Shown here one piece after another: positions 1 to 64,000 of a stretch of DNA of 64,000 bases. The notes under the pieces were generated by a model. The model did no database searches, was not told the origin of the DNA, and saw only the letters and a list, made by a program, of their open reading frames with translations. The position numbers and the translations under genes were made by a program. The DNA is taken from positions 70,596-134,595 of the IMG/VR virus record IMGVR_UViG_3300024313_000004. The stretch is one strand, 5' to 3'. This stretch comes from a virus. Every line of letters begins with the position of its first letter. Positions within the stretch are counted from its first letter, which is position 1.

Positions 1-3000
1 TATTTTTACCTTGATTACCCAACTCTATTTTAAACCTTGGGTCTTCAATTTCGGTCTGTCCGATAGTGTTGAATCTACCAATTTCTCTATCTATTACCTT
101 AAAAGTAGTTTTTAGATATGTTATGTCGTTTGCTTTTGGGTAGTTCTCAATAACACTACTTTCTTTTTCGAAATAATCAAGTTGAGTGTTGAAAAAATCC
201 ACAATTATACTTTTTGTGTACAATTCTTTAATTTTAACAATGTATCCGTTATTTTGTGACGAATATTGATTTTTTGTGTTTGTTACATCCTTTATAGATA
301 CACCTAAGTATTGTCCGACTTTAAGTCCTTTATTAGTAAATGTCTCTTCTGACATTTGGTTTATTTTAATCTTACCTCTTTTATAGTCATTTGATGTAAG
401 TGTTTCAAATGATACATTAGTATCATTTGTGTTTGTACTAACTATGCTAAATTCAACTTCCTCTTTTTTGTATAGCTGAAGTTGTGATTTATAAGCACCT
501 TCCTCATCTGCCTTGAATCCAATAAATAACTCTAATGCACTTGGTTCGGTCGAAATATCATCTTGATCATCTATATAACTAAGTTCGTATTCAACCTTAT
601 TGAATATAGTTTGTTGGTATTCTGGTAGATAAACCTTAGAAATATCTCTATTTGGATATTTATTTAATGGAACATCTTTTAATGGTTTTTCTCCTAAGTA
701 TGCATATTTTCCTGTGCTTTCTAATTGCTCACCACTCAAATCGTATATAAAAAATTCAGGACTTTGATCATCTATCCATTTCCAATAGTACTTTACCGGA
801 ATATCACCTTCGAAGTTCTCTCTTGGTTTTCTAACACATTCTAATGCCTTTATCCATATATCACTTGGTTTTATGTAATTTAAATCTAAAGTACCATATT
901 TACCTTCGTCAATTGAAGATCCAGTTACACTAATTAATTCAATTTCGCTATTTACAGTGGATTGTATTTCATAGATATTTTTAATACCTGGTTGTAGTGT
1001 CCATACAGATTTTCTTTCGGGATTATATATAATTTTAGTGTTTAGTGCTCCTGAATTTTCGGTATGTATAACATTTCCTGTTCCCGAATCTATAGTTAAA
1101 ATCTGATTAGTTGTCTGTGATGCTAAGTAGACACCACCATCATATTGATTTAGTGTTAAATTACCATAAACTGCTGGAATTTTATCAATGTTTATTGAGT
1201 TGTCGCTTATATTTAATGATTTGAATCTATATGTTTTATCTGAGATATTCATCTCTCCAGTAAGATTGTTATAGATTACATCTACAAACTCACTCATAGT
1301 TATACCTACGATTGAATATGTAAGTCCGTTGTCGACTCTCCATAATTGAGTATCTGCATAGACATAAATAGATTCGTTAACTGGTTCGTAAAATATCGAA
1401 GATTGTGTTAGTCCTGGTATGTTATATGATTCTTGTATATCTCTTGTTGAACCATTTATTCTTAAAAGAATATCGGCATCGGTTGTTATATACATATCCT
1501 TTTCGAATGAATTGTATACCATTTTCCCAGTTCTTGTATCTGTTGCAGGAGTTATTATTGTTGTCGTTAAAACATTACTACTATCATATATTGATATTAT
1601 TGGGTTGTTTGTGTATGTAATATAAACATCACCATTATCTGGATTTGATACTAAATCTGCAGCATCACTTGCTAATTCAATCGTTTCTATTATGGTATTC
1701 ATAACAGGATCTACTATCCAAACTTTATTTATTGATAGACAATAAAGATAATTGTTATATACATTAAAATCCATCTTTATACTATTACTATTATCTATAC
1801 CATTCTCGGTTAGATAAATTGTTGATATATAAACACCGGTATATGCATCAATTACACTTATATTATCACCTAAAACAAACATAGAGTTAGATAGTTGTAT
1901 ATATTTTAGATCTATTAAATTATCTACACCTGGTAAGTCTAATGTTATATTAGATGATAAGTAATCATTTTGATTGAAAGATACTCCAAACATTTGATCA
2001 TTATATTGTATTGAGTTGAATGGTCCACCTTGACCTGTCGCACCAGTCGCTACTATACAAGTTGTTTGTGAGAATCCCAAATCAAATGCCAATGTTATGA
2101 ATCCAGATGACTTACATGGATTAACTTCTGTTCCCCAGAATGGTCCTTGATATGATAGGTTAAGTGCCTTTGGGTCCACACTAAGTAGGTTATATTTTAT
2201 ATCCTGTAATGGATATTTTGTATTATTTATAGAAACTACACGACCAGTTCCAAAACCTAAATCTTCAAATGATTCTGTTGATAGACTATCTAAAATTATT
2301 TCATTTCCGGTTATTATTACACCAGTATTACCCTTTATTTTATCTGTTATAACATAGTCTGTATGTCCTGGTAATAATAACTTACCTGTTTTTATAGTAT
2401 AATCAAGCCTTCTATCTGTTCTTTTAACATCAAATTTTATTAGGTTGTTAATATTATTTACAATTATACCATAACTTTCTAGTGTTAATGAATGATCTAA
2501 TATCCATTGTTCTAAAGTTTTTGGAATATCTGGTATTTTTACTGATGCGGATGCCGAAGTTGCAGAAACGGTTGCACCGGTATTATCCAGGAATGTTCCA
2601 AATATCGTTTGTGTCTGATATGGAGTGTCATTTATTATAAATGTTATACTAGAACCGATTTCATTAAATAAAACTCTGGAATGCTCTATATGGTAATCTG
2701 CGGTTGTCCCTACTTCGATTCTTGTTATATCTATTGGTATATTTGGATATTCAGACTTTAATACTATTGCATTATAGAATGGTGATGTATAACTACCTAA
2801 GTACTCTACCTCTGCAATTATACCAAGTTCTTTTAGTCTTATATAATATCTTTTTAACCAATTTCTAAGAGTTCTATCTATTGTTCTCTCCATATCAGGT
2901 TCTGCACCTGAATAAATCCAACTTATTTCTTCATCATAGATATTCTTATTGATGATTACTTTTAATCCAAAATCATCCAAGTCTGTAAAGACTATGTTAT

Positions 3001-4624
3001 ATTTAAAGTTTTCTGAGTAATCATAATTGAGTTCTTGTGTAAGAGTTTCTTTTACTTCAATTAATCTCTCATTTGTCTGTAAGGTATTACCTATTTTATA
3101 TGAGTTACAATTATTAACCTCTGTATCATATAAATTCGATAATTGAGAATATTCATTATAAGTCAGTGAACTGGTTGATGTTAAATCATTAGGTTTATTG
3201 AATAATTCTATTGCTTTATTTATTATAAATTCTTCTCTGTCGCCTAAATTTATTAAACAACTATCTACGATTTCTGTATGATAGAAATTAACATCAATAT
3301 ATCTACTAGAGTACATCAAATCGGCCTTTAATATACCTTTGTCCATATACAAATCTACATTAAGTGCTTTAAAATCATCTTTATATTTTTCGGATGCCAT
3401 TGCTAATGTTGTTGAACTACTTTGAGTATATGTCTGTTCAAAATATAACCTATCGGTTGTTAGATAGAATTGTGTATTGTTCAAAACCTCATCATTTAAA
3501 GATTGGTCAACTTTTGTATATGTTGGTTTGCCCCAGTACTCTGGATTTTTATCAGGTGTTATAAACATAGTATTTGGATCTGAATAATCCTGTGTATATG
3601 TCATCTTACATTCGTATATCGAGTTATTGTGTATTACCTGCTCTTCTATTTGATATGAAGTTAGTGATGTGTTATCGGTGAAACTTGGTATTGTGGATAC
3701 TGAAAGAAAGTTTTTATTTAGGTTTGAACCCACTATTTTGAATTCTCTGCCAGGTTTTAATATCTTTGGGAAGTCATTTATATTATTAAAATAAATTCTC
3801 CCATTTGTTATATTTATACCACCATCATATATCTTTGGTACATCCGTTCTTGAAATAAGTTCTATAATAAGATTTTTATCTGTTGGTATATCACTTGCAT
3901 AATATTCAAAATGTATTGCATCTGGTATTTGGTTATTTTTAACCGTTATGACACCGTCATTGCTAGTAGAGTTTATAATATTAAGTCTCTTGTCATTATA
4001 ATATTTTTCATAAAATAATGTTTCATTCCAATCTGATAGGTTATTTATATAGTTAGAGTCTATATAGTTATATGTTCCAATTAAATTAGAACCTCTTATT
4101 ATAATATTTTCATAATCACTAGATGTGTAATCGGTATAATATGTAGATTCAAATGTTGCATTATCCAATTCACTTATTATCATGATTGCACCTTTTTTGC
4201 TACCAATTACGGCATAGGTTTTTTTAAGATCGGTGAATTCTAAAAATTCGGTGTCAAACATTATAAATGTTCCAACTGGAAATAATCTTTCAAAATCGGT
4301 TCCGTATATCCACTTGGAATAAAAGTTTGGATCGTTATTTACCGGTTCGATTTTAGTAATTGAGAATGTGCCCAGTTTTGCACCATAAAAGTGTACACCT
4401 AATTCATTAAATAGTTGAAACTTATCAAGTTTCAAATCACCTGGTGTGGAATAGTCAAATGAAGGTAAATATTCCATTGTATAAAGACCAAATGTCTTAT
4501 AGATATCTGAAGAACTTTGATGAAAAAGTAAATCTCCTTCAAATCTATCTACCGTATTGTTATATTTTATATTTAAGTAGTCACCTTCTTTATTAAAGAA
4601 TACTAAGCTTTTATGATTAGACAT
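1..4624 (-). CDS. Very large virion structural protein (>1540 aa, runs off left edge) with beta-propeller-like repeats; probable baseplate/tail component
   Basis: Not in ORF track. ATG at 4624 gives MSNHKSLVFFNKEGDYLNIKY. The frame is open where I spot-checked it (about 4300-4624, 1560-1620, 2-60, ending ..EDPRFKIELGNQGKN). YVTN-like strands such as NGDVYITYTNNPIISIYD occur at about 960-1960. Confidence 0.7.
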   Translation of the reverse strand, partial: MSNHKSLVFFNKEGDYLNIKYNNTVDRFEGDLLFHQSSSDIYKTFGLYTMEYLPSFDYSTPGDLKLDKFQLFNELGVHFYGAKLGTFSITKIEPVNNDPNFYSKWIYGTDFERLFPVGTFIMFDTEFLEFTDLKKTYAVIGSKKGAIMIISELDNATFESTYYTDYTSSDYENIIIRGSNLIGTYNYIDSNYINNLSDWNETLFYEKYYNDKRLNIINSTSNDGVITVKNNQIPDAIHFEYYASDIPTDKNLIIELISRTDVPKIYDGGINITNGRIYFNNINDFPKILKPGREFKIVGSNLNKNFLSVSTIPSFTDNTSLTSYQIEEQVIHNNSIYECKMTYTQDYSDPNTMFITPDKNPEYWGKPTYTKVDQSLNDEVLNNTQFYLTTDRLYFEQTYTQSSSTTLAMASEKYKDDFKALNVDLYMDKGILKADLMYSSRYIDVNFYHTEIVDSCLINLGDREEFIINKAIELFNKPNDLTSTSSLTYNEYSQLSNLYDTEVNNCNSYKIGNTLQTNERLIEVKETLTQELNYDYSENFKYNIVFTDLDDFGLKVIINKNIYDEEISWIYSGAEPDMERTIDRTLRNWLKRYYIRLKELGIIAEVEYLGSYTSPFYNAIVLKSEYPNIPIDITRIEVGTTADYHIEHSRVLFNEIGSSITFIINDTPYQTQTIFGTFLDNTGATVSATSASASVKIPDIPKTLEQWILDHSLTLESYGIIVNNINNLIKFDVKRTDRRLDYTIKTGKLLLPGHTDYVITDKIKGNTGVIITGNEIILDSLSTESFEDLGFGTGRVVSINNTKYPLQDIKYNLLSVDPKALNLSYQGPFWGTEVNPCKSSGFITLAFDLGFSQTTCIVATGATGQGGPFNSIQYNDQMFGVSFNQNDYLSSNITLDLPGVDNLIDLKYIQLSNSMFVLGDNISVIDAYTGVYISTIYLTENGIDNSNSIKMDFNVYNNYLYCLSINKVWIVDPVMNTIIETIELASDAADLVSNPDNGDVYITYTNNPIISIYDSSNVLTTTIITPATDTRTGKMVYNSFEKDMYITTDADILLRINGSTRDIQESYNIPGLTQSSIFYEPVNESIYVYADTQLWRVDNGLTYSIVGITMSEFVDVIYNNLTGEMNISDKTYRFKSLNISDNSINIDKIPAVYGNLTLNQYDGGVYLASQTTNQILTIDSGTGNVIHTENSGALNTKIIYNPERKSVWTLQPGIKNIYEIQSTVNSEIELISVTGSSIDEGKYGTLDLNYIKPSDIWIKALECVRKPRENFEGDIPVKYYWKWIDDQSPEFFIYDLSGEQLESTGKYAYLGEKPLKDVPLNKYPNRDISKVYLPEYQQTIFNKVEYELSYIDDQDDISTEPSALELFIGFKADEEGAYKSQLQLYKKEEVEFSIVSTNTNDTNVSFETLTSNDYKRGKIKINQMSEETFTNKGLKVGQYLGVSIKDVTNTKNQYSSQNNGYIVKIKELYTKSIIVDFFNTQLDYFEKESSVIENYPKANDITYLKTTFKVIDREIGRFNTIGQTEIEDPRFKIELGNQGKN

Positions 4625-4702
4625 TATATTGAATAGTTTTTGTTATATATTAAAATAGTGGTTCTCGATAATAATATATAGAGTATAAAAATATAAATAA
4701 CT

Positions 4703-5164
4703 ATGAGTAAAATTGATAAGATGGAGAAATTCTTAAAAGAAGAGAAGCCTAAAATGGAGAAGGATCTTGAGGTTGGTTTTGATATTGAATCTTTTGAGAA
4801 AGAAGAAGATACGGATACTCTTGGATTTAGATCAGAGTTTGAACCAATCACTAAAGGTAAAGAGAAAGCTCTTAAAAAAGAAATACAAGTAACTACACCA
4901 GGATTAAAGAAGTCTATCAAAAAGTTTGAGGATTTTAAAATCTCTATCTCTGTTGATGAAGTAGTACCAGAAGAAGATGTTGTTATGGGTGGTTTGGCAC
5001 CTAATGAAGAAGAATCTTGTGTTGTTTGTGAATGTAATCCTTGTGAGTGTGGTCAAGAAGAAGGTTGTTCAAATTGTGAATGTAATCCTTGTGAATGTGT
5101 ATCTACATCAGATGATAGTGAAAAGGTTGTCAGATTTGAAGATTTTTTAAAAAGTATAATGTAA
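4703..5164 (+). CDS. Acidic protein with duplicated CECNPCEC Cys cluster and KFEDF/RFEDF motifs
   Basis: ORF track; 10 Cys in about 27 aa; preceded by TAATATATA at 4672. Confidence 0.75.
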   Translation: MSKIDKMEKFLKEEKPKMEKDLEVGFDIESFEKEEDTDTLGFRSEFEPITKGKEKALKKEIQVTTPGLKKSIKKFEDFKISISVDEVVPEEDVVMGGLAPNEEESCVVCECNPCECGQEEGCSNCECNPCECVSTSDDSEKVVRFEDFLKSIM

Positions 5165-5165
5165 T

Positions 5166-5735
5166 ATGAAACATATAAAACAATTTGCGGATTTCTCCGA
5201 AGGTTTAAAGTATCATTTGGTAAATTCTATGCCAATCACTGAAAATGTTTTTAGACCAGGTTCTAAACAATTCTTTTCTATATTGGAAGAAGCTAGAAAT
5301 CTTTTTGATGAGGGTGCTTTAGTACTTGAAGGTATTGATAAAGAATTATACGAAAATACTGAGATTGGGTGCTTTGGTACTTTTAATGGTGAAAGAGTCC
5401 CTTTAGATATTCCAATGGAAGTTGAGGAAGAATTGAATGAGGCTGAATATAAAGGTAAAGAAGTAGAACTTAATAAACCTATGAGAAGTTCAGGTCCTAA
5501 GAAATATCAAGTTTATGTTAAAAATCCAAAAACTGGTAAAGTTAAAAAGATTTCTTTTGGTGATGTTAAGGGTGGATTGACAGCAAAGGTGAGTGATCCG
5601 GATGCTAGAAAGTCATTTGCCGCACGTCATAAATGCTCTACAAAAAAAGATAAGACTACCGCGGGCTACTGGGCGTGTCGTATAAATCGGTACGGTCACC
5701 TTTGGAATAATAAAACCTATCCAGGTTTCTGGTAA
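5166..5735 (+). CDS. Putative internal head protein: N-terminal capsid-targeting-like motif, LNE site, basic C-terminal domain
   Basis: MKHIKQFADFSE; ELNE|AEYKGK; basic KVKKISFGD..RKSFAARHKC domain. Confidence 0.6.
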   Translation: MKHIKQFADFSEGLKYHLVNSMPITENVFRPGSKQFFSILEEARNLFDEGALVLEGIDKELYENTEIGCFGTFNGERVPLDIPMEVEEELNEAEYKGKEVELNKPMRSSGPKKYQVYVKNPKTGKVKKISFGDVKGGLTAKVSDPDARKSFAARHKCSTKKDKTTAGYWACRINRYGHLWNNKTYPGFW

Positions 5736-5779
5736 TCTAAGTGAGTTGGATTTCCTTTTCTATTTTTATATAAACATGT

Positions 5780-6040
5780 ATGAAACCATTTCAAGAAACA
5801 AAAATAAGTGATAATACATTCATCAGAGAGTTTAGTCAAAATACTGATTCTGGAGAAATGACTTGGCATCGTGATAGAGAAAATCGCGTAATAGAATGTA
5901 TTGGAGATACTGATTGGATGATACAAATAGATAATGAACTTCCTAAGAAAATTGAAGGTGAGATACTTATACCGATGGGTATTTATCATAGACTTATAAA
6001 GGGTACTGGTGATTTGAAAATAAAATTATTAAAGTTATAA
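5780..6040 (+). CDS. Small cupin-fold protein
   Basis: TWHRD and ILIPMGIYHRLIKG cupin-like motifs. Confidence 0.6.
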   Translation: MKPFQETKISDNTFIREFSQNTDSGEMTWHRDRENRVIECIGDTDWMIQIDNELPKKIEGEILIPMGIYHRLIKGTGDLKIKLLKL

Positions 6041-6195
6041 AATTGAAAAAGATTTTAAAGGAAAACTTAATGTTTTTATTAATAATCTAGGAATTGAAGA
6101 GCGTGAAAGGTTTGGGTTAATATCAGATGAGGGTAGATCCTAAATTAAATTACGATTTATATATTGAAGACCGTTCATAAGAGTGGCCTTTATAT

Positions 6196-6345
6196 TTATT
6201 TAGCATATCTTCTTTCGTATCCTTTAACTTTGTATTTATTTCGACCAATTGGATGTCCGCCTTTATTATAATTTTTATAAACATAACTTCTACTGACACA
6301 TCCGGTTAATGTTAAAATTAGTGTAATATATATTATTCTTTTCAT
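6196..6345 (-). CDS. Small putative lipoprotein (49 aa)
   Basis: Read by hand: MKRIIYITLILTLTG-C-VSRSYV..., lipobox LTGC; ATG overlaps upstream TAA (TAATG). Confidence 0.6.
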   Translation of the reverse strand: MKRIIYITLILTLTGCVSRSYVYKNYNKGGHPIGRNKYKVKGYERRYAK

Positions 6346-6485
6346 TAGTATCTATACTTATACAATATTTCGGTATGTATATTTTGTGGTTTTTTTCTCG
6401 TATAGTAAGTAATACCAAATCTATTTCTGACTTTATACCACTTACCACCAATTATTTTCCTATATGATTTTATATATCTTAACAT
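6345..6485 (-). CDS. Small basic protein (46 aa)
   Basis: Read by hand: MLRYIKSYRKIIGGKWYKVRNRFG...; starts immediately after the gp47-like stop and is coupled to the lipoprotein. Confidence 0.5.
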   Translation of the reverse strand: MLRYIKSYRKIIGGKWYKVRNRFGITYYTRKKPQNIHTEILYKYRY

Positions 6486-7619
6486 TTAATCAATTTTTGA
6501 TTTGTAATTCTCATTATAAATTCTTATTACTTCATCATACTCACTTAATATCCCATCTTTGAAATCAGGGTTCTCATATTTTTGTTTATCTATATATTCT
6601 CTAATGTAGGTTTCATATTCTAGCTTTATAGATATATCCATAGATTCTTCATCTATCTCTACCGCTTCTGAAATAATATCTTCACCATCCTCATTCTTTT
6701 GTACTATATCATCTATATATTCAACAGATGTAAAATTACCTTTCTCTAACATCATTTCGAGCTTCCTACGAAGCTTTCTGTTGTTTATAAGTAGATTGTT
6801 TGATATTGCCAAATCTATGTAGTCCTTTGTGTCTTTAATCTCATCCAATCCATCGATATCCTCTTCTGTTATTACTCTGAACTTTCTGAATACTGGTGAT
6901 ATATTATTTGGAAAAAACTCTTCACTATCATCTTCTGTGTTTATCACAAAAATGCCTTTTTGGTCGCCTGTATCATTTCTATCCATTTGAAAAATTGATC
7001 CAACAAATGTAAAACAATCATTTGATTGTACTAAATGAATATGACCAGATCTTACTTTTTTAAAAGATTTAAAGTTTTCAATATCTATCTTATCGTTATT
7101 TCTGTGTGCTGCGGAGTTTAAGTGCATTTTACAACCATTCAAATCTGAGTGACAGAATAAATAATCACAATTTTTATTTTCATCGATTACTTTTATTTGG
7201 TCTAACCTTTTCTCTATATATGGCATCATTAAAATATCCAAATTATTGAATTTTAATATTTTTGGGGAGTCATATATCTTTACATTTGGTATGTATTTGA
7301 AAGGTCTTATTGAATTTATTTCGGATGCACTTTTTGAGTACAAATCATGATTTCCTATTATTATATGAAGAGGTGCTATTTTTGATATTTCCTCAACTAT
7401 ATCCATACCATAGTTTAATAGGTTTATAGGTATGATATTTCTATTGTCAAATAAATCACCTAAGTGTATGATTATATCACCTTCTTTTACTTCTCTTTTA
7501 AGAAGAGGTATTAGAAAATCTCTAAAATATTCTATATGTACTTTGTGCCATTTATCTGTAGTGTTTGGATAGCCTAACCCTATATGGGTATCTCCAATTA
7601 AAAATATTTTTTTACTCAT
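6486..7619 (-). CDS. Mre11/SbcD-family recombination nuclease (T4 gp47-like)
   Basis: Metallophosphoesterase motifs IGDTHIG, HLGDLFD, IIGNHD, FCHSD, SGHIH. Confidence 0.9.
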   Translation of the reverse strand: MSKKIFLIGDTHIGLGYPNTTDKWHKVHIEYFRDFLIPLLKREVKEGDIIIHLGDLFDNRNIIPINLLNYGMDIVEEISKIAPLHIIIGNHDLYSKSASEINSIRPFKYIPNVKIYDSPKILKFNNLDILMMPYIEKRLDQIKVIDENKNCDYLFCHSDLNGCKMHLNSAAHRNNDKIDIENFKSFKKVRSGHIHLVQSNDCFTFVGSIFQMDRNDTGDQKGIFVINTEDDSEEFFPNNISPVFRKFRVITEEDIDGLDEIKDTKDYIDLAISNNLLINNRKLRRKLEMMLEKGNFTSVEYIDDIVQKNEDGEDIISEAVEIDEESMDISIKLEYETYIREYIDKQKYENPDFKDGILSEYDEVIRIYNENYKSKID

Positions 7620-7757
7620 GTGTAAGGGATAGATATTTTTTTAATTATAAATATATAATGTTATATTAAAAAATGAGAGATAGTTGTGAATTATGATATA
7701 TATCTTTGAGTGATTGGTTTAGGATATTGAAAATGGAAAAAAATTGTTTTTTAAATA

Positions 7758-7818
7758 TAATATATACATTATAGTAAAATCCTTTTGAAAACAGAAGGTA
7801 AAAAAATATTAATATATA
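7758..7818 (+). promoter_or_regulatory. Two tandem late-promoter-like motifs (TAATATATA) upstream of tail tube
   Basis: TAATATATA at 7758-7766 and 7810-7818. Confidence 0.55.
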
Positions 7819-7860
7819 CATTATAATTGTTAAGCAATTACATAAAAATAAATAAAAAAT

Positions 7861-8481
7861 ATGCCATTACCACACTATACGCAGATTTCAAATGTTGGTT
7901 CACCAGGTGGACCAGGTACATTACCAGATGAGGTTGTATACACTAACCTTTTTGAGGTTACTTTTGTATTACCAACTATTCTTCAAGCACAAAAGAGAGA
8001 TGCTCTTTTATTGTTAGAAAATGCAACAAAGATAAGTTTAAACTTAACAGAGCATGATGTTGCAGAGAAGGTTCAGAGATTTAAATACTCAACTAGAGCA
8101 TTCTATGCCACTCCTACAAAGACTCATGGTAACTTAACAATTCCTTTTCAGGTTAACGTTAATAACAATGGTTCTATGGAGGTTTGGAATACTTTGAAAG
8201 CTTGGTATGATTTACTTTTCAACTCTCAAAATGGATCTCTTCACTACAAAAGTGATTTGATTGGTACTATTATTGTTAATCAACATGATAAAAAGGGTGT
8301 TGTGTTAAGACGTGTTACTTTCCAAAACTGTCAGCTTTTTAAAGTTGCTGGTTATGATCTTGATTGGGCATCTAATGGTATCATTGAGAATGTTTCTGCC
8401 GAATTTGTTTATGATTATTTCATTGATGAATATATCGATTCGGGATTCTCTATCAATCCACCACTTGCGTCTGGATATTAA
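7861..8481 (+). CDS. Tail tube protein (T4 gp19-like)
   Basis: NLFEVTF, NTLKAWYDL, IIVNQHDKKG..LRRVTFQNC, LDW, AEFVYDY pattern; near sheath. Confidence 0.85.
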   Translation: MPLPHYTQISNVGSPGGPGTLPDEVVYTNLFEVTFVLPTILQAQKRDALLLLENATKISLNLTEHDVAEKVQRFKYSTRAFYATPTKTHGNLTIPFQVNVNNNGSMEVWNTLKAWYDLLFNSQNGSLHYKSDLIGTIIVNQHDKKGVVLRRVTFQNCQLFKVAGYDLDWASNGIIENVSAEFVYDYFIDEYIDSGFSINPPLASGY

Positions 8482-8497
8482 TATTGATATTAAAAAT

Positions 8498-8528
8498 AAA
8501 AAACCCACTTTTGGTGGGTTTTTTTTTT
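8498..8528. terminator. Bidirectional intrinsic terminator between convergent genes
   Basis: A6-CCCAC-TTTTG-GTGGG-T10. Confidence 0.85.
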
Positions 8529-8531
8529 ATT

Positions 8532-8750
8532 TTAAAATTTTGGCATACTCATATTATTTGTAATGTTTGATGCGTTTTTCATCATTGAATTTGTATCAGG
8601 CATTGATTGTTGTTGATCATCCTCATCTTTCTTCCTTTGATTATCCTCCTCTTCAACAATTTCATTGACAATCTTAATATTCTCTTCGAACATCCAAAAG
8701 GGCCATTCATTCATTGAAACTTCCTGAGTGTGAAAATGTTTTTGAAGCAT
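8532..8750 (-). CDS. Baseplate hub assembly catalyst-like protein (T4 gp51-like)
   Basis: Likely start ATG 8750: MLQKHFHTQEVSMNEWPFWMFEENIKIVNEIVEEE; follows gp26-like gene. Confidence 0.55.
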   Translation of the reverse strand: MLQKHFHTQEVSMNEWPFWMFEENIKIVNEIVEEEDNQRKKDEDDQQQSMPDTNSMMKNASNITNNMSMPKF

Positions 8751-8754
8751 TAAT

Positions 8755-9705
8755 TTATTTTTCAATATATGCTTCAAAGGCATCATGAATAACGAAAATA
8801 CCTGAAGCTCCGTTGGGAAACTGCATATCTGTGCGGACCTCCTCACCGCACGTGCAAGTTTTTTTAAGTTCTTTTATACCAAAAGTCATTTTACTAACTG
8901 CAGCATTTAGAAATTGAAATGATATATCATCCATTCCCTCAAATTCTACAAGTTTTGCTTTTATACCATCATAAGTAATTGATGATCTACCACCCATCAT
9001 AAATGGTATTATTTTTAAGAAAGAAAGATTTGGACTTTTCTTTTCACTATTTTCTTTCATTATGTATTCTGTGAATGCCTTCTGTAATCCAATATTTGGT
9101 GGTGTTAATTCAAATGACTTACCATTAATAGCCTTGAAATGATATGATCCATTAGATTGGTTATAAAACTTTTTAAGTTTCTCATCTATTTCATGGAAAA
9201 TAAAATTTTCTTTTTTAAGTTCGATTTCATTCTCTATTCCACATGTACATCTTGTGGTGGTTTTTAATGAGTTTCCTTCTTGAAAAGTTAACTCTCTTAT
9301 TAAGAATACTAAAAATAACCTATCTTGATCCTTAATATCGAGATATGATGCAACTCTACCATCGTTATATTTAACTCTGACACATGCTTGTAATATATCA
9401 TTCATTTTCTCAACTATATCATAGAAGTTATTATCATCTACCATAGAATATGCCTGAATCTCTCTAACTTGAGCAGGTCTTACCATAAATAGAGTTCCTG
9501 CTGGATAGAATTGACCACAAGGTAGTTCTCTGATATCAAAATTAAAATATTGTAAATCGGTCACTCTAGTACTCTCCACTATAGGTTTCTCCACTATAGG
9601 TTTCTGTGGAATATCACTATTGAAACTATTTGTTGGTGTGGTATTTATATCTTGAAGATGTCTTTTTAAGTAATCTTCTTCGCTCATTTCTTGTTCTTTA
9701 GACAT
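8755..9705 (-). CDS. Baseplate hub/tail assembly chaperone (T4 gp26-like)
   Basis: LPCGQFYP, VRPAQVREI, DRLFLVFLIR, two CTCG motifs; downstream of sheath. Confidence 0.65.
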   Translation of the reverse strand: MSKEQEMSEEDYLKRHLQDINTTPTNSFNSDIPQKPIVEKPIVESTRVTDLQYFNFDIRELPCGQFYPAGTLFMVRPAQVREIQAYSMVDDNNFYDIVEKMNDILQACVRVKYNDGRVASYLDIKDQDRLFLVFLIRELTFQEGNSLKTTTRCTCGIENEIELKKENFIFHEIDEKLKKFYNQSNGSYHFKAINGKSFELTPPNIGLQKAFTEYIMKENSEKKSPNLSFLKIIPFMMGGRSSITYDGIKAKLVEFEGMDDISFQFLNAAVSKMTFGIKELKKTCTCGEEVRTDMQFPNGASGIFVIHDAFEAYIEK

Positions 9706-9779
9706 AATGTATATTATTATTTTTTAGAATATATATTAGATATATTCTTTTCTCTTATATATCTTAAATCATGTAAAGT

Positions 9780-9869
9780 TTACATATTATATACACATTT
9801 TTTATTACCTGTATTATATATTCTATGATAACCTATTTCATTCATTATTTCCTCTTCTGTCTTTTTGTT
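9780..9869 (-). pseudogene. C-terminal relic of a phage mobile endonuclease
   Basis: Frame reads NKKTEEEIMNEIGYHRIYNTGNKKCVYIM*, resembling the KTExEIMxExxxxRIYDxG tail of phage homing endonucleases (from memory); the rest of the gene is absent. Confidence 0.4.
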
Positions 9870-9874
9870 TAAAC

Positions 9875-9906
9875 AAAAAAAGTCCCAAATTTCTTTGGGA
9901 CTTTTT
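9875..9906. terminator. Intrinsic terminator after tail sheath
   Basis: A7-GTCCCAAA-TTTC-TTTGGGAC-T5. Confidence 0.85.
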
Positions 9907-9921
9907 AATTTTAGTTTATTT

Positions 9922-12900
9922 TTATGCAAATCCACCTGCTGAAATAGCACCAGTTCTAAGTATTGTTACATTGTTGACAATGATTCCCATACCCTTAATT
10001 GGTTCTACATAAGTATCAAGTACACCAATTTGGTTATCGATAACCTCTGTTGTATTATTCTCTTCATCCATTTTATTGAAGTAGTTATATAAACCATTTT
10101 TACTTACGTAAGTCTCACAAATTACATCAGCTCTAAGTTTTATTTCAGATCTGATATCTGGTGTATTGTATCTCCATTGGAAGTCCAATAACATTCTTGA
10201 CAATTCTCTTTCAAGTTCTATCAATACCTCTCTAACGTGAATGTAAGAAAGAGCAGATTTATATAATGTTTGTGCAGTATTTTCGGTCTCAATAACATTC
10301 CCTCTATTTCGTTTGAAAACGATTGGATTTATTTGTGCACCATTTAACCATTCTATATCAGATGGTGTTAAATCCATTTCTAACCCAGCGATATTTGTAA
10401 TTCTACCATTAGTAACACCTGCTGCTATAGTCCAAGGTGTTATAGATCCAACATTTGATATATGTTTTCTCATATATGTTGTTGCTACGTGAGCTGCTGG
10501 TGGCATATCCAATGGTCTACCATTATCATTAACTGTTAAATATGGCATGAAGTAACCAACGCAAGTTGTACCCTCACCATCACCGAATGAGTAAAGGAAT
10601 GCTGGTCCACTCTCAGGATCTGCACCTTTTGCGATAAACTCTGCTTGAAGAACACCTTCAGAGTTTACGAATGTAGGTGAACTTGAGTTTTTGAATGACT
10701 TCATAGATGGCATGTTTAAAAATCCAAATGCATCTAATCTATCACCACATATATCAACCAATTGTTGTTTTGATCTCTCTGTTAAACCTAATCCAAACGA
10801 ATCTACTAAATATCTGAAGTCAATTGCTTCTTTGTTAGTTAATGCCTTAAAAATAGGAGTTCCTTTTGCAGTAAGATTTAATAATGTATTTTGTCTAGCT
10901 TCGGTACCATCTGGTAAAGATGCTTCTCTTACTCTAAATCCTTTTAATGGTATTGCTTTATAAGTGGTAGCATAATTATCTACCGTTTTATATCTTGTAG
11001 TTTGTAAGTCTGTTCCGAATGCAATAACTTTAATCTCTGAATCACAAGTTATCTCTACTAAGTCTACATTTCCTGAGTATTGTCTTTTAGAAACAATTCT
11101 AGTAAGTTTTCTTGGGTATTCCCCTGCTACTAGTGTATTTTCGTCATAGAATGCCTCTAAGAAATCACCAACTTTAACTTCTGTATATCTTGCACCATTA
11201 ACAAGAACCTTATTAGGAACTTGAGTATATCCTGTTGGTACCTCAATTTCTAAAGTTTGTTTGTAGTTTGATATTGCAGATTGTATCTCTATTGTACCTG
11301 CGGTATTTGTATCAACTTCTTCAAATGCTGTGAAAGTTTCATCCATAAAGTATGTATTTAACTTACCATCTGTATCTAAATACATTTTAAGGTAATGTTT
11401 TGTGTTAAAATCTTCAATTATAGAAACATTTTGAACTCTTTCATATGTAGTATTTTCACTTACTTTATAAACATAGTTGAATATACCTGCACCATCATCT
11501 ATAGTGGATATTAAATTATCAGATATTATTGTAAATGTTCCTGTGTTAGTAATTGCACTTGGTATAGATATAATATCATATAATTCTAATGCCGGATCTT
11601 CAGAAGAGTTGAATGCTATATAATCATATCCTGCTGCAGATGAAGTTGGTCCTACATTTATACCAGCTGTCAATCCAAATACCGAAACTGGTGACTCGCC
11701 ATTGAAGAAGTAGATATCACTTATAAATTCTTCACCACTTACATATGGTAAGTTATTTGCATTTTGTAAGATACCAAAAGGTATTCTGTTTGTATAGAAG
11801 AAATCTCCTGTGTTTATACTACCATTTTCATATTTTGTATAGAAGTTAGATTCTAAACCTACAACACCATATCCTGTTTCTGTTTCTGCAACTTCATTTT
11901 GAGTTTTAACACCTTTTGATCCGATTATGAATTCGTTATCCACTGTATATAAAACTAAAAATCCTTCGATAACATCTGATAATTCTACTGATGTTAAACC
12001 AGTGTTTAATACGAATGATTTATCTTGTGTTGTAGATGTTACTATATCTGTTATTGTCATTCCAGAAAGACTAGCCTTTTTACCACTAGTGTAGTTTAAA
12101 AGCATTGTCATTTTATCTTTATTAGTACTATCTATAAGTTCCACTAATCTATTGAACATTATAAATCTTCTATATTGTTCGTAGTTTTTAACACTTGGAG
12201 ATGCATCGGTATCTAAGAATGTTACTTTAATAGATCCTGATCCTAAATCTTCTACTAAATAGTCTGTACCAACTTCAAAGTTTTTGAATCCATCTTCATC
12301 AATATTTACATTTGTGAAACTTGGAGTTCCTGAAATCTCTTGTTGGTAAACATCAAATGTTACATAACCTAATACAATATCGGTAGATGCAACTGTTGGA
12401 TTTGTTGAATTGGAACTATTTACAACTTTGAAACTACCTGTAGAATCTAACACGAAAGTAGAAACGTAACTAGCAGTCGAACTACTATATACATAGTTAT
12501 CCGTAGAAATTGATAATGTAACAGGATTTGAATCTAATTCAACCATGTTATCACCAACTACTGAGAATGCAATTGCATCAGTGTTTAATAATGAATATGT
12601 GGCAACAATTGAGTTTGTTCCAAAAGATGGTGATAATTCACCTAAATAGTCTGCGGCTACATTATAAACATATCCTTCTGAGAAGTATGATGTTCTGTTG
12701 TTACCATTTGCAACCCATCCATTCACTTTAGGTGTACCATATGTATGGTTAGTACCCTGTGAATTATATGCCCAAGATGCAGAACCACCTAATAGAGCAG
12801 TTACGTTACCTGGTAAATCTAATGGAGTTGAAGTCATTTCAACTTCTTCAGAAATCACATCTTTATAAGAAAGGAATTCTATATTAGTTTCATTTTTACC

Positions 12901-13845
12901 TGCAATTGTATGTCCAATTAAATCTAATTTACCATTAAAGAAATCTGTTTCAACTAAATCGTTATTAAACGCACAGAAAACTCCGGTTCTATCTGTATCT
13001 CTATTTATTACCGTTTCGATAAATATATTTCTACCATTATCATCTCTAAAATATGGAATTAAAGAAAGTCCTTCATAATAAGATAGAAGGGTGATATTTC
13101 TATCATTTGCAAATTCTCTAACTTTATCTTTTCTAAGACCATCGGCATTGAAGTATGTACTCCATCTAGAATCGACTGCTAAGTCTCTATAGTTTGACCA
13201 GTCTCCACCTACAACAATAACATCGACCATATAGTCAGATGCGTAATCATTTGAACTAATGTAAGGTGGCATCTTTTCAACTGAACCATACCATTCGATT
13301 AAAGTTCTATCAAAACCTGTTACCGAAGACTTAAATGCAAATACTGTAACATATCTATCTGATAGATTGGTTAAACTAAATGCTCTTTCGGAATATCCTG
13401 TATTACTTTTTGTTAAGTTGATGAATGATTCAGTATCTCTTTTCCAGAAACCTGTTGTATCAAAGAATCTTCTATAAGGACCTACTCTATCAACATCATT
13501 TAAATAATCTGCTGATGTAGATAAAGATTTATACTCAATAGTATCTAAGTTGTCATCTGTTAGTAGTAGGTTTACTGCAAAAACTGGTGCAGTTTCCAAC
13601 ATTTTAGAAATAGTTCTGTGAAAAAAAGAGCCTTTTCTTTCCAAGCTTCTATCCAATTGACCGAAGATTGCTTCTAAATCAGAATTATTAGTAATTCTGA
13701 TAGGTGTGTTAACAGGTCCTTTTTTAGAGACACCGATTACTAAATTTGTAATACCACCTTCAGCAACTGGAGTTGCGATAACTGAGTTATCATATTCTTC
13801 TAAGAATATCCCTGGTCTTTTGTATTTTCCAATTTGAATTGCCAT
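9922..13845 (-). CDS. Tail sheath protein (T4 gp18-like) with large central insertion, 1307 aa
   Basis: N-term RPGIFLEEYD..GVSKKGPVNTP; C-term PPAAHVA, AGVTNGRI, INPI, LSYIHVREVL, YVEPIKGM. Confidence 0.92.
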   Translation of the reverse strand: MAIQIGKYKRPGIFLEEYDNSVIATPVAEGGITNLVIGVSKKGPVNTPIRITNNSDLEAIFGQLDRSLERKGSFFHRTISKMLETAPVFAVNLLLTDDNLDTIEYKSLSTSADYLNDVDRVGPYRRFFDTTGFWKRDTESFINLTKSNTGYSERAFSLTNLSDRYVTVFAFKSSVTGFDRTLIEWYGSVEKMPPYISSNDYASDYMVDVIVVGGDWSNYRDLAVDSRWSTYFNADGLRKDKVREFANDRNITLLSYYEGLSLIPYFRDDNGRNIFIETVINRDTDRTGVFCAFNNDLVETDFFNGKLDLIGHTIAGKNETNIEFLSYKDVISEEVEMTSTPLDLPGNVTALLGGSASWAYNSQGTNHTYGTPKVNGWVANGNNRTSYFSEGYVYNVAADYLGELSPSFGTNSIVATYSLLNTDAIAFSVVGDNMVELDSNPVTLSISTDNYVYSSSTASYVSTFVLDSTGSFKVVNSSNSTNPTVASTDIVLGYVTFDVYQQEISGTPSFTNVNIDEDGFKNFEVGTDYLVEDLGSGSIKVTFLDTDASPSVKNYEQYRRFIMFNRLVELIDSTNKDKMTMLLNYTSGKKASLSGMTITDIVTSTTQDKSFVLNTGLTSVELSDVIEGFLVLYTVDNEFIIGSKGVKTQNEVAETETGYGVVGLESNFYTKYENGSINTGDFFYTNRIPFGILQNANNLPYVSGEEFISDIYFFNGESPVSVFGLTAGINVGPTSSAAGYDYIAFNSSEDPALELYDIISIPSAITNTGTFTIISDNLISTIDDGAGIFNYVYKVSENTTYERVQNVSIIEDFNTKHYLKMYLDTDGKLNTYFMDETFTAFEEVDTNTAGTIEIQSAISNYKQTLEIEVPTGYTQVPNKVLVNGARYTEVKVGDFLEAFYDENTLVAGEYPRKLTRIVSKRQYSGNVDLVEITCDSEIKVIAFGTDLQTTRYKTVDNYATTYKAIPLKGFRVREASLPDGTEARQNTLLNLTAKGTPIFKALTNKEAIDFRYLVDSFGLGLTERSKQQLVDICGDRLDAFGFLNMPSMKSFKNSSSPTFVNSEGVLQAEFIAKGADPESGPAFLYSFGDGEGTTCVGYFMPYLTVNDNGRPLDMPPAAHVATTYMRKHISNVGSITPWTIAAGVTNGRITNIAGLEMDLTPSDIEWLNGAQINPIVFKRNRGNVIETENTAQTLYKSALSYIHVREVLIELERELSRMLLDFQWRYNTPDIRSEIKLRADVICETYVSKNGLYNYFNKMDEENNTTEVIDNQIGVLDTYVEPIKGMGIIVNNVTILRTGAISAGGFA

Positions 13846-13874
13846 ATTTTTAGTTTAATTTTTTATAGTTAAAG

Positions 13875-13883
13875 TATATATAA
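13875..13883 (-). promoter_or_regulatory. Late-promoter-like motif for sheath
   Basis: TTATATATA on minus strand about 30 nt before ATG 13845. Confidence 0.55.
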
Positions 13884-13904
13884 AATGTAAAAAGTGATAT
13901 TTTT

Positions 13905-14465
13905 CTATTTTTTTATATCATCTGTTATTTTTTTAGAAGAATCTACTAATTCCTTTTTTATATCATCCATTTTCTTCTTTAAATCACTTTCTGCAGTTGT
14001 TAAGTCTTTTTGTGTGTCAATTATTTCTTGGCCTTTCAACTTTTGTTTTGATTTTATGTCGTTTATAGTATTTGTCTTCGATTCTACGGAACTATCACTA
14101 CTATTATCAGAGTTTAATAATTTTAAATCCTCTTGATTTTGATATAAATCATCATTGTACTTGACCAATTCATCTTGTATCTTTTTTATTCTGCTCTGAA
14201 GACTCAAAACTTTTGTATATCCTTCGATAAAGGGGTTATTTGGAAATTTATCTCTTATCTCATTTATCTTATCCTTTAGTATAGTATCACCATCATCTGA
14301 TTTTATATTTGTAAATGTACGATCCAGTTCGGCCTTTACTTTTGGATATTCCTTTATACTTTTCTCTAAATCATTTAACTTTTCCTTAGCGAGCATTATC
14401 TCTGGTCTATCTGTTACCTCAACATTTATATTCTCAAAATGTTTGAATTTTTTTAAGTATTTCAT
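13905..14465 (-). CDS. Coiled-coil protein with capsid-targeting-like N-terminus
   Basis: MKYLKKFKHFENINVE; heptad-rich helices. Confidence 0.65.
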   Translation of the reverse strand: MKYLKKFKHFENINVEVTDRPEIMLAKEKLNDLEKSIKEYPKVKAELDRTFTNIKSDDGDTILKDKINEIRDKFPNNPFIEGYTKVLSLQSRIKKIQDELVKYNDDLYQNQEDLKLLNSDNSSDSSVESKTNTINDIKSKQKLKGQEIIDTQKDLTTAESDLKKKMDDIKKELVDSSKKITDDIKK

Positions 14466-14468
14466 AGT

Positions 14469-17400
14469 TTATTTAATATTTGTATCTTTTATACCTTCGG
14501 TTGAACTTATATTTTCGAATCCACCATACTCTTTAATATTTTTTTCAGTTGAACTTTTGTCAATTTTAACCCTTTTAAAATCATCTTTAGTTGAACCTCT
14601 ACTTAAATCTACTATGTGATTGGCCTTTATTATTTTCCAATTATTTTCTTTCTTAACAACTTTAGTTCCTTTATTGTCTGATTTCTTATCATCATTAACT
14701 CTCATAACACTATTTATAGTTATAGAGTTTGGGAGATTAAATTTACCATCTTTGTACAACTCTGTTGATTTTATACGTGTTGCCATAATTGGATAAATCT
14801 CACCATTTGGATCCTTCTCATTAAATTGATTAATTTCTTTGTTTAAATTAACCGTTGTTCTACTAAATTTTTGAAGACTCTTTTTAAGATAAAATGCAGT
14901 TTCGGAATAGTTAATATATAAAAAGTTATCTTTTATTTCTTGTATTTGGAAATAAAATCTCTTTCCGTTACCACCATTCTCAGAAATAAGTAGTGAGAAC
15001 CAAGTATACTCTAAAGAGTTCTCGTTTTTAATTTTTATACTTGTTTCTCTACCATCGACAAGACTTACTTCTACCGATTTTATATTATTAGCAACTCCTG
15101 TTACAACACCACCGTCACCACCGTAATATAGATTACTATCATTCTTATCATCTTTATATCCAAAATATTTATCTAGGAATTTAGCTTGTGCACCTTGTTC
15201 TTTACCTGAACCACCTTTGTATAGCTCATCACCATCCAACATATCAGTCATGAATTTTCTTAGGTTCATACCTGCCTTTTCTATATACTCATCTCCAACT
15301 TTTAATTTAGTACCGACATTGAATATTGCTTGATATTTTTTATCTTTTTTAACATCCAATACACAATTTTCCCATTGATTAAAAATTGCATTATTTCTAT
15401 ATGGTCCACCACTTGCACCTGCGGTCTCTGGGGTACCACCTCCAAAACTATGATATTCTAAAAATGTTTTGTTAGATACTTTACCACCAGATCTACCAGT
15501 TGGAATAACTTGTGTTGTGTGTAACTTATATGCTCTATTAAATACTTTCACAATCTCTAATATAGGATCCATACCATCTATTACAATAGAATCTTTTTTC
15601 TCTGCAAGTTTTTTATCTAAATTTACTCTTACTTTATCAACTTCAGTTTTTTCTAAAATCCATATTTTTAGATCCATTTTTTTATCCCACCAGTCTTGTA
15701 TTTTGGTAACACTATTTGGATTTTTCCACTCACTTACTTCACTGTTATTGTCATTTGTAGTATCTTCCGTTGGATCTTCGGTATCTTCCGTTGGATCCGT
15801 AGTATCCTCTTCTTTCTTAAATCCAATTTTATTTTCGGTATAATCTGCCTCATTCATACTTAAAAAAGATTTATATCTAAGTAGAGTTTTAGACTCTTCT
15901 AAAACTTTCTCAACATCATCCATAGACTTTGTAAACTCTTTACCACTTTTATCTTTGAAGATGAGATTTCTACCATCAATCCTTAATATTTCTTTAGTTA
16001 TTTTCTTCCCGGTATCTCTACTATTCCAAGTAACCGTATCTCCTTCGTTCCATTTACTAGTCACTTCAAGAACATACTTCATGGATTCGTTGAATCCCTT
16101 TATATCATCCGTAAATACATCCCACGTCTCTCCCTTAACTTCAATTTTGTTTGTTTCATCAATATAAATAATGAAGCTACCATCGGGCTTTTCTTTAGTC
16201 ACCGTATATATGTCTGCTATATATTTACCTATTTCATTCGACTTTTCTAATATCGTATGTACATCTTCGTTTATTCCATTTATAGATCTTATGTTTGTAT
16301 ATATTTTATCTATGCTTAATTTATACTTTTCATAACCGTCGTTTGTTGTTCTATCGTCAGAATTTAAAAACTTATGGAATTCACCATCTTTTATCAATAT
16401 GTTTGGTTCGCTTTTAAATGCTAAATACAATGGTTTTATTACATCCCATAGTTTTTTAGTATCTAAATCTAACTTACGCTCATCTTTCGAACTTGTGATG
16501 AATTTCCATATTTTACCAACAATTTTACCGATAGGTTTACCCACTTTAGATGTGTTTGTATCGTTAGTATCTTCATCTATTTTTAGAAAATCATCATATT
16601 TCATTAATTTGGATTCAGTTTGAATTTGTTTCGGTGTTTTTTCTTTACTTTTGGCAACCGTAACATTTTCTTCACCTGGTAAAGGTTTTAGTTGATTTTT
16701 AGGAACGCTCATAGTTTTTTTATACATTCCTTTTACATCTTTAAATGCAACAAAAGCATGATCTCTCTTTATAACATCGGTTCCGATTATATCATCTTTT
16801 GTGAGAAATTCTTTATCTGGTCCAGCCTTTTTTGTTTTATCTAAAGAAATAATTTTAACAGGGTTTTCTTTACCACTTTTATTTGTAAATACATATTCTT
16901 TACCAATTTCAAACTCACCTTCTGTTGAAGATTGTTTATTTGTCTGTTGTGTTGGTGATTCTGTTGAATTTACTACATTTTTTATTTCCTGTGTTATTCC
17001 TTGATAAGTCAATAAAATATCAAATAAATACTTAAAGTTTTCTAAATATGTTTCCGTTTCTGTTCTTTTTTCTTCATTTTTGTAATCATCATCTTCTGAT
17101 TCACCCTCTTCAAATTGTTCTAAATATTTTTTCCATTCATTCAATTGTCTTAGTAGTTCATTTTTATCTTCTAAATCCTTATTCGAATTAACTTCTAAAA
17201 TTGCAGATTCTGTTAGATTCAATAATTCAATCTTTGCTTCACCCTTTTCTACAGCATCTTGAAGAGCTATTAGATATGTTGATATTAAAGCCTTTGCATA
17301 TAGTCTTTTATCATTTTCGTCCAACTCTGCAACTGATGAGGTTAATAAAATATCATCCATTGAATCTCTGAGTCTTTGTTCAACTGACTTTATTCTTAAA

Positions 17401-17609
17401 AGATTTGCACCTATTTTGGCTTTCCTTAATGTTGAATTTATTAATCTACCTAATAATGAATCACCCCAACCAACATTATTGACAAAGGGACCACCTACTA
17501 CATCTTCATTTATGGTTTTAATATTTTCGGAATTTGTATATTTATCTTTAATTTTTAAAATATTATTATAATTTTTTAAAAAATCTTCTCTTCTATTAAT
17601 ATATTTCAT
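14469..17609 (-). CDS. Large (1046 aa) putative internal head/ejection protein with repeated targeting-like motifs
   Basis: MKYINRREDF; internal LMKYDDFLKIDE and LLRYKSFLSMNE; many INE/LEE sites; late-promoter motif upstream. Confidence 0.55.
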   Translation of the reverse strand: MKYINRREDFLKNYNNILKIKDKYTNSENIKTINEDVVGGPFVNNVGWGDSLLGRLINSTLRKAKIGANLLRIKSVEQRLRDSMDDILLTSSVAELDENDKRLYAKALISTYLIALQDAVEKGEAKIELLNLTESAILEVNSNKDLEDKNELLRQLNEWKKYLEQFEEGESEDDDYKNEEKRTETETYLENFKYLFDILLTYQGITQEIKNVVNSTESPTQQTNKQSSTEGEFEIGKEYVFTNKSGKENPVKIISLDKTKKAGPDKEFLTKDDIIGTDVIKRDHAFVAFKDVKGMYKKTMSVPKNQLKPLPGEENVTVAKSKEKTPKQIQTESKLMKYDDFLKIDEDTNDTNTSKVGKPIGKIVGKIWKFITSSKDERKLDLDTKKLWDVIKPLYLAFKSEPNILIKDGEFHKFLNSDDRTTNDGYEKYKLSIDKIYTNIRSINGINEDVHTILEKSNEIGKYIADIYTVTKEKPDGSFIIYIDETNKIEVKGETWDVFTDDIKGFNESMKYVLEVTSKWNEGDTVTWNSRDTGKKITKEILRIDGRNLIFKDKSGKEFTKSMDDVEKVLEESKTLLRYKSFLSMNEADYTENKIGFKKEEDTTDPTEDTEDPTEDTTNDNNSEVSEWKNPNSVTKIQDWWDKKMDLKIWILEKTEVDKVRVNLDKKLAEKKDSIVIDGMDPILEIVKVFNRAYKLHTTQVIPTGRSGGKVSNKTFLEYHSFGGGTPETAGASGGPYRNNAIFNQWENCVLDVKKDKKYQAIFNVGTKLKVGDEYIEKAGMNLRKFMTDMLDGDELYKGGSGKEQGAQAKFLDKYFGYKDDKNDSNLYYGGDGGVVTGVANNIKSVEVSLVDGRETSIKIKNENSLEYTWFSLLISENGGNGKRFYFQIQEIKDNFLYINYSETAFYLKKSLQKFSRTTVNLNKEINQFNEKDPNGEIYPIMATRIKSTELYKDGKFNLPNSITINSVMRVNDDKKSDNKGTKVVKKENNWKIIKANHIVDLSRGSTKDDFKRVKIDKSSTEKNIKEYGGFENISSTEGIKDTNIK

Positions 17610-17651
17610 TATTAAAAATCTATTTTTTGGTATATATTAAAGTTTTAATAT

Positions 17652-18080
17652 ATGTTTTCCTTTTTTAATCAGAAAAAATTCACTATATTTGTAGAACAAA
17701 ATAAAGAAAATATGAAAGATATAATTTGCGTTGACCTTACGATACTTAGTGATGATGAACTTAAAGAATTCTGCGTTGGGTATAATTTAATGTATGATAG
17801 TATTTTAAATCTTAAAGAAAGAACATATGCAAAGTTATGGTTAACTAAAGATGGTATACTAATTGCGTTCAATCTTGTTGAAGAAAATATTTTTGAAATT
17901 GATGATTTTGAGACAATTAGATTATTTAATAAATTCTTACCTGAATTATTGGCAGTAGAGGTATATGAACCGGTTAAAATTCCAATTATTTTAGAGGTTG
18001 ATGTTATCTTAGAAAAGATATCTAAATATGGTGTTGATTCTATAACCAAAGAAGAAAAAGACTTCTTAGATAATCAATAA
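17652..18080 (+). CDS. Protein with C-terminal DUF6576-like motif
   Basis: VDVILEKISKYGVDSITKEEKDFL, like the tail of Bacteroidota rhomboid proteases. Confidence 0.55.
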   Translation: MFSFFNQKKFTIFVEQNKENMKDIICVDLTILSDDELKEFCVGYNLMYDSILNLKERTYAKLWLTKDGILIAFNLVEENIFEIDDFETIRLFNKFLPELLAVEVYEPVKIPIILEVDVILEKISKYGVDSITKEEKDFLDNQ

Positions 18081-18235
18081 CTTAATTTTTAAATAAAATA
18101 ATATTCAAAATTTATTAAAAATCCACGATTATAAAAAAAAAATTATAGAATCTCTAAAAAAAGACAATAAATAAGGTTATTGATTTTTATATTATATAAT
18201 ATTGAATATATAAGATATAAAAAAAAGTCTCCAAT

Positions 18236-18520
18236 ATGAGATATATCGAATTAAAACATAATGGTAAAGTCTTTACCAATGAAAGTGAAATAAATAAAAT
18301 ACTAATATCAAATAAATTATACTGGCTTATAGATTCTGAGTTTGAGAACGCAATTCTCGAATTAAGAAATAATACTATAATATGGTATAGTGGTGACTTC
18401 TACTCTGGTGATTGGCACTATGGTATATTTAAGGGGGGTTCATTTCATGGTGTTTGGGAAAATGGAATCTTTGAAAACGGAAATTTTAATGGTAAATGGG
18501 TAGAGGGAATCAAGTTATGA
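18236..18520 (+). CDS. Hypothetical protein with Gx[FW] short repeats
   Basis: GDFYSGDWHYGIFKGGSFHGVWENGIFENGNF. Confidence 0.6.
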   Translation: MRYIELKHNGKVFTNESEINKILISNKLYWLIDSEFENAILELRNNTIIWYSGDFYSGDWHYGIFKGGSFHGVWENGIFENGNFNGKWVEGIKL

Positions 18521-18542
18521 TCTAAAAAATAAACAAATAACT

Positions 18543-18998
18543 ATGAAAAGGAGAAAAGTTGCTCTAAAAACGGTTGGGAGAAACGATGTCTATAATAATG
18601 GAATCGTTAGAATTACTAAAGAAGAAAATATATATTTTTTTGAAATTGGTAATGAGTTAACCAGTGATATAGCAGAGGCGGTTGTCCTATTAATGAGAAA
18701 ATTTGATTGGGATGATAATATATGGAATTTAGAACTTGGTGAAGTTGATACAGAGAACATAACACCTGAGAAGTCTCTATTTTGGTTAACGGGTGGATAT
18801 ACGGAGTGGAGAACATTAGATAATTATAGTAAACCTTGGTGTGATTGCTATTTAGATTTTCAAGAAGAGTATGGTATGTTGATAATTAACATAGTAAAGC
18901 GAAGTAAAAAAATAAGTGAAATAAGAGATAATTATTGTAAGTATCTTAATTTACCTATACTTTATGATTTTGCATTAAGTAAAAATATGATAAAATAA
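18543..18998 (+). CDS. Hypothetical protein
   Basis: ORF track; followed by hairpin. Confidence 0.6.
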   Translation: MKRRKVALKTVGRNDVYNNGIVRITKEENIYFFEIGNELTSDIAEAVVLLMRKFDWDDNIWNLELGEVDTENITPEKSLFWLTGGYTEWRTLDNYSKPWCDCYLDFQEEYGMLIINIVKRSKKISEIRDNYCKYLNLPILYDFALSKNMIK

Positions 18999-18999
18999 T

Positions 19000-19038
19000 A
19001 AAAAATAAAACACATAAAATAATGTGTTTTATTTTTTT
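19000..19038. terminator. Intrinsic terminator-like hairpin
   Basis: AAAAAATAAAACACAT-AAAATA-ATGTGTTTTATTTTTT. Confidence 0.7.
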
Positions 19039-19049
19039 ATATATACTTT

Positions 19050-19289
19050 ATGGATAATAAATTGGCGGTTTGTAGTAGTCCTTGGTGTAAGGCAACATTT
19101 TCTTATACTGATAGTGATATGGTTGGTAATGAAGATGTTAAATCACCACCTAAAAATTGTCCAAAATGTATAAGTTTTGATAATGAACTTAGTGGTGGTG
19201 TTACTTGGCTCGATAAAGAATATGAGGGTAGTAGATTTGATGTTATGCCACATGAAATAAAATATAAAGTAACAAATTTTAGACTATGA
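19050..19289 (+). CDS. Small zinc-ribbon-like protein
   Basis: CSSPWC ... CPKC. Confidence 0.6.
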   Translation: MDNKLAVCSSPWCKATFSYTDSDMVGNEDVKSPPKNCPKCISFDNELSGGVTWLDKEYEGSRFDVMPHEIKYKVTNFRL

Positions 19290-20131
19290 ATGCACATTTT
19301 TTTGACATAGAGACTATCTTGGTCATGGATAGCAAGGTTTGGTTGGTTGATAAGAATAGTCCAAATTTTCCAGTATTCAAAATTAGCAATTCTGACTTTA
19401 ACCTTATAAGAAGTGGAATATACAAAAGTAAAAAAAATTCTATATATTTTGGTGGATCATCTTATTGGTTACCGGATGATTTAATGAATAGTATTAAAAT
19501 AAAGTGTAAAAATCTTAATATAGATATAACAGATCTAACATTTTCTATGCAGGAATTTATGAATTCTGATATAATAGAAACACTTGATTATGATATTAAT
19601 ATAGATAACTTAATACACTTAAAAAATAAAAATGATGATATCTATTTTATTTGCTCTAAAAACAATAAAAAAAATTATGATAAAATAATTAAGAAGATTG
19701 AGAATAAGTTAGAGGAAGTTGGTCTTTTTATTAAAAAATATTATTTTATATCAGATACATTTTACAATAGAGACTTAGATGATATATCACATAAAAAGAT
19801 TAGGTTATTATTACAACATTCAATTGGAATGAAAACAGATGGTGATAAATTTGTTGACGATGAACTTCAAAGTTATGATGATATTTACTTCTATGATGAT
19901 GATCAAAATACAATAAGTCTTGGTATAAAATGTAATAACCTTTTACAACTTATTATTGATAATAGTGATTCTGATATAAAATCCGAGATAATTGATTTAT
20001 TAAAATCTGAGAATAAAAATATTTATTTTAATTTTGTTAGTACTAACAAGGTTAAAAGATTTTCAACTACCAAGGTTGTAATAAAATATAACATGATAAA
20101 GACTTTTGAGAATTTTAATTGGAAGAAATAG
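19286..20131 (+). CDS. Degenerate HAD-fold protein with C-terminal KTFENF motif
   Basis: HFFDIET (motif I, second Asp replaced by Glu) and IYFYDDD; ends MIKTFENFNWKK. Confidence 0.5.
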   Translation: MNAHFFDIETILVMDSKVWLVDKNSPNFPVFKISNSDFNLIRSGIYKSKKNSIYFGGSSYWLPDDLMNSIKIKCKNLNIDITDLTFSMQEFMNSDIIETLDYDINIDNLIHLKNKNDDIYFICSKNNKKNYDKIIKKIENKLEEVGLFIKKYYFISDTFYNRDLDDISHKKIRLLLQHSIGMKTDGDKFVDDELQSYDDIYFYDDDQNTISLGIKCNNLLQLIIDNSDSDIKSEIIDLLKSENKNIYFNFVSTNKVKRFSTTKVVIKYNMIKTFENFNWKK

Positions 20132-20132
20132 A

Positions 20133-20756
20133 CTATTTATTCTTATCTTGTTCTTTATTCAACATTGCCATCTTAATCATATCATTCAATTTTCTATTAT
20201 CAGTTATCTCACCTTCTGGTTTTGACTCTATCTCTTCTGATACTTGTGTTTCTTGTTCAATCTCTTCGTATCCTAAATCCTTTCTAAGTGTTTTATAGAA
20301 CTTTTCCAATTCGGTCTTTTGTCCAGATAAAAACTTGGCATTTTCTCTTATTTGACCAACTGTTTGATTGACAACTTCATGCATTCTTGCAGAATTATCG
20401 CCATTATCAACTTGCCTCATTTGTGTAAGTAAATTCTTTCTAGTCATCTTTGTTAAGAAGATTGCTTCTGCATAAACCATAGCATCCTCTTTCATTTTAC
20501 TTTTTATATAAGGATGTTCTTTTAATTTAGGAACATCACCTAAGTATAAATCTACAAGTGGTTCAACAACATCCATTGCTTGTTGACTTGCAACTGTTAA
20601 ATCCGAATCATAGTCATATATTTCAATTTCTCCCAAATCGGGTAGATCCTCTGGTCTTGCAAGATGTTTAGAAAAGTCGAAATCACCGTTTTCTGACTGT
20701 ATTTCGTCAAATTCGTATTTTATTCTATTTTTTTCATTTTCTTCTTTTTTAGACAT
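20133..20756 (-). CDS. Candidate terminase small subunit (T4 gp16-like)
   Basis: DNSARMHEVVNQTVGQIRENAKFL resembles the gp16 PRAYEVxxQL helix; adjacent and divergent to TerL. Confidence 0.5.
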   Translation of the reverse strand: MSKKEENEKNRIKYEFDEIQSENGDFDFSKHLARPEDLPDLGEIEIYDYDSDLTVASQQAMDVVEPLVDLYLGDVPKLKEHPYIKSKMKEDAMVYAEAIFLTKMTRKNLLTQMRQVDNGDNSARMHEVVNQTVGQIRENAKFLSGQKTELEKFYKTLRKDLGYEEIEQETQVSEEIESKPEGEITDNRKLNDMIKMAMLNKEQDKNK

Positions 20757-20931
20757 GGTTTATATGATTATTTTTAGTTTTTTCTTTTTCTAAAAAGTTT
20801 TTAAGAATCTTATCCATTAGTTTTGATTTATTAATTGAATTCTCTTCACAATATTGTTCAAACTCTTTGTAAGTCTCTATGTCTACAGAGAAACCAACTT
20901 TTAATTTATTTACTCCCGATTTTCTTCCCAT
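20749..20931 (-). CDS. Ribbon-helix-helix DNA-binding protein
   Basis: KVGFSVDIETYKEFEQYCEENSINKSKLMDKILKNFL strand-helix-helix pattern. Confidence 0.7.
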   Translation of the reverse strand: MGRKSGVNKLKVGFSVDIETYKEFEQYCEENSINKSKLMDKILKNFLEKEKTKNNHINHV

Positions 20932-21008
20932 ATTGTATATATAAATTGAAAAAAGTGTATTTTTTCCACTTTTACTACTTTATATATACAAAAAATAAAT
21001 GTATATAT

Positions 21009-23153
21009 ATGGCAGTGAAGTCAAATGATGAAAGACAAATGGTATTTACTACTAAATTTGTTGATGAGGCCACTGATAAGATAAATGATGGTGTTGTTGT
21101 TAAGAGATATCAAAATCCTTGGATGAAGAGTGAGGTCGGTATCAGAAGAGCCGGTGTCTCTTTCAGGATGACACCTGAAGAACAACAAGAATACGTAAGA
21201 TGTGCGTTAGATATACATTACTTTACAGAAAAGTATTGTAAGACAAAAAGAGAAGATGGATCTGTTGGTTCTATTACTCTTAGGGACTATCAAAAAGAAA
21301 TATTAGATAATTTTGTAAATAATAGATTTAATATACTTATGGCATCAAGACAGGTTGGTAAAACCGTGTCTTCTGCAATTTTCATACTACATACAATATT
21401 ATTTAATAATGATAAAAACTGTATGATTGTTGCGAATAAGGGTGATACTGCTGTTGAGATTGTCGATAAGGTTAAATCGATATACACATTACTACCATTT
21501 TTTTTAAAACCTGGTGTTAAGACTTGGAACCAGAAATCACTAACATTCGAGAATGGTTGTAGAATAAAAACATCTGCTAGATCTAAGACTCCTGCGATCG
21601 GTTTTACGATTGATGTTCTTTACTTAGATGAGTTTGCACATATTCCATCGAATATTATTGAACCGTACTATACGGCGGCATTTCCGACCGTATCTGCAGT
21701 ACAGAATTCTAAAATTATAATAACTTCAACTCCAAATGGTATGAATTTATTTCATAGGTTACTTATTGATGCAGAGAGACCTGATGGTGATCCATTGAAG
21801 AATAACTATAAACCAATGAGAGTTTATTGGTATCAAGTACCTGGTAGGTTTGTTACTTATATAAGATTAAATCCACATAAACTTTATGAGTATGGTGTTA
21901 CTAAGGATGATATCTTTGATTTAGTGAATGGTGAATATGGTGAGAAAACAAAGGTTAAAATTGAGTTTAATATGGATCAACAGAAAGATGTTATTCATGT
22001 ATTTAATAATGATAAATGTACGGATGAACAGGTAAAGTCTATACATTTCATAGATAAAAATGGTTTTGAAACTTCTATATTAGCCATTGCAGAGTTGACT
22101 ACTTGGCAGGATGAGGCGATAAAGGATATCGGTGGTGAAGATGCGTTCAATCAAGAGTATGGTTTGAGATTCATAAATGGTAGTAAGTCACTTTTGAATG
22201 AGGCAATAATTGATGAGTTATTAAAATCTAAACGAAATTATAAATATGAGGAGATATCAGAATTTAAAAATAAATTGAAATTTATATATGAGGACCTAAA
22301 ATGGATTGACGATGATGGAATATTCGTACCATTAAGACGAAAAGATTATAAATTTGTGTTATCGGTTGATATATCAGAGGGACTTGGTCAAGATTACTCT
22401 ATAATAAATATTTTTAAGGTTTCTGAGAAACCAATTGATGTAATAGAACAACAAAAACATAAATATAAATCTATAACTGACTTTTTTAGATTAGAACAAG
22501 TTGGTATGTTTAGAAATAACTTTGTTTCGGTTAAACAACTTTCTGAAATTCTTTATTTATTAGTATTTGAATATTTAAATCCTGAGAATGTTAGAGTTGT
22601 TTTGGAGTTAAATAATTATGGTAATACTTTACTTGCAGAAATGCCACATGTTTTTGATGGTAATAATAACTACGGTTCATCTGTTTTTGTTAGATATAAA
22701 CATAGAATAGATTCTACCGAAGAAAAGGTTGGTCTTAAAGTTGGTGAAAATAAGAATATGATGGTTAAGGATTATCAAGATCTTATGTATAGTAAAGGTT
22801 TTCATATAACAAATGAAGATAACATACGTGAGATTACGACATTCGTTAAACATACTACAAGTGCTGGTAATACAAGATATGCTGCCGATGTTGGTCATGA
22901 TGATACTGTTATGACGATAGTTAATGCCACTTCTATATTTAATAAACCAGAGTTTAAAGAGTTAGTAGAAGAATGGGGTAATAAGTATAGTCCAAAGGAA
23001 TTTATGAACTATGTAAATGAATGTATGAGAAATATGGATTATGTACAGGGTCTCGATTATGGTCAAGTACTTAAAGTAAGAAGACAGGTTAAATCAAGAG
23101 TACAAAATACTGGTGGTAATGTTAGTGGTATAAACTGGTTTAATAAAAGTTAA
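21009..23153 (+). CDS. terL: Terminase large subunit (T4 gp17-like)
   Basis: Walker A MASRQVGKT, Walker B YLDEFAH, ITSTPNG, nuclease VDISEGLGQDYS and HDDTVM; start ATG 21009 after TTATATATA at 20980. Confidence 0.95.
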   Translation: MAVKSNDERQMVFTTKFVDEATDKINDGVVVKRYQNPWMKSEVGIRRAGVSFRMTPEEQQEYVRCALDIHYFTEKYCKTKREDGSVGSITLRDYQKEILDNFVNNRFNILMASRQVGKTVSSAIFILHTILFNNDKNCMIVANKGDTAVEIVDKVKSIYTLLPFFLKPGVKTWNQKSLTFENGCRIKTSARSKTPAIGFTIDVLYLDEFAHIPSNIIEPYYTAAFPTVSAVQNSKIIITSTPNGMNLFHRLLIDAERPDGDPLKNNYKPMRVYWYQVPGRFVTYIRLNPHKLYEYGVTKDDIFDLVNGEYGEKTKVKIEFNMDQQKDVIHVFNNDKCTDEQVKSIHFIDKNGFETSILAIAELTTWQDEAIKDIGGEDAFNQEYGLRFINGSKSLLNEAIIDELLKSKRNYKYEEISEFKNKLKFIYEDLKWIDDDGIFVPLRRKDYKFVLSVDISEGLGQDYSIINIFKVSEKPIDVIEQQKHKYKSITDFFRLEQVGMFRNNFVSVKQLSEILYLLVFEYLNPENVRVVLELNNYGNTLLAEMPHVFDGNNNYGSSVFVRYKHRIDSTEEKVGLKVGENKNMMVKDYQDLMYSKGFHITNEDNIREITTFVKHTTSAGNTRYAADVGHDDTVMTIVNATSIFNKPEFKELVEEWGNKYSPKEFMNYVNECMRNMDYVQGLDYGQVLKVRRQVKSRVQNTGGNVSGINWFNKS

Positions 23154-23176
23154 AGCCACTCAATGAGTGGCCTTTT
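23152..23176. terminator. Bidirectional intrinsic terminator
   Basis: AAA-GCCACTC-AAT-GAGTGGC-CTTTT. Confidence 0.75.
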
Positions 23177-23178
23177 AA

Positions 23179-23457
23179 TTAGTTTGCTTCCATAGTTACT
23201 GAAAGTCCAGATACTGATAACTTTTCTTTCATTGTTGAGATTGTTTCGTAATCACCATATTTCACGTCACATTTGCCCTTAAAATGTACTATGTGTGCAC
23301 ATTGGTTTGCCTGTTCTTCTTGATGCTTACATACTTTCATAAGACATGTGATTACCCAATCGAAAGAATTGTGATCATCATTGTGAAGTTCTAATCTATA
23401 AGGTTTTGATAAAATCTCCTCAACCTTAGACTCTACTTGTTCTTTAGTTTTACTCAT
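23179..23457 (-). CDS. clpS: ATP-dependent Clp protease adaptor ClpS
   Basis: LHNDDHNSFDWVI, QANQCAHIVHFKGKC, GLSVTME. Confidence 0.9.
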   Translation of the reverse strand: MSKTKEQVESKVEEILSKPYRLELHNDDHNSFDWVITCLMKVCKHQEEQANQCAHIVHFKGKCDVKYGDYETISTMKEKLSVSGLSVTMEAN

Positions 23458-23493
23458 ATTGTATTTATCTCTTTTTTTATTATATATTATATA

Positions 23494-24021
23494 CTAGATC
23501 CCTGATATAGTTGTTGTGGTTTTATTGACAACATCTATAATTTCACTTTTAATATCAAGTTCTTTTGCCCATTCTACAAACTTTGGTAAGTGTGCTTCAC
23601 GATCATCATAGAACTTTAATTCTTCCACACCCATTTTTGTAATCATTCTTTCAAGTAGGTTACATTTGAATATAAATGTATCACTTCCCCAGTTTAAGTG
23701 TACTTCGTCGAACTCTATATTATTATCCCTTAGAATCTTTTCTACATTAGTTCTCATACCAGGAACTTTATCTAATCTTCCGGTTGCCATAATAACATAT
23801 GCGTCTGGATCCGCAACTGCTTCTAAATATCTTTGGTATGTCCATTCATTCTTTGGGATATCAAAGATATCATCATCAATAGATTCTGGTTTACCCCACC
23901 ATCCTCTATGTGGCCACTCTGTTCCTGTTTTTTCTTTCCAGACTATTTTACCTTCTTCAGGAAGAGGTGTGTGGAAAAGTGTATCATCAAAATCGAAACA
24001 GATAAGTCTTTTATATTGCAT
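23494..24021 (-). CDS. HAD-family phosphatase (Swiss-Army-Knife RNA-repair-like HAD)
   Basis: CFDFDDTLF, MATGR, FYDDREAH. Confidence 0.8.
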   Translation of the reverse strand: MQYKRLICFDFDDTLFHTPLPEEGKIVWKEKTGTEWPHRGWWGKPESIDDDIFDIPKNEWTYQRYLEAVADPDAYVIMATGRLDKVPGMRTNVEKILRDNNIEFDEVHLNWGSDTFIFKCNLLERMITKMGVEELKFYDDREAHLPKFVEWAKELDIKSEIIDVVNKTTTTISGI

Positions 24022-24041
24022 AAGTCTTTTATTTATTTATA

Positions 24042-24049
24042 CAAATATA
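24042..24049 (-). promoter_or_regulatory. Bacteroidota-type -7 promoter element TAnnTTTG
   Basis: TATATTTG on minus strand, 20 nt before HAD ATG. Confidence 0.5.
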
Positions 24050-24090
24050 TATAAAATATTTTGATATATAAAATAAATTATAAAAAATTT

Positions 24091-24873
24091 ATGAAAATTT
24101 CAACACAGAGAAATATACTAGTAATAGTATTGATAATCCTACTGTTTTTATTTATTCGTTCTTGTAGTGGTTCGAGTAGTCAATTAAATACACTTAATCA
24201 GAATATATTCACATTAAATGATTCTATTAGAACATATCGTGATGATAATGGTAAACTTGTTTATGAGAAAGGTGTGCTTATATCAGAAAATGGTAATTTG
24301 AATAGTCTTAATAGTAATTTATCAAAAGAGGTTAAATATTTAAAGGATAATCCAATTGTGATTATAAGACCCGTTATTAGTATAACTCATGATACTACTT
24401 ATATTGAAATAAAATCTACAAGTCCTGGTAAATGGGATGGTAATACTTTTACAAAAAACTTCGAATGGGATTTAAGTAATAAATATTCATCAAAAAACTA
24501 TAGATTACTTGAGGGTAATTTTGATGTAAATATTGATAGTTCCTTTAACATATCAACATCTAAAATGTCTATTACTAAAGATGAATTTAACATTGAATTA
24601 TCTACTGGCTTAACTGAAAATAAAGATGGTATATTGGAGATTTTTGTTAAAAGTGATTATCCAGGATTTAAACCATCTAAATTAGATGGTGCTTTAATTG
24701 ATCCAAAAGACTCCGACGTTTTGAAAAAATACTTTCCGCCTAAAAAATGGGCAATTGGTGTTTACGGTGGTTATGGTGTTGGTTTAAATCCTGTCACTTT
24801 ACTTCCAGTCACGGGTGTACAAATAGGTATAGGTTTACAGTATAATATATTACAATGGAATTTTAAAAAGTGA
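24091..24873 (+). CDS. Membrane-anchored protein with C-terminal amphipathic beta-hairpin; spanin candidate
   Basis: N-term ILVIVLIILLFLFIRSC; C-term KKWAIGVYGGYGVG...QIGIGLQYNILQW. Confidence 0.45.
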   Translation: MKISTQRNILVIVLIILLFLFIRSCSGSSSQLNTLNQNIFTLNDSIRTYRDDNGKLVYEKGVLISENGNLNSLNSNLSKEVKYLKDNPIVIIRPVISITHDTTYIEIKSTSPGKWDGNTFTKNFEWDLSNKYSSKNYRLLEGNFDVNIDSSFNISTSKMSITKDEFNIELSTGLTENKDGILEIFVKSDYPGFKPSKLDGALIDPKDSDVLKKYFPPKKWAIGVYGGYGVGLNPVTLLPVTGVQIGIGLQYNILQWNFKK

Positions 24874-24928
24874 AAAAAATCATATTTTTTACTTAATATA
24901 TAACTATATAAAAAATTAAACAAAAAGA

Positions 24929-25501
24929 ATGAAACATATCAGACAATTTGAAAGTTTTAGAGTTCAAAAGAATAGAGAAGAGATAATTAAAGAATCTGTT
25001 CTACAAGTGAACGATTTATATAAGGTTAAAACAATGATTGATATTCCACAATCATTAATAAATTCTTATGTTAAGAAAGTAAAAGAAACGACAGGTAAAA
25101 ATCTTCGTCAATTTTTCGGTGATGTTGATATTGCAGAAGAGATTGTTAAATATATCACATTGAATAATACTGATATTGATAAAATACCGGGTAATGCTCT
25201 AATGGGTGGTGCACAAGGTCAATCACAGGCTCAAGGTCAGGGTCAAGTTCAGATACAAACTGAAGTTCAACCACAGGCACAGACTCAAGGTCAAGAAGAA
25301 GTTCAACCACAAGGTCAAGAAGAAGTTCAACCACAAGGTCAAGAAGAAGTTCAACCACAAGGTCAAGAAGAAGTTCAACCACAAGGTCAAGAAGAAGTTC
25401 AACCACAAGGTCAAGAAGAAGTTCAACCACAAGGTGATTTCGAAGAGCCACAGGCACAGACTCAAGGTCAAGAAGAAGATGAAGAAGAGCTTCCACTTTA
25501 A
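24929..25501 (+). CDS. Putative prohead core/internal protein with Q/E-rich repeats
   Basis: MKHIRQFESF; (QGQEEVQP)x6; late motif at 24894. Confidence 0.6.
   Translation: MKHIRQFESFRVQKNREEIIKESVLQVNDLYKVKTMIDIPQSLINSYVKKVKETTGKNLRQFFGDVDIAEEIVKYITLNNTDIDKIPGNALMGGAQGQSQAQGQGQVQIQTEVQPQAQTQGQEEVQPQGQEEVQPQGQEEVQPQGQEEVQPQGQEEVQPQGQEEVQPQGDFEEPQAQTQGQEEDEEELPL
25286..25429 (+). repeat. Coding tandem repeat, 24 nt x6
   Basis: CAAGGTCAAGAAGAAGTTCAACCA x6. Confidence 0.95.
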
Positions 25502-25512
25502 TCTAAAAAAAT

Positions 25513-25545
25513 AAAAAAAACTCATCAGAAATGATGAGTTTTTTT
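25513..25545. terminator. Intrinsic terminator
   Basis: A8-CTCATCA-GAAA-TGATGAG-T7. Confidence 0.85.
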
Positions 25546-25557
25546 AATATATAAACC

Positions 25558-25713
25558 ATGAAAAATTTAAAACTATTTGAAAACTTTATTAGTGATAAGT
25601 TAATAGAGGATAAAATAAAGGATACTTGGAAAGTAGACCCTTATGAGTTTAAAGATTATATCTTATCCTCTATGGATCATGGTGGTTTATATGGTGGTTA
25701 TGAAGATATTTGA
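25558..25713 (+). CDS. Small protein (51 aa) with capsid-targeting-like N-terminus
   Basis: Read by hand: MKNLKLFENFISDKLIEDK...GGYEDI*; TAATATATA just upstream. Confidence 0.6.
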   Translation: MKNLKLFENFISDKLIEDKIKDTWKVDPYEFKDYILSSMDHGGLYGGYEDI

Positions 25714-25746
25714 AAAATATCAAATTATGTAAATAATATATAGTAA

Positions 25747-26397
25747 ATGAGATACCTAAAAACCTTCGAAAGCCATACAAATAAAGATATTCTTATTGTT
25801 GTTGATGTACAAAAATCATTTAAAGAATTTTTCACGGATAATTATGTTAAAGAGTTGAAAAAATATTGTAACCGGTTTAATAGGGTATACCAAATATGGG
25901 ATAATCATGTAGATGGTAAAAATGTTGATAAAGATTATTTATACGATGAGGATCCAGAAGTTCCTGATCATGATGATTTATATGATTTTCCAAATCAAAT
26001 CGATTTAATCGAGAAAAGATATAACTATGATGTTGATGCAGATTTTTATAAAAAGGTATTATCCGAAGATACATATAAAGAGGTTAAATCTAAGGAAGAT
26101 TCAGATGATATTAAAATAGGTGATGTTTTTCCTACAAAGGAGGGTACTCTTATTGTCTATGTCGGTAACAATCATGTTTGGTATCACATACCAAAGAAAT
26201 TACATGAATTATTTACAGAGGTTGTTGATGCACAAAATTTAAACGAAGGATTAAATGAAGTTAATGATGTTATTCTTGTTGGTGGTGCAGATGGTGAGTG
26301 TTTGGAGGATATTGAAATTGCGGCTAAATCGATGGGAGTTCATTTAAAGATGAATAAAGACTATATTTATAGTGCAAAACATTGTCCTATAAAATAA
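25747..26397 (+). CDS. Isochorismatase-like (cysteine hydrolase) protein
   Basis: ILIVVDVQKSF and VILVGGADGECL; N-term MRYLKTFES. Confidence 0.6.
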   Translation: MRYLKTFESHTNKDILIVVDVQKSFKEFFTDNYVKELKKYCNRFNRVYQIWDNHVDGKNVDKDYLYDEDPEVPDHDDLYDFPNQIDLIEKRYNYDVDADFYKKVLSEDTYKEVKSKEDSDDIKIGDVFPTKEGTLIVYVGNNHVWYHIPKKLHELFTEVVDAQNLNEGLNEVNDVILVGGADGECLEDIEIAAKSMGVHLKMNKDYIYSAKHCPIK

Positions 26398-26407
26398 ACT
26401 ATTTACT

Positions 26408-26614
26408 ATGCCAACTAAATCAAAACAACAATTTAAATATATTTGGGCTATGCGCAATAAGTATGGTTCTAAAAAGAAAGCACCTAAAAATATGAAATGG
26501 GTTTTTGATAAAGAATGGACCGATGTTAGTTTCAAAGATTTGCCAAAAAAGATAAAAGAAAAAAATATACATAGTTATGTTGATTTTCTAAATGAGATAT
26601 ATTTTTACAAATAA
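26408..26614 (+). CDS. Small basic protein (MPxKSKxQ type, DUF3008-like)
   Basis: MPTKSKQQFKYIWAM; C-term HSYVDFLNE. Confidence 0.5.
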   Translation: MPTKSKQQFKYIWAMRNKYGSKKKAPKNMKWVFDKEWTDVSFKDLPKKIKEKNIHSYVDFLNEIYFYK

Positions 26615-26623
26615 TATGGTTAA

Positions 26624-27001
26624 TTAAGAAACTACATAATAAACATCCAAATCCCTTATTTGAAAAAATACCTCCATATACTCTTGGTGTCTTTCCGGAT
26701 CTTCGAAGAATGAGACCTTCAATATATATGGCACGGAATCTAATTCTTTTATATATGTTGATATTTGACTTCGTAAATCATCCTCTATTGACTTCTCGGA
26801 TAACCTTGTTTGGTGTAAGTAATATGGTAAATCGCCTCCAAATTCTGGGTCAAAGAAAAGTTCACCTTTATTTGTGAATAATATCATTTCCCATTTTTGA
26901 ACAATTACCCTTATAGTATCATCCTCTATTAGTCGTTTATCGACAAATCTTGGGTGTTCGGGATATCCAAGATAAAAATCTATAAAGTTATAGTTTGCCA
27001 T
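26624..27001 (-). CDS. Baseplate wedge subunit (T4 gp25-like)
   Basis: ILFTNKGELFFDPEFGGDLPYYL. Confidence 0.8.
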   Translation of the reverse strand: MANYNFIDFYLGYPEHPRFVDKRLIEDDTIRVIVQKWEMILFTNKGELFFDPEFGGDLPYYLHQTRLSEKSIEDDLRSQISTYIKELDSVPYILKVSFFEDPERHQEYMEVFFQIRDLDVYYVVS

Positions 27002-27104
27002 AATTTATATATTAAAAAATGAAATCTCTTATGGAAGAAACTAACCAAAGTATCACTCCAACTTTTGATTATATTTTTTAATATAAAATTATATAAAATG
27101 AATA

Positions 27105-28067
27105 TCAACCATGAATTATCTCTCTTATTTTTCCTATAAACGATATTCCGACTATGATGGGATCTATGGAAGATTCCATCATCAATGTATATTCACAAAC
27201 AGTGTTTGCTACTTTAAATAATAAATTAACATCCTTTCCATTCTCAATCGACCAATCGATGAATGGTTTACCCAATAGTTTAATCATTGAGTCTATTTTC
27301 TCCTGACCAAAGTTTGACATTAAAAAGTGGTAAACACTTTCATAGTTTCCACTTTCATATAGAAAGTTATAAAGATCATTTTTGACCTTACTGGATACGT
27401 TACTAACACCATTATTTATCTCACCAGTTTCGATGAAATCTTGAACTTCAACAAGTATATTACGAAAGTCTGGAAACTTCTTATTGATAATATATCCTAA
27501 GTTCTCTTTAGAAATCTCTTTCCCTTCTTTAGGTAGAATCACATTTTGAATTCTTTTATATAATTCGGTTTTTAGATACCTTTCTTCATTCGCACCTATG
27601 CAATCAAATCCAATAGTTTTAATTCTAGATTTTAGTCCTTCTGTTATTTTATTTATATGATTTGTAGTTATTATAAATCTAACATTATTGTTATACTTTT
27701 CTATAAATGCTTTGAATGCATCTTGGAATTGTGCAGAAACTCTTTCGAACTCATCCAGGAATACATATTTAATATCTGAATTAGACTCAAACATTGGTGT
27801 GAATTTACAAAAATTTTGTATTTCCTCTCTAAGGACATCTATAGATGTATCCAAAGAACAATTTAGTTCTAAGAATGGTGTCTCTTTACTATACTTACCA
27901 ATAAGTATTCTCGCTAAACTTGTTTTACCTGTTCCATAGTTTCCATAAAATATATAATGTTGATTTATACCATTTTCAAATTGTTTACGTATTCTTGGAA
28001 GAAGAATTATATCTTCTATTTTTTTGGGTCTCCATCTTTCCCAAAGTATTAGACTTTTTACTGACAT
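27105..28067 (-). CDS. Sliding-clamp loader AAA+ subunit (T4 gp44/RFC-like)
   Basis: WERWRPKKIEDI, GNYGTGKTS, FLDEFE, RFIITTN, KSR. Confidence 0.9.
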   Translation of the reverse strand: MSVKSLILWERWRPKKIEDIILLPRIRKQFENGINQHYIFYGNYGTGKTSLARILIGKYSKETPFLELNCSLDTSIDVLREEIQNFCKFTPMFESNSDIKYVFLDEFERVSAQFQDAFKAFIEKYNNNVRFIITTNHINKITEGLKSRIKTIGFDCIGANEERYLKTELYKRIQNVILPKEGKEISKENLGYIINKKFPDFRNILVEVQDFIETGEINNGVSNVSSKVKNDLYNFLYESGNYESVYHFLMSNFGQEKIDSMIKLLGKPFIDWSIENGKDVNLLFKVANTVCEYTLMMESSIDPIIVGISFIGKIREIIHG

Positions 28068-28133
28068 ATTTAAAATTTATTTATCACATGATATATAGTT
28101 ATGCAGAAGGAAAGTTTATTTAATATATAATGA

Positions 28134-29114
28134 ATGATTGGAGATAGTTTTAATTTTGAAGATGTATTCTTTAGAGACTTAACAGTTTGTGTCTTAGATA
28201 CGCTAGAGGGTCAGATAAAATGGACAAATAGATTTACATCTGGTGATGTTTTTGTACAAGTTCCTATATACTACTCACTTACTGGTGATGAGAGATTCTT
28301 ATTAGACTCATTTTCGGATGATATAGTATCTGAAAATAGGTTTGTCGAATTAAATACCGATATGATACCAAGAGGTCATTTAACAATGACTGGTTTTAAT
28401 ATAAAATCTGATGAATTTGCCAATCCAAACGTTTGGTTGAGGATGGTTATTGAGAATGAGGTGGAGATTAGAAAAGTCTTAGGTAAAGTTAGGGCAATTC
28501 CAATAACTGTAAATTATGATTTAGAAATAACATTATCAAGCGAGGTCGATACTTTTAAATGTAGTCAGGCTATATTAGATACACTTTGGATTTATAAATT
28601 CATGTATTTTGAACACAATTTCATGAATATTGATGCAGTAATTGTTATGCCAGATTCAAATACCATTGAAATGAGTAGAGAAAAAAATCTAACAAGTGAT
28701 AATAATATAAAGTTGAAGGTATCATTTACGGTGGAAACATACTACCCTGCATTTAGAAGAGACCGGGTTACAGATACTGGTTATCCAAGAGAATTTGGAT
28801 CTGGTATGAAAGATGCCAATGGATTTGAAATTACTGGTGGTTATTCTGATTACTTTGAACAACCTTGGATAAATGGACCCTTTGATCCAAATAATCCTTT
28901 ACCAGGATACGGTCAAACCGGTAGTTTCTATAATACAAATGGTGTAAATCCAAATGATATATATGGAACATTTGGAGAAGACGGTTATGCAATTGTACCA
29001 AAACGTAGTAGATGGTTCAATAATATATTAAAATCTAGAGAACGTGCTGGTGGTAGTTCAATCAATCCGGTTACAGGGCAACAAAATATAACTCCAAGAG
29101 ATACAAATAAATAA
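28134..29114 (+). CDS. Tail sheath stabiliser/terminator (T4 gp15-like)
   Basis: VPIYY..ERF, IPRGHL, IPITVNYDLEI..SQAIL, LKVSFTVETY. Confidence 0.7.
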   Translation: MIGDSFNFEDVFFRDLTVCVLDTLEGQIKWTNRFTSGDVFVQVPIYYSLTGDERFLLDSFSDDIVSENRFVELNTDMIPRGHLTMTGFNIKSDEFANPNVWLRMVIENEVEIRKVLGKVRAIPITVNYDLEITLSSEVDTFKCSQAILDTLWIYKFMYFEHNFMNIDAVIVMPDSNTIEMSREKNLTSDNNIKLKVSFTVETYYPAFRRDRVTDTGYPREFGSGMKDANGFEITGGYSDYFEQPWINGPFDPNNPLPGYGQTGSFYNTNGVNPNDIYGTFGEDGYAIVPKRSRWFNNILKSRERAGGSSINPVTGQQNITPRDTNK

Positions 29115-29184
29115 AAAAAAATAGAAAAAAACGGCTTTTTGTAGTTAATATATACTCTATAATATAAAAAAAATATCTAAAAAT

Positions 29185-30468
29185 ATGAAGAATCTTAAAC
29201 TTGAATTGTTTAACTTTAAAAAGAATCTTTCTCTTGAACAAGATGAGATCTCTACGATAGTTGAGGGACATATGAATGCTTGTAACACTGCATCAGAGAA
29301 AACAATTGTTAATTCGTTAAACGAAAGACTTAAACCTTATACTTATGATAAAAGTGTAAAGTCTCTTTTAGAAGGGTTGAACGACGATATGAAGAACTTC
29401 GAGTTACTTTATGAGTTGAAAAACCTTTACAATGTTCTTAACACTAAGAATAGTGGTGAGTTATATAGACAACCTATTAATGTACTTCTACAAACTATAA
29501 ACCTTGAAACTGATCAAGATAGAATGTCTAAAGTATTAAACGAACTTTCGGTTTATGATTGGGTACCTGAGATTAAACTATTCGTTCATAATTTAACAAA
29601 ATCTCCTGAACAAAAATCAAATTTATTAAGTGGTGGTAAAGGTGAGTCTATTTTCACAATAGTTGAATCTGTTGAAGAGGGTCACATTGCATTAGTTAAA
29701 GATTCTTGGTTCCTTTTAAGTGAGAGTGTTATCGAAAAGACATTAGTTGAAAATCATGTTAAAGATGAAGAAACATTGAGATCTTTAAGAATGTTAGAGA
29801 CTGCAATGAAATATGCATCTGTCACAGAGGATAGAGTTAATTTTAAAATTTCCGAGTACTTAACAATTGGTTTATCAGTTGGTAAAAAAGGTAAAGTATT
29901 TATCAATGATGATGAGATGAATGATGAGACAACTTTAGAAAGTTTATTCAATTCTCCTATTATTCCAATTGTAAATAAAAACTTTTACCCAATCTTATTA
30001 GAAGTTTCTAGTAATCTTGATAAATTTGTTGAGTTAGATGTGGTTAAAAGAGTTAATAACTTAATTAATCCACATTTAGAATGTTTTGCATTTAATTATA
30101 AAAATACAACTTTCTTATATAGATGTGATGAGAGATATGGTAATTCATTTTTTAAGTATGAATCTGCATTAGAATTAGTTAATGAAGTAAGGAATGAACT
30201 TAATTATGACTTAACTTACTTTTATGAAAATAAATTAGGTAAAGAACTTATTGTTAAAAGAAGATTGGAAGATAAAGAAAGAGAAATAACTCTTAAATTA
30301 GAAGACGTTAATTTTAACATTGATAAACTTAAAGGTTCTATTAAAATGGTAGGTGAATCTGAAGTATTGTCAACTGCACTTAATAATTTAGAAAAGAGGA
30401 AATCAGTTTTAGATTCTGAATTATATGCTATAAAAGAAACACAATATAATGAGAGAATTAAATTATAA
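29185..30468 (+). CDS. Helical late protein, unknown function (possible core/neck component)
   Basis: Late motif at 29146; C-terminal coiled coil; several [LV]NE sites. Confidence 0.55.
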   Translation: MKNLKLELFNFKKNLSLEQDEISTIVEGHMNACNTASEKTIVNSLNERLKPYTYDKSVKSLLEGLNDDMKNFELLYELKNLYNVLNTKNSGELYRQPINVLLQTINLETDQDRMSKVLNELSVYDWVPEIKLFVHNLTKSPEQKSNLLSGGKGESIFTIVESVEEGHIALVKDSWFLLSESVIEKTLVENHVKDEETLRSLRMLETAMKYASVTEDRVNFKISEYLTIGLSVGKKGKVFINDDEMNDETTLESLFNSPIIPIVNKNFYPILLEVSSNLDKFVELDVVKRVNNLINPHLECFAFNYKNTTFLYRCDERYGNSFFKYESALELVNEVRNELNYDLTYFYENKLGKELIVKRRLEDKEREITLKLEDVNFNIDKLKGSIKMVGESEVLSTALNNLEKRKSVLDSELYAIKETQYNERIKL

Positions 30469-30485
30469 TTCATATTGATATTTTT

Positions 30486-30511
30486 AAAAATCCCCTATTA
30501 GGGGATTTTTT
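30486..30511. terminator. Intrinsic terminator
   Basis: AAAAATCCCCT-ATT-AGGGGATTTTTT. Confidence 0.85.
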
Positions 30512-30585
30512 ATTTTATAAACTTTTTTGACTTTTTGTTATATAACATGAAAGTATAAAAAATCCATAAGGATTACAAAAAAATA

Positions 30586-30963
30586 ATGCTTAATTTAATG
30601 TATTTAAATAATAGAGAACTTTATATAGAATTAGTGGTTAGTAAGGCACAAGGTAGACTTACAAGACCTGCACAAAAAATGTTAGAACTACTTGCAAAAA
30701 AGACAATCAAAAAAATGAGATACTGGTCTAATGATGATAAAATGGATTGTTATCAAAGTGGACTACTTTATGTTTTTCAAAACTGGTATAATTTTAACGA
30801 GGAAAAATCAGTAAATGCTTTCGCATATTTTACGGAAATATTTAAGCGAGGGATTGCGAAGGGTTATAATGACTTATATAAAAAGAAGGGTGATAATGAC
30901 CACCAAATAAGGTTAATATCTATAGAAGGGTCTAATGATGGAATGGGTTTACACTCTTTATGA
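30586..30963 (+). CDS. Minimal late-transcription sigma factor (T4 gp55-like)
   Basis: YLNNRELY and WYNFNEEKSVNAFAYFTEI match the gp55 YVNNKEF / NFDPEKSxNPFAYFTQI pattern. Confidence 0.8.
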   Translation: MLNLMYLNNRELYIELVVSKAQGRLTRPAQKMLELLAKKTIKKMRYWSNDDKMDCYQSGLLYVFQNWYNFNEEKSVNAFAYFTEIFKRGIAKGYNDLYKKKGDNDHQIRLISIEGSNDGMGLHSL

Positions 30964-31091
30964 TTAAACTATTTACATATGACATAATACTTCCACCAAG
31001 TATTGGAATGACTGCTATTAGTATAAATCCTTCAAAAAGTGCTTTGAGAAGATATAAGATTAAGAAGGTATTTCTACAATATTTATTGTAA
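30960..31091 (+). CDS. 43-aa ORF: prohead-protease-like peptide plus RxxKI helix
   Basis: Read by hand, ATGA overlap with sigma stop: MIKLFTYDIILPPSIGMTAISINPSKSALRRYKIKKVFLQYLL*; KLFTYDI is identical to the window protease. Confidence 0.6.
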   Translation: MIKLFTYDIILPPSIGMTAISINPSKSALRRYKIKKVFLQYLL

Positions 31092-31257
31092 TCTCTACTT
31101 TTATATTCTTACCTGTAAATTCTGCAAGTTTCTCATCAACAAAGTTTGATGGATTATTTAATCTTACTGAATTTTCACCATTTACGGTTTCTATTAAAAA
31201 ATTATCTTTTGCCTCAAATACTCTACCTTGATATTCTTTTATATTTATTGATTTCAT
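31060..31257 (-). CDS. Small hypothetical protein
   Basis: ORF track; TATATTTG (TAnnTTTG) at 31279-31286 upstream. Confidence 0.55.
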   Translation of the reverse strand: MKSINIKEYQGRVFEAKDNFLIETVNGENSVRLNNPSNFVDEKLAEFTGKNIKVEITINIVEIPS

Positions 31258-31325
31258 AATATATTATTTTTTGTCTTACAAATATAAGTATAATTTTACA
31301 TTATCACAAATTTATATATAATAAT

Positions 31326-31985
31326 ATGAGATGGATAAACGACTTTAGAGTATTCGAATCTAACGATTCTGATGATAAAACAAATAAGAGATCTGATAGG
31401 TTACTTACTGACGCACAACGGAACTATGAAGAGAATAAGAGTGAGTATCCTGGTGGTGATTCGCCTACAATGCTTTTCACAGATGTTGTTGGATCTTCTA
31501 GTATGTGGTCTGATGATGCAAAAACAATGAGTATTCAGTTGGATAAACATTTTAAAATAATGGATGATTTGGCAAGAAAAAGAGGAGGATTTGTTGTTAA
31601 GACAATTGGTGATGCATTTATGATTTATTTCAGTAAAAGTGAAAAATCTTTGGAGAATGCAATCGATTTTGCAGTTGATGTTATAAATACAGAAGAACTA
31701 CCACTTAGAATTGGTATATGTTCTGGTAAAATGACTGCAAAAAAATGTAGAATACAAAATGTAGAGCTTCTAGATTTCTTTGGTGATGTTGTAAATACTG
31801 CATCAAGAATGGAATCGAAAGTCGCAGAGAAGGGTTCAATTGCATTCACATCTGTTGATAATATTGATGAACAAATAAAGTCGATATCGAAAAAACATAA
31901 GGGTTTGATTAAAATAGAAGGATCTAGTATTCCGGATTTAAAAGGTGTGAAGGTTCCATTTGTATATAAATTAAGAGTTAAATAA
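31326..31985 (+). CDS. Class III adenylate/guanylate cyclase
   Basis: FTDVVGSS, VKTIGDAFM, RIGICSG, DFFGDVVNTASRMES; metal-binding Asp pair and NxxxR intact. Confidence 0.92.
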   Translation: MRWINDFRVFESNDSDDKTNKRSDRLLTDAQRNYEENKSEYPGGDSPTMLFTDVVGSSSMWSDDAKTMSIQLDKHFKIMDDLARKRGGFVVKTIGDAFMIYFSKSEKSLENAIDFAVDVINTEELPLRIGICSGKMTAKKCRIQNVELLDFFGDVVNTASRMESKVAEKGSIAFTSVDNIDEQIKSISKKHKGLIKIEGSSIPDLKGVKVPFVYKLRVK

Positions 31986-32038
31986 TATAAATAAAACTTT
32001 TAAGTATATTTTCATATAAATGATATAAAATTATTTTT

Positions 32039-32338
32039 ATGAACAAGGTTATTTTACAAATTTGGGAAGAGTCTGAAAGAGGATCGGTGATAATACCCTC
32101 CGGATGTTCTCTACATTTAGACTTTAAAGAAAGATTGAGTTATATTAGTAAAATTTATGAGGGTAGAGAGTCTGATACTGTACCTGATGAGTATGATAGA
32201 ATCGTCGGTGACGGAGTTGAGGTCTTTGTAGAAGATTCACTTTTTAACATAATCAAAAAAGATAAGTCAGTTAGAATAACTGAGTATCAAATGAATAATC
32301 TTATATCATTAGATGATATAACAATAAAGGATATATGA
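32039..32338 (+). CDS. Hypothetical protein
   Basis: ORF track; overlaps next gene by ATGA. Confidence 0.55.
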   Translation: MNKVILQIWEESERGSVIIPSGCSLHLDFKERLSYISKIYEGRESDTVPDEYDRIVGDGVEVFVEDSLFNIIKKDKSVRITEYQMNNLISLDDITIKDI

Positions 32339-32679
32339 TAGTTACATTTTATATTATAATATTTAGTTTTATATTTTCAGAAATATATCATTTTTTTAAT
32401 AAAAAAAGATTAGATATTATCTTCAAAAATAAAGATATCGATACAATCAGGAAGTCTGATGGTATTTTTTATATCTTAAAAATACTCTCTATAATTTGGC
32501 CAATTATTGGCCTTTTTTCAAGCTTTATTGATATATTTTTACTATTGATAGTATTTAATTTGATTAAATTCATATTCTATCATATATCAGAAACTACTTA
32601 TAATTATTATATAAGGATACTACCATTTATAAACATAACTTTATATCTAATAATACTATATTATAAGTTTATACACTAA
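32335..32679 (+). CDS. Small multi-pass membrane protein
   Basis: Three to four hydrophobic segments. Confidence 0.55.
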   Translation: MIVTFYIIIFSFIFSEIYHFFNKKRLDIIFKNKDIDTIRKSDGIFYILKILSIIWPIIGLFSSFIDIFLLLIVFNLIKFIFYHISETTYNYYIRILPFINITLYLIILYYKFIH

Positions 32680-33196
32680 AGTTTTTTAGATTATCTTCTG
32701 TTATTATGATGAATGAATAACCTTTTTTTTTACACCACTTTATCATAGTTTCCCATTTCTGTTTATTTTTATATGCCATCTTTAAATCATATTCAAAGCT
32801 CTTCAATTTCTTCATTCCTTTATCAGGGACTGTTAGTTTACCTTCTGTTAGTGCAATAACCATTTTATACTCCTTCATCGGTTTAACTTCAACCACCACT
32901 TCTTTCAGAACACCATCATCTCCTCTCATTCTATAGAAAAAATCTGGATAATATCTATGTGCTTTTATTCTAGAGTCACCATTTTCAAAGTGTGTCATTT
33001 GATATGGGATTTCTAGACATTCTGCACCCCATTGGAATATTTCATCTTTTAAATCTAACCAAATCATAATCTTTTGTTCCCAAGAACTTCTGTAATATAC
33101 ACCACCTTCTGAATTAAGTTTTAATACTTTATCTTTATTTTTTGGTATGAAATTACCTCCATGATACTTTTTATTACTAGGTTTCGAATTTATCAT
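32669..33196 (-). CDS. Head completion nuclease (T4 gp4-like, PD-(D/E)xK)
   Basis: YRSSWE, EIPY, HRYYPDFF, VEVKP, KWE, FIIITED. Confidence 0.9.
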   Translation of the reverse strand: MINSKPSNKKYHGGNFIPKNKDKVLKLNSEGGVYYRSSWEQKIMIWLDLKDEIFQWGAECLEIPYQMTHFENGDSRIKAHRYYPDFFYRMRGDDGVLKEVVVEVKPMKEYKMVIALTEGKLTVPDKGMKKLKSFEYDLKMAYKNKQKWETMIKWCKKKGYSFIIITEDNLKNFSV

Positions 33197-33242
33197 ATGA
33201 TTGATTTTTTTTTATTTATATATAAAAGAAAAAAGTTTACAT

Positions 33243-33944
33243 ATGAGTAGTGGTGTATTAGATGAAAAAGTAAGATTAAGTCTTTTAGTTTATGGTAATG
33301 GTATTGAAGAGAATTTTAGAACAAATTCATTCTTTATGATGGATAAATACTCTAAGAGTGATGAAATGGTTACTTCAAAATCAACTACTGATATACAAAC
33401 AGGTGGATTTTACTTTCTTCACTATATGGATGATTCAAATTGGATGAAATACTCACCGGTATTTGTGGTTGAACAAAGAAATTTCAATAACCAAATTATT
33501 GTTATGGCAGTAAATTTGAATTTTATACCATTAGAAGTTCGTGTTTTAATATTTGATAAGTACATTACTGAAGAACATTTTGAGAAGGATTCATTCTTAA
33601 AAGTTGATTATAATGGTATGTATGCCGAGTTGATAAAATTTGGATTTGAATATGCATTAATGGAATATAATGCCATACAAATAAAACTGGTACATAAAAT
33701 AAATATGAATTTATTACCAAGATTTTTATACTCACAACATCCCAAGGCTACTTATGATCCAAAAAAACTTATGGATATTTGGTATAAGAAATTAGAGACT
33801 AAATCAAAGAGAAATCAAGAATTGATGAATTCTATGTTAAATGAATTCTATGATATAAATAATGAGATATCTGATAAATATTCGGTTATGAAAGGTCATA
33901 TAGAAAGATTAAGAAAAAGTTATAAGAAGTATGGAAATGGGTAA
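33243..33944 (+). CDS. DNA end protector-like protein (T4 gp2-like)
   Basis: GFYFLHY, YSPVFVV, VNLNFIPLEVR; divergent from gp4-like gene as in T4-like phages. Confidence 0.6.
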   Translation: MSSGVLDEKVRLSLLVYGNGIEENFRTNSFFMMDKYSKSDEMVTSKSTTDIQTGGFYFLHYMDDSNWMKYSPVFVVEQRNFNNQIIVMAVNLNFIPLEVRVLIFDKYITEEHFEKDSFLKVDYNGMYAELIKFGFEYALMEYNAIQIKLVHKINMNLLPRFLYSQHPKATYDPKKLMDIWYKKLETKSKRNQELMNSMLNEFYDINNEISDKYSVMKGHIERLRKSYKKYGNG

Positions 33945-34023
33945 AAATAGTTATTAGTGTCACTTATTTTATTTTTTGGGAGTTAACTATTTTTATATAT
34001 AACTTAAAATTTTAATAATTTTA

Positions 34024-35754
34024 ATGGCATCATATAATTATAATAACGAAAGAGAAGGACAAGGAATGGGCTTTGTGAACTCTGCAGTAGAAAATAAAGG
34101 TCTTTTTAGTAGGATTTTAAGAACCTTATCAAACCATGGTATGAACTATGATGATATGATTATCAGAAATCAAGTTGGTATTGGTATAAACGAAGATCCT
34201 TATGCAGCTAAGGGTAACTCTATGTATGATTTCTTCTCACAAAGGGCAGTTGCATCTGTTTTAAATAGAAAGTCAATTCCCTATTTAGATAAGGCATATG
34301 GTGATAAGAGAAGAATACTTAGAGAGTATTCTATAAAAGATGAGATCCGTGATATGGTTAGTTCTGTTGCAGATGAATGTATCGTTTATAATGATGATAG
34401 AGATTTTTGTTCACCTAGACCAATTTCAAATGATTACTCACAAGAAGTTAGCGATAAATATCAAGAATATTTTGAAAAAATATATAATAAATATGGATTT
34501 TCCGATAGTATAACAGCATGGAATATGATGAAAGATTTCCTAATCGATGGTTATGTTGCAATAGAGATTGTTTATGATGACAAAAAAAAGAATATTGTTG
34601 CATTTAATAGACTTAGACCCGAAACACTTGTTCCTGCATATGAACCAAATGTTGGTCACTTATGGATACAATTCCCTGAGGATCCGCAATTAAGAAGAAT
34701 ATTTTTAGATTCGCAAATAGTTTTCGTTTCTTACTCTACACAAAATGATTATTCAGAGACATCTTATGTCGAGGGTCTTATTAAACCTTATAATCAATTA
34801 AAGATTCTTGAGCAAACTAAGATAATGTTTAACGTTATAAATGCAACAATTTATCAAAAATTTACTATTCCTATCAAAGGTCTTTCAAGACAAAGAGCAG
34901 AAGAACAAATAGGTCAACTTATACATGATTATTCAGAAGAAGTTGAGTGGGATGATACGTTAGGTACATTATCAATGAATGGTTCAAAACATTTACCTTA
35001 TAATAAACAAATATGGTTTCCTGAAGGTGATGCAGGTACTCCAAATATGGAACTTGTTTCTCCACAAGGACATGATTTAAATGAGGATGGTATGCTTAAA
35101 TGGTTCCACCAAGCACTTAAAAGGGCTTCTAAAATTCCTTTAACTAGATTCGAAGGAGAAAGTGGAGGTGGAAATTTAGTTAGTGATGCTGCAGAGATGA
35201 CTAGGGATGAAATTAAGTTTCATAATTTCATATCAAGGGTTAGAGCCAATTTTAAAGAACTTATTGTTAAACCTTTAAAATTACAAATGTTGATTGAGTT
35301 TCCTGAACTGAAAGAGGATGATATGATTCTTAATCAAATGGATATTATTTTCTATACTAATCAAATATTCGAAGAATGGAAAAAAATAAATAACTTAGCA
35401 AAAAGAGCAGAGGCTATAACTACACTTACTAGTGTAATGGATGGTGAAAAACCTTATTTCCACATTGAATGGATAATGGATAATGTTTTCAAACTTACTC
35501 CTGAGGAGAAAGCAGAGAATCAAAAATATTGGGCAAAAGATTCCGGTAGTGGTGATGGATCCGGGCCAGAAGGAGGTGCTCAAGGTGGAGACTTCGGTGG
35601 AGGTGCTCAAGGTGGAGACTTCGGTGGAGGTGCTCAAGGTGGAGACTTCGGTGGAGGTGCTCAAGGTGGAGACTTCGAAAGTGGACCAGAAGGTGGTGCA
35701 CAAGGTGGTTCGGAACCACCTGCAGATGAAGGTGGATCAGAATTTGAATTCTAA
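34024..35754 (+). CDS. Portal protein (T4 gp20-like)
   Basis: FLIDGY, KPYNQLKILE, ASKIPLTR, MTRDEIKFHNFISRVRANF; acidic Gly-rich tail. Confidence 0.93.
   Translation: MASYNYNNEREGQGMGFVNSAVENKGLFSRILRTLSNHGMNYDDMIIRNQVGIGINEDPYAAKGNSMYDFFSQRAVASVLNRKSIPYLDKAYGDKRRILREYSIKDEIRDMVSSVADECIVYNDDRDFCSPRPISNDYSQEVSDKYQEYFEKIYNKYGFSDSITAWNMMKDFLIDGYVAIEIVYDDKKKNIVAFNRLRPETLVPAYEPNVGHLWIQFPEDPQLRRIFLDSQIVFVSYSTQNDYSETSYVEGLIKPYNQLKILEQTKIMFNVINATIYQKFTIPIKGLSRQRAEEQIGQLIHDYSEEVEWDDTLGTLSMNGSKHLPYNKQIWFPEGDAGTPNMELVSPQGHDLNEDGMLKWFHQALKRASKIPLTRFEGESGGGNLVSDAAEMTRDEIKFHNFISRVRANFKELIVKPLKLQMLIEFPELKEDDMILNQMDIIFYTNQIFEEWKKINNLAKRAEAITTLTSVMDGEKPYFHIEWIMDNVFKLTPEEKAENQKYWAKDSGSGDGSGPEGGAQGGDFGGGAQGGDFGGGAQGGDFGGGAQGGDFESGPEGGAQGGSEPPADEGGSEFEF
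35572..35679 (+). repeat. Coding tandem repeat, 27 nt x4 (GGAQGGDF[G/E])
   Basis: GGAGGTGCTCAAGGTGGAGACTTCGGT units in portal C-terminus. Confidence 0.9.
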
Positions 35755-35760
35755 TATAAT

Positions 35761-35792
35761 AAAAAAGTCACTCAATTTGAGTGACTTTTTTT
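35761..35792. terminator. Bidirectional intrinsic terminator
   Basis: A6-GTCACTCA-ATT-TGAGTGAC-T7. Confidence 0.85.
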
Positions 35793-36237
35793 ATGCTATA
35801 TTTTTCTCATATGTATCTACATAGAAGTAAACTACTTTATTATCTATAATATGTGGTTTTAAATCGATTTCTGTCGAATTGTCTATAAGTTCCTCTATAA
35901 CTTTACCCATTGGTGTTTCTAAAGTTTTACATCTTAAAGTTAGTTTGTCTATTTTATTATCTTTTAGAATAAAAGACATTGATTTTATAGTAAGTACAGA
36001 CATTTGTATCGAAAGAATATTTTCAACATTTCCAAGTTGTACAAACATAGATATTGACTCTACATCAAATTGTATTCTTTTACCAGATTCTAAAACATTT
36101 GTTAGTTTAATATCTCTTTTGATTGATTTCCATTCTTTGTATCTACACATCAAATCCTCAAATTGATCCAAAGTATTGTTGTTTAACAATACTTCGTAAT
36201 CAAAATGTTTTATATCATCATCTAATTCAGATTTCAT
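35791..36237 (-). CDS. Protein with RxxKL helix and prohead-protease-like fragment
   Basis: IKRDIKLTNVLE; LRCKTLETPMGKVIEELIDN resembles the gp21 ILxTPMGKIxxxLIDxG segment. Confidence 0.5.
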   Translation of the reverse strand: MKSELDDDIKHFDYEVLLNNNTLDQFEDLMCRYKEWKSIKRDIKLTNVLESGKRIQFDVESISMFVQLGNVENILSIQMSVLTIKSMSFILKDNKIDKLTLRCKTLETPMGKVIEELIDNSTEIDLKPHIIDNKVVYFYVDTYEKNIA

Positions 36238-38120
36238 TAGAACTTTGTAAAATTTATCTGTTTTTTCTCCAAATCTACAGATTTGACAACAACTTTAATA
36301 GGATCACCTAATCTTATCTGTTCACCTATTGCACTATATGCAAAGTAATTATCCGAATCTGCCGTCCATTTTCCATTTAATGTTTCTAATCTTATCAATC
36401 CTTCACACTTATTTTCAGAAATCTCCACATATATACCTCTATCCATTACACCGGTAACGATACCATCAAATACTTGCCCAAGTCTTTCTTGAAGATACTC
36501 TGCTTGTTTATACTTTATAGAATCTCTTTGTGCTTTAGATGCAATCAGTTCTCTACTAGAACACCACTTTGCCTGTTCCTCTATTTTAACAGGATTTCTT
36601 TGTTTACCATTACTTAGTTTATCGAATAATATTCTATGTGTTATCAAATCTGGATATCTTCTTATAGGAGAAGTAAAATGAGAGTAGTGTGTAAACCCTA
36701 ATCCATAATGTCCTATATTCTGTATAGTATAAGTAGCCTTTGACATACATCTTGTTACCAGTGTTTCAATCATATTTTCTTCAGGTGTTCCTTTTATTTC
36801 TCTTAAAAGTTTATTAAGATTATTTTTCAAAACATCACCATCTTCATTCAATTCAAGTTTATAACCAAAGTTTGTACATATACTTTTTAAAGCGGATAAT
36901 TTATCATTATTCGGTTTATCATGTACCCTATAAACATTGTACCATTGATCTTTTGCTAAAAGTTTCGCAACTGCCTTATTCGCGAGTAACATATACTCTT
37001 CGATCAATTTATTTGCATCTTTTTGTTCTTTGAAATAAACACCTACTGGTTTTTTATCATCTTCGGCAAGTTTAAATTTAACTTCAATACCACCCATTTC
37101 GATAGAACCATTTTTAATTCTAGATTTTCTTATATTTTTCGCAATAGAGTCTAATTGTCTTATTTCCTTGTGGTAATCACCATCAAAACCTTCAATTATT
37201 TCCTGCGCATCTTCATATGCAAATCTTCTATCTGAGTGTATAACTGTTTTCCCATACCAGGTATCTTTAATCTTACCATCTTGTCCAAGTGTGAAAACAA
37301 CCGAGAATGCCAATCTATCTACATTTGGTTTTAATGAGCATATACCATTTGATAATCTTTCCGGTAACATAGGTACACATCTATCTACTAAGTAAACAGA
37401 AGTCGCTCTTTTAAATGCTTCTTTATCTAGTTCTGTTCCAAACTTAACATAGTGTGCAACATCAGCAATATGCACACCAACTTTTATATTATTAGGATCC
37501 TTCATATCGATAGATATGGCATCATCAAAATCTTTTGCATCAACCGGATCAATAGTTATAGTTGTAACCGATCTCATATCCCTTCTAGATTTGATTTCAC
37601 TTTCGGTTATAACTTCCGGAACAAGTTCCGACTCATTTAATACTTCTTGTGAGAAATCTACAGGTAATCCATATTCATACATTATCGCATTCATTTCAGT
37701 ATTATTCTCACCAACAAAACCTAATATCTTAGTAACCTTTCCTCTCGGTGACTTTTTACCAATTTCCCAATCTAAAAAGTCAACTAGTACCTTCTGACCA
37801 TTCTCAACTGTAGTATTTCCTTTTATATAGAAATCTACAGAGATTTTTGGATTATCAGGTATAACAAATGTTGTATCTTTTTTAACTTGTGCTGTTCCTA
37901 CAAATTGTGTTTTAAATCTCGAAGTTACTTCTAATACTTTTGCCTCTAACTTACGTTCTCCTTGGAATATCTCTATTCTAACTGTATCTAAGTGAAGTGC
38001 ATTTAAAGTTTTTTTCTTATGTACGAAAACTTCTTTACCATCGATTTTAACTCTTGCATTTCTCGATGCAGTGAACTCTATTTGTGATTCAAATATGTCA
38101 CCTTCTTTTATTTTATTCAT
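36237..38120 (-). CDS. rnr: Ribonuclease R
   Basis: DPVDAKDFDDAIS, VHIADV, ATSVYLVD, YSHFTSPIRRYPDL, C-terminal S1 domain. Confidence 0.95.
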   Translation of the reverse strand: MNKIKEGDIFESQIEFTASRNARVKIDGKEVFVHKKKTLNALHLDTVRIEIFQGERKLEAKVLEVTSRFKTQFVGTAQVKKDTTFVIPDNPKISVDFYIKGNTTVENGQKVLVDFLDWEIGKKSPRGKVTKILGFVGENNTEMNAIMYEYGLPVDFSQEVLNESELVPEVITESEIKSRRDMRSVTTITIDPVDAKDFDDAISIDMKDPNNIKVGVHIADVAHYVKFGTELDKEAFKRATSVYLVDRCVPMLPERLSNGICSLKPNVDRLAFSVVFTLGQDGKIKDTWYGKTVIHSDRRFAYEDAQEIIEGFDGDYHKEIRQLDSIAKNIRKSRIKNGSIEMGGIEVKFKLAEDDKKPVGVYFKEQKDANKLIEEYMLLANKAVAKLLAKDQWYNVYRVHDKPNNDKLSALKSICTNFGYKLELNEDGDVLKNNLNKLLREIKGTPEENMIETLVTRCMSKATYTIQNIGHYGLGFTHYSHFTSPIRRYPDLITHRILFDKLSNGKQRNPVKIEEQAKWCSSRELIASKAQRDSIKYKQAEYLQERLGQVFDGIVTGVMDRGIYVEISENKCEGLIRLETLNGKWTADSDNYFAYSAIGEQIRLGDPIKVVVKSVDLEKKQINFTKF

Positions 38121-38505
38121 CTTTTTTATTCATTTTTGATATATTATCAACACCATATTTATCTACTAGTGTTTTTTTCATTTTTGATAATACATTTTTA
38201 TTTTGTATTGGGTAGTCAACACCAAAGTTTTTTCTAAGAGTTTCCTTTCTTTTAACTTCAGAACATTTTCTACAGGAATAGTCTCCCCAATTATCATTAT
38301 CATATTTAAGGTAATTTTTGTAGATTACTTCTTTCTCAAGACCACAACCATCACATTTACACTTTATTTTATAGTGTGATCCATTTGGTAAAAGTCCCAC
38401 TGGTATATTAATTTTTTCACCTATCGAAATATCATATCCCAAGTCTTCATAATATTGATAGTTAGACTCATTTATTTTTATTTCAATTTCTCTTGTAAGT
38501 ATCAT
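38113..38505 (-). CDS. Zinc-ribbon/KYGVDN-repeat protein resembling a homing-endonuclease DNA-binding module with no nuclease domain
   Basis: CKCDGC, CRKC, KNFGVDY, KYGVDN. Confidence 0.5.
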   Translation of the reverse strand: MILTREIEIKINESNYQYYEDLGYDISIGEKINIPVGLLPNGSHYKIKCKCDGCGLEKEVIYKNYLKYDNDNWGDYSCRKCSEVKRKETLRKNFGVDYPIQNKNVLSKMKKTLVDKYGVDNISKMNKKDE

Positions 38506-38588
38506 ATTTCTTAATTGAGGATATAAAAAATCCACTATATATTTTATAAAAAAAAATGATTTAGTTTCAAAATAATAATAAGATATTC

Positions 38589-38608
38589 TTAATCTATAAA
38601 AAATCCAC
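38589..38608 (+). promoter_or_regulatory. 20-nt element upstream of protease-scaffold late promoter
   Basis: TTAATCTATAAAAAATCCAC, exact copy at 40772-40791. Confidence 0.6.
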
Positions 38609-38678
38609 CTTTATATTTTGCTTGTTTTTGGTAGTTATATATACACTAATAATTATACAAAAAAAAACAAACTATTTC

Positions 38679-40775
38679 ATGAAACCAGTTCTAATTGTAG
38701 AAAATTCAACGAACTCTCTTATAAGAGAAAGTTCAAGTACTGGTAAGAAGGATTATATTTTAGGTGGTACATTTACTGAGTTCGGTGTTAAAAACCGTAA
38801 CGAAAGAATCTATACTGCTCCTAAATTCCTTCCTGCTTTAGAGGAGATGAATGAAAGAATGAACAATTTAGGAATTGTCTATGGTGAATTTGATCACCCG
38901 GATGTTTTCGATACTTCACTTTCAAGAGCTTCTCACGTAATTACAAAGGCTAATTATGTAAAAGAATCAAACTTAGTAGAAGGTGAAATCAGATTATTAA
39001 GCACTTATTGGGGAAAAGAGGCAAAATCGTTAGTTGACGATGGTTGTCCTATTTTCGTTTCATCAAGAGCTGCAGGTATTACTGAATCTGACGGAACCGT
39101 ATCATTAAAAAAACTATTCACTTATGACATTGTTGCTGATCCAGGATTTGCATCAGCTAAGATGAGTGTAAAGGTTCTTAATGAGTCACTTGGTTATGAC
39201 AACCCAAAATCCAACTTTAGGATATATGATTTATCCAACGAGTCAAAAACAGAAGAGTTATTTAACATGAACAACAACGAATTTGTTACTAAACAACAAT
39301 TAACTGATTACTCTCAGTATTTAGTTAAAGAGTTGGCGTCAACTAAGAAAGAAGTTAAGAACGCCATTACTAAAGGTAATATTGAACCTAAAAAACTTGA
39401 GCAATTACTTGAGTATTATGATGAATTGAACAACACTAATTCACAAGTAGCTAAATATTTAGACTACTTAGCTGAGAAAGTTCAAATTATGGTTAATGAG
39501 AATCAATCATTAAAAGAAACTACAGATAAACTAATCAAACATAATGATTATTTGGCTGAAAATCTAGAAAAGGCAGTAAATTATTCTGAATATGTTGCTG
39601 AAAATTTAGATAAGAACATTGCATATTCTGAATATGTTGCTGAAAATTTAGATAAGAACATTGCATATTCTGAATATGTTGCTGAAAATTTAGATAAGAA
39701 CATTTCTTATACAGAATATGTTGCTGAAAATTTAGATAAAAACATCGCTTACTCTGAATACATTGCTGAAAATTTAGATAAAAACATCGCTTACTCTGAA
39801 TACATCGCGGAAAACTTAGATAAAAACATCGCTTATGGTGAGTATATCGCTGAACATGTTGATAATTCTATCGCTTATTCAGAATATTTGGCAGAACATG
39901 TTGAAGGTAATATTGCTTACTCTGAATACATTGCTGAAAATTTAGATGATAATATTGCATATGGTGAGTATATCGCTGAAAATTTAGATAAATCTATTAA
40001 CTACCAAGGATTAATAGTTGAGAAGTTAAATGGTGGTAAATTAAACGAATCGGAAGGGGCATTCCCAACTTTAAATACTGTTGGTTTTGAGACTATCGTT
40101 GAAGAAAACGAAGTTGAAGAAAACGAAGTTGAAGAAAACGAAGTTGAAGAAAACGAAGAAAATGGTATTGCAGAAATTGCACCCGAAAATGTACATGCAT
40201 ACGAAGAAGAAAAAGAAGAAGAATGTGCTACTGATTATAAAGTTAACGGTAACTCTGATTCTGAATTATCTGAATCTATTGATAAATTAATTGAAGAAGC
40301 TAAAAAACGTAAAGTTTCTGAAACATCAGATTTGAATTTCTTGAAATTCTTATCTAAGTCACAAGTTGATAGCTATTATGCTTTAACAAATGAAGAACAA
40401 GATAGTGTTAAACTACACATAAACGAAAGTAGTTACTTCACACAAAAAGAAGTATTGTCTTTGATCTCTGAAGCATTATCAACTAAAAACGAAACTCTTG
40501 AAGAAAGAGTAATCAGATTAATGCCTGATAACACAAAGGCTATCTGGAACCAATTGAACGAATCGGCTAAAAAATCTATCATTTCACAAGCTAGATTATA
40601 CCCAGCTGAGGTACTTCAAACTGAAGGTCAAGTTGAACACTTTTGGACAACAAGAAACCTTAAAACAAATGAATCAGTATCCAAAAAACTTGTTTCACAT
40701 GAAGCTCTTATCCAAGAAGATAAGTTGTCTGATAATGATGTAACAGCAATTATGGAAAGATTCAAAAACATTTAA
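38679..40775 (+). CDS. Prohead protease fused to scaffold (T4 gp21 + gp22-like)
   Basis: KNRNERIY, YGEFDHP, FVSSRAAG, TYDIVADPGF; C-terminal coiled-coil repeats; start ATG 38679. Confidence 0.92.
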   Translation: MKPVLIVENSTNSLIRESSSTGKKDYILGGTFTEFGVKNRNERIYTAPKFLPALEEMNERMNNLGIVYGEFDHPDVFDTSLSRASHVITKANYVKESNLVEGEIRLLSTYWGKEAKSLVDDGCPIFVSSRAAGITESDGTVSLKKLFTYDIVADPGFASAKMSVKVLNESLGYDNPKSNFRIYDLSNESKTEELFNMNNNEFVTKQQLTDYSQYLVKELASTKKEVKNAITKGNIEPKKLEQLLEYYDELNNTNSQVAKYLDYLAEKVQIMVNENQSLKETTDKLIKHNDYLAENLEKAVNYSEYVAENLDKNIAYSEYVAENLDKNIAYSEYVAENLDKNISYTEYVAENLDKNIAYSEYIAENLDKNIAYSEYIAENLDKNIAYGEYIAEHVDNSIAYSEYLAEHVEGNIAYSEYIAENLDDNIAYGEYIAENLDKSINYQGLIVEKLNGGKLNESEGAFPTLNTVGFETIVEENEVEENEVEENEVEENEENGIAEIAPENVHAYEEEKEEECATDYKVNGNSDSELSESIDKLIEEAKKRKVSETSDLNFLKFLSKSQVDSYYALTNEEQDSVKLHINESSYFTQKEVLSLISEALSTKNETLEERVIRLMPDNTKAIWNQLNESAKKSIISQARLYPAEVLQTEGQVEHFWTTRNLKTNESVSKKLVSHEALIQEDKLSDNDVTAIMERFKNI
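39555..40016 (+). repeat. Coding tandem repeat, 42 nt x11 (AENLDKNIAYSEY[VI])
   Basis: Eleven 14-aa units counted in the translation. Confidence 0.9.
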
Positions 40776-40791
40776 TCTATAAAAAATCCAC
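40772..40791 (+). promoter_or_regulatory. 20-nt element upstream of MCP late promoter
   Basis: Identical to 38589-38608; same 27-nt offset to the ATATATA motif. Confidence 0.6.
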
Positions 40792-40862
40792 TTATGTAAA
40801 AATAAGGTTTTTTAACGATATATATAGATTATTAAAAAAAGAAAAAAAAAAGAAAAAAAATT

Positions 40863-42566
40863 ATGTCACACATTAGAATAGACAACGCGAAAGCAACTAA
40901 GAAATGGGCTCCAGTTTTAGAAAACATGGGAGTAACAGGTGATAGAGTTGAATGGATGTCGGAGTACGCTGAATTTCACTCAATCAATGAAAATGCATAT
41001 GTAAACGCATCTAACGTTGCGGGTATGGGAGGTGTATTTGCACCACAACCAGCTGCTTATGCAGGTAACACAATCGGTGGTAACTATGCAGCAACAACTG
41101 CAGGTGGAACAATTGGTTCAGGAGACGTAGGTCAAAACTTATTACCAGTAGCTATGAAAATTGCTGCTCAAACAATCGGTTTGGATTTAGTAGCTGTTAA
41201 ACCAACTCCGGGTCCAAAAATCGATTTACTTTATATTGATTTCCAATATGATGATACTAGATTAGGTGATTCTGACGAAAGACCACAAGTTTTCAAATTA
41301 AATACTACTAACAATTCTGATCTTGTTGCTGCAATCCAAACTGGTGCTGGTTCAACAATTGTAAATACACAAGGTGGTTTAGCAAATGGAAGATTCTTCT
41401 ATTCAATCAACGCAACAGGTACTGCTTCTTTAGGTGCTACTGTATCAACTACTGAACCTGCAAGTAAAGAAGGTGTTGTTGAGTTTTTAGGATTCTCTAG
41501 AATCGATGGTTTCCCAATGTTCAGAGCATTTAGACAAACAAATACTGCACATACTGGTGTTAATCAATTCACAACTGCTTGGGGATTTGATGTAACAAGA
41601 AACACTTTCGCACCAACTGCATCAATGGTTTCTCAAATCGATCAAATCGCGGGAGTTACACCAACAGGAACAACAATTGAATTAATCTCTGCATTAGAAG
41701 ATCATATCCCAGGTTTCTCTACAAACTTTGGTGGTGTTCCTTCAGGTTCTGCACAAGGGTCTTACCCAATGTCAAGAGAAGAAGATGATAACAGTTATGC
41801 TGGTGTTATCGGACCAAAAATTTCTTCTAAAACTATCGCAGTTGGTACTATTGAAGTAACTTCAGCTTTAAGAAGAACAGAAATCGAAGATATCAAAGCT
41901 AACACAGGTATGGATATCGTTCAAAAAATGGAATCTATCCTTGTTAATGAGTTGTCTCAAACAATCTCTAAACAAATCGTTGCTAAAATCTTCGAAATGG
42001 GTTCTTTAAATAGAGCAAGTGCTCCTATCAAATCTGGTTCAGATACTATTTTTGATTTAAATACAAACTATGCTGCAACTGGAGTTGTAGGTGGTGAAAC
42101 TACTCACGCGGTACAAAGAAAATTGATCACGAAAATTGCTCACGCTTCTAACTATATCGCAACAGAAGGTCGTGTTGGTCCTGCTCAATACCTTATCACA
42201 AATGGAGGTTTAGCTGCGGCATTACAAGATATCGCTGGTTACACAATCAACCCTGTTAAATCTAAATTAAACGGACAAGGTCAATTATACCCTGTAGGTT
42301 CTATCGGAGATATCGCTATCTATGTTGATCCTTACATGAAATATAATGACAACAGAATCGTTTTAGGTAGAAAAAATAACCCAGATCAACCAGGTATTAT
42401 TTTCGTACCTTACTTGATGGCACAATCTATCTCAGTTATTTCTGAAGCGACTTTCGCACCAAGAATGTTACTAAGATCTAGATATGCGGTTGCTGAAGTT
42501 GGATGGTTCCCACAAAAACAATTTATGACTATTCAAGTTACTGATACTGAACAATTATTGAACTAA
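40863..42566 (+). CDS. Major capsid protein (T4 gp23-like)
   Basis: KKWAPVLE, DLVAVKPTPGP, IYVDPY, FVPY, PRMLLRSRYA; between scaffold and a strong terminator. Confidence 0.95.
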   Translation: MSHIRIDNAKATKKWAPVLENMGVTGDRVEWMSEYAEFHSINENAYVNASNVAGMGGVFAPQPAAYAGNTIGGNYAATTAGGTIGSGDVGQNLLPVAMKIAAQTIGLDLVAVKPTPGPKIDLLYIDFQYDDTRLGDSDERPQVFKLNTTNNSDLVAAIQTGAGSTIVNTQGGLANGRFFYSINATGTASLGATVSTTEPASKEGVVEFLGFSRIDGFPMFRAFRQTNTAHTGVNQFTTAWGFDVTRNTFAPTASMVSQIDQIAGVTPTGTTIELISALEDHIPGFSTNFGGVPSGSAQGSYPMSREEDDNSYAGVIGPKISSKTIAVGTIEVTSALRRTEIEDIKANTGMDIVQKMESILVNELSQTISKQIVAKIFEMGSLNRASAPIKSGSDTIFDLNTNYAATGVVGGETTHAVQRKLITKIAHASNYIATEGRVGPAQYLITNGGLAAALQDIAGYTINPVKSKLNGQGQLYPVGSIGDIAIYVDPYMKYNDNRIVLGRKNNPDQPGIIFVPYLMAQSISVISEATFAPRMLLRSRYAVAEVGWFPQKQFMTIQVTDTEQLLN

Positions 42567-42591
42567 TCTTAACTAATAGTATAAAGATAAT

Positions 42592-42622
42592 AAAAAAGCT
42601 TCTCTCAGAGAAGCTTTTTTTT
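42592..42622 (+). terminator. Intrinsic terminator after MCP
   Basis: A6-GCTTCTC-TCA-GAGAAGC-T8. Confidence 0.9.
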
Positions 42623-42654
42623 ATTTTGTGTTTTTTTTATTTAATATATAAACT

Positions 42655-43488
42655 ATGAAAAATATAATCACATTTAAAAAATATTTTGAAAGTAAAAATA
42701 AAGTAAATGAAGGTTCTGTTGAATTGTTTATGGCAGGTGTTACTTTATTAGGATTGACTAATTTAGGCTATTGGGCCACCGAAAATATAAAATATTGGAC
42801 ATCTAAACATGGAAGATATTTCAAAGCTTTAGAAAAAGATAAAGAATTCTTTAAACAATTTGTAGAATTACTTACTACTTATGGTAAAGGAGATCCTACA
42901 CAAGCATTTAGATATATCTTTAGAGGTTTAGGTTTTGAAAAAAAGAAATTTATAGATGAAATTTTTGAATTACCTAGAGCACTTGAGATAAGAGAAAAAT
43001 TAGGTATTAGTGACGATCCAGATTCAACAATGTGGAAAGTAAAATATGATTTTAATGATGCACTTATAAATGGATATGTTGAACGATTCATAGTTAAAAA
43101 ACTGAAAAGTATCAAGAGAGACATAAATGAGTCTAAAAATAAGTTTCCTGATGTTAAGAAGATGGATATAGATGGTTTTATAGTTTATATCGGTAAAGAT
43201 GCAAAATCTAATGATTACTTAACATTTAATATGGCTGATGATGAGGATATATGGATGCATGCAAAGGGTGTTCCAGGTAGCCATGTTGTTATCAGAGTTA
43301 TGGATAATCTACCAACAGAAACAACAATTAAAAAGGTTGCAGAACTTGCAAAAAAGAATAGTAAGGCAAAAAGGGAAACTAATGTACCGGTAGTATATTG
43401 TCAGAGAAAGTTTGTTAAGAAAGAACCTGGTATGAATGATGGTCAGGTAAAAGTTGACTATATAAATTCAAATGATATTAATATATAA
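42655..43488 (+). CDS. NFACT-R (RqcH/DUF814 RNA-binding) domain protein with N-terminal extension
   Basis: IGKDAKSNDYLTF, DIWMHAKGVPGSHVVIR, VAELAKKNSKA, VVYCQRKFVKK. Confidence 0.88.
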   Translation: MKNIITFKKYFESKNKVNEGSVELFMAGVTLLGLTNLGYWATENIKYWTSKHGRYFKALEKDKEFFKQFVELLTTYGKGDPTQAFRYIFRGLGFEKKKFIDEIFELPRALEIREKLGISDDPDSTMWKVKYDFNDALINGYVERFIVKKLKSIKRDINESKNKFPDVKKMDIDGFIVYIGKDAKSNDYLTFNMADDEDIWMHAKGVPGSHVVIRVMDNLPTETTIKKVAELAKKNSKAKRETNVPVVYCQRKFVKKEPGMNDGQVKVDYINSNDINI

Positions 43489-43503
43489 ATAAAATAAAAA
43501 GAT

Positions 43504-44859
43504 ATGGCTGAACAAAAAATAGAGTTCTCAAAAGAACTTACTGAAGTACTAACTAAGTTGGAAAAACAAGGAAATTACGTTGCATTTGAACTTCTTTGGA
43601 TGACAGAACCTGATGCTGAATATTTCAATGGTTTAAAGATAACTAAGGTTGATGTATCTAAAGTTGATTGGTGTTTTAATATAACAACAGAAAATGGTGT
43701 TAAAAACGATATGAAGATTGGTAAATTCATCAGATATTACTTTAAAAATATTATAAATGATTATGAAATAACTAAGTTTTCCAAACTTTATAATAGTTTA
43801 AAAAGTGGTAAACCACATGAAGATGGTAATCCTATAAATGTTGAGAAATTTGTATATTCTCCTAAGGATCCAAGAAAAACATTTTTATCATTGGTAACCA
43901 AAACATACCCACATGGTAATGAAGATGAGGTTCTACAATTCTTACCTACTTTACAGAAAGATATTATAGGTAATTATTATACTATTATAGGTGGTAACAC
44001 AAACACAATGTTTACTTGTCACTTAGATACCGCAGATAGAACACAAATGACAACAACACTATTCTCTAAAAAAGAAGGTGATGATGAGATTATCGTAACT
44101 GATGGTAATACGGTTTTAGGTGCCGATGATAAATCAGGAACTACCGTTATGCTTTATATGATGGCACATAATGTACCTGGATTATACTATTTCTTTATTG
44201 GAGAAGAAAGAGGTGGAATTGGATCAAACGCACTTGCAGATGTTTATGAAAGTGTAGATTATTTAAAAAATGTTAAAAGATGTATTTCATTCGATAGAAG
44301 AAACTATAATTCTATTATAACAAACCAAATGGGTACAGAATGTTGTTCTCCTGAATTTGCAGATGCTTTATGTGATGCATATAATGCGAATGGTATGGAA
44401 ATGAAACCTGATAATGGTGGTATTTATACAGATTCTGCATCATTTATCGAAGATATACCTGAATGTACAAATGTTTCGGTTGGGTATTTTAACGAACATA
44501 CTGGAAAAGAGAAACAAAATATAACCTTCCTTATTAAACTATGTGAGGCATCAGTAAAGGTAAATTGGGATTCTCTACCTACCAAAAGATCATTAGATGA
44601 GATTATATCATATAAAAAACAATCATTAGAAGCAAAAAAGAAACATAAAGGTTTATTAGAAGAAGTTAAGAAAACAATTAATTTAGATAGACTTATTTCA
44701 GTTGATGGTGGTGTAACATATATGTGTCTTGATTTAGAAGGATCTGATATCGATACTATACTTGATTCTTTAAAATCTCTAAAAGAGATAATGAAAAAAC
44801 ATAATCTTAGAGAAGAAGTAGTCTTTGATGAGACATATTTAAAAATAGAACTTAAATAA
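43504..44859 (+). CDS. M28-family zinc peptidase
   Basis: CHLDT, GADDKSG, GEERG, SFDRR, YTDS, GYFNEH. Confidence 0.85.
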   Translation: MAEQKIEFSKELTEVLTKLEKQGNYVAFELLWMTEPDAEYFNGLKITKVDVSKVDWCFNITTENGVKNDMKIGKFIRYYFKNIINDYEITKFSKLYNSLKSGKPHEDGNPINVEKFVYSPKDPRKTFLSLVTKTYPHGNEDEVLQFLPTLQKDIIGNYYTIIGGNTNTMFTCHLDTADRTQMTTTLFSKKEGDDEIIVTDGNTVLGADDKSGTTVMLYMMAHNVPGLYYFFIGEERGGIGSNALADVYESVDYLKNVKRCISFDRRNYNSIITNQMGTECCSPEFADALCDAYNANGMEMKPDNGGIYTDSASFIEDIPECTNVSVGYFNEHTGKEKQNITFLIKLCEASVKVNWDSLPTKRSLDEIISYKKQSLEAKKKHKGLLEEVKKTINLDRLISVDGGVTYMCLDLEGSDIDTILDSLKSLKEIMKKHNLREEVVFDETYLKIELK

Positions 44860-44860
44860 A

Positions 44861-45271
44861 ATGATAAAGAGATATAACAACTATATTAAAGAGGATAAAT
44901 ACGAAGATGAATTCTTTGACGATTATGGTTCACAAGATGAATATGAGGGTCAAGATGACGCACAAGGTGATGATGATATGGAACACCTTCTTTACCTTTT
45001 GAGGGCTTTCTTAAAGGATGCTGGTATTAAAAATGTGAGTTTGAAAAATACAAATTCTAGTATACAATTAGAAATAATTACTAAAAGAAAAGAATCTATA
45101 ACAGAAGTTATAAGAATTTTTGAAGTTTTGAAAAAATTATCTAATGATATAATGGGTGATTATGATTGTGAGTTTGATATTTGGGAAACAAATAAGGGTA
45201 ATCCATTATTGATAATTGACTTCTACTTACCAGGTGATTATAATTATGAAGATGATGATATGCCATTTTAA
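44861..45271 (+). CDS. Acidic hypothetical protein
   Basis: MIKRYNNYIKE targeting-like start; D/E-rich. Confidence 0.55.
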   Translation: MIKRYNNYIKEDKYEDEFFDDYGSQDEYEGQDDAQGDDDMEHLLYLLRAFLKDAGIKNVSLKNTNSSIQLEIITKRKESITEVIRIFEVLKKLSNDIMGDYDCEFDIWETNKGNPLLIIDFYLPGDYNYEDDDMPF

Positions 45272-45304
45272 AAAAATATTAAACTTTTTTAGGTATTTAG
45301 AATA

Positions 45305-45319
45305 TTATATATATCTTTG
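45305..45319 (+). promoter_or_regulatory. Overlapping late-type (TTATATATA) and Bacteroidota-type (TATCTTTG) promoter motifs for tmRNA
   Basis: TTATATATATCTTTG, 25 nt before mature 5' end. Confidence 0.5.
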
Positions 45320-45344
45320 TTAAGATAAATAACGAATACAACTT

Positions 45345-45703
45345 GGGGGTGTCTTAGAATCGCCTAGCAGATTGGTAGTAGTTATGCAGGTATCGGGTTA
45401 TCTAGTGTCCGATTAATAAATTAAGAGGTAACGTCGTAAATGGCAAAACAAATGAAGTAGGAACTCGTGAAGACTTAGTAGCGACCCTTAAAGCAATTGG
45501 AGTTAACACTCCAGAATTGGTATAAGAGAACCAATAAAAAATTTCTCCCAGCTGTATCACACAGACCAAATGTGAAACCCTTTTTGTTAGAGTTTGAGTT
45601 AAAACTAAATATTTTGTAAGTTTAAGAAAAAACTTTCTAAGCCTGTGAAGATTAGTTATTAACAACTGAGTAGTACATGAGGAGCAGTACCTCATCACCT
45701 CCA
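45345..45703 (+). ncRNA. ssrA: tmRNA
   Basis: Acceptor stem GGGGGTG/CACCTCC-A with G3.U wobble; T-arm ATGAGG-AGCAGTA-CCTCAT; internal tag ORF after UAAAU; 359 nt. Confidence 0.9.
45442..45525 (+). other. tmRNA tag reading frame (A)GKTNEVGTREDLVATLKAIGVNTPELV*
   Basis: Resume codon GGC preceded by UAAAU; 27 codons to TAA. Confidence 0.75.
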
Positions 45704-45718
45704 CTAACGATCTCATTA

Positions 45719-46423
45719 TCATTTGATAATGAGATCTTTTTTTTCAAACATATTTACCTTACTACATAGAGGTTGTAGATTCGTATAATGATTTAATCTT
45801 ATTATATCTTCTTCTGTTTCTGCTGAAGATAATGGTATAATATGATCAATTTGCCAGGTTTTTTCGTACTCACCATTATATAAACCGTGATTTTTCCAAT
45901 CCATCCAGTTCTCAAACTTAGACTCCAAATAATTTTTAAAATAATCAAATGAACAACCTAATACTTCCTCTGTTTTTGATTTTTTATTGAAACCGCCTTT
46001 CCTAATGCTATTTGATACCAATGTCCTTATTACACATTTTAATTTAAATAATGGATCTATTTTTTTCCTATATTTTAGATAGTTTCGATGATTTTTTCTA
46101 AATCTATCTATATTATTATAATAATATTTTCTATTTAACTCCTTATACTTATCCGGGTTTTTAATATATCTTTCTCTATCTTGTTCTTGCTTTCTTTTTT
46201 TATTTTATTCAATTTCTCTATATAATTTATTATTTTTATTTCTCTTTTCTTTATTATTATCTCTATATTCCTTTTCCATTTTTTTATATTTCTCTATATT
46301 ATTCTCTCTATATAATTTTATACAAATTTTGCACTCATTTTTAAATCCATCTTTAATTGCATTACTTTTGTGAAATTCATTAAATTCCTTTTCGGTATTA
46401 CACTTTTTACATATCTTTATCAT
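45719..46423 (-). pseudogene. HNH homing endonuclease interrupted by one in-frame TAA (46205-46207)
   Basis: The two track ORFs are in one frame: CKKC..CKIC..YREIE*NKKRKQEQ..DPLFKLK..WQIDHIIPLS..LNHYTNLQPLC. Confidence 0.85.
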
Positions 46424-46476
46424 AACAAATCATTTCTTTTTTCATATATAGTATATATAAAAAAATATATCTCCTT

Positions 46477-46644
46477 ATGGAAAAATATAAAGAAACTAAT
46501 CAAAAATCGAAGAAAAATTATAATTCAGATAAAACTTTTATTCAGATATCAAAGGAGCTACATCAAAGAGTTAAGAAACATTGTGAAGAAAATAACCTTA
46601 AAGTAAAAGATTTTTTAGAAAAATTATTAATAGATAACCTATGA
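46477..46644 (+). CDS. Ribbon-helix-helix protein (55 aa), divergent from HNH
   Basis: Read by hand: ..KTFIQISKELHQRVKKHCEENNLKVKDFLEKLLIDNL*. Confidence 0.65.
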   Translation: MEKYKETNQKSKKNYNSDKTFIQISKELHQRVKKHCEENNLKVKDFLEKLLIDNL

Positions 46645-46691
46645 AAAAATTATTAGACAGATTGTAAGTAAATAAAAAATAACTTACACTC

Positions 46692-46988
46692 ATGAACAAA
46701 CATCAAAACAAACACTGGTTAAGAGAAAAAGAATATCGTTCTCTAAAGAATCTCTATTATTCGGATTTTTATTGCACCAGAACCTCTACAGAAGCAGAGA
46801 TAGAAGAAAGACTATGTTCAAAATTCTGGAACGAGTTTTGTGGATTCTATCATACTGCACCTAAACACTACAGAAAGACTCTTAACAGAATACAAAGAGC
46901 AAAATCAAAACAAACTCTTATCAGAGAGCTCAATGGATATGATGTGTCCTATGAAGATAATTATAAAGACTGTAGCTGGTTTTGGTAA
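46692..46988 (+). CDS. Hypothetical protein
   Basis: ORF track. Confidence 0.55.
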   Translation: MNKHQNKHWLREKEYRSLKNLYYSDFYCTRTSTEAEIEERLCSKFWNEFCGFYHTAPKHYRKTLNRIQRAKSKQTLIRELNGYDVSYEDNYKDCSWFW

Positions 46989-46998
46989 TTTTTATATT

Positions 46999-47469
46999 TT
47001 ATTTTAGATATTTTATTGTATAATAACTATGTTTGTCTTCTTTATATAATTCTCTCCTTTTTAACCAAGAATCTATATTGTTCAATCCCTTTAGATGTTG
47101 ACCAAATATAAAATCATAACCATTATCTTTGGCATAATTTTCAAACCAATCTTTCAACTTATCACCCAATCCATTACCTCTATACTCTTTTTTAAGACCA
47201 AGTGCGACTCCTTCTAATCCACTTTTATCTTTTATTTTCTTGTGTGATAATAGATAGAACCCAATAATATCACCATTATTGGTTAATTTACATGATATAT
47301 CAAAATCGACAATAGACCTAATATAATCTTGGTTGTCATCATATGACATCAAATTAGAAAAAATATGTGATGCCATATCAACAACCACATCTATATCCTC
47401 AATTTTAATCTTCTGAATTTTAATATCACCAATTTTAAAAGATTCATTATATTTTCTCAAATATTTCAT
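46999..47469 (-). CDS. GNAT-family acetyltransferase
   Basis: LGLKKEYRGNGLGDKLK acetyl-CoA loop; N-term MKYLRKYNES. Confidence 0.8.
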   Translation of the reverse strand: MKYLRKYNESFKIGDIKIQKIKIEDIDVVVDMASHIFSNLMSYDDNQDYIRSIVDFDISCKLTNNGDIIGFYLLSHKKIKDKSGLEGVALGLKKEYRGNGLGDKLKDWFENYAKDNGYDFIFGQHLKGLNNIDSWLKRRELYKEDKHSYYTIKYLK

Positions 47470-47515
47470 TTTCTATATATAAAAACAAATAACTACTTTT
47501 TTAATATAAGTATCT

Positions 47516-48037
47516 ATGATAGATAAATTTGAAGGACGTTGGAGATTCTTATCGAATTTCCATGCATGTAAAGTTGAACATCAGGGAATAGTATATCCTT
47601 CTGTTGAGCACTACTACGTAGCGATGAAGTGCAACAATGAACAAATGTTAAACGGTAAGCATTATACTATTGGTGATTTTAGAGAGATGATTGCCAAAAT
47701 TTCAAGTCCGGCAATTGTTAAATCTTTAGGTAGAAAAATACAAGTTAGAAAGGACTGGGATGAGAAAAAGCTTGGCTTTATGCTTTATGGTGTAAGAGAA
47801 AAGTTCAAAGATCCTGTATTAAAAGAACTTCTATTGAGTACTGAAGATTTTTCATTGGTTGAATCTAATGATTGGAATGATAAATTCTGGGGTGTGTGTC
47901 AAGGAAAAGGATTAAATCATTTAGGTCGAATCTTAATGAAAGTTAGAAAGGAAATAAGAGATAAAGAAAACGGTGTTGTTGAAAGACCAAATTCTTTGGA
48001 TCAATTCTTCAAACAAAGTGGACAACAAACCGACTAG
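47516..48037 (+). CDS. NADAR family ADP-ribosylglycohydrolase (YbiA/T4 gp30.3-like)
   Basis: FLSNF, SVEHYY..MK, LLSTE..LVE, DKFWG, NHLGRILMKVR. Confidence 0.88.
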   Translation: MIDKFEGRWRFLSNFHACKVEHQGIVYPSVEHYYVAMKCNNEQMLNGKHYTIGDFREMIAKISSPAIVKSLGRKIQVRKDWDEKKLGFMLYGVREKFKDPVLKELLLSTEDFSLVESNDWNDKFWGVCQGKGLNHLGRILMKVRKEIRDKENGVVERPNSLDQFFKQSGQQTD

Positions 48038-48150
48038 TTGGTTTGAAGATGTGACCGTTTATTTAGAAAGAAAAAAGAAAACTTTCGAAGTAGCAGTCTC
48101 TATAAGTAATAGTAAAATTAAATACAGAAAAAACAATAAAATAAATAAAA

Positions 48151-49080
48151 ATGTCGGTAATATCCTATTTTGGAGGTAAGGCGAACTTCCAATCATTCAT
48201 CACGCCAAAAATACCTAAAGATTGTAAAACATACATTGAACCATTTTCAGGTTCTTTTGCAATCTATATGGATTCAGACTTAGAGTTTGAAAATGTTATC
48301 TTTAATGACCGAAACAGACACCAAGCAAATCTTATGAGATGTTGTGCATCTCCGGAAGAATTCTTAGTTGAAATAAAAGCACTTATGGCACCAGGTGGTT
48401 TACTATACAATGAATTAACTACACCAGAAGAGAAATGGGATTTCTATAAAGCCATATATCGAGATTATGTTAAGAACGATTTCTTAGATAATATGGATTT
48501 TGAGATTGGTGATTTCAAAGTAGGTGCTATTTATGCATTTCTTATCACATCTTCTTTCTCAAGTGTTTATCCAAGAGGTGGTGGTTTCACTGGATATAAA
48601 AAGAAAAAAGATAAACTGAATCTTTCTATTTTAATAAACAAGCTTGAGAAAAACAAATATACTAAAAGACTTCAAAACATCACTGAGTTCAACAACTCTG
48701 ACTTTGAAGAAGTAATCAGAAGACATGATTCAGAAGATACTTATATCTATTTAGACCCACCTTATGCTCGATTTAACGACGTTAAAAACGATGATGATGG
48801 TAGACGTTTATTTTGGTATGGATGTGATGATAAAGACACTTTTGGTGTTGAATCACATAGAAGATTGTTAGAGTTGTTGAAAACTACAAAATCAAGATGG
48901 TCTCTATCCTATTATTACTTTCCTTTATTAGAAGAGATTTTACCAAAAGATAAATATATTTGGACTTCAAAGGAATTTCATAGACCATCTGCGGTAATTA
49001 AGACAGAGGGAGTTGAAAAGGAGAAGGGAATCGAACTTTTAATTATGAACTACGACCCAGAAACAGGAGAAAGAGTATAA
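48151..49080 (+). CDS. N6-adenine DNA methyltransferase (Dam/D12 class)
   Basis: YFGGK, YIEPFSGS, FND, YLDPPY. Confidence 0.88.
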   Translation: MSVISYFGGKANFQSFITPKIPKDCKTYIEPFSGSFAIYMDSDLEFENVIFNDRNRHQANLMRCCASPEEFLVEIKALMAPGGLLYNELTTPEEKWDFYKAIYRDYVKNDFLDNMDFEIGDFKVGAIYAFLITSSFSSVYPRGGGFTGYKKKKDKLNLSILINKLEKNKYTKRLQNITEFNNSDFEEVIRRHDSEDTYIYLDPPYARFNDVKNDDDGRRLFWYGCDDKDTFGVESHRRLLELLKTTKSRWSLSYYYFPLLEEILPKDKYIWTSKEFHRPSAVIKTEGVEKEKGIELLIMNYDPETGERV

Positions 49081-49784
49081 TGGATATAGTGGATATGATA
49101 AATTCCGGAATGGATCTTTTTGACTATTCCGGTTTTTTCAGAAAGAGTGATTATATTTCTGGTCTTGAAAGAGTTCAATTAAGTATGAATGTTCCGATTC
49201 AATCATGTGTTGATTATCAACAAGAATATATTCGACAACTAAAAGATGAATTTAAATCAACCATACTTTCTAAAACATTTAAAAATATACGAATTACTAA
49301 TGAATATTCAGTTTTAGATTTAAGAGGTAATAATCTAGAAGATGGTGATCAAGTTATCATAAACAGAGTATTAGATGAAATAAGAAGTAATAATTACAGA
49401 AATTTAGTTGTTTCTTCTAAAATTGGATCCATACTACAAGATTCCTCTTCATTTTTAATGACTTCTGAACCAATATCACAAGGTATTTATAAAATAGGTA
49501 GTATTTATGGATATCAAGATATATATGTTGATCCTTATCTTAGATATGATGATATGAGTATTTTATTATTTAATGATGTTTTTATAAACATAAGGGATAT
49601 TGAAAGTAGTTTAAAACTTGAAACAACTTTTAGTCCTAGGGTTCTTATAGATTTTAATTATTCTATTAATTGTGCTAGTTCTAAAGTTATCTATTTATTA
49701 GATGATAAATATCCTAATATTAGTCCAGATTTATTACAAAGAATACGTGAAGATAAAATAAATGAAATATTAGATGAAGACTGA
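49080..49784 (+). CDS. Truncated major-capsid paralog with C-terminal REDKINEIL helix
   Basis: ILQD..GSIYG..IYVDPYLRYDD versus MCP ALQD..GSIG..IYVDPYMKYND. Confidence 0.7.
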   Translation: MDIVDMINSGMDLFDYSGFFRKSDYISGLERVQLSMNVPIQSCVDYQQEYIRQLKDEFKSTILSKTFKNIRITNEYSVLDLRGNNLEDGDQVIINRVLDEIRSNNYRNLVVSSKIGSILQDSSSFLMTSEPISQGIYKIGSIYGYQDIYVDPYLRYDDMSILLFNDVFINIRDIESSLKLETTFSPRVLIDFNYSINCASSKVIYLLDDKYPNISPDLLQRIREDKINEILDED

Positions 49785-59197: not shown

Positions 59198-60523
59198 ATG
59201 GGAAAACTAATAAATCTTAACGAGAACGAAAGTCAAACTTTACTTGATGAAATATTCAAAAATGAAATTATTGTATTTGAGGATGTACAAGGGTCTAAAA
59301 TATGGGTAAACTGGAATGGTAATGAATTTATCATTAAGCCAAAATCCATAAACAATCAAGAAATAAACCTTGTTGATTTAGCAATGCAGAATTATTATAA
59401 TCCTGCAATAGATTATCTAAATTCCTTAGATATAAGAGTTAAATCACTTCTCAATAAAAAATGGTGGTTTTGTTTCGAATATTTTCCTGATAACCAACCT
59501 GCAAATATCGAATATGAAAGAATACCAACTAACAACTTGGTATTAAGCAGTATATATAAAAATGGTAAATATGATTTCATCATAGATGAGATAGATGAAT
59601 ATGCCAGATTATTTGGAGTGGATATGTTACCAATAATTTTTCAAGGTATCTTATCCGAAAGAATGATTGAGGCAGTTAAATATTTCTTAAACACAAGTGA
59701 GGAAGATTTGGAATATGTTTTTGGTGAGAAGAGTTTTGCATTTTTCTTTTATAAGATATTGAATCCATCTTCAGAAAATTCTTTTTTAATGTATGATGAC
59801 TTCCAATCTAATATAGAGAAGTTAATAATAAGATCAAATCATAATGATGTATCATTTGAATTATTAAACCCATTATACAAAAGAGTAAGTGACTCAAATA
59901 GTACAGATTTTGTTGAGATATATACACTTATATTGATAAACTTTTTAAATTTCTGTCAAAGTATAGACTTAAAAGATATGAAAGTAAAAGGTCATAGAAA
60001 AGATGATATCTATATCTATTTAATATGTCGTCTTTTCAACTTATATGTTGGTGATTTAAAACAAGATTTATTAGATTTTGATTTCGTAGTTCCTCAATTT
60101 TTTGACAAAGAAAAGTTTAAGATAAATACAGAACTTATAGAAAATAAATTAACAAAGGAATATATTTCAGATAGTCCAAAATTGGAATATATCTTTAAGG
60201 TTATATTAGGATCATTCAATAAAAAGAGGAAAAAACCAATCGGTGTTTTTACTGAAAATACAGTTAAACTTTTTAATTTATTTGTTGATGATATTAGTAA
60301 ATATATTGATAATCACTTAAATAAAATACATGAGTTAGAACTAAATAGATCAGGTTTATTGGATTTTGATGATTTCTTCTCTATTAAATATGATGTTGAT
60401 GGTGAGGGTAATACATACCCTGATGTTTATGATGAATTTACCAAAGGTGGTACAAATGATAAGAAGAAAAAGGGTAAGGGTAAAGGTCCCGTAATTCCAG
60501 AAAATCAAGAAGAACCCAAATAA
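59198..60523 (+). CDS. RNA-ligase-fold (Rnl2-like) protein with altered catalytic motifs
   Basis: FEDVQGSK in place of EKxDG, CFEYF, EKLIIR, FELLNP. Confidence 0.5.
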   Translation: MGKLINLNENESQTLLDEIFKNEIIVFEDVQGSKIWVNWNGNEFIIKPKSINNQEINLVDLAMQNYYNPAIDYLNSLDIRVKSLLNKKWWFCFEYFPDNQPANIEYERIPTNNLVLSSIYKNGKYDFIIDEIDEYARLFGVDMLPIIFQGILSERMIEAVKYFLNTSEEDLEYVFGEKSFAFFFYKILNPSSENSFLMYDDFQSNIEKLIIRSNHNDVSFELLNPLYKRVSDSNSTDFVEIYTLILINFLNFCQSIDLKDMKVKGHRKDDIYIYLICRLFNLYVGDLKQDLLDFDFVVPQFFDKEKFKINTELIENKLTKEYISDSPKLEYIFKVILGSFNKKRKKPIGVFTENTVKLFNLFVDDISKYIDNHLNKIHELELNRSGLLDFDDFFSIKYDVDGEGNTYPDVYDEFTKGGTNDKKKKGKGKGPVIPENQEEPK

Positions 60524-60735
60524 TGAAATCTATAGATTTAAAGATGACCTCTGTTGAAGTAAAAACAGAGACAAGGCCTTTGCGTTCCAAATGGACTCGT
60601 GAAATGGCTGCGGATTTACAAAGCATACATATGGACGATGCTTCTGAAATTGAGGCAACTCTTATGAAAGAGTGGCGGAATATGACCAGAACTTCTGTTC
60701 GAAGATTGAAGGTTCGTAAAATCTACAAATTTTGA
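60523..60735 (+). CDS. 70-aa gp23-like capsid fragment plus RRLKVRKI helix
   Basis: EVKTETRPLRSKWTREMAADLQSIH.DDASEIE resembles gp23 VxAKSRxLKAxYxxELAQDLxAVHGxDAxxEL. Confidence 0.65.
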   Translation: MKSIDLKMTSVEVKTETRPLRSKWTREMAADLQSIHMDDASEIEATLMKEWRNMTRTSVRRLKVRKIYKF

Positions 60736-62006
60736 AAACATATCCAACTAAAATGGATATAAATCTTATGAATGTAAAATCAGTTTTACCACTATCTAAA
60801 ATAAGTGGATATTCCAATATTAGAAAAAAGTTAGAAGATAAAAAAAATAGTCTTCAGTTCTTACCAGAATCACTGGAAGAGTTTTCAAAAACTAAAACTT
60901 TTGTCTATAAAAATAAAAAGTTAAAGGTTGCATATATAATTGATATAATACATAATCTAATATTAAAATACTATTTTAAAAAGGATAATAGATTCCATTT
61001 GATGTCGACGATTCTTAAAGAGAAGTATGGACACTTATATAACTATTATATGGACTATCTAATAGAAAATAATACCATTACAATGATTGTCAATTATAAG
61101 GCAGGCAGAAATTCAAAAGTTTATAAAATATCAGAAACTATATTAAAAGGTAAAATCAAAAGATATATAAATAGTGATAATATACTCTTAAAGAAATATA
61201 AGAATAAAGTATCACAAGTTGAAGAAGTTGGTATTAAGAATAATAGTCTAATTGATAATGATATAAAAGCGATGCTTGTCGATGATTTATTCTATACTAA
61301 AATAGAATTTGATAAGGCAATCTTCTACCTAGATAACTTACAACATAATGATACTGATATTTACAATAGAAATAGATATTCTGTTGAGTGTGTAAATGAT
61401 AAACATATATTTTATCATTTCGATGGTTATGGTAGAATGCACACAAACTTTACTATATTAAAATCTTTTATTAGAAAGAATTGTCTTTTATTAGATGGTG
61501 AAGAAACACATGAAATAGATATTGCAAATAGTCAACCACTATTTCTAACTAAAATAATATCAGATAGTGATTCTAAATGGGTAAATAAAGATGAGTTTGA
61601 ATTATTTAAAAATCTAACAATAAATGGTAATTACTACCAATATGTAATGAGTAATTTAAAAACCAATGATAAACCAATGGTCAAAGAAATGACGTATAAA
61701 GTTCTTTTTGGTAGAAATATACATAATAGTAAGGCGGATAAAATATTTAAAGAGTTATTTCCAACCATACATAATTTTATTAAATTATATAAGAAAGAGA
61801 AGGGTGATTATAAAGTACTTGCATATGAATTACAAAAAGCAGAATCTAATCTTATTTTTAATAAAATAATAAGAGAAGTTAAAAATACTTACCCAGAAAT
61901 TAAAATAATTACAGTACACGATAGTATAATTATACCAAGAAAAATGAAAGATAAAGTAGAAATAATTTTCAAAACAAAATTATTTGAAGAATTTCAACTT
62001 TTTTAA
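60732..62006 (+). CDS. Compact family-A-like polymerase (TV-Pol-like)
   Basis: YGRMHTN, motif A EIDIANSQP, motif B VKEMTYKVLFG, motif C ITVHDS. Confidence 0.65.
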   Translation: MKTYPTKMDINLMNVKSVLPLSKISGYSNIRKKLEDKKNSLQFLPESLEEFSKTKTFVYKNKKLKVAYIIDIIHNLILKYYFKKDNRFHLMSTILKEKYGHLYNYYMDYLIENNTITMIVNYKAGRNSKVYKISETILKGKIKRYINSDNILLKKYKNKVSQVEEVGIKNNSLIDNDIKAMLVDDLFYTKIEFDKAIFYLDNLQHNDTDIYNRNRYSVECVNDKHIFYHFDGYGRMHTNFTILKSFIRKNCLLLDGEETHEIDIANSQPLFLTKIISDSDSKWVNKDEFELFKNLTINGNYYQYVMSNLKTNDKPMVKEMTYKVLFGRNIHNSKADKIFKELFPTIHNFIKLYKKEKGDYKVLAYELQKAESNLIFNKIIREVKNTYPEIKIITVHDSIIIPRKMKDKVEIIFKTKLFEEFQLF

Positions 62007-62051
62007 GTTAATATATAACATATGTCGTAATTAAATATTTATATATAAACT

Positions 62052-62606
62052 ATGCTAGGATTAGAAAAACCAAACACATCATACATTCTTATCTCTTCTG
62101 ATAAACTAGATCAGATGACATCAGTTTTATATGCTAAAAATTATCAAATACTGACATTAAAGGGATATTTTGAGGGTAAGTTCGAAGATTCTATAATGGC
62201 GTTTAGTAAAGGTGATAACGAAGATTTAAGAAATGATACACTTTTCATATTAAATCAGTTTCATGAGAATAATGCAATTATAAAATATTTAGGAGAGTCT
62301 GATACAAAGAAGATTTTCAAAAATGGATCTGAAAATCCGATGGAAATACTAATGTATAATACCAATGAATCAAATAAATCATACTTGTACAATGGTATAT
62401 CATTTTCATTTATAGAAAAAACTAGATACTGGAAACCTAGAAATCAAGATGATCTTAAAATAGGAATGATTGTGGAATATCAGAACAATAATAAATGGTA
62501 CGAAAGAATCGTTAGGAATCCTAAAGAGGAATGGGATAAACTATATAAGTTACTTACTAAATATGATAAAGTAAGAATTGCCACAGAAAAACTTCAATAT
62601 ACATAA
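62052..62606 (+). CDS. Hypothetical protein
   Basis: ORF track; late motif upstream. Confidence 0.55.
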   Translation: MLGLEKPNTSYILISSDKLDQMTSVLYAKNYQILTLKGYFEGKFEDSIMAFSKGDNEDLRNDTLFILNQFHENNAIIKYLGESDTKKIFKNGSENPMEILMYNTNESNKSYLYNGISFSFIEKTRYWKPRNQDDLKIGMIVEYQNNNKWYERIVRNPKEEWDKLYKLLTKYDKVRIATEKLQYT

Positions 62607-62630
62607 AAAGCACTCAACGAGTGCTTTTTT
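62606..62630. terminator. Bidirectional intrinsic terminator
   Basis: AAAA-GCACTC-AAC-GAGTGC-TTTTTT. Confidence 0.8.
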
Positions 62631-63372
62631 ATTTTACAGTAAACCATACATATTGCCTTTCCCAATTTGAAGTTTCTTTTAGATAAAAAGTATTGTCAGT
62701 TAAACTTTTAACGCATATAATACCGCCTTGATCTATTCTTCCACCACGAGCAACTATAATCTTATTTGGACTAATTTTTTCTTCGAAAATTATAGAAAGA
62801 TTGGTGAGCATTCCATTTGATCCAATGTTATACTCGTTGAACCAATGCCAGTTGTTTCTACCCACAATCACTGCGGTTCCCGGACCTATTCTTCCGAAGG
62901 AAGCGATGAGGTTAGACGCATACATTATCTTCGTTACTATCCTTCTGAAGTTAAGTCCGTTGTTCTGCTCTAATGTTCTATTTGGATCATTCATCACAAC
63001 ATAATCAGTACTTAGATAATGTTTTTGTTTTGTATGTTTTTCTAAAAATGTTATTAAATTATTATATAAACTCTCATCATCTACAAACGGATTTGATTGA
63101 GCATTTATAGACATAATCTTTGGAGATATTGTCACCATCAATCCTTCTTCAGAAGTAGAAATTGTTTCTGATGTGTAGTCACCATTCTCTTCATCCACCT
63201 CATCCAACACTATATCTATAGAAAGGTTTCTTTTCTTTCTTTTCACCTCTCTTCTAGTCTCATCGTCTTCTACAATCATGTCCGTATACATCATTTGTAC
63301 TATTGGACACATACTCTTATTTTGTTCGGAGAAGTTACAGAGTGATTTTAACCTGTCGTTAAAAGTTATCAT
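62629..63372 (-). CDS. Condensed major-capsid paralog with KRNLSIDIVL helix
   Basis: RRIVTKIMYASNLIASFGRIGP versus MCP RKLITKIAHASNYIATEGRVGP (13/22 identical). Confidence 0.8.
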   Translation of the reverse strand: MITFNDRLKSLCNFSEQNKSMCPIVQMMYTDMIVEDDETRREVKRKKRNLSIDIVLDEVDEENGDYTSETISTSEEGLMVTISPKIMSINAQSNPFVDDESLYNNLITFLEKHTKQKHYLSTDYVVMNDPNRTLEQNNGLNFRRIVTKIMYASNLIASFGRIGPGTAVIVGRNNWHWFNEYNIGSNGMLTNLSIIFEEKISPNKIIVARGGRIDQGGIICVKSLTDNTFYLKETSNWERQYVWFTVK

Positions 63373-64000
63373 ATTTATATTTCAATCCTGATTTTGGTAT
63401 TACACTATTTATAACCTTCTGTAGTTCTTCTTTTGACATAGGACTAAGTTTTTGAAGAAGTTGTAGATTTCTTTGGTACCATTTCATATCTGGTGCTAAT
63501 CTTTCATGATATATATGGTAACACTTAGCGGTATTTTCATAATAGCTTAAGAAGTTTTTAACCTTAACAGATTGAAAATCATCTTCACCACCCCAACCAA
63601 TAAATTCCTCGTGCCATCCACCAATTCTATGTATTGCATCTTTCCTGAAAATACAGATACCCCCACACAAAGGAACTTTTTGTATATCAGTTTCACCTCT
63701 ACCAGGTCTGTCAATTTTCATAATTTTATCAAGACCCATAGAAGATTCTTGTTGATTTAGATCGATAACAGAATTATATGGATTTACCATTTCATATTTT
63801 TCCATCATCTGAACAGATTTAATAAATTCTTGTGGATCCATTATTAAGTCAGAATCACCGAAAATTATAATATCAGAATTTGAATATTTCAAACCAACAT
63901 TAAATCCCCAAGATTTATTAAAAGGCATATTTGATTTTAAGAAAATATGTCTACAAGAAAGTTTGGTATCTTTTATTTTAGAGTGTTTATCTTGCTCGAC
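63359..64000 (-). CDS. GT-A glycosyltransferase (GT2/GT7-like), 5' end beyond window
   Basis: Frame open to edge (VEQDKHSK..); FNKSWGFNVG, FGDSD, GGWHEEFIGWGGEDD. Confidence 0.85.
   Translation of the reverse strand, partial: VEQDKHSKIKDTKLSCRHIFLKSNMPFNKSWGFNVGLKYSNSDIIIFGDSDLIMDPQEFIKSVQMMEKYEMVNPYNSVIDLNQQESSMGLDKIMKIDRPGRGETDIQKVPLCGGICIFRKDAIHRIGGWHEEFIGWGGEDDFQSVKVKNFLSYYENTAKCYHIYHERLAPDMKWYQRNLQLLQKLSPMSKEELQKVINSVIPKSGLKYKYDNF

Follow-up and report, generated by a model that had tools for sequence, protein, structure and literature searches.

The window, a stretch of 64,000 nucleotides, belongs to a genome fragment of 134.6 kb from an uncultured T4-headed megaphage of a lake; the fragment is about 23% complete. 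The major capsid protein (MCP) of this phage and the MCP of the 635-kb phage LR745206 share 74% identity. The features considered here are the following.

30586..30963, plus strand: gp55-like late sigma factor, 125 aa (PHROG late sigma factor, E 3.8e-7)
30960..31091, plus strand: P0001, microprotein of 43 aa (family HMM against the phage's own protease)
35791..36237, minus strand: P0002, 148 aa (tag-model match; protease likeness, E 0.012)
38622..40775, plus strand: prohead protease with a gp21-like N-terminal domain (PHROG head maturation protease, E 2.4e-30)
40863..42566, plus strand: MCP, gp23-like, 567 aa (PHROG major head protein match)
49080..49784, plus strand: P0003, 234 aa, compact HK97 fold and tag helix (tblastn, AlphaFold model)
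49774..50085, plus strand: P0004, 103 aa, overlapping the end of P0003
60523..60735, plus strand: P0005, microprotein of 70 aa (Pfam Gp23, E 4.8e-7)
62629..63372, minus strand: P0006, 247 aa, complete compact HK97 fold (tblastn, AlphaFold model)

A sequence-only reading had singled out P0001 to P0006 as five scattered pieces of capsid and protease proteins that share one amphipathic helix, and a sixth ORF (P0004) with the helix alone. All six ORFs are present where that reading placed them, and all have orthologues in related phages. In the prohead protease, a long region with repeats and coiled coils follows the gp21-like domain in a single fused protein; the MCP gene was also compared with related phages using tblastn. 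From the similarities described below, the MCP is the parent of the capsid-like copies, and the prohead protease is the parent of the P0001 fragment.

Microproteins that copy segments of head proteins

The start codon of P0001 overlaps the stop codon of the gp55-like gene (ATGA), and the two genes are translationally coupled. The body of P0001 is a copy of aa 154–184 of the prohead protease, which correspond to the last strands of the protease domain, and is followed by a basic helix tail, LRRYKIKKVF. An HMM built exclusively from 17 orthologues in other contigs matches the window's own prohead protease at aa 154–184 with an E-value of 1.7e-10, and in this comparison the tail does not align to the protease; this ORF is, as first described, a protease piece joined to a basic helix. 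The complete protease domain with its catalytic residues is absent from P0001, which covers aa 154–184 only. An orthologue of P0001 lies 3' of gp55 in 33 of the 80 related contigs (17 distinct sequences), with a dN/dS of 0.35, compared with 0.009 for gp55.

P0005 consists of the gp23 E-loop strand and spine helix (MCP aa 317–379) and ends in a basic helix, RRLKVRKIY. It scores 30 bits against the Pfam Gp23 family (cut-off 24.4 bits), and its family profile matches MCP aa 317–379 with an hhalign E-value of 3.5e-5. There are seven syntenic orthologues of 60–70 aa with a dN/dS of 0.35, and the gene is lost in some relatives. The gp23 strand and helix proposed for this ORF are borne out, but the helix lies where the spine helix of gp23 natively ends: in the hhalign comparison, the tail aligns without gaps to the corresponding segment of the MCP, SKQIVAKIF, and could therefore be inherited rather than added.

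The case of P0002, which is flanked by the portal gene and a gene for an RNase-like nuclease and is encoded on the strand opposite to the head genes, is weaker. Its family HMM finds protease aa 96–146 as the best non-self match (E 0.012) and BLASTP finds nothing, so that the protease segment with the motif TPMGK, as read earlier, is only marginal. A relationship between the C-terminal domain and protease aa 96–146 is possible, which makes P0002 a candidate for a third segment-copying gene beside P0005 and P0001; the complete protease domain with its catalytic residues is absent from this protein as well, which covers at most aa 96–146 at the E-value given. The tag of P0002 is of the acidic type (see below) and internal (aa 33–52, nt 36082–36141), and P0002 scores 11 bits with a tag HMM trained on relatives only and reaches an E-value of 1e-10 with the tag model A5, of which it is itself a member. 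In the form W-x-x-[FY]-K-R-[DE]-I-x-L-x-x-[ILV]-L, this tag is kept in 10 orthologues at 32–81% identity.

Further copies are found in LR745206, the complete genome of which contains no other full-length gp23-like gene. One tagged micro-ORF is a copy of MCP aa 500–546 (E 4e-6), and there is also a complete copy of the spine helix that is followed by a separate tail. Two other tagged micro-ORFs resemble motif A of the DNA polymerase (E 6e-4) and the portal C-terminus (E 0.011; Pfam Portal_T4, E 0.048), both matches being weak and obtained with small databases. Judging by these matches, portal and DNA polymerase are probably among the source proteins of the tagged copies, too.

Two compact HK97-fold proteins and a neighbour

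P0003 and P0006 had been taken for fragments of the MCP, but the AlphaFold models of both are whole HK97 folds, with E-loop, spine helix, P domain and A domain complete, and identify them as paralogues of gp23/gp24. In P0003, the fold spans aa 1–210 (pLDDT 76) and is followed by a flexible C-terminal tag helix (aa 216–231, nt 49725–49772, RIREDKINEIL); the P0006 model has a pLDDT of 78. In tblastn searches, P0003 is similar to aa 430–543 of the window's own MCP (E 1.5e-6) and P0006 to aa 419–518 (E 4e-4). The top Foldseek matches of the two models are all capsid proteins or encapsulins, and the best structural matches include T4 gp23 and gp24 (Z 11.6–14.2). Specifically, P0003 aa 1–210 align with T4 gp24 (1yue) over 203 residues (Z 12.3, rmsd 3.4), and P0006 aa 3–247 align with T4 gp23 (7vrt) over 196 residues (Z 14.2, rmsd 4.9).

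T4 gp24 is the head vertex protein, a paralogue of gp23 that forms pentamers at the capsid vertices. Like gp24, P0003 and P0006 are additional HK97-fold genes in a T4-type head module, its second and third. Unlike gp24, which is full-length (about 430 aa) and encoded beside gene 23, they are 234 and 247 aa long, have no insertion domain and are separated from the MCP gene by 6.5 and 20 kb; P0003 additionally differs from gp24 in being hypervariable and ending in the tag helix.

P0006 has more than 100 homologues of 240–250 aa and is well conserved (dN/dS 0.15), with R48, L50, I52, L56 and E58 invariant in the family. Its conserved helix (aa 37–56, RNLSIDIVLDE; aa 37–58 are encoded by nt 63199–63264) is followed by a disordered acidic linker (aa 56–78). 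This helix is part of the protein's own HK97 fold, is not detected by the tag models and probably corresponds, as in P0005, to the natural end of the spine helix of gp23; as KRNLSIDIVL, it had been assigned to an R-x-x-K pattern that it does not fit. P0006 may be a gp24-like vertex protein, the likeliest exception among the candidate mimics discussed below.

P0003-like genes follow a methyltransferase gene in at least 16 of the 42 relatives, and all 14 distinct genes of this type end in the tag, the motif columns of which are invariant in the family alignment. The rest of P0003 is hypervariable and evolves much faster than its flanks (dN/dS 0.17–0.56, next to a flanking methyltransferase that is 94–97% identical). 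Low constraint, and not an arms race, could explain why P0003 evolves so fast.

No head-protein likeness was found for P0004. Its C-terminus is a degenerate tag (RNLNLDKLL), and the family is kept beside P0003-like genes, with the tails RELTLNKLI, RDFRINKVI, REYRISKAI and RGMRIDDIL and a dN/dS of 0.09–0.24 for close pairs. All that P0004 shares with the other ORFs is this tail, and KRVKRNLNLDKLL of P0004 departs from the very pattern on which the original description was based.

A clade-wide C-terminal tag

The tag occurs in two forms, an acidic one, [YW]-x-R-D-x-K-I-[DN]-x-[IL]-L, on carriers of 75–250 aa, and a basic one, I-R-K-x-K-I-x-K-I-F, on micro-ORFs. Model A5 does not match the basic tails, and the acidic and basic tails have no significant profile link; therefore, one tag with two spellings is inferred from the shared skeleton. 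Contrary to the initial impression that the helix is special to capsid and protease fragments, it is a mostly C-terminal tag that is found across the clade, on dozens of unrelated small proteins per genome. The complete LR745206 genome contains 42 acidic-type matches (18 of the 20 further matches inspected lie at the extreme C-terminus, in ORFs of 75–235 aa) and 16 basic-type matches, all in frames of 35–135 aa.

The frequency of the helix is far above that in shuffled sequences. The pattern R..K[ILV]..[ILV] is present 6 times in the last 22 residues of the 170 ORFs, compared with 0.46 expected from shuffles, and the tag HMM trained on relatives only yields four matches of at least 10 bits in the proteome of the window phage, compared with 0.017 expected. 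Identity between the protein bodies falls to 30–40%, yet the motif columns stay invariant, a pattern that points to a selected interaction module, as had been proposed.

Could the ORFs be decaying leftovers of duplications or of homing-endonuclease traffic, with the helix a chance pattern in a K/I/L/D-rich proteome? This genome does have many homing endonuclease genes and split genes, some relatives lack P0005, and none of the tails of P0001, P0004, P0005 and P0006 is individually significant against the acidic-tag model. Nevertheless, this explanation is largely refuted and retains hardly any probability: orthologues remain intact over deep divergence, dN/dS values of 0.15–0.56 on unsaturated pairs are not those of decaying duplicates, the motif columns do not vary, and the shuffle and reversed-sequence controls are far below the observed tag counts. 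Across P0001, P0003, P0004, P0005 and P0006, dN/dS ranges from 0.09 to 0.8, mostly from 0.15 to 0.6, and is everywhere below 1.

A Pfam scan of ten tag tails at E-values up to 10 finds no family, DUF6576 included. In this, the tag is unlike DUF6576 (PF20216) and SHOCT-like short C-terminal modules; DUF6576 ends three other ORFs of the window phage (E 3e-9 to 2e-5), and its first helix, IDxILDKI, resembles the tag core I-D-x-I-L-D.

As a portable short helix on many unrelated proteins of a T4-type phage, the tag also resembles the T4 capsid-targeting sequence (CTS) of internal proteins (IPI-III, Alt), which is an N-terminal leader that is removed by gp21 cleavage. The tag might be an address for the capsid or scaffold, equivalent at the C-terminus to the CTS or to encapsulin cargo-loading peptides, in which case the carriers, the mini HK97 proteins included, would become part of the head or be packaged within it. 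In HK97-type viruses, scaffolds and proteases usually bind the coat through C-terminal helices, some of the tag carriers resemble capsid or protease proteins, and TATAAATA is found 41 nt upstream of the P0006 start; however, TATAAATA is not enriched in this AT-rich genome. Furthermore, unlike the CTS, the tag is C-terminal or internal, and the window phage has a separate T4-CTS-like N-terminal leader (MKYLKKFE..) on a different set of more than 20 ORFs, with no tag carrier found to have it. Many carriers are also encoded among replication or early-type genes and on the strand opposite to the head genes, and a capsid address appears distinctly improbable.

[quoted passage not shown] If the tag were such a sliding-clamp-binding (PIP-like) peptide, clamps loaded on DNA would recruit its carriers, and the clamp tail that the short gp55 does not have would come from P0001. 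The window's gp55-like sigma factor indeed has no C-terminal tail of the kind present in T4 gp55 (SLDFLYEAND in the T4 record), and P0001 directly follows it. The phage DNA polymerase ends in R-L-S-V-V-M-D-I-F-N-G-F, a neighbouring ORF (contig position 40378-40617) ends in R-D-K-K-I-D-D-L-F-D-G-F-D-F, and a candidate clamp gene adjoins the polymerase gene (PF09116, E 0.06; family profile against PCNA, E 0.015), although the clamp assignment itself is weak. The tag differs from the T4-type peptides in having R-D-x-K upstream, a signature that the polymerase tail does not have, and in its tens of carriers; at least 40 clamp partners per genome, capsid-fold proteins included, would be unprecedented. 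A clamp-binding role is rather unlikely. The T4-type peptides are read by one hub; for the tag, a single reader is a proposal.

Candidate tag-addressed mimics

Small, conserved genes do exist in which a piece of a head protein is combined with an amphipathic helix of one type, and the original observation is largely real, but the six ORFs are of different kinds, comprising whole folds, true fragments and weaker cases. The observations are best accommodated if three things have been merged, namely, HK97-fold paralogues (P0003 and P0006), segment-copying micro-ORFs of 43–70 aa and a portable helix tag. The tag would be a docking peptide that takes each carrier to one common reader protein, and the head-derived bodies would be mimics or modulators of core phage proteins rather than bulk building blocks. 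These bodies could interfere with or regulate assembly, or could occupy proteins that recognise these conserved surfaces. We consider the chances about even that the copies are tag-addressed mimics or modulators of core phage proteins, with P0006 perhaps being a gp24-type vertex protein instead.

By analogy, such proteins would resemble the eukaryotic MicroProteins of the ID and LITTLE ZIPPER type, each of which is small and stems from a single domain or segment of a larger one. MicroProteins act by engaging partners of their parent protein; we know of no phage example of this type.

A more specific version, in which the tagged copies are decoys for host sensors that detect capsid, portal and similar conserved phage proteins, or dominant-negative poisons of the assembly of co-infecting relatives, and the tag is an effector handle, is possible but unlikely. 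The copies are taken from the best-conserved parts of the core proteins MCP, protease and, probably, portal and polymerase, and P0003 varies between phages next to nearly identical flanking genes and with its tag unchanged. Direct sensing of capsid proteins by bacterial immunity proteins has a precedent in CapRel (PMC9712102). On the other hand, dN/dS is below 1 everywhere it was measured, and the same tag is attached to dozens of proteins unlike any structural protein. In its broadest form, which we put forward only tentatively, this megaphage clade would keep a tag-addressed library of microproteins and mini-folds, each copying a conserved surface of a core protein (capsid, prohead protease, portal or DNA polymerase); the mimics would decoy host pattern-recognition defences directed at the core phage proteome or poison the assembly and replication of competing phages, and through the shared helix all of them would be coupled to a single effector or hub.

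T4-type phages are already known to have additional HK97-fold genes and, separately, portable address peptides. The new element is the link of the tag to copies of head proteins; a literature search turned up no report of conserved micro-genes in which single conserved segments of capsid, protease, portal or polymerase are combined with a C-terminal tag shared across a clade. With the parent proteins known, the reading of the copies as mimics is directly testable. If the copies act as mimics, they would represent a new strategy in phage–host or phage–phage conflict, and if the reader of the tag is found, it would give access, all at once, to dozens of small proteins in each megaphage genome that resist annotation.

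Genomic setting of the head gene module

The window corresponds to the final 64 kb of one viral contig of 134,595 bp (completeness ~23% according to CheckV) with a G+C content of 29.6%, and contains a T4-type morphogenesis block that includes the following genes:

30586-30963 (+), gp55-like late sigma factor
32669-33196 (minus), gp4-like head closure protein
34024-35754, portal
38622-40775 (+), prohead protease fused to a long repeat region
40863-42566, gp23-like major capsid protein (MCP)

The closest records, LR745206 and LR756502, are uncultured huge phages of 634-642 kb with 74% identity in the MCP; for the Lak megaphages, this identity is ~29%. Scans of metagenomes and viral contigs were used to gather relatives, which come mostly from lakes and, in some cases, from marine samples.

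The extension fused to the prohead protease contains roughly a dozen tandem copies of a 14-residue repeat (YSEYVAENLDKNIA), as well as an acidic EENEV repeat and a C-terminal domain, and it is probably a built-in scaffold. The head module is interrupted between the portal and the protease by genes on the opposite strand, namely a large nuclease gene, one resembling HNH homing-endonuclease genes (both within 36237-38535, minus strand) and P0002, one of the six ORFs analyzed here. In a genome this rich in AT, the late promoter TATAAATA shows no enrichment (31 and 37 occurrences, compared with 28 and 34 expected), and therefore gene timing is not readable from it. A 944-aa ORF on the minus strand (52185-55019), located where G+C reaches 38%, contains repeats that give low-complexity matches to MCP residues 203-243; it is not a capsid copy.

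The six ORFs are maintained genes

The sequence-only reading had described five scattered ORFs, each joining a piece of a head assembly protein to the same amphipathic helix, and a sixth with the helix alone. All six are present as described and have orthologues in relatives.

The six ORFs, their orthologues and dN/dS (NG86; values for P0001, P0003, P0004, P0005 and P0006)
P0001, 30960-31091 (+), 43 aa: 33 of 80 related contigs have a recognizable orthologue directly downstream of gp55; dN/dS 0.35, compared with 0.009 for gp55
P0002, 35791-36237 (-), 148 aa: found in 13 viral contigs and in LR745206
P0003, 49080-49784 (+), 234 aa: at least 16 of 42 relatives carry it downstream of the same methyltransferase gene; dN/dS 0.17-0.56 (unsaturated pairs)
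P0004, 49774-50085 (+), 103 aa: after P0003-like genes; dN/dS 0.09-0.24 (close pairs)
P0005, 60523-60735 (+), 70 aa: seven orthologues (60-70 aa) in synteny, flanked by the same pair of conserved genes; dN/dS 0.35
P0006, 62629-63372 (-), 247 aa: more than 100 homologues of 240-250 aa; median dN/dS 0.15

Decaying duplicates would have a dN/dS near 1; instead, orthologues are kept and the values listed above span 0.09-0.56, indicating that these genes are maintained, with P0005 lost from some relatives.

Complete HK97 folds and true fragments

Of the head-like bodies, P0001 and P0005, and possibly P0002, are indeed fragments, but P0003 and P0006 are whole folds. The latter two give matches to the C-terminal portion of the MCP of this phage (E 1.5e-6 and 4e-4, respectively), and their AlphaFold models are complete, compact HK97 folds (pLDDT 76 and 78). 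Residues 1-210 of P0003 superpose on T4 gp24 with a Z score of 12.3 over 203 residues, and residues 3-247 of P0006 on T4 gp23 with a Z score of 14.2 over 196 residues; all strong Foldseek matches of both are capsid proteins or encapsulins. When compared with each other, the two are aligned by hhalign in the helices only (E 0.19) and give no BLASTP match. A further copy outside the window, a 110-aa ORF (contig 8072-8404), is a truncated A-domain like that of P0003, with the helix after it.

On sequence grounds, P0005 is a true fragment of the MCP and P0001 a true fragment of the prohead protease. For the P0005 family profile, the alignment to MCP residues 317-379, i.e. the E-loop strand and the spine helix, is gap-free (E 3.5e-5), and P0005 passes the Pfam Gp23 model; no longer relatives of P0005 were found. 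An HMM built only from P0001 orthologues in other contigs matches residues 154-184 of the phage's own protease (E 1.7e-10), with the P0001 tail outside the alignment. The protease likeness of P0002 is marginal: its family HMM has protease residues 96-146 as its best non-self match (E 0.012), a segment that includes the region flagged from sequence alone, and BLASTP yields no match to the protease. P0004 has no likeness to head proteins. PHROGs and Pfam give only chance-level matches for P0001-P0004 and P0006.

Next to P0005 lies P0009 (60732-62006, +, 424 aa), which is conserved in all relatives and has no family match; by eye only, its strings DIANSQPLF and TVHDSIIIP resemble motifs A and C of single-subunit polymerases. 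Every relative examined conserves P0009 and its neighbors in synteny, and a mobile element that splits a capsid gene was therefore rejected as an explanation for P0009.

A genome-wide portable C-terminal tag

The helix pattern of the sequence-only reading is enriched at C-termini, with six occurrences in the last 22 residues compared with 0.46 in shuffles. The acidic spelling, R-D-x-K-I-[DN]-x-[IL]-L, ends all 14 distinct P0003-like proteins recovered, with body identity down to 30-40%, and R223, K226, I227, I230 and L231 are among the few invariant columns of this alignment. In the P0006 family, R48, L50, I52, L56 and E58 are among the few invariant columns; this conserved helix lies within the fold, ahead of a disordered acidic linker. 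At a threshold of 10 bits or more, an HMM made from relatives only recovers P0002, P0003 and two unrelated ORFs of the contig (0.017 such matches in shuffles).

In the complete LR745206 genome, the acidic-tag model has 42 matches. The 20 further matches inspected are unrelated ORFs, nearly all of 75-235 aa, 18 of them with the match at the very C-terminus (consensus [YW]-x-R-D-x-K-I-[DN]-x-[IV]-L). The proposed shared interaction module is thus real, but it is a genome-wide portable tag that is not specific to copies of head proteins. PHROGs and Pfam searches returned nothing for the other tag carriers or for the tag tails alone, the ESM Atlas returned nothing for the carrier at contig 55204-55803, and the literature searched for megaphage tags or capsid paralogues contained nothing relevant.

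A second portable C-terminal module of this phage, DUF6576 (PF20216), whose first helix resembles the tag, forms the shared ending of three otherwise unrelated ORFs (17652-18080, +; contig 3112-3726, -; contig 56033-56659, -), with the sequence ILDKIxKxGxxSLTKEEKxFL (E 3e-9 to 2e-5); the papers searched make no mention of it.

Basic tails on copies of core proteins

The acidic-tag model does not detect the tails of P0001 and P0005 (RRYKIKKVF and RRLKVRKIY). In LR745206, a model of the basic tails recovers 16 matches, each in a frame of 35-135 aa. Pfam Gp23 finds in that genome one full MCP and three micro-ORF fragments, two of them new: a 75-aa ORF that copies MCP residues 500-546 (E 4e-6) and ends with LIRKRKIENIF, and a 67-aa ORF with a complete copy of the spine helix followed by a separate tail, RRKNSINKIF. 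In P0005, the basic tail and the end of the spine helix coincide; the separate tail of the 67-aa ORF shows that the basic tail is appended and is not merely the end of that helix. One further basic-tailed body matches DNA polymerase around motif A (E 6e-4) and another the portal C-terminus (E 0.011), its only Pfam match being Portal_T4 (E 0.048). Likenesses of other LR745206 micro-ORFs to polymerase motif B, the terminase Walker A motif and the CTS leader were seen by eye, without support from tests, and were rejected. From the skeleton common to both spellings, I-R-x-x-K-I-x-x-I-[LF], and not from a statistical result, we infer that the acidic and basic tails would be one tag.

Candidate readers of the tag

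A candidate for the common protein that would dock the tag carriers is the sliding clamp. The C-termini of T4 gp55 and gp43 (SLDFLYEAND and ASLDFLFG) are interchangeable clamp-binding motifs (PMC2988020), and K-I-D-x-I-L, the core of the tag, agrees with them in pattern and position. The phage's own polymerase ends with RLSVVMDIFNGF and a neighboring small ORF with RDKKIDDLFDGFDF. The gp55-like sigma factor is extremely conserved (84-99% identity among the best 80 of the 249 viral contigs with a match). Relative to T4 gp55, it is 60 aa shorter and has no clamp-binding tail, and it is after this tailless protein that P0001 comes. A weakly supported candidate PCNA/gp45-like clamp of 262 aa with 232 homologues (contig 44084-44872, -, outside the window) adjoins the split DNA polymerase gene. 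It matches PF09116 with E 0.06 and, as a profile, PCNA with E 0.015; the ESM Atlas gives a weak lead (PF09116 on 10% of one cluster), and a single-sequence search of the PDB gives no match. Complex prediction of this protein with the P0003 tail (residues 190-234) scored 0.10 against a mark of 0.32, which is evidence neither way.

That the tag is a capsid address is less likely since a separate N-terminal T4-CTS-like leader (MKYLKKFE..) occurs on more than 20 other ORFs and on no tag carrier. The leader variants (MKYLKKFExF, MKHIRQFESF, MIKRYNNYIKE and similar) are spread across the whole contig, for example, within the window, in ORFs 5166-5735, 13905-14465, 14469-17609, 24929-25501, 25558-25713, 25747-26397, 44861-45271 and 46999-47469. 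A putative degradation or adaptor signal is possible, given the presence of a ClpP-family protease gene on the contig (31238-31912, -, outside the window; E 2.7e-65); this gene is directly upstream of a 150-aa ORF with a tag-like tail.

Roles of the tagged proteins

P0006, a conserved protein and one of just two HK97 paralogues encoded by the genome, is a reasonable candidate for the vertex protein; the Pfam Gp23 scan of LR745206 detected no full-length gp24. P0003 is only 40-63% identical between phages in which the flanking methyltransferase is 94-97% identical, and has a dN/dS several times that of its neighbors, with the tag invariant. This pattern of divergence does not fit a core shell subunit but fits an accessory protein that takes part in some conflict, or a weakly constrained one. 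For the micro-ORFs, which copy individual conserved elements of core proteins, the most economical idea is that they would mimic these elements toward a partner. The original observation is thereby partly confirmed and extended, and its interpretation partly supported; what is new is the recurrent link of the tag with copies of core phage proteins, along with two mini HK97 paralogues.
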